Below are positions 1-32,000 of a stretch of 32,000 nucleotides of DNA, piece by piece. The stretch covers positions 870,001-902,000 of the forward strand of contig NZ_CP107255.1 in assembly GCF_029232205.1 (NCBI RefSeq), in the 5' to 3' direction. A program made the position numbers and the translations under genes. The notes below the pieces were generated by a model. That model did not search any database. It saw nothing but the letters and a program-made list of their open reading frames with translations, and had not been told where the DNA came from. This DNA comes from Candidatus Saccharimonadota bacterium. GTDB taxonomy: Archaea > Nanohalarchaeota > Nanosalinia > Nanosalinales > Nanosalinaceae. The stretch's first letter is position 1, and each line of letters starts with the position of its first letter.

Positions 1-195
1 ATACTGAACATCACCGTCATATAGAGTCTTTAGAGCCTCAAAAGAATCACTTGGAATACTTGTTCCCGAATAAAGATGATTTCTGAAGCCGCTATCTATC
101 TCTGCTGAAATATCATCTAGAGTGAACCCCTCGGCTTTGAGAGAATCATAAACCTTTTGCAGCTCAGACTTAGGGACCTTAACCCTTCTCTCCAT
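1..195 (-). CDS. hypothetical protein, N-terminal fragment (continues past window edge)
   Basis: Reverse-strand ATG at 193-195 opens MERRVKVPKSELQKVYDSLKAEGFTLDDISAEIDSGF... with no stop down to position 1. It is absent from the ORF track because it is truncated. Confidence 0.4.
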   Translation of the reverse strand, partial: MERRVKVPKSELQKVYDSLKAEGFTLDDISAEIDSGFRNHLYSGTSIPSDSFEALKTLYDGDVQY

Positions 196-256
196 AGAAA
201 CGCAATAACTAGTTTGTTTTTTAAGAGTTCCAATTCTTATTACGAGATACAGCAAC

Positions 257-360
257 AGTCCCCTGGTGTAGTGGCCAAATACCTTCAACACTATGTTAAG
301 GTAGGCAATTCATAGCGGCCTTTGGAGCCGCTGACCCAGGTTCGAATCCTGGGGGGACTA
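257..360 (+). tRNA. tRNA-Gln(UUG) with a ~31-nt intron between the D-arm and the anticodon stem (about 283-314)
   Basis: Acceptor AGTCCCC/GGGGACT with A1-U72 (typical of archaeal tRNA-Gln) and discriminator A. D-arm GTGT-AGTGGCCAA-ATAC. Anticodon arm GCGGC-CTTTGGA-GCCGC, anticodon TTG at 322-324. T-arm CCAGG-TTCGAAT-CCTGG. About 31 extra nt lie between position 26 and the anticodon stem. No encoded CCA. Confidence 0.7.
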
Positions 361-397
361 TAATCATTCTCAGATATGTAATTTAGTGTAAAAAACG

Positions 398-405
398 ATA
401 TTTCT
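398..405 (+). promoter_or_regulatory. TATA-like motif ATATTTCT, 23 nt upstream of the ATG at 428 (leaderless or near-leaderless mRNA)
   Basis: The same octamer recurs at 2741-2748, 7475-7482 and 8208-8215 in intergenic DNA. No Shine-Dalgarno precedes the ATG at 428. Confidence 0.3.
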
Positions 406-427
406 TGCTGGAACAAATTCTCCTTCT

Positions 428-751
428 ATGAGACAGGATGAGGAAAGTGTAGAGGATGTGCTGGAGAACATAAGCCTGTTTTTAAAGGCCTTTGAAGTGG
501 ATGAGTCTGATATCGGGATTGTTCTTTCGCCGGCGTATGAGAACGTGGATGGCAGGCCTCGATTGGATTATTTTGTGAAGGCCTATACTGATTTGAATCC
601 GTGTTTGGATGGTTCTGTGTATATTGAGGAAGGTTTTTCTGAGGATGTGTATACTGGCTGGGTGGAGGAGTTTGAGTCAGGTTTTCCGGAGGCCGATGTT
701 GCTGCGGCTAGTTTTGAGGATTTAGAGCACTTGATGCAGGGTTCGTTGTAG
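428..751 (+). CDS. acidic hypothetical protein
   Basis: 107-aa ORF with D/E-rich composition matching the rest of the window. TATA-like motif upstream. Confidence 0.55.
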   Translation: MRQDEESVEDVLENISLFLKAFEVDESDIGIVLSPAYENVDGRPRLDYFVKAYTDLNPCLDGSVYIEEGFSEDVYTGWVEEFESGFPEADVAAASFEDLEHLMQGSL

Positions 752-836
752 AAGTACTGTTCTGATGATTTTGTTTTCGTGTAAGAAAGGATATTTTCCA
801 GTCATTCTGGTATAGTATTTGGAGGGCTGAAGAAAA

Positions 837-1043
837 ATGAATGAGGAAGATTTACCTAGCTTCTCGGCTTTAAGTCTTGTAGGAGCTGCAGCAGTGGTTA
901 TTGTGTACTGGATACATCTTGCATTGATAAACAGGCCTTTGATCAATGAGACAGGGATCAGTTTAACGATATTTGTCTCGGCTTACCTGGCCCAGTACCT
1001 GCCTTTGAGAGCTTTAAGAACCCGACTTTTGACGAAGATGTAA
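837..1043 (+). CDS. small membrane protein (two predicted TM helices)
   Basis: GGAGGG at 821-826 lies 10 nt before the ATG. Two hydrophobic stretches (ALSLVGAAAVVIVYWIHLALI, ISLTIFVSAYLAQYL). Followed by the hairpin at 1045-1070. Confidence 0.45.
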   Translation: MNEEDLPSFSALSLVGAAAVVIVYWIHLALINRPLINETGISLTIFVSAYLAQYLPLRALRTRLLTKM

Positions 1044-1044
1044 G

Positions 1045-1070
1045 CTGGAGTCAATATTTCAAAACTCCAG
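1045..1070 (+). terminator. hairpin CTGGAGT-N12-ACTCCAG just after the stop of the 837-1043 ORF
   Basis: Perfect 7-bp inverted repeat read directly from the sequence. Confidence 0.3.
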
Positions 1071-1236
1071 ACACATCTTCCTTCTTTACATTCAAGCCTA
1101 GAATAGGAAGTCCTTAAGCTAAAACAGCAAATACACCAGCAACAATAGATTCAGAGAGCAATACAGTCGCCACATTCTTATTGAAGCAATATACTTAAAT
1201 TTTTGAGGGATAAATGTTTGTTATTGGTGAACAAAA

Positions 1237-1689
1237 ATGCAAGGAGCTCATGAATACGATACCGGCATCCGGTGGAAGGACGGAGTCTCTGATGAGAATG
1301 TCGAGGCCCTGGCAGAGGTAACGGACGATGTAGCTGCTAGGCTTGACTACTTCACGGAACTCTACAGGGATGGAGAGGTAGAAAGAGAAAGAATCGACCG
1401 ACTTGTGGCTCTGGGGGAGAGAGCACTCCGGGCAGAAGGAATCTGGAGGGACGAAACACGAGGCCTCGAGGCCACGTACGAAGAACTTGAATCGCGTGGC
1501 GAAGAAGAAATCAGTGAGGTAGAAGATATTCAGGAAGTCTTTAGCGGAGAAGAACACAGTCTTGAGGACTACAGCAATGAATTCGTGGAAGAGGCCGAAG
1601 CATACAGCAGCGATCCAGAAACCAGGCTATGGAAAGCACAGGAACGATATCGCGAAGCACTGGGAGAACTCAGAGAGCTGGAAAACTAG
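1237..1689 (+). CDS. acidic hypothetical protein
   Basis: 150-aa ORF. GGTGA at 1226-1230 lies 6 nt before the ATG. The antisense ORF 1195-1557 has junk composition. Confidence 0.6.
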   Translation: MQGAHEYDTGIRWKDGVSDENVEALAEVTDDVAARLDYFTELYRDGEVERERIDRLVALGERALRAEGIWRDETRGLEATYEELESRGEEEISEVEDIQEVFSGEEHSLEDYSNEFVEEAEAYSSDPETRLWKAQERYREALGELRELEN

Positions 1690-1740
1690 GCAGGCCTCCA
1701 AACATCCTACTTTTTTAGATTCAGCCACATAATTTGAACT

Positions 1741-2736
1741 ATGAACCGGAAGAAGGCCTTTCTATTCCTTGCAATGGGAGTTACAGGAGTACTGATCTTC
1801 CTGATGATATCTCCTTACCTGGGCTATCTGCTTACAGGAGGAATACTGGCCTTTATGCTGCATCCAGCGAAAAGATTTTTCGATAACTACACCAAGTACT
1901 CGGCAGCGGCCGTAATAATGATGACATTTCTCATGGCGGTTTTCCCACTGGTACTGACAGCTGGAGCAGTAGCGAACGATGCCAGCGACATGGTATCAAC
2001 TCTGGAGACAGCAGACCTCAGCCTTGATGTAATCGATAATAGAATAACACAGTTAACAGGCCAGGACGTACAGCTGGAGGAAAGACTGAAGTCCTCAATA
2101 CAGACAATAGGATCAACAGTACTCTCAAGCACATCAGAAATAGTTGACACAGCCAGCAACTTCTTGATAGGAATATCCCTACTACTATTCCTCCAGTACT
2201 ACCTACTGAAAGAAGGAGAAGAACTGGTCGAATGGTCGAAAAACCTGGATCTCATGCCAACAGAACTGCAAAACGACCTATACCAGAAAACAGCAGACAC
2301 CACCAGAACAGTCATCAAAGGCCACGTAATAACAGCAGCAGTATCAGGCCTCGTAGCAGGAGTAGGCCTATACATAGCAGGAATCTCCAACGTATTCTTC
2401 TGGACATTCATGATGATGATACTCGGCCTCATACCGCTAGTAGGAACAGCACTGGTATGGGTACCAGCCGCAGCATACCTTCTACTCAACGGCAACATCT
2501 ACCCCGGCCTCTTCCTGCTCGCGTACGGAGCAGCAATAGTAGGATCAGTAGACAACTTCCTCAGGCCTTTCCTCGTGGACGAAAGCGCCGACCTGCACCC
2601 ATTATTCATAATTCTGGGAGTAATCGGGGGTATCGGAGTATTCGGCCCTATAGGAGTATTCGTAGGCCCAGTACTGTTCGGCCTCGGAAAATCACTGGTC
2701 ACAATCTACATCCAGCACTACGAGGAATTCCAGTAA
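1741..2736 (+). CDS. AI-2E family transporter (PerM/TqsA-like, UPF0118)
   Basis: 331 aa with about 8 TM segments. The C-terminal core ...GHVITAAVSGLVAGVGLYIAGISNVFFWTFMMMILGLIPLVGTALVWVPAAAYLL... is typical of the family. Confidence 0.7.
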   Translation: MNRKKAFLFLAMGVTGVLIFLMISPYLGYLLTGGILAFMLHPAKRFFDNYTKYSAAAVIMMTFLMAVFPLVLTAGAVANDASDMVSTLETADLSLDVIDNRITQLTGQDVQLEERLKSSIQTIGSTVLSSTSEIVDTASNFLIGISLLLFLQYYLLKEGEELVEWSKNLDLMPTELQNDLYQKTADTTRTVIKGHVITAAVSGLVAGVGLYIAGISNVFFWTFMMMILGLIPLVGTALVWVPAAAYLLLNGNIYPGLFLLAYGAAIVGSVDNFLRPFLVDESADLHPLFIILGVIGGIGVFGPIGVFVGPVLFGLGKSLVTIYIQHYEEFQ

Positions 2737-2740
2737 AAAA

Positions 2741-2748
2741 ATATTTCT
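2741..2748 (+). promoter_or_regulatory. TATA-like motif ATATTTCT upstream of the parvulin gene
   Basis: Intergenic, 34 nt before the ATG at 2782. Same octamer as at 398, 7475 and 8208. Confidence 0.3.
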
Positions 2749-2781
2749 CAGTTTTAAACCTTGAAACCACAAGAAGCAATT

Positions 2782-3069
2782 ATGGCAAAAGAAGTACGTG
2801 CATCACACATCCTCGTCGACAACGAGGAACACGCCAAACAGATCAAACTTGAACTGGAAAGAAACGAAGACAAAGACTTCGCAGAAATGGCCAGAGAAAA
2901 AAGCGAAGGCCCATCCAGAGACAACGGCGGAGACCTCGGATTCTTCAGCAGAGGAGACATGGTCAAACCATTCGAAAGAAAGGCCTTCGACATGGAAGTA
3001 GGAGAAGTATCGGATCCTGTCCAGACAGAATTCGGATGGCACCTAATCAAGAAAACCGAGGAAAGATAA
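2782..3069 (+). CDS. parvulin-type peptidyl-prolyl cis-trans isomerase (PpiC/PinA-like)
   Basis: MAKEVRASHILV...GGDLGFFSRGDMVKPFERKAF...VSDPVQTEFGWHLIK is a classic single-domain parvulin. The ATG at 2782 is preferred over the TTG at 2761 used by the ORF track. Confidence 0.8.
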   Translation: MAKEVRASHILVDNEEHAKQIKLELERNEDKDFAEMAREKSEGPSRDNGGDLGFFSRGDMVKPFERKAFDMEVGEVSDPVQTEFGWHLIKKTEER

Positions 3070-3087
3070 GGTTTTCTAGATAACGCA

Positions 3088-3104
3088 GAAGATCTCCGAT
3101 CTTC
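3088..3104 (+). terminator. hairpin GAAGATC-TCC-GATCTTC after the parvulin gene
   Basis: Perfect 7-bp stem, 19 nt after the stop codon. Confidence 0.3.
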
Positions 3105-3293
3105 GAATAATTAAGAAGACAGAAGAGCGATAGTTCTTGAATTGTTGTAGAGAAGAAATGTTTTTTCTCACAGTATTGACTTCTTTTCTTTTTCTCTTGA
3201 TTAAATTTTGAGGCAACTACATACACTCCATAACCCAGTTCCCGTCACACTTCCAAAAGACTTAAATTTGTCACTATCTAATAGTAACATATT

Positions 3294-4568
3294 ATGGGAC
3301 TACTTGATAGATTCACTGGCGGATCTAACGAAACCGAAAATCAAGAAGAGCAGCAAGAACAAACCCTGCAGCAGGAAGAAACAATCGAAGAAGCATCACC
3401 TGATGAAAAACAGACTCAAGAACTTATCGAGTTTGGGCCTGAAAACAACCACACCTTACCCGAGGATAAGCAGACCGACGTAGACGAGACACTTCAGAAA
3501 GTGGAGGACCCTGTAGAATTTCTGAGCAACAAGGACTCAGAAGGACTACAGACAGCCTACGACAACTCTTTCATCGCAGAGGCCCTAAGGACACAGGTCA
3601 CTGATGAGAAGAGGAGAACACGTGGCGCTTTCCAGACAGCTGCAACAACAGAGCTATGGGCAAAGAACCCTGAAGCCAACGAACTAGTTGCAAACGTTGC
3701 AGCAGAAGCTGGAATGAGTGCAGACGACGTCTATGATGAGATGGCAGATGAAACCAAAGAGGAAGTTATCACCAGTCTCGTCGGAAGAGAACTTTATGGG
3801 CCAGCAGACTCTTTTGCGACAGAATCAGAAAGTCTTGACACTCTTGCAGAAGCAATTGAGCAAGAAATAGGAAGAGAGATCAAAGAAGAGCATGAAGACC
3901 TGTCATATATAGACACCGGCAACCTTGACGAAGAGCAATACAACAAGGTAGTAGCAGTAATGACTTCTCTGAGCGAAGAGGGAAAATCTGCTATTGATGA
4001 CGAGCATCTTGGCCTGGACAACTTTAACTGGGGCAATAACCTCGACAACGAAAGCAAAGCCAGATTGAACGAGACAATAGGCAGTAGCTGGAACGATTCC
4101 GCAAAAAGAGCAGTCGAAGACAGATGGGAGAATGAAGAGTACAGTCAGGCAGCACTGCTTGCAGAGACATTCGAAGTCGATCAGGTAGAAGTAGATGACG
4201 GAAGAAGTTACAGCGACAGAACGAAAGAAATCAATGATGTAGCGAAGGAAGCAGTAGAAAAGTACAGGAGATCTGGAGACTACGAACAGGCCGTAGAGCT
4301 CGCAGGCGAAATACCTGGAGGAGTACAGAGAACAGAGCTCCTAGAAGATCTTGCAGTACACATTGACGACGAGGAAGAAGCATTCCAGGTAGCAACCGCA
4401 GGCTACACAGAAGATGATGTAATGAATCAGGCCTTAGAGTACGTCGATCAACAAGTACAGGAAGGAAACACCGAGGCCTACGAACAGCTTAACTCAGCAA
4501 CCGACTACGACATCGCCGAAGAATTAAGTGCTGAAGCACAGACAGACATACAGCTTGCAGGCCTGTAA
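3294..4568 (+). CDS. highly acidic hypothetical protein
   Basis: 424-aa ORF, E/D/Q/T-rich and low complexity, with no recognisable catalytic motif. TTAAATTT lies about 45 nt upstream. Confidence 0.6.
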   Translation: MGLLDRFTGGSNETENQEEQQEQTLQQEETIEEASPDEKQTQELIEFGPENNHTLPEDKQTDVDETLQKVEDPVEFLSNKDSEGLQTAYDNSFIAEALRTQVTDEKRRTRGAFQTAATTELWAKNPEANELVANVAAEAGMSADDVYDEMADETKEEVITSLVGRELYGPADSFATESESLDTLAEAIEQEIGREIKEEHEDLSYIDTGNLDEEQYNKVVAVMTSLSEEGKSAIDDEHLGLDNFNWGNNLDNESKARLNETIGSSWNDSAKRAVEDRWENEEYSQAALLAETFEVDQVEVDDGRSYSDRTKEINDVAKEAVEKYRRSGDYEQAVELAGEIPGGVQRTELLEDLAVHIDDEEEAFQVATAGYTEDDVMNQALEYVDQQVQEGNTEAYEQLNSATDYDIAEELSAEAQTDIQLAGL

Positions 4569-4590
4569 CCCTTATTCTTCTCTTATTTCC

Positions 4591-5343
4591 TTATCTTTTC
4601 TCCATTATATTTTCTAAATGAGTCAGGGCCTCTTCCTGCAAAATATATCCAGGACTGGTAGCTACAGTAGTAAAGTCAGCCTCATCCATTAATCCTCCAA
4701 TCATTCGATAAATCGGTCCCGGACTTTCCACACCGTTGAAAACATCGAGATCAAGATCCAGGATTAAAGAGGATTCACCAAAGTCTCTGTGCAGAAGCTG
4801 CTGATTCTTGTTCTCAACACCCCAGTTAACGGTCTCATCAACTAGGCCCCACTGCTCAGCAGGATAGATAAACTCATTTATCTGAATCATATCACCGATC
4901 AACTGCTCGGCCTCTCCCACAGATTCAGGAGGGAAGAAAGGCTCTGGCATTTCGCCATCATAGTGATCATCCAAGTGAAGAAGAACTGTATCTCCTTCCA
5001 GAACATTTTCATTCGAGGCCGCAAGCCAACCAGCCAGCGCATGATTATGATCATCAACGTAGAAAACATCGTCATCCAGATCAAGAACATACTGGTCAAG
5101 CCTGACAAAAGCATCATTATTCTCACTGTTAAAGCTCTCAACATCGGAAACCGTGACATCATCAAGGCCCTCAGGAACCACTACACCATAATCCAGATCA
5201 GTGTAGTCTCCTTCGACAACTTCAGGCTGACGAATAGTTCCAATCTCGGAACCAGTCATCACACCGCCATAATCCTGCAAATCACTGTAGTCAAAGGCCA
5301 TCCAGAAACAACCATTCTCCAAGATTTTAATACCTGGTAGCAA
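4591..5343 (-). CDS. acidic hypothetical protein with His/Asp metal-site-like motifs (tentatively UPF0489 / arginase-deacetylase-like)
   Basis: Motifs DDHNHALAGW, LLHLDDHYD, ILDLDLDVF and TVATSP resemble UPF0489-type proteins from memory. The start is uncertain: TTG at 5343 or ATG at 5301. Confidence 0.6.
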   Translation of the reverse strand: MLPGIKILENGCFWMAFDYSDLQDYGGVMTGSEIGTIRQPEVVEGDYTDLDYGVVVPEGLDDVTVSDVESFNSENNDAFVRLDQYVLDLDDDVFYVDDHNHALAGWLAASNENVLEGDTVLLHLDDHYDGEMPEPFFPPESVGEAEQLIGDMIQINEFIYPAEQWGLVDETVNWGVENKNQQLLHRDFGESSLILDLDLDVFNGVESPGPIYRMIGGLMDEADFTTVATSPGYILQEEALTHLENIMEKR

Positions 5344-5379
5344 GGCCTTCTATCTCACTGACTACCCCTGAGTCAACCC

Positions 5380-5386
5380 TTTATAA
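5380..5386 (+). promoter_or_regulatory. TATA box candidate TTTATAA for the S13 operon
   Basis: Located 34 nt upstream of the ATG at 5420, in the divergent intergenic region. Confidence 0.3.
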
Positions 5387-5419
5387 GATTTAACTAAGAT
5401 GTTTCTGTTACGGGTAAAC

Positions 5420-5893
5420 ATGTCAGAAACCAAAGAGATTGTAAGGATTGCAAGAACCGGAATCGATGGTACAAAAACAGTAGATGAAGCCTTGACAGGC
5501 CTCAAAGGAGTCGGCAACATGTACGCACACGCAGTAGCCGAAGAAATGGGCCTCGAAAATGAAAAGATAGGCGACCTCGACGACGAATCTATCGATGAGG
5601 TAGAAGAGAAGCTTAAGAATCCTGACAGTCTTGACCTTCCAGAATGGCTTCTGAACAGAAGGAAGGACAGAGATGAAGGAGACAACCAACACTTAATCGA
5701 ATCAGACCTAGAACTGAAGAAGGAATTCGACATCAGAAGACTAAAAGAAATCGATTCCTACAAAGGATGGAGACACTCCATCGGGCTACCCGTACGCGGA
5801 CAGAAGACCAAATCTTCATTCAGATCCGGCGGTAAAATCGGAGTATCAAGAGCAAGAATTCAGGACGAAGCAGAACCGTCCGGCGACGAATAG
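5420..5893 (+). CDS. rps13: 30S ribosomal protein S13 (uS13)
   Basis: MSETKEIVRIARTGIDGTK...LTGLKGVGNMYAHAV...SYKGWRHSIGLPVRGQKTK. The second in-frame ATG was chosen from the family N-terminus and the TATA spacing. Confidence 0.9.
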   Translation: MSETKEIVRIARTGIDGTKTVDEALTGLKGVGNMYAHAVAEEMGLENEKIGDLDDESIDEVEEKLKNPDSLDLPEWLLNRRKDRDEGDNQHLIESDLELKKEFDIRRLKEIDSYKGWRHSIGLPVRGQKTKSSFRSGGKIGVSRARIQDEAEPSGDE

Positions 5894-5904
5894 AGTGATC
5901 AACC

Positions 5905-6459
5905 ATGGTTAAGAAGCTAACAAAACAATACGAAACACCAAGCGAAGGCTGGAGCGAAGAAAGAATCCAGGAAGAAGACCAGCTAAGTGAAGAATACGGC
6001 CTCAAAAACAAGAGAGAAATCTACAAAGCACAGAGCGAACTAAGAGCACTCAGAAGAGAGGCCCGTAAACTTGCATCAGAAGACGACGAAGAAAGAAGAA
6101 AAGAAGTAATCGGAAAGGCCAACAGACTAGGCCTCATCAGAGAAGATGCAGGACTTGAAGAAATACTAACACTAAACGTTACAGACATTCTCGACAGGAG
6201 ACTTCAGACAGCAGTAAACAGAAGAGGTTACTCAGACACTGCAAACGAAGCAAGACAGCTTGTCAACCACGGCCACGTCTACGTAGACGGCCAGAAAGTA
6301 ACTGTTCCTGGATACATGCTTACACAGGAAGAGGAGAAAAAGGTTGAAGTACAGCTACCTGAACCTTCTGAAGAACCAGAAGAAACCGGGGAAGCTGAAG
6401 AAGTCGAGGAAACCGAAAACACTGAAGAAGAATCAGAAGAACAGGAAGGTGAAGAATAA
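5905..6459 (+). CDS. rps4: 30S ribosomal protein S4 (uS4) with an acidic C-terminal tail
   Basis: KQYETPSEGW...EYGLKNKREIYKAQS...RRLQTAV...ARQLVNHGHVYVDGQKVTVPGY, followed by an E-rich tail. Confidence 0.9.
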   Translation: MVKKLTKQYETPSEGWSEERIQEEDQLSEEYGLKNKREIYKAQSELRALRREARKLASEDDEERRKEVIGKANRLGLIREDAGLEEILTLNVTDILDRRLQTAVNRRGYSDTANEARQLVNHGHVYVDGQKVTVPGYMLTQEEEKKVEVQLPEPSEEPEETGEAEEVEETENTEEESEEQEGEE

Positions 6460-6840
6460 ATGAAGAAAGGAATCGTAAACATTTACTCAAGCTTCAACAA
6501 CACGATCGTACACGTAACAGATGCAACAGGCGCAGAGACAATCTCAAGAATCTCTGCAGGAATGGTAACAGATAAAGGCCGACTACAGGGCTCACCATTC
6601 CCAGCAATGAAAGCAGCCAAGCAGGCAGTCGAAGAATCAATGGAGAAAGGCATTGAGAAAGTCGACATCAGAGTAAGAGCTCCTGGTGGACAGAAGATGA
6701 AGATGCCAGGTAAAGGAGCACAGCCAGCAATCAGAGCTATCTCCAGATCCGAACTGGACGTCGGAAACATTGAAGACGTAACACCAGTACCGCACGACGG
6801 CTGCAGAGAAAAAGGCGGAAAGAGAGGCCGCAGAGTATAA
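6460..6840 (+). CDS. rps11: 30S ribosomal protein S11 (uS11)
   Basis: [21 protein letters not shown]...[10 protein letters not shown]...RVRAPGG...[12 protein letters not shown]...[13 protein letters not shown]. The ATG directly abuts the S4 stop. Confidence 0.92.
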
Positions 6841-6897
6841 AATCCATCTCTCAACATTTTCTCTTAACTTAATACACACTCGCGAGGTAGAAAGACT

Positions 6898-7467
6898 ATG
6901 AAACTTGAAAAAGTCGAAGAAGACAACGGCGTTCTAACAGTCAAACTGGAAGACTCAAACGAAGCAGTAGCAAACTCACTAAGAAGAGCAATGATGGCAA
7001 GAGTACCAACACTCGCCGTCAAACACATCGACGTAGTGAAAAACGAGTCAGGCCTCTTCGACGAAATCCTAGCCAACAGAATCGGCCAGGTACCATGGAC
7101 AATCCCACAGAAGTTCGACGAAGAAGACGAACTACACCTCGCACTCAAACAGGAAGGCCCAACCAGCGTAACAGCTGAAAACATGCAGGCCGACAACGAC
7201 GAAGCAGAACCAGTACACGACGCACTGATCGTGGAACTCAAAGAAGACCAGGACATCGAACTGGAAGCAACAGCAGTACTCCAAAACGGAAGAGACCACG
7301 CCAAACACCAGGGCGGAACAGTAGGATACGAAAAACTCGGCGACGGAGAATTCCAGTTCAGAATCGAATCCACATCAGGATACACAAACGAAGAACTACT
7401 GCAGAAAGCAATCGAAGTAGTACAGGAAGAACTAGAAAACGCAGAGGCCTCAGCAGACGAACTTTAA
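6898..7467 (+). CDS. rpoD: DNA-directed RNA polymerase subunit D (Rpo3), short cysteine-free form
   Basis: Its position after S11 follows the conserved archaeal order. ANSLRRAMMARVPTLAV...DEILANRIGQVP and HAKHQ are family motifs. GAGGT at 6884-6888 lies 9 nt before the ATG. There are no Cys residues, so no Fe-S domain. Confidence 0.85.
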   Translation: MKLEKVEEDNGVLTVKLEDSNEAVANSLRRAMMARVPTLAVKHIDVVKNESGLFDEILANRIGQVPWTIPQKFDEEDELHLALKQEGPTSVTAENMQADNDEAEPVHDALIVELKEDQDIELEATAVLQNGRDHAKHQGGTVGYEKLGDGEFQFRIESTSGYTNEELLQKAIEVVQEELENAEASADEL

Positions 7468-7474
7468 ACAACAA

Positions 7475-7482
7475 ATATTTCT
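7475..7482 (+). promoter_or_regulatory. orphan TATA-like motif ATATTTCT directly after rpoD
   Basis: Same octamer (AAATATTTCTC) as in front of the parvulin gene. No canonical start codon follows within 150 nt. Confidence 0.25.
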
Positions 7483-7630
7483 CACCACTTCTTATCTCAT
7501 AACTTCTTTCTGCAATCAGTCAGGTCTAACGAAATCTCAAACCTGGAACCAGGACAACTACAGAAAAGCCGTAGAACTATCCCACAGATACGACAGACTG
7601 GAGGCCCAGTTCAAAGCCCTCAGCAAAATA

Positions 7631-7738
7631 ATGGAACAGAACAACCTCGGCCAGCTACAGGAAGAATACAGAGACAGACACCCATGGCTGAACGAGCCAG
7701 AAAAGGCCTCCGGCTTCAAAACCGCAGCAGAGATATGA
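7631..7738 (+). CDS. possible 35-aa micro-ORF, the only ATG-initiated part of a longer protein-like frame (7436-7738)
   Basis: The frame reads ...NYRKAVELSHRYDRLEAQFKALSKIMEQNNLGQLQEEYRDRHPWLNEPEKASGFKTAAEI*. The only in-frame ATG/GTG/TTG is at 7631. Confidence 0.2.
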   Translation: MEQNNLGQLQEEYRDRHPWLNEPEKASGFKTAAEI

Positions 7739-7799
7739 GCTATTAAACAGTTACAGCCATAACCTCTAACCACAGAGAAAAAATGAAGCAACGATCCGA

Positions 7800-7850
7800 A
7801 AGGCATTATCAAAATGCCTTAAGCTTGATCGAACTTAGCTTGTAAGTTCG
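7800..7850 (+). other. two perfect 8-bp hairpins (AAGGCATT-ATCAA-AATGCCTT at 7800-7820; CGAACTTA-GCTTG-TAAGTTCG at 7830-7850)
   Basis: Read directly from the sequence. They form part of a chain of five stem-loops preceding tRNA-Leu. Confidence 0.5.
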
Positions 7851-7883
7851 CCGGGGTAGCCAAGTTAATTCTTGCCAACCCCG
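7850..7883 (+). repeat. exact 16-nt copy of the tRNA-Leu(UAA) 5' end (7850-7865 = 7933-7948), folded back on CTTGCCAACCCCG
   Basis: GCCGGGGTAGCCAAGT occurs twice, 83 nt apart. The upstream copy pairs with 7871-7883 in 11 of 13 positions, with A.A and C.C mismatches. Confidence 0.75.
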
Positions 7884-7932
7884 AAGCCATGCACAGCATG
7901 GCCTATTGCGTATCAATCGAGCGCAACCAATT

Positions 7933-8015
<83 letters not shown>

Positions 8016-8334
8016 TAATCTAATTTCTATTGAACAAGACTTCTTCAATGCAAAAGATAGAGAAATATTCCATGATCACCTTACAGAGGCCACCGGAGAA
8101 GAATAAAGCCCTGATTTCAACCTGAAAAAATAAGGCAGGCCGCAGAAGACTGGTACAGCAGTGCAATTTACTGAAAATACTCTACACAGCCAAACAACAT
8201 CTAGAAAATATTTCTACAGTCTAGATCATGCTCTAACTTGCTAGATAATCTTTTAGATTAAAATAAATTACCTATCAGTGTTTTTGGTCACGGAAAGCGG
8301 TTAAACTAAAAAAAGAGCTTTACAAAAAATTGAT

Positions 8335-8793
8335 ATGGACTTTGGACGCGTCCCCACAATAATACTAGGACTAGTACTTCTAACACTAACATTCAAGGCC
8401 GGAGCACTACTACAGGATATGAACGAGTGGAACAACCCTCAACCGGAAATACTGTTCAACTCCATGTACAAAAACGATGCAGGCCAACTATCCCTCAACA
8501 TGGAAAACAAGGGAACTCCAGCAAACTTCACACAGTTCGAAGTAAAATACAACATAAATGGCCAGGTATACAACCAGTCCGAACTCAAAGAAGCACAGCC
8601 AGACCTCGCAGCAAACAACACATGCTTCACCCAGAACGGAACCTGGGGCAAAAACACCAGATACAGCTGCCAAACAGGAATAAACTTCCCACAGGCCCAG
8701 ACCAACACAATGATAATCATATCATTCAAAGAAGGCGAAATAAAATGGAAAAAAGGCTGCAAACCAGTAACCACAGACGCAATAGGCTGCTAA
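8335..8793 (+). CDS. small secreted or membrane-anchored protein, non-acidic, 4 Cys, multiple N-x-S/T sequons
   Basis: N-terminal hydrophobic segment VPTIILGLVLLTLTF. Rich in N/Q/K/T. Sequons NFT, NQS, NNT, NGT and NTM. Cys residues lie in ...NNTC...YSC...KGC...IGC*. Confidence 0.6.
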   Translation: MDFGRVPTIILGLVLLTLTFKAGALLQDMNEWNNPQPEILFNSMYKNDAGQLSLNMENKGTPANFTQFEVKYNINGQVYNQSELKEAQPDLAANNTCFTQNGTWGKNTRYSCQTGINFPQAQTNTMIIISFKEGEIKWKKGCKPVTTDAIGC

Positions 8794-8817
8794 AACAATA
8801 AGGCCTCCACAAAAATA

Positions 8818-8839
8818 TTGTTCGAAAACCGTCGAACAA
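8818..8839 (+). promoter_or_regulatory. inverted repeat TTGTTCGA-AAACCG-TCGAACAA
   Basis: Perfect 8-bp arms. It shares the AAAACCGT..GAAC motif with the palindrome at 8941-8969. Confidence 0.35.
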
Positions 8840-8940
8840 AAATCCAGAAATCTCCTGTAGAAATTCTTTACCCTCTTAAGAACATACCATATACACAAAA
8901 ACAGTTTCTAAGACACTCATATTACAACAAGTCGATTGTA

Positions 8941-8969
8941 GAACGTTCAAAAACCGTTCATGAACGGTT
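8941..8969 (+). promoter_or_regulatory. palindrome cluster: GAACGTTC (8941-8948) plus the 18-bp perfect palindrome AACCGTTCATGAACGGTT (8952-8969)
   Basis: Read directly from the sequence. Located about 250 nt upstream of the S-layer gene, flanked by TAGAAC direct repeats. Confidence 0.4.
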
Positions 8970-9217
8970 AGAACAGGCCTTTCTCCAAACCATTTTTAAA
9001 GGTGGTTACCATAAAACATGCATAAGAACGAGCCACGATAGCGACTGGACTCGGCCCGGTTCCCCTTTCACAACCATCCCTCAACGGGAGGTAATTTTTT
9101 TGGGAATCGGGATCCCGCGGAGAAACCACACTCCGTCAACAAAAAATGAAGCGGCCCTCGGTCTCAACGTCGCTTCCACATAAAGAAAATATTGAGACAA
9201 ACTTGGTGAATCAACCA

Positions 9218-11536
9218 ATGAAGAACATCAAAAAACTCAAATCTTATGGAAAGACTGTAGCAGCATCCGCACTACTTGTTGGAGCTACTGTAACCGGCGC
9301 AGCCGGTCTAGCAGCAGCACAAAACAATGGGTCCAGTGGAGCTGACTACACACTACAGGATTATCCAGCACCTTTCGTAGATGACGAAGGGAACGTAGAT
9401 ACATCCATCGTCGTAGGCACAGACGGAAAACAGGCCGACGTAGTCTCCGCAGTAGATATCGCAGGAGACCTAGGAAACCAAGCATTCTCCGAAGAATCAG
9501 TAGATGGTCCAAGCGGAGCATCAGTAGATGGAGAACAACTGAATGAGGAAGTACTCGGTTTAGACCTAACAACTACAACAATTGATGCATCCGATTATTC
9601 AGCATTCACAAGAACAACAATGGAAGATGACGACGGAGAAGATGTATTTGTCACTGAATCCGCACAGATCTCAGGAGTCGCTTCCAGAATCAACGGAACA
9701 TCTACAGATTTCAACGTTCAGCCTGGCGACGTCACATACGACGTAACTTACAGCCCAGGATTCAAGGAGAACGATACAGTAACTATGCTCGGTAACGAAT
9801 ACGAGCTAGTCAACATTGTTGACTCAGGAGAAGTAGAACTTGGCTCAACAATGGAAGAGGACATGACTGTAGGAGATTCCTACGAGCACGGTCCTTACAC
9901 AGTAGAGATCACAGGACAGACATCCGGAGACAACTCAGAAGTAGTAGTAAGAGTTTCTGAAGGAGAAGAAGTCCTAGACACAAAAGCACTAGAAGAAGGA
10001 GAAACACTAGAGCTAGACGACGAATATGACTTCTCAGTCACAGCATCCACAGTAATCTTCTACAGCGATGGGACACAGGACGTAACCCTAGAGTCCACCT
10101 ACACAGACACCACCCTAGAAGAAGGAGAAGATCTGCCAATGGATGACAGATACGAAGTCGATACAATCGCCACAGCAGACAGCACTACAACAGTAACAGG
10201 CTTCACTCTAGAAAACACAGTGAAAACTGTAGAAGAAGCAGAAGATGAAGATGAAGTTCCTTACGTAGAAACTGATCAGTCCTTCGCTGGACCAGCTGAC
10301 TACTTCAGTCTAACAAACCAGGGAATTACAAGCGAAGCAATGAGCACAGTTGAATTTGGCAGCGAATACGATCTGACATACACAGATCCAAACGCTCAGG
10401 AACAGAGTCTTGACATGACAGAACTGCGAACCAACGGAGACACAAACATCTCTAGCTCTGACGATGGAACATACTTCGCAGTGGTAGGCTCCGATAAAGG
10501 AAACGACGGTACTTCAGACTCCTACCTAGTAGAAGTTACAGACGTATCTACAGACGGTACAAACGGACCTGTAGATGCCGTTACACTGGAGCACGCTAGC
10601 TTCGAGCAAACTTTCGAAACAACCGGAACAACAGGATCCGTTTCAACAGGATACGGATTTAGCGTCGGAGTTACATTTGGAGCAAACGGTGGAGACAACG
10701 CATCCATCACAGGAACAACAACAGACTCCCTAACAGTACAGGGAGGAGCAAACGTAAGCCTAGAAACCAACGACCCAAGTAGCGGTGGACTAGGCATTGC
10801 CGATAGCAATGCTGGCTCAGATGCTTTGAACATCAGAATCTCCGAAGCAGAAGGAACAGATGAATCCGGCGCAGATACAGGAGACATCCACGTCTTCTAC
10901 GATGAAGACGACGATGGAGAAGACTACTTCAATGACGCTGATGACGGCGAAATTGGAGCAGTCTACTACGCTGGAGCAGAAGACGAAGCTTCAGGTACCA
11001 CGACCAACCTAGGAGACGTTGAAGATGGAGACGAGACACTCACACACTTCGGTTCAGAAGTCGTACTCAACAGCGCAACAGGCGCAGAGGTAATGTACCC
11101 TGATGAGCAGAGATATCAGGTTGCAGCATTCGGTTCCACAGAAGGAGGATCCACAAATGGAGCAGTTTCCATGACTCCAACAGGATTCCCAGCTGGAACT
11201 GGAACAATGGATACAGATGTATCCAACTCTGACAGAAGTCAGAACATGATCCTCGTAGGAGGACCAGAGGTCAACGACCTGACAGCTGATCTAGCTGACG
11301 AAGGACAGACCTGGAACTCCACTCAGTACGAGAACAACCAAGGCGTAGGCGTCCTAGACCTAGTCAACGACGCTTTCGACGAAGGTTACTCTGCACTTGT
11401 AGTTGCAGGATGGAATGCTGAAGACACAAGCGCTGCAGCAGACTACCTAGTTAACTACAACGCAGACACAGACACAGCTCTAGAAGGTAAGACGACCGCA
11501 CAGGTCAACACCGACACAAACGAGCTAGTAGAGTAA
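9218..11536 (+). CDS. S-layer / major cell-surface protein (Methanococcales-type S_layer_N and S_layer_C features)
   Basis: GGTGA at 9205-9209 lies 8 nt before the ATG. Signal peptide MKNIKKLKSYGKTVAASALLVGATVTGAAGLAAAQ. N-terminal DYPAPFVDDEGNVDTSIVVGTDGKQADVVSAVDIAGDLG and C-terminal ILVGGPEVNDLTADL...ALVVAGWNAEDTSAAADYL resemble archaeal S-layer domains from memory. Extremely T/D/E/G-rich, with no C-terminal TM anchor. Confidence 0.7.
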   Translation: MKNIKKLKSYGKTVAASALLVGATVTGAAGLAAAQNNGSSGADYTLQDYPAPFVDDEGNVDTSIVVGTDGKQADVVSAVDIAGDLGNQAFSEESVDGPSGASVDGEQLNEEVLGLDLTTTTIDASDYSAFTRTTMEDDDGEDVFVTESAQISGVASRINGTSTDFNVQPGDVTYDVTYSPGFKENDTVTMLGNEYELVNIVDSGEVELGSTMEEDMTVGDSYEHGPYTVEITGQTSGDNSEVVVRVSEGEEVLDTKALEEGETLELDDEYDFSVTASTVIFYSDGTQDVTLESTYTDTTLEEGEDLPMDDRYEVDTIATADSTTTVTGFTLENTVKTVEEAEDEDEVPYVETDQSFAGPADYFSLTNQGITSEAMSTVEFGSEYDLTYTDPNAQEQSLDMTELRTNGDTNISSSDDGTYFAVVGSDKGNDGTSDSYLVEVTDVSTDGTNGPVDAVTLEHASFEQTFETTGTTGSVSTGYGFSVGVTFGANGGDNASITGTTTDSLTVQGGANVSLETNDPSSGGLGIADSNAGSDALNIRISEAEGTDESGADTGDIHVFYDEDDDGEDYFNDADDGEIGAVYYAGAEDEASGTTTNLGDVEDGDETLTHFGSEVVLNSATGAEVMYPDEQRYQVAAFGSTEGGSTNGAVSMTPTGFPAGTGTMDTDVSNSDRSQNMILVGGPEVNDLTADLADEGQTWNSTQYENNQGVGVLDLVNDAFDEGYSALVVAGWNAEDTSAAADYLVNYNADTDTALEGKTTAQVNTDTNELVE

Positions 11537-11549
11537 GACATTTTCCTTT

Positions 11550-11584
11550 GAGGCCTTAACAGGCCTCTTCTTTTCTTTATTTTA
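11550..11584 (+). terminator. hairpin GAGGCCT-TAAC-AGGCCTC followed by a T-rich tract
   Basis: The 7-bp stem is built from two AGGCCT copies, 14 nt after the S-layer stop. It is followed by TTCTTTTCTTTATTTT. Confidence 0.55.
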
Positions 11585-11654
11585 CATAGATTATTTCTTG
11601 AGCAAGTTACGCAGAAACTTTCTGTTGCCACGTAAAAGTTAAAAGAATTGTAGC

Positions 11655-12242
11655 GTGTTGTATGTTTTGGACAACAATGGTGAGCATGTATTGAGTGACG
11701 GCCAATCAAGAGACCTGAAACTGGCAGATAACTATAATTCCGAGATTGAGGCCGCAAGCTACATGCAGATTCCTAATGGTTACGGCGAGCATGTAAGAAG
11801 AATTACTGAGGCCGCCTATGATACAGCCTCCAGACTTAGAAGAAAGGTTATAGAGAAAAGGAGTTTTGAAGAAATAGATAATCCTGAGCTTCTTGATGTT
11901 GAAATCAGAAACTTGGCGTTGAATGGTCTTCAGGCAGCCATAGAAGATGCCTCCACGCATATCGAACAGGCCCGAGAATACGAGACAGAGATAGGTACAG
12001 ATTACTGGTTCGGCGAGTCTAACGATTTTGAATGGACTCTTTCCAGAGATGCACGGCCTGAAAAAGAGGAGAACTTCCTTGAAAACTACAGAATTGCTGA
12101 AGGCCATTACAGAAGTATTTTCGAAGCTCTTGATCAGGAGGTCGAAGGCCAGAATGTTGTAGAGTTTCTTGAAGAAAAGTACGACATCAACTTGAACAAC
12201 ATACTGCCCGAGGTTGCAGAACCTAGAATGAACAGGAGATGA
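11655..12242 (+). CDS. hypothetical protein, paralog A of a tandem pair
   Basis: Shares FLENYRIAEGHYRSIFEAL and EFLEEKYDINLNNILPEVAEPR with the next gene. GTG/TTG start, exact position uncertain. Confidence 0.6.
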   Translation: MLYVLDNNGEHVLSDGQSRDLKLADNYNSEIEAASYMQIPNGYGEHVRRITEAAYDTASRLRRKVIEKRSFEEIDNPELLDVEIRNLALNGLQAAIEDASTHIEQAREYETEIGTDYWFGESNDFEWTLSRDARPEKEENFLENYRIAEGHYRSIFEALDQEVEGQNVVEFLEEKYDINLNNILPEVAEPRMNRR

Positions 12243-12246
12243 AATA

Positions 12247-12762
12247 ATGAGCGAGAAAACACCAGCACTACCAGAAGGACAAACACACACGAATTTCAAC
12301 GCCCCTCTTGAAGAGTTAAGGCCTAATCAGGGAAAAGATCTGGCTCTTTATGCGGAGGCCGTCTGCAATACTATCGATCACATGTACCAGAAAGCCATTG
12401 ATAAGCGCAATTATGAAAGAAGAGGTATCCAAGATGGAGAGCTGGATAAGGAACTTGTGCATCTTCTTGCTCAGGACGTTCCTGAGGCAGTTGAGGAGCT
12501 TGGTGATAGACTTGAAGAGGCACGTGACATCGAGGAAAATATTCAGGGCCGTACACCAGATACAATCGATTATTCAGATAATAGGGCTGAAAAGTTTCTT
12601 GAGAACTACCGTGAAGCAGAAGGCCTTTACCGCGAGGCTTTCAAGTTGATGGGTCGAGAAATCGGAGGCCAGAGTCTTGCAGAGTTTCTGGATGACCAGT
12701 ACAGGATTGGCCTCTTGGATAACTTCAAAGAAGTCCCTGATCCTCGACCCGATCACAGGTAA
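12247..12762 (+). CDS. hypothetical protein, paralog B of a tandem pair
   Basis: FLENYREAEGLYREAFKLM and EFLDDQYRIGLLDNFKEVPDPR align with paralog A. The ATG lies 4 nt after the paralog A stop. Confidence 0.65.
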   Translation: MSEKTPALPEGQTHTNFNAPLEELRPNQGKDLALYAEAVCNTIDHMYQKAIDKRNYERRGIQDGELDKELVHLLAQDVPEAVEELGDRLEEARDIEENIQGRTPDTIDYSDNRAEKFLENYREAEGLYREAFKLMGREIGGQSLAEFLDDQYRIGLLDNFKEVPDPRPDHR

Positions 12763-12859
12763 AACCTGATTTATAAAGTTTGTTTTCTGTTTCTTGATAT
12801 ACCGAAAAGTGGCGCCAGCTCTTTTGCTGGAGTTTGAAAGGCCGCGAGGTGCATAAACA

Positions 12860-13210
12860 ATGGATAAACACGCAGACCCAACCAACAGTGTACTCCTTGA
12901 GACTATTGAAATGCTCGAGGAGCAAGAAGCTGCTATCTGGAATCAGGTAGCTGAAAATCTTGGAAAAGTTAATCGTAGACGCGCAGAAGTCAATATTTCT
13001 GATATTGACCGTGTTGCAGAAGACGGAGACACAATCGTTGTCCCCGGAAAAGTTCTTGGAACAGGCCGACTCACAAAAGATGTTGACGTCGCAGCCTTCC
13101 AGGCAAGCAACGGCGCAAAGAAGAAGATCATGGAGAACGGAGATTTCATGTTCATCCAGGATCTTGTAGAAGACAACCCTGAAGGAACAGAGGTGAGAAT
13201 TGTAAAATGA
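12860..13210 (+). CDS. rpl18e: 50S ribosomal protein L18e
   Basis: ...LGKVNRRRAEVNISDIDRVAEDGDTIVVPGKVLGTGRLTKDVDVAAFQASNGAKKKI... GAGGTG lies 8 nt upstream and TTTATAAAG about 90 nt upstream. Confidence 0.88.
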   Translation: MDKHADPTNSVLLETIEMLEEQEAAIWNQVAENLGKVNRRRAEVNISDIDRVAEDGDTIVVPGKVLGTGRLTKDVDVAAFQASNGAKKKIMENGDFMFIQDLVEDNPEGTEVRIVK

Positions 13211-13635
13211 AAGTAATCAGTGCAGAAGGAAAAATTCTAGGCCGTCTAGCATCAAAGATCGCATCAATGGCAAAAGACGGAGAAACAGTAAGAGTAGTCA
13301 AATCAGAAGACGTAGTAATCTCAGGAGACAAAGACAAGATCTTCGCAGACTACAAACAGAAGAAAGATAGAGGAGCACGAGACAGAGGCCCTTACTTCCC
13401 GAAAAGACCTGACAGAATTCTTAAGAGAACCGTTAAAGGAATGCTTCCAAGCAATCCTTCCGGAAGAGAAGCTCTTGACAACGTAAGAACTTACCTGGAC
13501 GTTCCAGAAGAATTTGAGGACTATGAGGAAGTTGACGTTAAGGAAGGAGACGATCTTCTTAACAGGAATTATGTAAAGCTTGGCGAAGTATCCAAACATA
13601 TCGGATGGAAAGGAAAACGGGGTGTTAATCAATAA
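13207..13635 (+). CDS. rpl13: 50S ribosomal protein L13 (uL13)
   Basis: MKVISAEGKILGRLASKIA...PYFPKRPDRILKRTVKGMLP. 4-nt overlap with L18e. GAGGTGA upstream. Confidence 0.9.
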   Translation: MKVISAEGKILGRLASKIASMAKDGETVRVVKSEDVVISGDKDKIFADYKQKKDRGARDRGPYFPKRPDRILKRTVKGMLPSNPSGREALDNVRTYLDVPEEFEDYEEVDVKEGDDLLNRNYVKLGEVSKHIGWKGKRGVNQ

Positions 13636-14036
13636 TGACAGTTACAAGCACAGGAAAGCGTAAGACCGCAAAGGCACGCGCAACAGTTGAAGAAGGAGAA
13701 GGCACCCTTCGAATCAACTCCAGGCCTCTGCATGTTCAGCAGAAGGCTATCAAGGAGCGAGTAAAGGAGCCTCTCATCATCGCAGGCGAAGAAATCTACG
13801 GAGACCTGAATATTCAAGTTACCAGTGAAGGTGGCGGAATTCAGGGACAGGCCGAAGCCATCAGAATGGCTATTGCTAGAGGCCTTGTAGAGTACACTGA
13901 CAGCGATGATCTTGAGAGAGACTTCAGAGACTATGATAGAAACATGATGGTTGAGGATCCGAGAAGAACCGAGACCAGAAAACCATCACAGTCGAGCAAA
14001 GGAGCTCGACACAAACAGCAGAAATCCTACCGTTAA
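13635..14036 (+). CDS. rps9: 30S ribosomal protein S9 (uS9)
   Basis: GKRKTAKARATVEEGEGTLRINSRPL...GGGIQGQAEAIRMAIARGL...DPRRTETRKPSQSSKGARHKQQKSYR. 1-nt overlap with the L13 stop. Confidence 0.92.
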   Translation: MTVTSTGKRKTAKARATVEEGEGTLRINSRPLHVQQKAIKERVKEPLIIAGEEIYGDLNIQVTSEGGGIQGQAEAIRMAIARGLVEYTDSDDLERDFRDYDRNMMVEDPRRTETRKPSQSSKGARHKQQKSYR

Positions 14037-14081
14037 CCCGGTACCTTTTTCTGCTATCTTTCAAGAGGTGTCAATACAACA

Positions 14082-14279
14082 ATGCAATTTCCAGTAAGAT
14101 GTCTCAGTTGCGGCAAAGTAATCAGCCAGCACTGGGAAGAGTACGAGGAACGTACCGAAGAAGGCGAGGACCCAGGAGAGGTACTCGACGATCTCGGAAT
14201 CGAGAAGTACTGCTGTAGAACAATGTTCATCGGCCACGTCGACACAATAGACGAAGTCGCAGAACACAAAATTACCTAA
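14082..14279 (+). CDS. rpoN: DNA-directed RNA polymerase subunit N (Rpo10)
   Basis: MQFPVRCLSCGKVISQHWEEY...LGIEKYCCRTMFIGHVD, zinc-binding CxxC...CC. GAGGTG upstream. Confidence 0.9.
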   Translation: MQFPVRCLSCGKVISQHWEEYEERTEEGEDPGEVLDDLGIEKYCCRTMFIGHVDTIDEVAEHKIT

Positions 14280-15458
14280 TCACATATCCTCTCTTTTCTT
14301 TTCATCCTCTTCTTCAATCCACCTAACATAACCCGTAATGCCGACTACCGCCACAGTAGCGTAGACAAACGCAGCCATAAACCCTGTTCTCACAGAGTAA
14401 TTCAAGACGACATACGCAGTAAGGCCGTAAGTCAGTATTTTACCAACGTTAAGGAAGAACTCTCTGAAAGCATAGAACTCCAGAATATCTTCATCCTCAG
14501 CCACGTCAGCATAGATAGAGTAAAGAGGAACATAGTAAATCATAAAGAAAAGGCCGGCAAGGAACGAGACTCCAAAGGCCTGTGTCGCAGTCTGGACAAA
14601 CGCTCGAGCCACATAGACTCCTGCGGCAAGCAGCAGACCGGAGGCCATCAGTTTCTTCTTGTCAAACCTTCCCGAGATACGGCCTATCGTCAGGGCAAAC
14701 ACGATCGACCCTACTGATGCAATACTTTTTGCGCCACCAGCATTCATCTCCCCACCTACAACATAGTAGACAAAAAGCGGGAACAGTATTGCGCCAGCAG
14801 CAATATCAGCACCTCTCAAAATGAAGAGGCCTGCAAACTTTCTGTGCTCCGAATCAAAAAGAGACTTGATATCGTACTCCAGAGGATCCCTGTGATCCTT
14901 CGACGCGAACAGAGGAATAGCAGACAGAACAAGTATTCCAATAGAGGCCGTTACCAGTGCATGGAAACCGTAGGCTGCCATGATAAATCCTCCTGCAAGA
15001 GGCGCAATGGCTTGAGAAATCTTCGGCAAACCTATCAGTCTTCCTGAGGCCTTTCCACGATCGCCGTCTTCAGTGTCTGTAGCGAACTCAGCGTGAAGAG
15101 AGATCCAGTGAAAAGCGTTTCCAAAACCATAGGCTACAGCAGCTGATACTACTAGGGTCGGTGATAGACTGAAGCTTCTCAAAGATAGGAAGGCCGGCAG
15201 ATAGAAAAAGTATGAAAGTATCAGGCTGTGCTTGAACCCTATATTAGCTATAATGTATGAGGCCGGTATGCATGCCAGGCCGAAGGCCGCTGTCGCAACA
15301 AGAATATAGTTAAAGACCCAGTTGATCTGCATGCCGTTGGAGGCAATGTAGATCGGGATGAAGATGCCTATCAGGCTGAGAACAAACCTGTGAAGTAGTT
15401 CGTACGCGTAAATTTGATCTACTTCTACGGCCCGGAATCTTCCAAACATGCTATGCAT
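14280..15458 (-). CDS. MFS transporter (tandem paralog 1)
   Basis: 392 aa with about 12 TM segments. Motif-A-like GRISGRFDKKK. About 45-50% identical by eye to the next gene. Its stop codon directly abuts the rpoN stop (convergent, 0 nt apart). Confidence 0.7.
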   Translation of the reverse strand: MHSMFGRFRAVEVDQIYAYELLHRFVLSLIGIFIPIYIASNGMQINWVFNYILVATAAFGLACIPASYIIANIGFKHSLILSYFFYLPAFLSLRSFSLSPTLVVSAAVAYGFGNAFHWISLHAEFATDTEDGDRGKASGRLIGLPKISQAIAPLAGGFIMAAYGFHALVTASIGILVLSAIPLFASKDHRDPLEYDIKSLFDSEHRKFAGLFILRGADIAAGAILFPLFVYYVVGGEMNAGGAKSIASVGSIVFALTIGRISGRFDKKKLMASGLLLAAGVYVARAFVQTATQAFGVSFLAGLFFMIYYVPLYSIYADVAEDEDILEFYAFREFFLNVGKILTYGLTAYVVLNYSVRTGFMAAFVYATVAVVGITGYVRWIEEEDEKKREDM

Positions 15459-15499
15459 TTTGTGTCCTCAAGCATCTTTGCGATCACCTGGTTTTTATT

Positions 15500-16642
15500 T
15501 CAATGGCGTGAAAGCCAGCCAGCATAGAACGCAATCAAGAATGTCGCGGCCGCCGCCAGATGGAAGGTAGTCCTCAGGGCCCCAAGTGCTGAGGTCTTGA
15601 TCAGGTAAATACCCAGTAGCAACGTGGCTATACGGCCCAGTGCAAGGAATACCTCCCTGAAAGCGTAGAACTCAAGGATATCCTCTTTCTCAGCGAGATC
15701 GGCAAGATCCGAGAAAACAGGTATGAAGTATATCATCATGATTAGGCCTGCGGTAAAGGATACAAGGTAGGCCTGTAAGGATGTTTCAACCAGTGCGCGT
15801 GCCGAGAAAAGAGCTGCGGAGATTACTGTGCCGACTATGATAAGTTTTTTCTCATCTACCCTGTCGGTGATACGGCCAACTGACACGGCGAATACAACCG
15901 AGCCCAAGCTGGCAAGCGATCCGACAATTCCTGCATCTAGAGATCCTCCTGCAATATAGAAAATGTAGATCGGGAACAGGTATTTTCCGGTAGCAGAGCC
16001 AATCCCTCTCAAAAAGAACAGTGAGCCAAGAAGTGCGTGTTTTTTCTCGATAAGGCCTCTAATAGAATAATCCATTGGATCCCGATGGTCTTTCGAAGCC
16101 ATCAACGGGAGAGCTGAAACCGCAAGGAAAAAGACAGACACTCCTACAAGCGCGCCGAACCCTACGTAGGCCATCAACGCCCCTCCGATCGCAGGAGCCA
16201 GTGCCCTCGCTACTCTTGGAAGGCCTAGCATCCTTCCTGTCTGTTTTCCTCTTGTCTTACTTTGAGAGTCAACTGCAAACTCTGCGTGAAGTGCAATCCA
16301 GTGGAAGGCCTTTGCAAATGCCATCAAACCTGCTGCAGCTACAACAACCTGTGGAGATAAATTAAATATTCGTAGAGATAGTATTGCTGGAAGATAGAAA
16401 AAGTATGAGATTACAAGACTGTGCTTGAACCCTATTCGTGCAATGACGTATGAAATAGGAAATGCTGCCAACACGAATGCTGCTGACTGAACCAGTAGAT
16501 AGTTGAATGCCCAGGAAAGGCCTAGAGATGATTGAAGTATATAGATCGGGATGAAAATGCTGATTAGGCCTAGCGCCATCTTCTGCAGAAATTCGTATGC
16601 ATATATCTGGCTGATCTCGTATTCCTTGAATACTTCCAGCAT
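15500..16642 (-). CDS. MFS transporter (tandem paralog 2)
   Basis: 380 aa. YAYEFLQKMALGLISIFIPIYI... parallels YAYELLHRFVLSLIGIFIPIYI... in paralog 1. Also carries GRITDRVDEKK. Confidence 0.7.
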   Translation of the reverse strand: MLEVFKEYEISQIYAYEFLQKMALGLISIFIPIYILQSSLGLSWAFNYLLVQSAAFVLAAFPISYVIARIGFKHSLVISYFFYLPAILSLRIFNLSPQVVVAAAGLMAFAKAFHWIALHAEFAVDSQSKTRGKQTGRMLGLPRVARALAPAIGGALMAYVGFGALVGVSVFFLAVSALPLMASKDHRDPMDYSIRGLIEKKHALLGSLFFLRGIGSATGKYLFPIYIFYIAGGSLDAGIVGSLASLGSVVFAVSVGRITDRVDEKKLIIVGTVISAALFSARALVETSLQAYLVSFTAGLIMMIYFIPVFSDLADLAEKEDILEFYAFREVFLALGRIATLLLGIYLIKTSALGALRTTFHLAAAATFLIAFYAGWLSRH

Positions 16643-16663
16643 AGTATTTGTTCCTCGCAGGCC

Positions 16664-17038
16664 TTATTTAATCCTTCTCAACGCCGGCAGCACCATTTCC
16701 AGGTTTGGAGCTATCTCCATGTCATCCAGTTCAAGCGGGTCAACCCATTCAAGTTCTCCGAATTTTTCCTCCTGTATCTCTGGTTCTCCGTCGGTATCTG
16801 CAATGTATCCATGCCAGAGAAACATCTGGCCATCTTTCTGGAATTCTCCGCTATAGAAAGGTTTCTTCAGTTCGACTTCAACTCCTATCTCCTCCCTTGC
16901 TTCTCTGACTGCGGCATCTATCGGCGATTCTTCTTCCTCTACTTTTCCACCAGGAACCTCCCAGTGGCCCTCATCCTCTCTGTATAGAAGCAGTATTTTT
17001 CCATCTCTGATAATCAAGTTTCCGGCGAGCTCTATCAT
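16664..17038 (-). CDS. NUDIX hydrolase
   Basis: The Nudix box GGKVEEEESPIDAAVREAREEIGVEV fits GX5EX7REUXEEXGU. Confidence 0.85.
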   Translation of the reverse strand: MIELAGNLIIRDGKILLLYREDEGHWEVPGGKVEEEESPIDAAVREAREEIGVEVELKKPFYSGEFQKDGQMFLWHGYIADTDGEPEIQEEKFGELEWVDPLELDDMEIAPNLEMVLPALRRIK

Positions 17039-17472
17039 TTCAGGGCCTCCTCCGGTTCTCTTTTCAGTTCAATCATTGTTTCATCATCCAGCTTCTTGGT
17101 TTTACTGGTTACGTAGTGCTGGCCCCAGTTTTCATCCTCAAAAGTTTCTCCCTCAAAACTTCTCTCATCTCTGTACCGCGGAATTATATGGAAGTGGAAG
17201 TGCTGGCAGTCGTTTCCTAGTGTGGCCTGATTGTAGAAGTCTGGCTGGAAAAGATGGTCTAGAGCGTTCTCCAGTTCAGGCAGAACTTTATCGAAAAACT
17301 CGTTCCTCTCCTCCTCTGTCAGTTCGTTGAGATCCTCTACGTGCCGTTCAAGTTTGACAAGGCATCGACCCAAGTATTTCTGATCTTCAAACAACTGGAC
17401 CTCCCAGTTAGAATACTGCTTCACTATTTCATGCGCGAAATCTCCTCTACAGAACCCACATTCTTCACTCAT
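17035..17472 (-). CDS. HIT-family nucleotide hydrolase/transferase
   Basis: Histidine triad CQHFHFHIIPRY and N-terminal CGFC. 4-nt overlaps with both neighbours. Confidence 0.75.
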   Translation of the reverse strand: MSEECGFCRGDFAHEIVKQYSNWEVQLFEDQKYLGRCLVKLERHVEDLNELTEEERNEFFDKVLPELENALDHLFQPDFYNQATLGNDCQHFHFHIIPRYRDERSFEGETFEDENWGQHYVTSKTKKLDDETMIELKREPEEALK

Positions 17473-18299
17473 ACGAATGTGAATAGAAGTACCATGATTA
17501 TTAATCCTGCGAGGTTTCCACCAAGGAACTCAGGCCATCCAGTAGTATCGAGATCCTCTACCTCTTCAAAGGCCTCCTCCACAAACTCAGATAGCACCAG
17601 GTAGACCATTGCTCCTGCTGCAAAACCGTAACCTACAGGCAGGAAGACTCGGGCCTCAGTGACGAAGATGAAGGCCAGTACTGCCCCGATCGGCTGTGGG
17701 ACAGATGAGAAAATTGCTGCTCCCATTGTCTTCCAGTTTGATACCCCTGAGGCCTTGAAAGGTATGGAGATTGCAATTCCTTCAGGAATATTGTGGATTG
17801 AGATTGCTATTGTCATTGTGACTGCGATTGCCGGCACTGCAAGGCCGAAGATCGGTATTCCTGATTCAAGCCCCATTTCGGCGAAAGCGACGCCTATTGC
17901 TACTCCTTCTGGGAAGCTGTGTACTGTCAGTACTCCTAGAATTAGTATCATTTTCTTGTAGTCTGCTTCCTCGAATGTTCCTGGATCCAGGTCGATATCG
18001 TCGACTGCTCTTCTGGCACCGATTACAAGAAGGCCTCCAAGTAAAAGTCCGAAGCCTACGGCCAGGAATTCCGAATTATACAGAGGGTATTTCTGTGCGG
18101 CCGCAAGCCCTTCCGGTATGAGACCAAGGAAGGATGCTGAGAGCATTATTCCTGATGCCAGGCCCCAGAGGCCTACGAGTATTTTTTTGCTGAAGTCTTT
18201 GACAAAGAAGAATGGTATTGCTCCGATTCCTGTTGCGAGATCTGTTATCAGTCCGGCGACGAATACCAGTATTAAGGCCTCTGCGGTAACCATGCGCAA
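17469..18299 (-). CDS. ZIP-family divalent metal transporter (ZupT-like)
   Basis: HSFPEGVAIGVAF and HNIPEGIAISIPF signatures. About 8 TM segments. Confidence 0.8.
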   Translation of the reverse strand: MRMVTAEALILVFVAGLITDLATGIGAIPFFFVKDFSKKILVGLWGLASGIMLSASFLGLIPEGLAAAQKYPLYNSEFLAVGFGLLLGGLLVIGARRAVDDIDLDPGTFEEADYKKMILILGVLTVHSFPEGVAIGVAFAEMGLESGIPIFGLAVPAIAVTMTIAISIHNIPEGIAISIPFKASGVSNWKTMGAAIFSSVPQPIGAVLAFIFVTEARVFLPVGYGFAAGAMVYLVLSEFVEEAFEEVEDLDTTGWPEFLGGNLAGLIIMVLLFTFV

Positions 18300-18404
18300 A
18301 TTTGTGAGTTGTAGGTTTAAGACCTTTTTGAGAAAAGAAAAGTTTAGGCCAGCCTAAAAATAGATTAGCTGGTTTAGAGAAAGGAAAAAGCTGTTGAGGC
18401 CTTT

Positions 18405-18806
18405 TTACAGCCTTTTCTGGATTTCTTCCGCTACTTCTTCGCCTTCGTCAAGCTCTGTTCTGTTGTATGTGATGTCTAGTTCATTTCCTTCGTAGATTGG
18501 CGTGATGTGGAAGTGGAGATGGAAGACTTCCTGACCTGCTTTTTCTCCGTTGTTCTGAGCGATGTTTACTCCTTCAGCGTCGAAGGCCTCTTTTACTGCA
18601 TTTGATACTTCTACCAGGCCATCGAATAGATAGTTCATGCCCTCTGCTTCGTGAATGTTTTCTACGTGCTTCTTCGGTACTACGAGTGTGTGGCCTTTGG
18701 ATACAGGGTTGACGTCGAGGAATGCGATCATTTTGTCGTCTTCGTATACTTTGTGCGAAGGTATTTCTCCCTCGATTATTTTGCAGAAGATGCAGTCGTC
18801 TGTCAT
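18405..18806 (-). CDS. HIT-family protein (Hint-like)
   Basis: CIFCKIIEGEIPSHKVYEDDKMIAFLDVNPVSKGHTLVVPKKH...QEVFHLHFHITP. Confidence 0.85.
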   Translation of the reverse strand: MTDDCIFCKIIEGEIPSHKVYEDDKMIAFLDVNPVSKGHTLVVPKKHVENIHEAEGMNYLFDGLVEVSNAVKEAFDAEGVNIAQNNGEKAGQEVFHLHFHITPIYEGNELDITYNRTELDEGEEVAEEIQKRL

Positions 18807-18904
18807 AACTGTTTATTGGCGTTTCTGGCTTATTGATGTTTTCGGCAAACCGCACCTAGAGTACCCTTAAAAGTGTTAACCCCGTCTATTAGAATACGGA
18901 TTAA

Positions 18905-18979
18905 GCGGCAGTAGTGTAGTCTGGCCAATCATCTCGGCCTTTCGAGCCGAAGACCCGGGTTCAAATCCCGGCCGCCGCA
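18905..18979 (+). tRNA. tRNA-Glu(UUC)
   Basis: GCGGCAG...CCGCCGC acceptor with one A6.C67 mismatch. GTGTAGTCTGGCCAATCAT D-arm typical of archaeal tRNA-Glu. Anticodon arm TCGGC-CTTTCGA-GCCGA. T-arm CCGGG-TTCAAAT-CCCGG. Confidence 0.85.
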
Positions 18980-19040
18980 TACTGATTTTACTTCTTCGCG
19001 GATTTGATATCTTCACAGGTAAGTAGAATATGAAGAAAAG

Positions 19041-19643
19041 TTAGTGGATGTCGTGGCCTCTGTCCCTGTCTCTCTTGTTGAGGGCTTCGTCCACGGACTG
19101 ATCCTGTGACTGTTCAGCTGACTGGATGATCTCATTTACTCTCTTGCTTCCTGAGTGATTTGCTTCCAGTTGTCCTCTGAAGAGGTCTCTTAGGTCGCTC
19201 CACTGTTCGTCTTTGATCATTTCCTGTACCTCTTCACGTTTCAAGGCATCTACAAGCTCTTCTCTATCCATATCTTCCAGTTCCTGGACAATTCCCTGAT
19301 CTTCCATCAAGTTCTGTTTTCTTTTGACTGCGATCAGGCCGTCGATGACTCTGAGTGCATCCATCATGTGTGCGTGCTCGTTGTGGTATACGCTCATTTC
19401 GTCCTCGATTGATGCAATTTCTTCAGCGAGTTCTTCCTGCATGAGTTCGTCTTCTGAAGATCTTAGTTTTTCGAATTTAGCCCTTCTTTTTTCCGCCAGG
19501 CCTTCGTGCTTGTCTCTTTTCAGTTCCATGTCGGCCTTGATCTCGGATCTTTCGTGTCTGAGCTCTTCAAGATCCATTTCCTCAATACTTATTTCCTCGT
19601 CATGTGAGAATTTGTCAACTATTCTGCTTAGTACGCTTACCAT
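19041..19643 (-). CDS. acidic coiled-coil protein, unknown function
   Basis: 200 aa of heptad-like E/K/R/L-rich helices. Any resemblance to ESCRT-III/PspA-type helical proteins is only impressionistic. Confidence 0.55.
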   Translation of the reverse strand: MVSVLSRIVDKFSHDEEISIEEMDLEELRHERSEIKADMELKRDKHEGLAEKRRAKFEKLRSSEDELMQEELAEEIASIEDEMSVYHNEHAHMMDALRVIDGLIAVKRKQNLMEDQGIVQELEDMDREELVDALKREEVQEMIKDEQWSDLRDLFRGQLEANHSGSKRVNEIIQSAEQSQDQSVDEALNKRDRDRGHDIH

Positions 19644-19678
19644 ACTGCCTATTTCTCAGGCCTTGTAAATAAGTTTTT

Positions 19679-20005
19679 TCAGTAGAGCTGGCGGTAGGAA
19701 CTCCATCTATACCTGAGAGTTTTGAAGCATTCATAGGCCTGATCCCCTACGTGGAAGAAAAGCCGCTTCCATTCGCCATCAGTCTTGATTCTGATATTTG
19801 GATAAATCGATCCTTCCTCGAACTCGAGATCCTCTATTTCATCGAAAGATACGTAATCAACCAGTTTCTGCTCTGAAAAGTTTTTGTCAATGTTTTCCCA
19901 GTCGTCTGATTCGCTTCTGCGTCTCTCAACATGGTTCTTTGTTACTGCTACCTCCCCCAGATCTGATCTGAACCTGTCTACGTTTTCCTCATCACTCTCC
20001 GACAT
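19679..20005 (-). CDS. hypothetical protein
   Basis: Start chosen at MSESDEEN (ATG at 20005), with GGAGG 9 nt upstream. The ORF-track start at 20083 would overlap the upstream gene by 92 nt. Confidence 0.5.
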   Translation of the reverse strand: MSESDEENVDRFRSDLGEVAVTKNHVERRRSESDDWENIDKNFSEQKLVDYVSFDEIEDLEFEEGSIYPNIRIKTDGEWKRLFFHVGDQAYECFKTLRYRWSSYRQLY

Positions 20006-20693
20006 ATTCTCCATCCTCCCTGCGGAAATCAGGTTCATCCATCTCTTCGTGGACATGTGCGACAAGGCCTGGCGTTCTTGCAATTATGAAGATGCCTTTA
20101 CCCAGTCTGTGATCCCATTCAAGGTCGCTCATTACTGCAGAAATAGCGCCATCAACATTCATTACCAGCGGAACTTTTTTCTCGGCGAAGACCTCTCTGA
20201 TCTCTTTCATTTTCTGGACTTTTTCTCCTGCAAGGCCTAATTCCTCAGCTTTAGAAAGTATTTTTTCAGCCCTAGGATCTTTGTCATCGTACACTTTGTG
20301 GCCTATCCCAGGAATATTATCTCCAGCCTCGAGATACCGATCTACTAATTCTTCAGCTGTTTCCTCGCTCTGCAGTATTTTCATGCATTCCTCTATTGCT
20401 CCTCCGTGTGCATCTCCTAGGGAAAGTATTCCTCCGGCCACTGAAGTATTCATTTCGTTGCCTCCACTCTGTACTGTTCTTGCGGAGACTGTGGAAGGGT
20501 TGCCTACTCCGTGATCGATCGATGATGATAGAATTGTGTTGAAAAGCTCTGATTCGGCCTCTGATGGTTTATCTCCTTTTAGAAGCAGCCAGATGGCGTC
20601 TGCGAAGTCCATGTCCATTACGTTTTGCAGGGCCTCTCCTCTGATTACTGCGTCCTCTCCCGAGGAGGAAATTGATGTTTTCCAGTCTGTCAT
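19992..20693 (-). CDS. ccl: citryl-CoA lyase-like short citrate-synthase-family protein
   Basis: About 233 aa, consisting only of a citrate-synthase catalytic core: LGDAHGGA, PGIGHKVYDDKDPRA, MNVDGAIS, IARTPGLVAHVHEE. The His/His/Asp triad context is conserved. An alternative TTG start lies at 20723. Confidence 0.65.
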   Translation of the reverse strand: MTDWKTSISSSGEDAVIRGEALQNVMDMDFADAIWLLLKGDKPSEAESELFNTILSSSIDHGVGNPSTVSARTVQSGGNEMNTSVAGGILSLGDAHGGAIEECMKILQSEETAEELVDRYLEAGDNIPGIGHKVYDDKDPRAEKILSKAEELGLAGEKVQKMKEIREVFAEKKVPLVMNVDGAISAVMSDLEWDHRLGKGIFIIARTPGLVAHVHEEMDEPDFRREDGEYVGE

Positions 20694-20735
20694 ATTGTTA
20701 GAAGTTGGATCTATGTTAATCAATTTACCGGAATC

Positions 20736-21158
20736 TCAGATGGTTTCGGAAAGTCTCTGCCGGTAGGTGTCGTCGCTGTTTTTGAGTTCATGTCTTTCCA
20801 TCATTTTGGCCCTTGCTGTGCGGGAGAGAAGGTTTTCTATCTCGTTATCCCACATTTTGTCCAGGTAGCTGGCAGGTTCTTCAATATCGCCGTCAGTTTC
20901 CTTGTAGAACATCAAAGTGAATTCGTCGGAGCTGTGGTCTTTGAACAGTTTGTAGCCTCTGCTGCCGAAATCGGCCTCAACTACTTCCTGTGATCCCTGT
21001 TCGCTGCGTGAGACAGAACCACCCTCGTCCAGATAGTCGAGTGCGTGTTGTTCGAAGAACTCGGTATCCCAAACTTCGGCGTAGTCAGTTCCGGAATCAA
21101 TTCTCCAGATTCTGTCACCTGCTTCATGGTACGTCGTCTTATCGATATCAAGAGCCAG
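20736..21158 (-). CDS. acidic hypothetical protein with no canonical start codon (possible CTG start, or a pseudogene)
   Basis: A 140-codon open frame reads (L)ALDIDKTTYHEAGDRIWRIDSGTDYAEVWDTEFFEQHALDYLDEGG...MMERHELKNSDDTYRQRLSETI*. A strong AAGGTGA lies 6 nt before CTG at 21156-21158. The first in-frame ATG leaves only 58 aa, so the ORF track missed it. Confidence 0.5.
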   Translation of the reverse strand: MALDIDKTTYHEAGDRIWRIDSGTDYAEVWDTEFFEQHALDYLDEGGSVSRSEQGSQEVVEADFGSRGYKLFKDHSSDEFTLMFYKETDGDIEEPASYLDKMWDNEIENLLSRTARAKMMERHELKNSDDTYRQRLSETI

Positions 21159-21230
21159 TAAAGTTCACCTTATACCAATAAATTACATACAAAACAGTAA
21201 ATAAATGACGAAAAAAGAAAGGAAGAAAAG

Positions 21231-22121
21231 TTAAACCAGATCCTGAAGGATTTCTCCTATCTCATGATGCACATCCGCCACGTGCGCACCAGCATCCTCC
21301 AAGGCCTTTTTCTTGTGAGATGGCTTCCCACGATCACCTCGAATGATTGCACCGGCGTGACCGTACTTCTTCTCAGGCATCGACTCCGTAAAACGGCCTG
21401 TAATATATGCAACCAGCGGCTTAGTGAACTCTTCTTTCTCAAGCAGTTCAGCGGCCTTTTCCTCATATGTTCCGCCTAGCTCCCCGAATAAAACCACGGC
21501 CTCGGTCTGGTCATCTTCTTCAAACATTTTCAGGGCGTCCTCAAATGTTGTTCCAGCAATAACATCCCCTCCCAGGCCCATAGCTGTAGAGACGCCGTAT
21601 CCTGCCTGTCTTACTACCCAGGATGTTTCTGTTGTCATTCCTCCTGACTTGGAGATAACTCCTATCTTGCCAGACTGATAGACTTTTTCTGGCTGGTTTC
21701 CGCCGATAGGCCCCAGTTTGCATTCGCCAGGAGTGATTATTCCTACTGATGTCGGGCCCACCATTGTTGCGTCTGCTTCCTCGACTTTCTGGTGAACTTT
21801 CCATGCATCGCGCGTTGGAATTCTCTCTGTGATCACGTTGAGAGTCTCTATACCATTTTCAAGCGCTTCAAGTATTGCATCTTTCGCTGCAAACGGCGGT
21901 ACGTAGATCAGCGAGGTGTTGATCTCTGGATGATTTTCCAGAGCCTCCGAGACTGTGTCATATACTGGTACGCCTGATACTTCCTGACCTCCTTTTCCAG
22001 GAGTTACTCCTGCGAGGACTTCGGTTCCGTATTCAAGTATGTCCGGTACTTTTTCAGAGGCCTCTCTGCCTGTAATTCCCTGTACGAGAACCTTTGTGTC
22101 TTCATCTATTACGATGCTCAT
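21231..22121 (-). CDS. succinyl-CoA synthetase alpha-like subunit, probably the citryl-CoA synthetase small subunit
   Basis: VLVQGITGREAS...GVTPGKGG (CoA-binding), SKSGGMTTE, and the phosphohistidine loop YGHAGAII. The assignment to citrate rather than succinate rests on the partner genes. Confidence 0.75.
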   Translation of the reverse strand: MSIVIDEDTKVLVQGITGREASEKVPDILEYGTEVLAGVTPGKGGQEVSGVPVYDTVSEALENHPEINTSLIYVPPFAAKDAILEALENGIETLNVITERIPTRDAWKVHQKVEEADATMVGPTSVGIITPGECKLGPIGGNQPEKVYQSGKIGVISKSGGMTTETSWVVRQAGYGVSTAMGLGGDVIAGTTFEDALKMFEEDDQTEAVVLFGELGGTYEEKAAELLEKEEFTKPLVAYITGRFTESMPEKKYGHAGAIIRGDRGKPSHKKKALEDAGAHVADVHHEIGEILQDLV

Positions 22122-22747
22122 TTTTTCACCTCTTGGAGTGCTCTGGAAACGTTTTCATAATTTATTTTTTCGATTTGTAGGCCTTCTGTGGATGAGCCAA
22201 AGCTGTGGAACTGTTTTACCCATACAAAGTTCATTCCTACTTTTTCTGCGGCCTTGTCTCGGTCTACATAGTTGCCGAAGTATGTCATCTGCTCTGGAGG
22301 TTCTTCTCTCTGTTCTACAAAGGTTTCGAATATTTTTCTGTCAGGTTTTTCAACTCCTACTTCTGCGGAGACCACAAATCCTTCGTATTCAAGGCCTGAT
22401 TCGCGGAAGTTTTCTGCGTAGAATTTTTTGGCTGGTGCGGAGTTGTCGCTGATGAATCCGATCGGGCCGTACTCCCTGTTTATCTTTTTCAGTTTTGGAA
22501 TCATTTTCTCTTGAAGGTACTGTGTCTTCCATTCCAGGTATTCTTCTGTAATCTCTTTGCCTGACCCTTCGAGGTTGTTTTCCTCCAGCCATTGATCCAT
22601 TTCTTCAGGTACGTAGACGTTGTACTTGTTGATATCCATCTGCGGGGCGTCTCCAATCACTTCCTGTATTAACTCATTTATCTTTGAGTGCGAAGGCACC
22701 AGAGTATCGCCAATATCGAATACTGCAATCTCACTCATCTCTACCAC
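22118..22747 (-). CDS. HAD-superfamily hydrolase
   Basis: Motif I AVFDIGDTL, motif II GFISDNS, motif IV GNYVDRD. It overlaps both flanking CoA-ligase subunit genes, by 4 nt and by 8-17 nt. Confidence 0.65.
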   Translation of the reverse strand: MVEMSEIAVFDIGDTLVPSHSKINELIQEVIGDAPQMDINKYNVYVPEEMDQWLEENNLEGSGKEITEEYLEWKTQYLQEKMIPKLKKINREYGPIGFISDNSAPAKKFYAENFRESGLEYEGFVVSAEVGVEKPDRKIFETFVEQREEPPEQMTYFGNYVDRDKAAEKVGMNFVWVKQFHSFGSSTEGLQIEKINYENVSRALQEVKK

Positions 22748-23879
22748 CTTTGAACTCTTCTACCATGTCCATCAGTGTTTCTGCAGTTTTGGTCATCGGC
22801 GTATCGTTTCTGTAAAGTTTCATGTTTAGATCAAGTTCTTCTTTCTTCTCTCTAAGTAGTTCAAAGGCCTCATCTGCGTGAGGTCCATCTCTTCTGATTA
22901 CTATAGGATATTCAGGCCTTTCCTCTTCCAGAGCCTGTATAAATCCTTTCATTGTTCTCAGTATATCTGTATTGTTGGCTGTTCCTCCTACATGCCAGAG
23001 GCCGTTCAGCTCTTTCGACATTATTACCTTGGAAAGCCTGTATACTTTTTCTGTCGGTGGATTGCCTCCGTACTCCGTGTAATTTGCAGGTTCACCACCG
23101 TATTCTATCAGCGCATCCATGTTTGTGAGTGATGCTCCGCCCCCGGCCAGCATCATGCCGATGTCTCCATCAAGTTCTGTGTATTTTCCTGCCACCCCTC
23201 TGTGGTCGTCCTCATCGATTTTTTCGGCTCTGAGCTCTCTTTCCGTCTTTTCTCGGCCTAGATCAGATCTTTCAGGCAGATCTCTGGAGTGTCGGTATTT
23301 TGCGTCGTCATCCAGATCCATCATCGCATCCAGAACAACATAACCTTCCTCGGTTTTTGCCAGAGGATTGACCTCCAGAAGCCTTGCATCTTCCTCCAGG
23401 AAGGTCTTGAAAAGCTTCTGCAGTGCGATTCCAAGTTTTACTATTTCCTTTCCCTCAAAACCCTGCTCCTTCAGAAACTGTCGGAAACGGAACTGTGAGC
23501 TATCTTTCAGAGCCAGTTTTGCGGCCTCTCTGTCTTCAATTCCTGTTCCTCCTGACCGGGAGAAAATCATAGCTGGTTTGCGAGTATCTGTGTCGTACAT
23601 GAATGATACGTAGTATTCCTCTGTGAAATCTAGTTGTTCTTCCACTAGAACGTTTTTGACTTCTTCAGAGTCGATTCGGCCTCCGATCATCTCCTGTTTC
23701 TCGGCCTCGGCCTCCTTCCTGTTTTTTGCAAACCTGATTCCGCCTTTCTCCTTTCTGTTGTTGGCAAGTACCTGGGCCTTGACAACGTACTCTTTGTCGT
23801 CTTCATGAAGGCCTTTTTCCGGTGTTTTCAGGCCGTGTTTTTCTATTATCTCCTTGGCTTCCTGTTCGTGGAGTTTCAC
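22731..23879 (-). CDS. ATP-grasp CoA-ligase beta-like subunit with ATP-citrate-lyase-type motifs (citryl-CoA synthetase large subunit-like)
   Basis: GTG start, (M)KLHEQEAKEII. MLAGGGASLTNMD, PANYTEYGGNP, GGTANNTDI and IRRDGP resemble ACLY (VAGGGASVVYSD, ANYGEYSGAP, GGSIANFTNV, VRRGGP). They do not resemble SucC (VNGAGLAM, ANFLDVGGGA, GGIVRCD, VRLEGN). Confidence 0.65.
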   Translation of the reverse strand: MKLHEQEAKEIIEKHGLKTPEKGLHEDDKEYVVKAQVLANNRKEKGGIRFAKNRKEAEAEKQEMIGGRIDSEEVKNVLVEEQLDFTEEYYVSFMYDTDTRKPAMIFSRSGGTGIEDREAAKLALKDSSQFRFRQFLKEQGFEGKEIVKLGIALQKLFKTFLEEDARLLEVNPLAKTEEGYVVLDAMMDLDDDAKYRHSRDLPERSDLGREKTERELRAEKIDEDDHRGVAGKYTELDGDIGMMLAGGGASLTNMDALIEYGGEPANYTEYGGNPPTEKVYRLSKVIMSKELNGLWHVGGTANNTDILRTMKGFIQALEEERPEYPIVIRRDGPHADEAFELLREKKEELDLNMKLYRNDTPMTKTAETLMDMVEEFKGGRDE

Positions 23880-23941
23880 AGCAAGCTAATTTCTCTGCAA
23901 TAATTTAAGATTGTGCTCAGGTTTTCCTTTGTAGGAGTATA

Positions 23942-24436
23942 ATGTTTTCAGAAGTTGCTGTTGACAGCCAGGTTGAGGCCGAAGGGAAAGAGCTTTACAG
24001 AAGAGATTATCCTGATGTTGCGGAAGATATCGCGAATAGTTATGGTACTAGGCCTAGATACAGTACTGCTTTCGGGGAAGATCACCTGACAGTTTTCAGA
24101 GGAGATACAGAGGAAGTTTTCCAGGATTTACTTGAGGATGGAGATCTGGTGAGAGATTTCCCTATCTACTTTACGGATTCAGAGGATGCCGCTGAAGTGT
24201 ATGCTGACAGAAAGTTCGATGACTCCGGCAGACTGGTTCTTGAGATAGAAGTTCCTTACGAGGATGTGGAGATTCTGGACAGCGAACAAAGCGATATCGA
24301 ACAGGGGGATGTCGAAGTTGAGCCTGGAAAACTGTATTATGTAGGCTCTAATATGGCTCCAGGCCCTACCGAAAGAGAAATGGAGTTTGTAGGCACAGAG
24401 ATCCCTGAGGAATGGTACTCTGTCAGACAGCTATGA
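23942..24436 (+). CDS. acidic hypothetical protein
   Basis: 164-aa ORF. AGGAG lies 5 nt before the ATG. Confidence 0.6.
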   Translation: MFSEVAVDSQVEAEGKELYRRDYPDVAEDIANSYGTRPRYSTAFGEDHLTVFRGDTEEVFQDLLEDGDLVRDFPIYFTDSEDAAEVYADRKFDDSGRLVLEIEVPYEDVEILDSEQSDIEQGDVEVEPGKLYYVGSNMAPGPTEREMEFVGTEIPEEWYSVRQL

Positions 24437-24471
24437 CAAGTTATTTATCGTAGAGAATTTCTTTGGAAACT

Positions 24472-24990
24472 ATGGTATACACGGGGAGAGGCGATAGAGG
24501 CCGCACCGATCTTTCTTCTGGAGAAAGAGTTTCGAAAAGCAGTGAGAGAATAGAGGCCTACGGAACAGTAGATGAACTAAACTCTCTGACAGGTCTCTGC
24601 AGAACATACACTGATGAAAAAGGCGGGGAACTCGAAGAAGTTCAGAACGAACTCCATATTCTACAGGCCGAGCTAGCAAACCGTGAACCTGACACAAAAG
24701 TTACAGAGGAAAATATTGACAGACTGGAAGAACTCTGCGACAAATACCAGGAGGCCTGTCCACCGCTAAGAAGTTTTGTACTGGCAGGAGGAACAAAAAG
24801 CGCGGCACACCTGCATCAGGCCCGTTCAGTTGCAAGAAGAGCTGAAAGAAGAATTGTAGAACTTGATCAAGACGTAGAATTAAGAGAAGAAGTTCTAGCC
24901 TACATTAACCGTTTAAGCGATCTCTTCTTCCTCATGGCCCGGCATGAAAACTTCCTGGAAGATGTGGAAGAGAAAAGCCCGAAATACTAG
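24472..24990 (+). CDS. ATP:cob(I)alamin adenosyltransferase, PduO type
   Basis: MVYTGRGDRGRTDL...ERIEAYGTVDELNSLTGL...FVLAGGTKSAAHLHQARSVARRAER. The ATG at 24472 is preferred over the TTG at 24463. Confidence 0.85.
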   Translation: MVYTGRGDRGRTDLSSGERVSKSSERIEAYGTVDELNSLTGLCRTYTDEKGGELEEVQNELHILQAELANREPDTKVTEENIDRLEELCDKYQEACPPLRSFVLAGGTKSAAHLHQARSVARRAERRIVELDQDVELREEVLAYINRLSDLFFLMARHENFLEDVEEKSPKY

Positions 24991-25736
24991 AGCTTTCTAT
25001 TCCACTCATCTGTTGAAAACTTCTTCTCAGCCAGCTCTCTGGCCTCCTCCAGTTCTTCATCCGTCAGAGAACTCTCCTCACGTTCTTTATCCTCTGTAAA
25101 CTTCTCTATCAAGGCCTCAATTACTTCTTCACGAGAATGATCTGCGTGATCAGATATACGTGATACTCTTTGCTCTGCTGACTTGACGGCTTTGTCAGAT
25201 ACTTTTTCCTTTCCGATACGGAGCACTCTCAGCATTTCGGCCGTATCTAGATCGTAGCTCATAGTCGTGTGGTGAAGAACCGCGTTGTCTTTTCTCAACT
25301 GGGCTGCTCCGCCAAGCTTCCCATCCGGATGCTCGATATCATTCATAGGAGCATAACTTGCGTCTACTCCCAGAGATTTCAGGGCCTCTACTGCGAAAGA
25401 ATCAAGCTCCTGATAGCTTCTCTCAATATCGTCATGAACCTCGTCAACCGGCAGATAGATCGAGTACGTGATCACGTTACCTGGCTCACAGAACATTGCT
25501 CCGCCACCAGTAACCCTTCTGACAACCTCAATATCTTTCTCCTTAGCGTAGTCGTGCTCAACCTCATCTTCGTAGGCCTGGAAACGGCCCATCGGCACAC
25601 TCGGATTCTTCCGGTACCAAAAACGTAGCGTAGGCCTTAACTCGCCCTCATTCATTTTTTCTGTCAGTACCTCATCTATTGCGTGATGCATTGCCTCAGA
25701 GTGCTCTCCCTTATTTATAATCCGCCATTTACTCAC
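24987..25736 (-). CDS. lplA: lipoate-protein ligase A, catalytic (N-terminal) domain protein
   Basis: RRVTGGGAMFCEPGN and DGKLGGAAQLRKD, the latter carrying the catalytic Lys. GTG at 25736 is preceded by AGGTGA with a 5-nt spacer. Confidence 0.8.
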   Translation of the reverse strand: MSKWRIINKGEHSEAMHHAIDEVLTEKMNEGELRPTLRFWYRKNPSVPMGRFQAYEDEVEHDYAKEKDIEVVRRVTGGGAMFCEPGNVITYSIYLPVDEVHDDIERSYQELDSFAVEALKSLGVDASYAPMNDIEHPDGKLGGAAQLRKDNAVLHHTTMSYDLDTAEMLRVLRIGKEKVSDKAVKSAEQRVSRISDHADHSREEVIEALIEKFTEDKEREESSLTDEELEEARELAEKKFSTDEWNRKL

Positions 25737-26016
25737 GGTTATCACCTAGTGCTTTCTCAAAGGCCTTTCCAAGATCTTCAGGATTAAAACCTATCATTTT
25801 TACATCAACATTTCTGACTCGGTCAGCAACATCTTTTACACTGGCTTTTTCACTTATACCTGTTAATGCTTGCTCTATTTCGGAAAGTTTTTCCGCAGGT
25901 TCAAGGAAAAAATCTCCTCTCAGCTCCGCGCTCTTAATCACTGTGTTCTCCTTCTCAAGTTTTAGTTTCAGCATTTTGCCGTCTTCAACCTTGTACGAGG
26001 CCTTCTCCATAATCAT
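25729..26016 (-). CDS. lplB: lipoate-protein ligase C-terminal domain protein (LplB-like)
   Basis: YKVEDGKMLKLKLEKE...IKSAELRGDFFLEPAE...IEQAL. A stand-alone domain as in Thermoplasma LplB. 8-nt overlap with the lplA start. ATTATTTAT lies about 19 nt before the ATG. Confidence 0.7.
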   Translation of the reverse strand: MIMEKASYKVEDGKMLKLKLEKENTVIKSAELRGDFFLEPAEKLSEIEQALTGISEKASVKDVADRVRNVDVKMIGFNPEDLGKAFEKALGDNRE

Positions 26017-26112
26017 ATTACGTGGCTGTATCAGGATAAATAATCTGCTGTAGATATCTGCAGAACTTATCAACAAGGAGTCCTATTTTCTAGATGTGCA
26101 GGAATAAAACCT

Positions 26113-28761
26113 ATGAGCGACAAAAAGTGGCACAGCAAGAAATTAGACAAGGTATTGGGAGAACTGGGCGCGGAGAAAGAAGGCCTTTCCTCTTCTCAAG
26201 CCGATGAAAGACTGGAAAAATATGGAAAGAATAGTATAGAGAACGAAAACAGCATATCTCCTGTCAGAATCTTTCTATCACAGTTCCAGGATGTTCTTGT
26301 ATACATGCTTTTTGCAGCAGCCGCAGTATCAATCGGAGTTGGGATTCTACCTGGTGAACAGGCCCGAATCACAGAGGCCGGATTAATAGTTTTCATACTT
26401 GTATTAAACGGGTTCTTCGGCTTCTTCCAGGACTACAGAGCAGAGAAATCAATCAAGGCCCTTAAAGAAATGAGCAATCCCGACACCATGGTACTGAGAG
26501 ATGGAGAGAAAAGAGAGATCGACTCGAAAAAAGTAGTGCCCGGAGACATAATCTTTCTGGAGCCCGGAACCTCCATTCCAGCGGATGCAAGACTGATCGA
26601 GGCCGAAAGCCTCTCCACAAACGAATCAGCTCTCACAGGCGAAAGCAGCGAGGCCAATAAATCAGTTGAAGTACTTGAAGAAGACACTCCTATCGCAGAA
26701 ACATCCAACATGGTTTTCAAGAACACGAACGTGGTTAATGGATCAGGCAAGGCTGTAGTAGTTGGAACAGGTATGAAAACGGAGGTTGGAGGCATCGCAG
26801 AACAGTTAAACGAGGCCGAGGACCGGCTCACGCCATTCCAGAGAGAGGTCAACCAGCTAGGCAAAAGACTCGGATACGTAATTCTCGGAGTAATCGGCCT
26901 GGTAACAGTCTTCCAGTTTATCTTCACATCGGCAGCTCCACTCACAATATTCCTAGCAGCACTCAGCCTCGCAGTAGCAGCAAACCCAGTAGGCCTACCA
27001 GCAGCCGTAACACTTGCACTGGCCATGGGATCCAGAAAAATGCTTGAAAGAAACGTACTTGTCAGAAGACTTAACGTAATCGAAAGCCTGGGATCAGTAG
27101 ACGTAATCATAACAGACAAGACAGGAACACTGACAGAGGAAAAAATGACAGTCAAAAAACTATTCTTCAAAGGAGAAACCTTCAAGGCCTCAGTAGAAGA
27201 CAACGAAAAACCATTATTCCACCGCCATAGCCATGAAACAGACATCGATCACCTCAGGCCTCTGATTCAGTGCGGCTTCGAATGCAACGATGCAGAGAAA
27301 GCACCTGAGGACGAGGACTCAAAATACTACGGCGATCCTACCGAAGTAGCCCTTCTGCAGACTGCCAGAGACGCAGGCCTCAGCAACAGATCCAGCAGAG
27401 AGAAAACGATCCCATTCAACTCCGAGAGAAAAAGAATGACCGTAGTAACAGAGAACGGAGAGGCCTACATGAAAGGCGCTCCGGAAGTTGTACTGGAAAG
27501 ATGCGACAGAATACTTACAGAAAACGGAGTCGAAGAACTTACAGAAGACGTTCGAGAAACGGTAAGAGAGAAAAACAGCGAATTCAGCTCCGACGCAATG
27601 CGAACACTTGGATTCGCGAAGAAACAAGATGTAGAGTCAGAAGAAGCTGAAGAAATAGAGAATCAGATGATCTTCCTAGGCCTTCAGGGCATGATTGATC
27701 CTCCGCGCAAAGAAGTTCCTGAAGCAGTACAGGACTGCAGAAACGCAGGAATACAGGTAGTAATGGCTACAGGTGACGACATAACTACGGCAAAGGCCAT
27801 CGGAGAAGAAACAGGTTTCAACCCCGAACTCTCACTGGAAAGCAGCCAACTACAAAGCCTTGAGAAAGAAGAAATAGTGGATAAAGAAATATTTGCACGA
27901 GTCACTCCCGAGGACAAGGTCAAGATACTGAAGGCCCACCAGGAGAACGGCAGCAACGTGGCCATGACCGGGAACGGAGTAAATGATGCACCAGCCCTGA
28001 AAAATGCAGACATCGGAGTGGCCATGGGAGAAAGAGGCACGGATGTTGCACAGCAGAGCAGCGACATGATAGTCCAGGACGACAACTTCGTCAGCATAAG
28101 AGATGCAATAGCGGAAGGAAGAGGAATAAGCGACAACATCAGAAAATCAGTCAACTATCTCCTCTCAGGAAACATGGGCGAAGTAATGATAGTATTCTTC
28201 GGCCTTATCATCGGAGGCCTTCTATTCCCAGAAGTATTCCAATCCCATGAAGAGGCCCTGATCCTTACACCGATGATGCTTCTCTGGATCAACTTCATCA
28301 GCGACGGATTCCCTGCGCTAGCGCTCAGCACCGATCCACCGATGGAAAAAATTATGCAGGAGACAGAGAAATACGGCAACAAATCCCTGATGGACTCATC
28401 AGTCCTCAAATCAATACTGTACATAGGAGCTCTCATGGCAGCAGCAGGCCTTCCAGTATTCTTCCTTGCACTGGGTAAAAATCTGCTGATCGCTCAGACA
28501 GCGCTTTTCAGCTTCATAATCCTGGCTGAAACCGCAAGAGTACAGGTAATCAGAAACAGGTACGGCCACAGCATACTCAGCAACAACTGGGTGCTCGCAG
28601 CACTTGGCACATCACTAACACTTCAGATGCTACTGCTCTACACACCGGCCGCTGAAGTATTCGGCACCGCCTCACTCGCAGCAAACGCATGGCTCAAAAT
28701 ACTGGCAGCGACAGCAGGATTTTCAGTACTCACAGCAATCTTCTCGAGGTACAACCAGTGA
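26113..28761 (+). CDS. P-type cation-transporting ATPase (P2A-like architecture, ion uncertain)
   Basis: LTGES, DKTGTLT, KGAPE, MATGDD, 10 TM segments, TM5 YLLSGNMGEV and TM6 NFISDGFPA. The variant motifs PVGLP (not PEGLP) and TGNGVNDAP (not TGDGVNDAP) are read from the DNA; AAC is at 27973-27975. Confidence 0.85.
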   Translation: MSDKKWHSKKLDKVLGELGAEKEGLSSSQADERLEKYGKNSIENENSISPVRIFLSQFQDVLVYMLFAAAAVSIGVGILPGEQARITEAGLIVFILVLNGFFGFFQDYRAEKSIKALKEMSNPDTMVLRDGEKREIDSKKVVPGDIIFLEPGTSIPADARLIEAESLSTNESALTGESSEANKSVEVLEEDTPIAETSNMVFKNTNVVNGSGKAVVVGTGMKTEVGGIAEQLNEAEDRLTPFQREVNQLGKRLGYVILGVIGLVTVFQFIFTSAAPLTIFLAALSLAVAANPVGLPAAVTLALAMGSRKMLERNVLVRRLNVIESLGSVDVIITDKTGTLTEEKMTVKKLFFKGETFKASVEDNEKPLFHRHSHETDIDHLRPLIQCGFECNDAEKAPEDEDSKYYGDPTEVALLQTARDAGLSNRSSREKTIPFNSERKRMTVVTENGEAYMKGAPEVVLERCDRILTENGVEELTEDVRETVREKNSEFSSDAMRTLGFAKKQDVESEEAEEIENQMIFLGLQGMIDPPRKEVPEAVQDCRNAGIQVVMATGDDITTAKAIGEETGFNPELSLESSQLQSLEKEEIVDKEIFARVTPEDKVKILKAHQENGSNVAMTGNGVNDAPALKNADIGVAMGERGTDVAQQSSDMIVQDDNFVSIRDAIAEGRGISDNIRKSVNYLLSGNMGEVMIVFFGLIIGGLLFPEVFQSHEEALILTPMMLLWINFISDGFPALALSTDPPMEKIMQETEKYGNKSLMDSSVLKSILYIGALMAAAGLPVFFLALGKNLLIAQTALFSFIILAETARVQVIRNRYGHSILSNNWVLAALGTSLTLQMLLLYTPAAEVFGTASLAANAWLKILAATAGFSVLTAIFSRYNQ

Positions 28762-29501
28762 AATGGCGATACATACCCTTCCAGCACTACAACCCCTACT
28801 TCAAAACAGGCCTCAACACAGCCCTGATGGAGTCAGTCAGAGAGACCGAAGAACCAGTAATATTTCTCTCAGGCTGGAAACCTAACGCGATCAACCTCGG
28901 ATACAGCCAGAAATTCGAGGAAGAAGTAAACCAGGAAGAATTCGAGAAACGAAGAGACGTAGTGCTGGTAAGACGTCAGGGAGGTGGAGGCGCTACATAC
29001 CTGACACAGAACGGAGAAATAACATGGGGAATAGTAGCTCCCGAAGAAGAGTTCCCCGACGACGTCAACAAGATATATCAGCAGGTCTGCGGAGAAATAG
29101 CGGAAGGCCTGAAAGAAATAGGGATTGATGCCGAACACCAGCCAATCAACGACATAGTAACTGAAAAAGGAAAAATATCAGGCACCACACTGAAACGAAA
29201 AGACGGCGTAGTATACATCGGGGGCACTTTACTCTACGAAGTTGATGCAGAGGAAATGTTTTCACTTCTAACACCAGACAAAGACAAAATAAAAGATAAA
29301 CAGATAGAGGATTTCAGAGACAGAGTTTCATCAGTAAAAAAAGAATCAGAGGCCTCTTTTGATGAAACAATTGAAGCGCTGAAGAAAGGCCTGACCAAGA
29401 GCAGAAAATACAGCGTCGATGAACTCAAAGAAGGAGAGATTGAAAGGGCTGAAGAACTAGCAGATAAATATTCTAGTGAGGACTGGTTGTACAGAGAATG
29501 A
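28758..29501 (+). CDS. lipoate-protein ligase A family paralog 2
   Basis: GTG at 28758 overlaps the ATPase TGA (GTGA). GAGGT lies 7 nt upstream. VRRQGGGGATYLTQNG and KGKISGTTLKRKDG are present, so the Lys is retained. Confidence 0.75.
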   Translation: MKWRYIPFQHYNPYFKTGLNTALMESVRETEEPVIFLSGWKPNAINLGYSQKFEEEVNQEEFEKRRDVVLVRRQGGGGATYLTQNGEITWGIVAPEEEFPDDVNKIYQQVCGEIAEGLKEIGIDAEHQPINDIVTEKGKISGTTLKRKDGVVYIGGTLLYEVDAEEMFSLLTPDKDKIKDKQIEDFRDRVSSVKKESEASFDETIEALKKGLTKSRKYSVDELKEGEIERAEELADKYSSEDWLYRE

Positions 29502-30223
29502 ACATCGAACCTGAAAAGACAGAGGCCTACAGCATAAATGTAGAAGATGCAGCCCATATACCGGATTTAGTCGCGCTTACACAGGAACTAGGCCAGTACA
29601 AACCAGTAATTATAGGCCTGGATCATCAGGAAGAACCTCACGCAATGCGAGGCCGTTACGAGAGTACTGGCGATCTTATAGCTGGTGAAGAGGTTTACAG
29701 AAGGCCTGATGGAGGTCACACTGTTTTCTCAGATGATTCAAAATACGCCCTAACTTTTGGCCTGCCCGTAGAACCTTTCGAAAGTAAGAATGCCGACACC
29801 CTTACGGAAGGAGTTCACGACTTTATTGATGATAGAACAGATCAGTGCTTTCAGAGAGGTGCGCGCGATCTCTACACGGGAGGAGACCAGATCGTAGGAG
29901 TCTCTCAGAGATTGAAAGGCGATTCAGCAGTTGTCAGAGCTTACTGGGCAGAGGACCTTCCAGAAGTCTACGGCCTGATGTATAGGGACGGATTCTCAGA
30001 TGAAGAAATGAACAGACACCAGAGAGCAATGGAAAAATCGACAGAAATACTTGGAGGCCAGGACTTTTACAAAACAGTTATGGAAGAATTTGGAGTTGAG
30101 GAAACACAGGATTCAGGTGAGTTTCTCAGAGCTCACGGAATAGAACCAGGAACTCTTTCAGAACAGCTTCTTGAGGAAGAAGGAAAAAGAGAAAGAAAGG
30201 CCTGTTTCCTGGAAAGAGGCTAG
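29498..30223 (+). CDS. divergent LplA/LipB-family paralog 3 lacking the catalytic lysine
   Basis: The ATGA overlap couples it to paralog 2. VYRRPDGGHTVFSDDS aligns with the RRxTGGG motif. GGDQIVGVSQRLKGD aligns with DGKLGGAAQLRKD but has Gln in place of Lys. Confidence 0.55.
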   Translation: MNIEPEKTEAYSINVEDAAHIPDLVALTQELGQYKPVIIGLDHQEEPHAMRGRYESTGDLIAGEEVYRRPDGGHTVFSDDSKYALTFGLPVEPFESKNADTLTEGVHDFIDDRTDQCFQRGARDLYTGGDQIVGVSQRLKGDSAVVRAYWAEDLPEVYGLMYRDGFSDEEMNRHQRAMEKSTEILGGQDFYKTVMEEFGVEETQDSGEFLRAHGIEPGTLSEQLLEEEGKRERKACFLERG

Positions 30224-30648
30224 TAAGGCTGCTCGGCACTATATCTGAACGTGACGTTTGCGGAGTCACTGAGCCTGTAGTTGTCAACAGATGTCGAAGG
30301 CATTTCTCCATCAACGTAGAAAAGCCAGCTATGAGTATCGTTCTGACTCAGACCATTAATAGAAGTTACAAAGTAGCCAAAGTCGTACTCCGTATACTCA
30401 ACATCGTAAGTGCTGTTTAAGACATGGAAAACCGTAGAGTTCTGCCTTACAGAAACATTCTCATTCAGAACAGCGTCCGGTTTCTCGACAGTCAAATTCA
30501 CGACAACATGCTCTTCACCAAAAGTAACCTCCGGCGCAGAGTTAGAGAACTGCATTCCTGAAGCTGCAAGCGCAAGCAGGAAAAGGCCTGCAAAGATGTA
30601 AAATACGTCTTTCTTACCGATAAAGTCCAATTTTTTCTTTAGATCCAT
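30220..30648 (-). CDS. DUF4430-like secreted protein (transcobalamin beta-domain-like)
   Basis: N-terminal anchor VFYIFAGLFLLALAASG. STVFHVLNSTYDVEYTEYDFGYFVTSINGLSQNDTHSWLFYVDGEMPSTSVDNYRLSDSANVTFRY matches the DUF4430 pattern from memory. Confidence 0.55.
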   Translation of the reverse strand: MDLKKKLDFIGKKDVFYIFAGLFLLALAASGMQFSNSAPEVTFGEEHVVVNLTVEKPDAVLNENVSVRQNSTVFHVLNSTYDVEYTEYDFGYFVTSINGLSQNDTHSWLFYVDGEMPSTSVDNYRLSDSANVTFRYSAEQPY

Positions 30649-31171
30649 AGAGTATCAACCCAAAACCAACTGTACTAACAAGATGAGCGAACGCAAACGG
30701 AAGGGCCGCAGCCATAAACGCAAAACTGAAGCCCGAGGCCATAAAACCTACAGAAGCCAGATTAATAACAACCTCGTAAACCACAAGGCCTACAGCTGTC
30801 GATACAAGAAAAGCATTTCTACCCTTGCTAATATTTCCTGCAAGGCCTCCTGTAACACCTGCTGCTGCAGCACCAAGCACCTGGAAAAACGTCCAGGGGC
30901 CCTGACCTCCCCACACAAGAAAGTTCGAAATATAATATCCAGTGGCTCCAGCAGCAACGCCTTCACGCATACCAAAGTAGAAACCCGTAGCAGCTGCTAC
31001 AGCGATCAAAGGCTCTACACTCGGCACATGCTGCAAGGCCACTCTACCAGCAACACCGGTAGCTGTCAAAACTGCGGTGACTGCAAAGGCCTTTGTCTTG
31101 AAGTATGATTTTGACCTAGAATCTGATTGCTCGAAAAAAGCATCTAGATCAACCGCTGTTTCAGCGCTCAT
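30614..31171 (-). CDS. polytopic membrane protein, putative ECF-type S-component-like vitamin transporter
   Basis: About 5-6 TM segments. RVALQHVPSVEPLIAVAAATGFYFG resembles S-component N-termini. The ATG at 31171 has GGGGGAG 9 nt upstream. Overlaps the DUF4430 gene by 35 nt. Confidence 0.45.
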   Translation of the reverse strand: MSAETAVDLDAFFEQSDSRSKSYFKTKAFAVTAVLTATGVAGRVALQHVPSVEPLIAVAAATGFYFGMREGVAAGATGYYISNFLVWGGQGPWTFFQVLGAAAAGVTGGLAGNISKGRNAFLVSTAVGLVVYEVVINLASVGFMASGFSFAFMAAALPFAFAHLVSTVGFGLILYGSKEKIGLYR

Positions 31172-31312
31172 AGAAAAATTCTCCCCCTTCAATTCTCCCC
31201 ATAATCTGTAACCGATTATTGGGACTACTTCATTAAGAGTCTTCGGACCTCCAACCGATCAGTTAAAAAATTAGGCCTACAGAAATTCTACTACAGACAA
31301 TCTTTACTCCAA

Positions 31313-31340
31313 TGCGAGGGTCGAAGATCTCTAAGATCTT
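31313..31340 (+). repeat. third partial copy of the tRNA-Leu(GAG) 5' end (GCGAGGGT) followed by the hairpin GAAGATCT-CTA-AGATCTTC
   Basis: TGCGAGGGT occurs at 31312, 31364 and 31419 (spacing 52 and 55 nt). The 8-bp perfect stem is at 31322-31340. Confidence 0.5.
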
Positions 31341-31364
31341 CTCGACACAAGCAAATCTATGATT

Positions 31365-31395
31365 TGCGAGGGTAGCCAAGTTGATTGCCAACCCT
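31365..31395 (+). repeat. exact 16-nt copy of the tRNA-Leu(GAG) 5' end (31365-31380 = 31420-31435), folded back on ATTGCCAACCCTC
   Basis: GCGAGGGTAGCCAAGT occurs twice, 55 nt apart. The hairpin has the same architecture and the same A.A and C.C mismatches as the element at 7850-7883. Confidence 0.75.
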
Positions 31396-31419
31396 CCAAA
31401 AACAAACTGGCAAAACAGA

Positions 31420-31502
31420 TGCGAGGGTAGCCAAGTGGTCAAAGGCGCAGCGTTGAGGGCGCTGTCCTGTAGAGGTTCCGGGGTTCGAATCCTCGCTCTC
31501 GC
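31420..31502 (+). tRNA. tRNA-Leu(GAG), class II
   Basis: Acceptor GCGAGGG/CTCTCGC (one G.U pair), D-arm GCC-AAGTGGTCAAA-GGC, anticodon arm CAGCG-TTGAGGG-CGCTG, variable arm TCCTGTAGAGGTTC, T-arm CGGGG-TTCGAAT-CCTCG. Confidence 0.88.
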
Positions 31503-31575
31503 AAGTCCATATTCCTACGAATCACGCGATTCTCTGTTTATAGGGAAGTCAGCTCCATAACCGAGAGCAAGACAA

Positions 31576-32000
31576 TCACGTTGAAAGATTCTCATCAAAC
31601 CAGGATTCTGTAGCCTCAATAACTTCATCCAGATTTTTATCGTAGTCGTGAGTTAAACCTTCAACTACCTTAAGTTCCCCCGCTTCCAGTTTTTCTACAG
31701 CTTTCTTGGAGTCTTCTAAATCTACTACCTCGTCCTCACTGCCGTGGATAATCAACACAGGACAACCCACTTCTGAGAGGAGTTCTTCCTGGTCTACATG
31801 TTTCATTTCGTCTACTATTTTCGAGCCTATCCACATCAATTGCTTCTTGTTCTTCCAGTAGTTAACACTCGGAACTCTGCCTACTAACCTAGCGAGTACC
31901 GTCCAGAGCAAGTTTTTCTTCGACAAGTCGATGCTGCTAGTTACAGGAGCCGTTAATACCATCGCCTTGACTTCAGATCTGTAATTCTTCAGCGAAATGT
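31576..32000 (-). CDS. alpha/beta-fold hydrolase, C-terminal part (N-terminus beyond the window)
   Basis: ...CPVLIIHGSEDEVVDLEDSKKAVEKL...LKVVEGLTHDY... carries the typical Asp/His end of an alpha/beta hydrolase. The frame stays open upstream of the M at 31962 through position 32000. Confidence 0.6.
   Translation of the reverse strand, partial: ISLKNYRSEVKAMVLTAPVTSSIDLSKKNLLWTVLARLVGRVPSVNYWKNKKQLMWIGSKIVDEMKHVDQEELLSEVGCPVLIIHGSEDEVVDLEDSKKAVEKLEAGELKVVEGLTHDYDKNLDEVIEATESWFDENLST

Follow-up and report, generated by a model that had tools for sequence, protein, structure and literature searches.

The window analysed here, a single stretch of 32,000 bases, comes from the genome of Candidatus Nanohalovita haloferacivicina BNXNv (Nanohaloarchaeota, DPANN). 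It carries transporter, ATPase and S-layer genes, and throughout it runs a short palindromic word, AGGCCT. The features are as follows, where permissive positions are those at which the encoded protein allows the word by synonymous choice.

1..32000, no strand assigned: AGGCCT, 88 dispersed copies by exact count, in genes (three phases) and intergenic DNA
1741..2736, + strand: AI-2E transporter gene, with AGGCCT in three phases
9146..11536, + strand: S-layer protein gene, 2.4 kb in which the AGGCCT pattern is interrupted
11550..11567, + strand: hairpin GAGGCCT-TAAC-AGGCCTC, two AGGCCT sites and then a T-rich run, 14 nt past the S-layer stop
15500..16642, − strand: MFS transporter gene, near-saturated, with AGGCCT at 7 of 8 permissive positions
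21856..28244, no strand assigned: block colinear with the close relative L009 at 87.5% nucleotide identity, the basis of the conservation test
26113..28761, + strand: P-type ATPase gene, with 9 AGGCCT, 9 of 13 permissive positions filled and 25 GGCC

The copies of AGGCCT start at 486, 554, 579, 933, 1461, 1692, 1754, 2346, 2364, 2563, 2981, 4429, 4474, 4559, 5343, 5497, 6129, 7050, 7445, 7704, 8801, 8975, 11551, 11561, 12319, 12621, 13722, 13880, 14576, 14827, 15047, 15744, 15769, 16053, 16221, 16306, 16518, 16566, 16659, 17570, 17750, 18031, 18169, 18275, 18397, 18584, 19498, 19658, 19735, 20065, 20233, 21302, 22058, 22179, 22392, 22865, 22914, 23809, 24050, 24554, 24752, 25112, 25574, 25632, 25761, 25998, 26181, 26991, 27185, 27256, 27375, 27461, 27678, 28215, 28446, 28808, 29105, 29350, 29387, 29523, 29614, 29702, 30198, 30584, 30786, 30843, 31087 and 31273.

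AGGCCT is the top-ranked hexamer of the window, at 2.75 copies/kb or approximately 12 times expectation. A first-pass annotation had tallied 85–90 copies against an expectation of about eight or fewer, and exact counting agrees: composition predicts 6–8 sites (Markov expectations of 6.4 at order 0 and 7.8 at order 1). The expectation climbs to 22, 50 and 85.6 at orders 2, 3 and 4, but the order-4 match to the observed count is no refutation because that model is conditioned on pentamers that already bear the anomaly (AGGCC 166, GGCCT 130); all it tells us is that, once GGCC is present, the 5′ A and the 3′ T occur in the BNXNv genome with statistical independence from each other. The A...T flanks are found on 35% of the 252 GGCC cores in the window, versus 11% in sister lineages that lack the enrichment. 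When neither flank is present, the enrichment of GGCC is just 1.2–1.7 fold or so, which rules out a simple compositional effect. Nothing is conserved beyond the hexamer across the 88 sites (information content ≤0.06 bit per flank position). Spacing in the window is near exponential, its coefficient of variation being 1.09, and free of modulo-3 bias, and 10 sites fall ≤40 nt past stop codons, versus 4.3 expected. The individual coordinates quoted previously (1692, 1754, 2346, 2563, 4559, 8801, 11551 and 11561) are all true sites.

Three nanohaloarchaeal clades are enriched for AGGCCT, with observed/expected ratios of approximately 6–22, and baseline lineages lie between them on a marker-protein tree. 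SVXNc, the second cultured symbiont of BNXNv's host (PMC10266531), has 3 copies versus 4.9 expected. GGCC-directed pressure exists within the phylum: GGCC is avoided in some lineages, including L045 (5 versus 62 expected) and LC1Nh (13 versus 38 expected). The patchiness of the enrichment suggests a mobile, heritable determinant. No literature report of an AGGCCT-type highly iterated palindrome in archaea was found.

The GGCC core is rigid, and variant enrichment is confined to the two outer positions. One-letter changes within the inner GGCC are not enriched (0.3–1.3×, save for clade B, where one value reaches 2.0×). Among the outer variants, the transition AGGCCC/GGGCCT is enriched 7–14× in all three clades, and transversions are enriched 3–4× only in the clade of BNXNv. 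In this clade, the flanking A and T are independent (odds ratio 1.2), and thus half-sites are enriched too.

The enrichment is not a coding effect and acts at the level of DNA. When synonymous codons were shuffled with protein and codon usage kept (1000 shuffles), 13.4±3.3 coding sites were obtained, with a maximum of 27, versus 72 observed (z = 17.5); shuffling of codon order gave 9.2±2.9. Reading phases are represented by 8, 28 and 36 coding sites, and genes hold 2.64 sites/kb versus 2.95/kb for intergenic DNA, which upholds the earlier view that the word is independent of frame and codon usage and occurs in genes on both strands as well as between them. GGC, GCC and AGG are minor codons, yet AGGCCT fills 72 of the 130 synonymous-permissive positions in the window (55%). 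At many sites the word takes two or three synonymous substitutions that run counter to codon preference, and Arg-Pro is spelt AGG CCT in 8 of 12 cases in the window, versus approximately 5% from codon usage. Occupancy of permissive positions is 0.34–0.69 in enriched clades versus 0.04 in baseline lineages, and the proteome is also affected: observed/expected ratios rise from 0.44 in baseline lineages to 1.07–2.06 in enriched clades for Arg-Pro, and from 0.94 to 1.36–1.57 for Gly-Leu.

The AI-2E transporter gene fills four of its six permissive positions, with sites at 1754 (xAG GCC T), 2346 (xxA GGC CT), 2563 (AGG CCT) and 2364; the phases assigned in the first-pass annotation to the first three are correct. 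AGGCCT is nearly absent from the fast-evolving S-layer gene. The S-layer gene of BNXNv contains no AGGCCT and two GGCC, has filled none of seven permissive positions, and lies in a site-free gap of 2576 bp between 8975 and 11551; at window density approximately 7 sites would be expected (Poisson P(0) ~1e-3, a rough estimate). The nearest homologues of its protein are only 47–57% identical, while citryl-CoA synthetase, a housekeeping marker, shares 90% identity with the orthologue encoded by the genome bearing the 55–57% S-layer matches. The syntenic S-layer gene of CP046106.1 has 1 AGGCCT in 4.1 kb versus 1.76/kb in its flanks. Downstream, the hairpin at 11550..11567 looks like a terminator, as had been proposed for these paired sites: its predicted RNA fold has an energy of −12.3 kcal/mol (z = −3.5; 0 of 200 shuffles as stable), and a matching hairpin, GAGGCCT-TTCAC-AGGCCTC with a T run, lies at 8882-8900 of L044, a related genome, 3′ of its syntenic S-layer gene.

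Change is slower within AGGCCT sites than at synonymous positions elsewhere, but the sites do turn over. In the block colinear with L009, 18 of 22 sites are conserved (82%) versus 44% of all hexamers, and at approximately 77% identity 36–48% of sites are conserved versus 22–25% of all hexamers. Synonymous codon identity in four comparisons is 0.90 (the L009 block), 0.76, 0.67 and 0.67 within sites, versus 0.68, 0.54, 0.53 and 0.55 elsewhere. The P-type ATPase gene was used for comparing relatives, and its gains and losses of GGCC were tabulated against L009.

The explanation we favour, tentatively and at somewhat less than an even chance, is that AGGCCT is a palindrome of the cyanobacterial HIP type under genome-wide DNA pressure, with a mobile AGGCCT/GGCC methyltransferase as the agent. 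A lineage-specific pressure on the DNA itself would install and keep the word wherever other constraints permit; it would be weak per site but active everywhere, raising the odds of the word approximately 13–28 fold in coding and non-coding DNA. The recognising agent would likely be a symmetric dimer that reads GGCC as a rigid core and prefers A/T on its flanks. The candidate is a horizontally mobile DNA methyltransferase, either an orphan or a relic of a StuI-type restriction-modification system, and methylated sites may be favoured via methyl- or context-directed mismatch repair or via selection for methylated sites, for which the outline of Elhai's HIP1 proposal is the model (PMC4390886). 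The enzyme and its link to repair are our best guess. A methyltransferase-linked cause is preferred because AGGCCT is patchy across three separated clades and because variation is tolerated in the flanks but not in the GGCC core. In the cases Elhai describes, a frequent alternate HIP goes together with the presence of a methyltransferase specific for that motif (PMC4390886), and an AGGCCT-specific restriction-modification system exists in Alcanivorax SK2, where methylation is near complete, covering nearly all of 1674 sites (PMC12128166). Genes for a methyltransferase, Vsr or a mismatch glycosylase were not seen in the window, where Pfam covered approximately 36 of the predicted proteins, or in a crude motif scan of the nanohaloarchaeal loci L001-L045, and the BNXNv genome paper names nothing of the kind beyond a type III Mod/Res pair and generic SAM methyltransferases (PMC10266531). 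Methylation alone does not enrich a site, since GDGCHC, the sole motif with demonstrated methylation in the sister strain SVXNc, is not enriched but rare, at 140 sites in the genome (PMC10266531). Counting against the favoured explanation, independent flanks suit an agent that reads a pentamer or half-site better than an enzyme strict for the hexamer.

Other explanations share parts of this evidence. An artefact of composition, of codon or codon-pair usage, or of copies of a longer repeat or mobile element would accord with the order-4 expectation and with the involvement of GGC, GCC and CTN codons in most coding sites; it is refuted by the codon-preserving shuffles, an intergenic density equal to that in genes, unconserved flanks and relatives of similar GC content without enrichment, while the order-4 model inherits its anomaly from pentamers, and we assign it a negligible probability. 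The first-pass annotation had put forward three mechanisms as inference: a GGCC/AGGCCT cytosine methyltransferase coupled to Vsr-like very-short-patch repair, an uptake or self-recognition signal, and a binding site for an abundant chromatin protein. In the first of these, a C5-methyltransferase would be joined by a Vsr- or Mig-type repair enzyme, and conversion of T:G to C:G would push neighbouring words into AGGCCT, as proposed for CCWGG in E. coli. An archaeal GGCC methyltransferase with a T:G glycosylase is found in Methanothermobacter (M.MthTI and Mig.Mth), and both the rigid core and the mildly low AAGCCT/AGGCTT in clade A (0.6× baseline) suit such a drive. However, the C-to-T neighbours are not consistently depleted across the three clades (AGGTCT/AGACCT 1.0, 0.5 and 0.9×; AGGCTT/AAGCCT 0.6, 1.3 and 1.1× baseline), and enrichment of 12–19 fold, occupancy of 34–69%, sites needing two or three changes and dipeptide shifts seem beyond single-step T-to-C correction, which is a judgement and not a calculation. 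Neither Dcm nor Vsr is reported in BNXNv (PMC10266531). A simple drive of this type is not supported, and we hold it to be quite improbable.

It is unlikely, but deserves serious consideration, that AGGCCT is selected as the binding or architectural site of an abundant DNA-binding protein that acts as a dimer in nucleoid organisation, with weak purifying selection on number and coverage, and not biased repair, maintaining the sites. Xu et al. reached this conclusion for HIP1, arguing for selection and a link to chromosome structure (PMC5861425). Sites evolve more slowly than their synonymous background, density is uniform between genes and intergenic DNA, a symmetric dimer suits a palindrome, and occupancy at jointly permissive positions is correlated across genomes of approximately 77% identity (odds ratios 4–10), but the 36–48% sharing at that identity is close to independent filling at the observed occupancy. 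Random spacing does not give regular coverage, one hexamer in three clades with baseline lineages between them would mean that a chromatin protein was either lost repeatedly or transferred, and we know of no candidate protein. Less probable still is a self-recognition signal accumulating by molecular drive, whether for uptake or as a Chi-like mark sparing own DNA from a nuclease aimed at foreign or host DNA. Its density and distribution resemble those of uptake sequences (all frames, proteome effects, depletion in hypervariable or accessory genes), an inverted site pair forms the conserved predicted terminator hairpin, there is a surplus past stop codons, and BNXNv is a host-dependent ectosymbiont (PMC10266531). 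The signal is nevertheless missing from SVXNc on the same host, and the recurrence of one hexamer in distant clades is difficult to account for unless whatever sets the specificity can be transferred. Known uptake sequences are non-palindromic words of 9–12 nt, a 6-mer discriminates little, and we are aware of no description of an archaeal Chi system or of sequence-specific DNA uptake by archaea.

Several known systems resemble the pattern in part. Dcm/Vsr on E. coli CCWGG likewise yields a palindromic methylation target that is over-represented by repair bias with outer positions tolerated. That effect is modest and accompanied by depletion of T-containing derivative words, unlike the 12–19 fold enrichment in BNXNv, where such derivatives are not depleted. 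The uptake sequences of Haemophilus (USS) and Neisseria (DUS) are similar in occurring about once per kb or denser, within genes in all frames with an effect on peptide composition, in their depletion in recently acquired DNA and in inverted pairs that act as terminators; they differ in being 9–12 nt long, asymmetric and dependent on a competence receptor, and we know of no archaeal example. Restriction-modification systems of the StuI (AGGCCT) or HaeIII (GGCC) type share the recognition word and are mobile and patchy. Host genomes usually avoid the targets of such systems or are neutral towards them, and L045 and LC1Nh do avoid GGCC; in BNXNv, by contrast, the word is hyper-abundant.

The closest precedent, which the first-pass annotation had not considered, is the HIP elements of cyanobacteria. 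HIP1 is GCGATCGC, and alternate HIPs include GGGATCCC, TCGATCGA and CAGGCCTG in Synechococcus PCC 6312 (PMC5861425, PMC4390886, PMC3025956), of which CAGGCCTG contains AGGCCT (PMC5861425). The two differ in that HIP is an octamer and AGGCCT a hexamer, the host is an archaeal DPANN organism with a genome of approximately 1 Mb, the cognate methyltransferase is still a candidate, ribosomal protein genes carry AGGCCT while HIP1 is reported absent from most, and half-sites are also enriched, with independent flanks in BNXNv's clade. Both are short GC-rich palindromes over-represented more than 10-fold (HIP up to approximately 2.7/kb, AGGCCT 2.75/kb), found in every reading frame as well as in non-coding DNA with no longer repeat involved, conserved between related genomes above background, scarce in recently acquired or atypical genes, and variable between lineages in the dominant word. 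One-letter deviants cluster at the outer positions in both, those of HIP1 lying around a methylated core in the account of Elhai (PMC4390886). By this comparison, AGGCCT in BNXNv matches the cyanobacterial HIP elements in every testable respect, and would be their archaeal counterpart.

The palindrome AGGCCT occurs 88 times in the window by exact count, or 2.75 times per kb, which places it first among the 4096 hexamers and 12-fold above sister lineages; the tetramer GGCC at its centre occurs 252 times. Markov expectations for the hexamer are 6.4, 7.8, 22, 50 and 85.6 at orders 0 to 4. The first-pass annotation had named agreement with a high-order model as a reason to discard the signal, and order 4 does come close to the observed count. 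This is no refutation, because the order-4 value is N(AGGCC)·N(GGCCT)/N(GGCC), or 166·130/252, and the pentamers that enter it are anomalous themselves; the enrichment stands. The agreement is informative in one respect: given the GGCC core, the presence of the 5′ A does not depend on that of the 3′ T, and T follows GGCC in 42–53% of cases in the window regardless of the preceding base. Set against the expectations of orders 0 and 1 (6.4–7.8), the count has the magnitude of the highly iterated palindromes (HIPs) of cyanobacteria, which are short GC-rich palindromes present at 0.2/kb or more and in excess by at least about 10-fold.

The window belongs to strain BNXNv of Candidatus Nanohalovita haloferacivicina, a DPANN nanohaloarchaeon cultured as an ectosymbiont on Haloferax lucentense (PMC10266531); its citryl-CoA synthetase matches a protein of that organism at 100% identity. 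Gene calling with a self-trained codon model gave 39 genes that cover 86% of the window, and the coding strand is strongly A-rich all along it (AT skew up to 0.43). Its content includes:

9146–11536, S-layer protein gene
14280–16642, MFS transporter paralogues, two in tandem
22731–23879, citryl-CoA synthetase (382 aa), used as marker protein
24987–25745, 28689–29501 and 29498–30223, three lipoate-protein ligase catalytic-domain paralogues that, with a separate C-terminal-domain gene at 25729–26076, flank the P-type ATPase
31420–31504, tRNA-Leu(GAG), one of three tRNAs
Housekeeping genes: ribosomal proteins S13, S4, S11, L13 and S9, and RNA polymerase subunits
Transporters: MFS, ZIP, AI-2E and P-type ATPase
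Enzymes: citrate and citryl-CoA enzymes, and lipoate ligases

When synonymous codons are shuffled gene by gene, with protein and codon usage kept, 13.4±3.3 coding sites remain against the 72 observed (z = 17.5), and shuffling codon order leaves 9.2±2.9. Density is equal between intergenic DNA (2.95/kb) and genes (2.64/kb), and coding sites fall in all three phases: 8 read AGG CCT (Arg-Pro), 28 read xAG GCC Txx (Lys, Glu or Gln, then Ala-x) and 36 read xxA GGC CTx (x-Gly-Leu). The two types of shuffle and the intergenic density rule out a codon or codon-pair artefact, and they bear out the first-pass annotation in its claims that the enrichment is real, independent of frame and unexplained by codon usage. 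HIP elements are likewise found in all frames and in non-coding DNA, at frequencies for which codon usage is insufficient. A function at the level of RNA or peptide is unlikely, given that the palindrome is equally present in genes of either orientation, uses all three phases and extends to intergenic DNA.

The bases that flank the site carry at most 0.06 bit of information per position, spacing is near-exponential (coefficient of variation 1.09) and no modulo-3 bias is seen over the short range within 32 kb; together these properties identify AGGCCT as a free-standing hexamer and not as part of a repeat. The periodicity associated with HIP elements concerns a larger scale, 10–90 kb along the chromosome. 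A longer repeat or mobile element as the source is ruled out by the uninformative flanks. REP and MITE families share 20–150 nt and lie mainly outside genes; here flanks are unconserved and 72 of the 88 copies are intragenic. Orthologous positions in colinear genes hold sites, consistent with formation in place, as for HIP elements. A mild excess is seen just 3′ of stop codons, with 6 sites within 20 nt (2.15 expected) and 10 within 40 nt (4.3 expected), the latter including those at 1692, 8801, 11551, 16659, 18397, 29523 and 30198.

Loci around the marker gene were collected from genome and metagenome collections and placed on a neighbour-joining tree of the marker protein. Three enriched clades are found, separated from one another by lineages at baseline.

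Table. AGGCCT enrichment, occupancy of permissive positions (coding positions where AGGCCT can be formed by synonymous choice) and observed/expected ratios of two dipeptides in nanohaloarchaeal lineages.
Clade A (window and loci L009, L007, L006, L011): AGGCCT observed/expected 6–12; occupancy 0.34–0.57; Arg-Pro 1.07; Gly-Leu 1.36
Clade B (loci L014, L031): AGGCCT observed/expected 11–14; occupancy 0.44; Arg-Pro 1.24; Gly-Leu 1.42
Clade C, deep-branching (loci L029, L030, L032, L033, L034): AGGCCT observed/expected 14–22; occupancy 0.69, with Arg-Pro at 31/33; Arg-Pro 2.06; Gly-Leu 1.57
Baseline (non-enriched nanohaloarchaea): occupancy 0.04; Arg-Pro 0.44; Gly-Leu 0.94

Two other cultured nanohaloarchaea, SVXNc and LC1Nh (Ca. 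Nanohalobium constans, locus L167), hold 3 AGGCCT against 4.9 expected and 2 against 4.5 expected, respectively. SVXNc lives at baseline on the same host species as BNXNv, which rules out the host as the cause of enrichment. GGCC is avoided in LC1Nh (13 against 38 expected) and in L045, an ENA scaffold of 52% GC (5 against 62 expected), the latter also holding 5 CTAG against 73 expected; judged from these word counts, such avoidance is as would be expected under GGCC- and CTAG-directed restriction. Since some lineages avoid GGCC and others are enriched, GGCC-directed enzymes appear to be active in the phylum with opposite outcomes. Viral contigs of IMG/VR also contain the word. AGGCCT is the top hexamer of L052, a terminally redundant contig of 6.6 kb with a gene for a Rep protein (PF23343), and it is dispersed with matching spacing in L047 and L122, which are AT-rich (GC 36%); the hexamer list of L047 is topped by TTAAGGCC-type words. 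Viral contigs were also scanned for clusters of three sites, and the matches listed were mostly tandem repeats or GC-rich noise.

The anatomy of the word emerges when counts are set against 170 kb of non-enriched relatives. AGGCCT is enriched 12-fold in clade A, 13-fold in clade B and 19-fold in clade C, while one-letter variants of the inner four positions stand at 0.3–1.3 times baseline, with one exception at 2.0 times in clade B. The outer variants are enriched: the transition variant AGGCCC/GGGCCT 7- to 14-fold across all three clades, and the transversion variants AGGCCG/CGGCCT and AGGCCA/TGGCCT 3- to 4-fold in clade A only. Deviants of HIP elements likewise tend to differ at the first and last positions. 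The target is thus a rigid GGCC core with softer A/T flanks. GGCC that lacks both flanks reaches only about 1.2–1.7 times baseline against 12 for the full site, so that the equal enrichment of all NGGCCN words, which the first-pass annotation had said would point to a simple composition effect of GGCC, is not seen and that effect is ruled out. The clades differ in how the two halves are coupled: in clade C there are 109 full sites against 37 half-sites (GGCC with one of the two flanks), a flank odds ratio of about 5, and the hexamer acts as a unit, whereas in clade A each half varies independently of the other (odds ratio 1.2), as would happen with separate reading of AGGCC on the two strands. 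Nearly all of the excess in clade C lies in the full hexamer, half-sites being few, and its intergenic density seems low on approximate gene calls, with 3 sites in 3.8 kb where genes have 4.3/kb, a difference not seen in clades A and B.

Permissive positions give a measure of the pressure. In the window 72 of 130 (55%) bear AGGCCT, and this occupancy runs against the preferred codons GGA, GCA, AGA, AAA and GAA; Arg-Pro is spelled AGG CCT in 8 of 12 cases, where codon usage predicts about 5%. A rough estimate from counts puts the rise in the odds of AGGCCT at about 28-fold where coding positions are permissive and at about 13-fold between genes. This looks like a uniform pressure, weak per site and at equilibrium with mutation. 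Protein sequence is itself reshaped by the DNA word: Arg-Pro and Gly-Leu are inflated in AGGCCT-rich lineages (see table), while the reverse order Pro-Arg is not shifted in any consistent way and Leu-Gly is likewise raised in clades B and C.

Sites are also conserved beyond their surroundings, as are those of HIP elements. L009, a metagenomic relative colinear with 21856–28244 at 87.5% identity, retains 18 of 22 AGGCCT sites (82%) against 44% of all hexamers, and relatives of about 77% identity retain 36–48% of sites against 22–25% of hexamers. At positions with a conserved amino acid, synonymous codons are identical more often inside sites than outside them, in L009 (0.90 against 0.68) and in the clade A relatives L007 (0.76 against 0.54), L006 (0.67 against 0.53) and L011 (0.67 against 0.55), which argues that sites are maintained. 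At the same time about half of the sites differ between genomes of equal overall density, so turnover is continuous. When GGCC changes between the window and L009 are polarised, 12 come out as gains, 4 as losses and 12 as ambiguous, but the outgroups are distant and bias the count towards gains. Occupancy at doubly permissive positions is positively correlated between genomes (odds ratios 4–10), a correlation in which shared ancestry and position-specific selection are inseparable at such divergence. The tRNA-Leu(GAG) gene is 98.8% identical between the window and L006 (4579–4662), the protein-coding DNA of which is about 78% identical. L006 (12688–14320) and L007 (8643–10290) carry two extra genes, placed after one for a CoA-ligase alpha subunit or before it, with citrate synthase on their other side. 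These encode a protein of 279–283 aa, the L007 copy of which has a weak PD-(D/E)xK nuclease match, and one of 252–253 aa; both are lacking in the window (20724–21230).

One gene stands apart. The 2.4-kb S-layer gene contains no AGGCCT and only 2 GGCC, and none of its 7 permissive positions is occupied. Its protein is 47–57% identical to the nearest relatives, in contrast to the marker protein, whose orthologue is 90% identical in the very genome from which the 55–57% S-layer matches come. The syntenic S-layer gene of a clade A relative (CP046106.1, locus L044, 4763–8875) is near-free of both AGGCCT and GGCC as well: a single AGGCCT lies in its 4.1 kb, while the surroundings have 1.76/kb, and the adjoining stretch of accessory genes is site-poor too. 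High expression as the reason for the hole is weakened by the genes for S13, S4, RpoD and S9, ribosomal proteins and an RNA polymerase subunit that bear sites, and by the unusual divergence of the S-layer protein; the same two observations suggest instead a fast-evolving or replaced gene in which equilibrium is still unreached. HIP elements are similarly scarce in recently acquired or atypical genes, and HIP1-poor genes have served to mark xenologues in Synechococcus PCC 7942 (PMC3025956). Shortly 3′ of the S-layer stop codon lies a hairpin, GAGGCCT-loop-AGGCCTC followed by a T run, in both the window (11550–11567; folding energy −12.3 kcal/mol, z = −3.5) and L044 (8882–8900). From its sequence it looks like a terminator made from two copies of the palindrome.

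The palindromic form, the pairing of a rigid core and soft flanks, and the recurrence of the same hexamer in separated clades point to a determinant that would be sequence-specific, symmetric and horizontally transferable, for which methyltransferases and restriction–modification systems would be the obvious candidates. We tentatively favour a methyltransferase-linked origin, at somewhat below an even chance, because AGGCCT-specific systems exist, as in Alcanivorax, where nearly all sites are methylated (PMC12128166), and because Elhai links a frequent alternate HIP to the presence of a motif-specific methyltransferase and proposes methyl-directed mismatch repair as the ratchet (PMC4390886). 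Several findings weigh against this origin. No methyltransferase, Vsr or nuclease gene was found in the window (Pfam for the first two), nor any methyltransferase or Vsr gene by motif scan of the nanohaloarchaeal loci L001–L045. For BNXNv a type III Mod/Res system is all that the genome paper lists, and it includes no methylome of the strain; in SVXNc the motif with demonstrated methylation is rare, not enriched (PMC10266531). If the type III Mod (BNXNv_0801) recognised AGGCC, the independence of the half-sites in clade A would be accounted for. A restriction target is normally avoided or neutral in its host, and AGGCCT is enriched 12-fold. The first-pass annotation had proposed that very-short-patch repair of the Vsr type drives sequences towards the site, which in Dcm/Vsr systems leaves derivative words depleted. 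This is not supported: AGGTCT/AGACCT stand at 1.0, 0.5 and 0.9 times baseline in clades A, B and C and AGGCTT/AAGCCT at 0.6, 1.3 and 1.1 times, T-containing derivative words give shuffle z-scores of −1.7 to +0.6, and the magnitude of enrichment seems, in our judgement, beyond single-step correction. The only Vsr-like gene annotated is that of the non-enriched SVXNc, in an annotation supplement covering that organism.

A less probable alternative to the methyltransferase-linked origin is that the word is selected as a binding or architectural site, the conclusion reached by Xu et al. for HIP1 (PMC5861425). An uptake or self-recognition signal is less probable again: known uptake sequences are asymmetric motifs of 9–12 nt with extended context, AGGCCT is a 6-nt palindrome with no extended consensus, and no competence machinery is encoded in the window. 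A bolder reading, which we consider improbable, is that AGGCCT would mark the own DNA of an ectosymbiont that feeds on host cytoplasm, as a Chi-like or methyl-mark-like signal or as a first archaeal uptake sequence. The DNA-processing machinery would then leave the symbiont's genome intact, or prefer it for recombination, and degrade host or foreign DNA for nucleotides; the determinant would have passed between nanohaloarchaeal lineages by horizontal exchange.

How hyper-abundant palindromes arise and what they do has been debated ever since HIP1 was described in cyanobacteria, and nanohaloarchaea offer a natural experiment: BNXNv with the signal and SVXNc without it on the same Haloferax host, and enriched clades, at least three in number, that alternate with lineages at baseline or avoiding GGCC. 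Comparison of gene content with enrichment across these small genomes, together with one methylome, could reveal the determinant directly. In practical terms, AGGCCT density is a strong signature for binning and host assignment of enriched lineages and flags genes that evolve fast or were acquired recently (the S-layer gene, for example), and protein sequences are measurably distorted by the pressure through extra Arg-Pro and Gly-Leu dipeptides.

AGGCCT behaves like a cyanobacterial HIP element in every feature testable here: abundance, frame independence, formation in place, conservation, deviants at the outer positions and scarcity in atypical genes. Literature searches turned up no archaeal case of HIP-like elements or of an excess of AGGCCT or GGCC, nor anything of the kind for the BNXNv organism. 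An alternate HIP of Synechococcus PCC 6312, CAGGCCTG, includes AGGCCT and occurs at 0.37/kb with an observed/expected ratio of 14.7 (PMC5861425). Unlike the HIPs, the element described here is a hexamer and belongs to an archaeon with only about 1 Mb of genome; its half-sites are independent in one clade, and no cognate methyltransferase is known for it. AGGCCT can be classified as a variant of a known but unexplained phenomenon, which it would extend to archaea and to so small a genome, with a density matching the highest HIP1 values.

Follow-up and report, generated by a model that had tools for sequence, protein, structure and literature searches.

A recurrent tRNA leader hairpin in Nanohaloarchaeota that may keep a duplicated 5' acceptor strand inert

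Why should a tRNA gene be preceded by a copy of its own 5' end, and why should this copy be followed by a sequence able to fold back onto it? The question is raised by the gene for tRNA-Leu(GAG) in the 32,000-nucleotide stretch of nanohaloarchaeal DNA analyzed here (the window), whose leader had been read as a selected structure rather than a scar of duplication. Its assignment to Nanohaloarchaeota rests on homologues of the gene for RNA polymerase subunit D. ARAGORN and Rfam, run over the whole window, identified tRNA-Leu(UAA), tRNA-Glu and tRNA-Leu(GAG). The last of these is complete, lacks an intron and lies on the plus strand at 31421-31503 (Rfam tRNA model, 50.1 bits); ARAGORN places it at 31420-31504, one base wider at both ends, and the acceptor stems of tRNA-Leu(UAA) and tRNA-Leu(GAG) agree with the Rfam coordinates 7933-8015 and 31421-31503. 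The first 16 nucleotides of tRNA-Leu(GAG), GCGAGGGTAGCCAAGT (31421-31436), recur exactly on the same strand at 31366-31381, at a start-to-start distance of 55 nt, and the direct repeat amounts to 17 nt once the T at position -1 is counted. This copy forms the left arm of a hairpin with the loop GTTGA, the right arm of which is the complement TTGCCAACCCTC at 31385-31396 (plus strand), recovered both in the fold and as the inverted repeats I1 and I3. Ten base pairs are formed (G3-C, A4-T, G5-C, G6-C, G7-C, T8-A, G10-C, C12-G, A13-T and A14-T), while A9.A and C11.C remain unpaired, as do positions 1-2 of the copy in the window hairpin. The complement has an equal capacity to pair with the spare copy or with the genuine 5' end of the tRNA (I1, I3).

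Further upstream, the leader contains a third copy, the 8-nt GCGAGGGT at 31314-31321, which extends to 10 nt as ATGCGAGGGT (31312-31321, plus strand; direct-repeat family D1) when positions -2 and -1 are included and then corresponds to tRNA positions -2 to 8. It runs into the hairpin GTCGAAGATC-TCTAA-GATCTTCTCGAC at 31320-31346 (plus strand; inverted repeat I4 and fold), whose core at 31323-31341 is perfect, and a small hairpin, CAAATC-TAT-GATTTG, is predicted by folding at 31352-31366 (plus strand). Between the complement and the tRNA lies an A-rich spacer without a promoter-like motif (31397-31420, plus strand). All features named in the original prediction thus exist: the exact 16-mer with its pairing complement and the shorter third copy with its perfect hairpin were confirmed, although the coordinates had been one base low (31365-31380 instead of 31366-31381 for the 16-mer).

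The second leucine tRNA of the window is organized in the same way. Upstream of tRNA-Leu(UAA) (7933-8015, plus strand; ARAGORN and Rfam), a hairpin at 7850-7883 (plus strand) consists of a copy at 7850-7865, a loop at 7866-7870 and a complement at 7871-7883. The copied sequence GCCGGGGTAGCCAAGT is found at 7850-7865 and again at 7933-7948, which places the copy 83 nt upstream of the tRNA, and the complement CTTGCCAACCCCG leaves the same A9.A and C11.C mismatches as in the GAG element. In the two window elements, the complements pair with positions 3-14 or 3-15 of the copy across a loop of 5-6 nt, and the UAA complement likewise has two mutually exclusive partners, namely the copy and the genuine 5' end of the tRNA (I1, I2). 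Two additional hairpins (7886-7902 and 7906-7926, plus strand) are predicted by folding in the remainder of this leader.

Repeats of this kind are far above the level expected by chance: with up to two mismatches tolerated, the 16-mer has four matches compared to 0.02 expected from shuffled sequences, and three copies are nested in the GAG leader. The folding energies differ between the two elements. The UAA hairpin, at -15.6 kcal/mol (z = -4.3), is exceptional in comparison to shuffles, and the GAG hairpin by itself is thermodynamically unexceptional; its z-score of -0.9 refers to a segment shifted by one base in which the last pair is missing, and the correct 31-nt segment reaches -10.4 kcal/mol. 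Both entire leaders fold far better than their shuffles, with z = -3.4 for the GAG leader.

Several familiar classes were considered and rejected for these hairpins. An Rfam 15 search matched only the tRNA itself. Unlike a tRNA intron, the element does not interrupt the mature sequence, as a complete tRNA follows it. A scan for bulge-helix-bulge introns yielded many chance matches, and the sole recurrent register (GGTA/TGCC) fits the hairpin type of locus L005 and is poor for the GAG element. In a split or permuted tRNA gene, the complement would not be expected to match its own fragment as it does here, with an intact gene 39-67 nt downstream. Finally, the hairpin has no match to the tRNA model at E ≤1 and the mismatches A.A and C.C interrupt its helix, which argues against a tRNA-like minihelix.

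The position of putative promoters indicates where these sequences would lie in a transcript. A promoter-like motif, TTAAAAAATTAGG (31263-31275, plus strand), was recognized by ortholog conservation upstream of all three 5'-end copies. It is conserved as AGTTAAAAAAATAGG in every Leu(GAG) ortholog, at 41-47 nt from the tRNA if no module is present; the distance between the motif and the outermost copy is 51 nt in the window, 51 nt in L042 and approximately 42 nt in L053. At the tRNA-Leu(UAA) locus, the promoter-like TATTAAAC (7741-7748, plus strand) is conserved in L001, L002, L055 and L058. In L055, 33 nt separate its TTAAAC core from the copy, whereas in the module-free L002, L058 and L001 the motif precedes the tRNA by 49-68 nt. 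Locus L012 and its module-free sister L015 have a common promoter region, and the tRNA start of L015 aligns with the outermost copy of L012. As the motif is found upstream of the outermost copy at a normal distance and none was recognized between the GAG copy and the tRNA, the modules would occupy the former tRNA start. Given these predicted promoters, the element is probably transcribed as part of the 5' leader.

The search for related elements covered 39 nanohaloarchaeal rpoD loci, loci reached via neighboring proteins and one locus obtained by a pattern scan of metagenomes, in which the hairpin pattern added a single genuine locus (L040) beside a chance match (L041). A scan for further instances had been set beforehand as the test on which the idea of a selected structure could fail, and relatives were indeed found to carry the same hairpin. 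It lies directly 5' of tRNA-Leu(UAA) in L004, L005, L012, L017 and L055 and, in diverged form, in L028 and L031, and it is found 5' of tRNA-Leu(CAA) in L036 and L040. About nine lineages besides the window therefore carry a Leu hairpin of the UAA or CAA type. A covariance model built from nine elements recovered only L031 in addition within 280 kb, and it then detected the unseen L055-L057 with an E-value of about 8e-11.

In the alignment of these hairpins, 92.9% of cells are paired. Changes on both sides of a pair are confined to C3:G to G3:C and G4:C to A4:U, both contributed by the GAG element of the window. The change in step between copy and complement that had been noted for the two window elements is confirmed, as is the retention of the mismatches; since all double changes stem from one sequence, however, the statistical weight of the covariation is small. 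Judged from the aligned sequences, pairing is conserved as long as the element exists. All ten Leu elements also retain the two mismatches: C.C is in places replaced by T.T or C.T, and A.A by A.G, but two purines face each other at position 9 and two pyrimidines at position 11 without exception. Loop and complement of the UAA elements are near-identical among distant lineages with unalignable spacers, and the loop motif TTAAAYC is conserved across them. The GAG leader is homologous to the UAA leaders of other lineages, and CCAAAAAC, located 3' of the GAG complement, is common to the window and L012; this homology requires a transfer between genes followed by re-adaptation of three segments, which counts against the origin proposed below.

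Such conservation could be expected of a functional leader element, which might be a hairpin bound by a protein, a three-segment switch acting on the maturation or yield of tRNA-Leu, or a released small RNA. The equal pairing of the complement with either copy, the retained mismatch pattern and the loop and complement that persist between distant lineages while the spacers do not are all in favor of this explanation. Further support comes from the comparison of the window with L055, in which one of the hairpins at 7886-7926 shows a double change from G-C to A-U and another a change from G-C to G-U, and in which identity is approximately 97% over the final 29 nt of the spacer compared to roughly 70% upstream (estimated by eye from the alignment). 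Nevertheless, the loop differs within this same close pair (CATAT in L055), both arms and loop have decayed in L028, L031, L027 and L008, and no Rfam family is matched. Sister lineages, moreover, do without the element, most tRNA-Leu genes lack it, and the recurrence of the same design at unrelated tRNAs and at 3' ends (see below) speaks against a Leu-specific regulator. A functional leader element is thus considered unlikely.

The conserved loop also permits an interpretation at the level of DNA, according to which the palindrome surrounds a TATA-like loop (GTTAAAYC in UAA elements) and serves as a second promoter or as the operator of a dimeric regulator. Promoters of module-free tRNA-Leu(UAA) genes indeed exhibit YTTTAAM at 27-68 nt upstream, and in L005, L012, L017, L031 and the window the loop motif TTAAAT or TTAAAC precedes the tRNA by 36-68 nt, which makes a promoter in the loop plausible for some UAA elements. 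In L027, a promoter-like TTTAAC is directly followed by CTTGTCAACC. Folding energies are of no help to an RNA-based explanation, as a comparison of the two strands of 24 modules revealed no preference for the RNA strand; the minus strand folded slightly better overall, which lends no support to selection at the RNA level. On the other hand, the loops of the GAG element (GTTGA), L055 (CATAT), L040 and L036 are not TATA-like, the tRNA-Gln modules described below are devoid of such a motif, and the co-variation of the half-site with the acceptor of each tRNA is unexpected for a protein operator. A DNA site of this type has only a slim chance of being the correct explanation.

The copies do not remain faithful to their tRNAs indefinitely. 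According to the original prediction, each decoy tracks its own tRNA, which is contradicted by several loci: L055 carries T16C, L028 carries G7T and C11T in the copy and changes in the complement as well, and the acceptor part has been lost in L031. L053 retains GCGAGGGT (with A4) although its own tRNA reads GCGGGGG (with G4). Diverged copies are likewise found 3' of tRNAs in L008, L012, L014 and at tRNA-Met of L040. Decay thus affects outer copies, whereas the inner copy has been preserved in every case, which identifies the latter as the working end.

This asymmetry bears on the proposal of a still-active intron with the outer copy as its alternative 5' exon, in which the segment from the loop to inner position 16 is spliced out by the broad-specificity endonuclease. 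An identical mature tRNA would result if any outer position k were spliced to its inner counterpart, the phylum harbors many non-canonical introns, some of them flanked by repeats, and the hairpin of L005, L017 and L004 can be redrawn as a helix, a 3-nt bulge, a 4-bp helix (GGTA/TGCC), a 3-nt bulge and a second helix. Yet direct repeats place 4-nt helices of the same sequence at both sites, which are unable to pair with each other, and the bulge-helix-bulge register fails in the GAG element and is weak in the UAA element of the window. The predicted cuts (C11|C12 and inside the complement) would be unproductive, and it is the outer copies that decay and never the inner ones. An alternative exon is accordingly regarded as very unlikely.

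The phylogenetic distribution of the hairpin is scattered. In the RpoD tree, each of the hairpin-bearing lineages has a hairpin-free sister, and 9 of about 33 lineages with an rpoD locus carry the hairpin, so that most tRNA-Leu genes are without it. Within the clade of the window, the UAA element is present in the window and in L055, and a plain tRNA is found in L001, L002 and L058. At the GAG gene, the 16-mer hairpin is restricted to one of nine lineages (the window), and the module with the outermost copy occurs in three of nine (the window, L042 and L053). L042, the closest relative at the GAG gene, resembles the window after a precise deletion between repeats, and the module-free sisters are exactly the product that such an inter-repeat deletion would be expected to leave. 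The clean absence from sister lineages indicates that the element is dispensable.

Patchy presence beside a tRNA end is also compatible with integrative elements, and the modules might be att-site scars of plasmids or viruses whose interior was later deleted, with the ends of the element left between the repeats. The ends of tRNA genes are the typical attachment sites in archaea, and 5' fragments have been described beside tRNA genes, including one upstream of an intact gene (PMC3293823). In SSV-type and pNOB8-type elements and at the 5' fragment of Caldiarchaeum tRNA-Thr (PMC3293823), a partial copy of a tRNA end likewise lies next to an intact, regenerated gene, flanking bases may be included in the repeat, and presence varies among close relatives. 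The direct repeats of tRNA ends observed here measure 16-17 nt at 5' ends and, in relatives, 21-26 nt at 3' ends; they run into flanking bases, and nested repeats are found in L008 (CCGGCAAACTCACATA, 156 nt apart). An attP of the presumed element would be expected to hold the 16-mer and TTGCCAACCC. What separates the repeats is, however, unlike an integrated element or its remains: 39 and 67 nt of non-coding hairpins in the window (38 nt instead of 39 if the repeat is taken as 17 nt), and between 33 and 66 nt in relatives, devoid of an ORF or integrase remnant, with a complement in the insert that folds onto the repeat. Complements of the target are not expected from integration. The same tiny architecture is, furthermore, conserved over many lineages and different tRNAs, which independent internal deletions would not be expected to produce, and the center of the palindrome lies outside the segment of identity, whereas a recombinase core consists of inverted sites around an overlap of 6-8 bp inside the repeat. 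A search of a viral contig collection of limited archaeal coverage with the hairpin pattern gave no matches. Taken together, scars of integration are a very unlikely source of the modules.

Comparison across relatives revealed that the leucine hairpins belong to a wider set of modules. Mirror-image modules are located downstream of tRNA-Leu in L004, L005, L007, L008, L012, L014, L038 and L040 and also at tRNA-Met of L040. Their order is spacer, complement of the T-loop and the 3' strand of the T-stem, 7-bp hairpin and copy of the tRNA 3' end, which reaches 21-26 nt at best and occasionally includes trailer bases. At tRNA-Gln, 5' modules are found in L007, L012 and L014; in these, positions 1-15 are copied, a small hairpin and then a complement follow, and 4-7 nt separate the complement from the tRNA. 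Given these tRNA-Gln and tRNA-Met modules, the design is not specific to class II (Leu/Ser) tRNAs. Similarly, tRNA-Gln and tRNA-Glu of the window do lack such an element, as stated in the original prediction (no repeats of at least 11 nt), yet relatives possess the analogous tRNA-Gln modules. At times the repeats extend into leader (-1 to -4) or trailer (+2 to +10) bases, which points to a duplication at the DNA level. In the L004 and L035 MAGs, module repeats coincide with runs of 100 N, which were read as scaffold gaps.

Outermost-copy modules homologous to that of the window are present at the GAG genes of L042 and L053 and at the UAA genes of L004, L012 and L017. The segment AAATCTAYGATT of the small hairpin at 31352-31366 is common to the UAA leader of L017, and its variant AAATCTCTGATT is found in the GAG leader of L053. 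The hairpin at 31320-31346 belongs to a palindrome family, GAARNTC-loop-GANYTTC, which occurs at the 3' ends of introns, in 3' modules and outermost-copy modules and between genes, and which closes canonical introns of tRNA-Leu, tRNA-Gln and tRNA-Arg. The small hairpin of the modules is near-identical across tRNAs within a genome (L040 Leu and Met) and varies between genomes at one and the same tRNA. Introns provide a second link: D-loop introns with flanking direct repeats of 7-8 nt were found in tRNA-Leu (L007, L025) and tRNA-Gln (L019, L033), and the tRNA-Gln intron of the window has an imperfect flanking repeat. A search for a true intron carrying the loop and complement of the hairpin at position 16/17 found none; only a similar GATTGCCAAGCCC is present in the D-loop intron of L025. 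The intron-bearing tRNAs of these genomes escape standard finders.

It is proposed that the leader element is a product of insertion and duplication, akin to the repeat-flanked tRNA introns, and that its complement locks the spare 5' strand away from the 3' strand of the acceptor stem. The probability of this reading is put at roughly 0.45, somewhat short of even. In this scenario, one or more insertion and duplication events, deduced from the present arrangement, would have struck the tRNA-Leu gene in its 5' part. Near the promoter, the original 5' end would have stayed in place (positions 1-16, with positions 1-8 still farther upstream), followed by the insert and then by a regenerated, complete tRNA gene downstream. 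Direct repeats are also found at the non-canonical D-loop introns of Nanohaloarchaeota, which suggests a common type of event; where the duplication extends as far as the gene end, the inserted sequence would come to lie outside the gene and no intron would be formed. To judge by the conserved promoter motifs, transcription would begin upstream of the outermost copy, and copies and hairpins would become part of the 5' leader. RNase P, whose proteins are present in Nanohaloarchaeota (PMC4919917), is assumed to cut at the intact inner copy and to discard the leader. A free additional 5' strand could pair with the sole acceptor 3' strand of the tRNA; the complement, folding onto the copy across a loop of 5-7 nt once both have been transcribed, would act as a lock. 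Pairing between copy and complement would then be under purifying selection while the module exists, which would give rise to compensatory changes such as the double changes in the GAG element and in a neighboring leader hairpin, and recombination between the repeats would remove the module cleanly, the module as a whole being dispensable. The hairpin would accordingly be neither a regulator nor a decoy for an enzyme, and no evidence was obtained for a decoy of RNase P or of the splicing endonuclease.

Partition-function folding of three precursors, with the probability of a correct acceptor stem as readout, is in line with such a lock, within an equilibrium calculation that leaves out co-transcriptional folding. 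The acceptor stem formed with a probability of 1.00 in the tRNA alone and of 0.22-0.62 in the presence of the wild-type leader. Scrambling of the complement reduced the probability to 0.01-0.03, and scrambling of both arms resulted in values of 0.65-0.76. If the copy alone was scrambled, the probability was 0.28-0.70, the freed complement being inconsistently harmful. For the GAG precursor including the outermost copy, a value of 0.00 was obtained; together with the drop caused by the wild-type leader, this marks the equilibrium model as crude. In this model, the 3' acceptor strand is predicted to be captured by a spare 5' strand that is left free, and the complement is predicted to prevent this.

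Locking alone does not account for every conserved feature: neither the identical 9/11 mismatches across UAA, CAA and GAG elements nor the conserved TTAAAYC loop of distant UAA elements is explained by it. A further possibility is that locked copies were recruited to control tRNA maturation. The element is best seen as recurrent and structurally maintained, with a hairpin that keeps a dangerous duplicate inert. The original prediction, in which a selected structure was set against a scar, is thereby supported in part: the element looks like a product of duplication whose pairing is subsequently maintained, and the two are not alternatives here. In a broader version of the proposal, small target-duplicating insertions, each of which brings along or generates a complement of the duplicated segment, colonize nanohaloarchaeal tRNA genes, and introns (with a short repeat within the gene) and the fold-backs of leaders and trailers (with a repeat that extends to the gene end) are two outcomes of one process. 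This extension is possible but, on balance, doubtful.

A search of the literature returned background on disrupted tRNA genes and no description of these modules. The non-canonical introns of archaeal tRNA genes (PMC4390854, PMC11782384, PMC5829648) resemble them in several respects: they are short insertions with segments complementary to the adjacent exon, they share the same family of terminal hairpins, and the D-loop introns of this phylum are flanked by repeats of 7-8 nt. Such introns are movable (PMC4390854), direct repeats at their borders have been noted in some reports (PMC11782384), and the host lineage is known for its disrupted tRNA genes; DPANN endonucleases with an L3 loop are associated with many disrupted tRNA genes (PMC5829648). 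In contrast to these introns, the duplication described here reaches the end of the gene, the downstream gene is complete, splicing is not needed and a consistent bulge-helix-bulge is lacking.

Two further systems invite comparison. In Haloferax, t-elements are tRNA-like elements that are used as processing signals for RNase P and tRNase Z. The modules are similar to these in that tRNA-derived or tRNA-like structures are found near processing sites in transcripts of halophilic archaea, whereas the window hairpin forms neither a cloverleaf nor an acceptor/T minihelix and contains two internal mismatches. In bacterial attenuators and T-box-type leaders, as in the modules, a second segment (here the complement) pairs with either a first (the copy) or a third (the real 5' end). 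Here, however, the first and third segments do not just compete for the complement but have one and the same sequence, and the dispensability of the element in sister lineages argues against a signal that would select between the two pairings, for which no candidate was found.

Repeat-flanked introns, clean empty sites and modules that reuse the same hairpins in leaders and trailers thus exist side by side in one phylum. As sister lineages often differ by the insertion alone, the insertion, duplication and precise loss of tRNA modules become testable in complete genomes and population metagenomes. If introns and modules do arise from one process, such pairs of presence and absence would be snapshots of the gain and loss of archaeal tRNA introns. 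At the level of RNA, the element would represent a case of a lock, in which a duplicated acceptor strand is held by its own complement, and this would explain compensatory evolution without a positive function. The modules of Nanohaloarchaeota may in this way bear on the origin and movement of non-canonical tRNA introns in archaea.

Partial copies of tRNA gene ends, accompanied by their complement and a small hairpin, occur on either side of intact tRNA genes in related nanohaloarchaeal loci, which are designated here by L-numbers. A mirror-image module was found downstream of tRNA-Leu in L004 (4007-4102), L005 (4627-4730), L007 (3288-3386), L008 (5319-5435), L012 (3362-3476), L014 (3286-3388), L038 (4211-4316) and, on the minus strand, L040 (about 3160-3260). 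These 3' modules follow a common order, in which the complement of the T-loop and T-stem is followed by a small hairpin and then by a duplicate of the 3' terminus of the tRNA, which in some cases includes 2-10 bases of the trailer. Substitutions in the stem of the small hairpin are compensated on both arms. A 3' module is also present at tRNA-Met(CAU) in L040 (about 4175-4252, minus strand), where the copy is limited to the T-arm, and the hairpin AGAAACTC-ACA-GAGTTTC is shared by the tRNA-Met(CAU) and tRNA-Leu modules of this one contig.

Upstream of tRNA-Gln, modules are located in L007 (255-320), L012 (390-445) and L014 (499-555). In these cases, a copy of the first 13-15 bases of the tRNA is followed by a small hairpin and then by a complement that is imperfect, the module ends 4-7 nt short of the real tRNA, and the promoter-like sequence TTTCTTAAG is situated 5' of the copy.

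Repeats of tRNA segments were also identified within tRNA genes. D-loop introns interrupt tRNA-Leu in L007 (3133-3190) and L025 (3607-3695) as well as tRNA-Gln genes in L019 and L033; they are bordered by direct repeats of the D-loop of 7-8 nt (GGCCAAAG, GGTCAAA) and contain complements to the repeated exon segment. The sequence GATTGCCAAGCCC inside the L025 intron is close to the loop plus complement of the GAG element, the hairpin found upstream of tRNA-Leu(GAG) in the window. The tRNA-Gln(UUG) gene of the window (257-360), for which neither ARAGORN nor the Rfam tRNA model returned a call, carries an insertion of approximately 30 nt in the D-arm region, which holds a hairpin (ACCTT...AAGGT) and is flanked by an imperfect D-loop repeat.

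Runs of exactly 100 N are located just between hairpin and tRNA in L004 (3731-3830) and just after a tRNA-Leu in L035 (2543-2642). Following NCBI convention, we take these runs to be scaffold gaps, and repeated tRNA ends may have broken the assemblies.

A conserved non-coding unit at 3058-3135 of the window has related copies in L005 (811), L025 (737), L027 (825), L028 (774 and 837) and L039 (859). Its core is the palindrome GAAGATCTCCGATCTTC (3088-3104 in the window), which belongs to the same family as the module hairpins and is flanked by TTTCT..GG and ..AAGAAGAC...GAGCGATAG; occasionally, two units of 63-70 nt each occur in tandem.

A decayed mosaic was observed upstream of the SG9 tRNA-Leu in L008 (5150-5250), composed of CACCGGGG, TTGCCAACCCG, GAGAGATTTG (similar to a T-arm complement), a hairpin and CCCCGG, and two nested 3' repeats are found downstream of this tRNA.

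The hairpin series in the GAG leader of the window (31321-31364) is homologous both to the leader that precedes a UAA gene in L017 (3392-3474) and to that of a GAG gene in L053 (minus strand, upstream of the tRNA). As judged from sequence homology, this relationship implies that leaders have been transferred among different tRNA-Leu genes.
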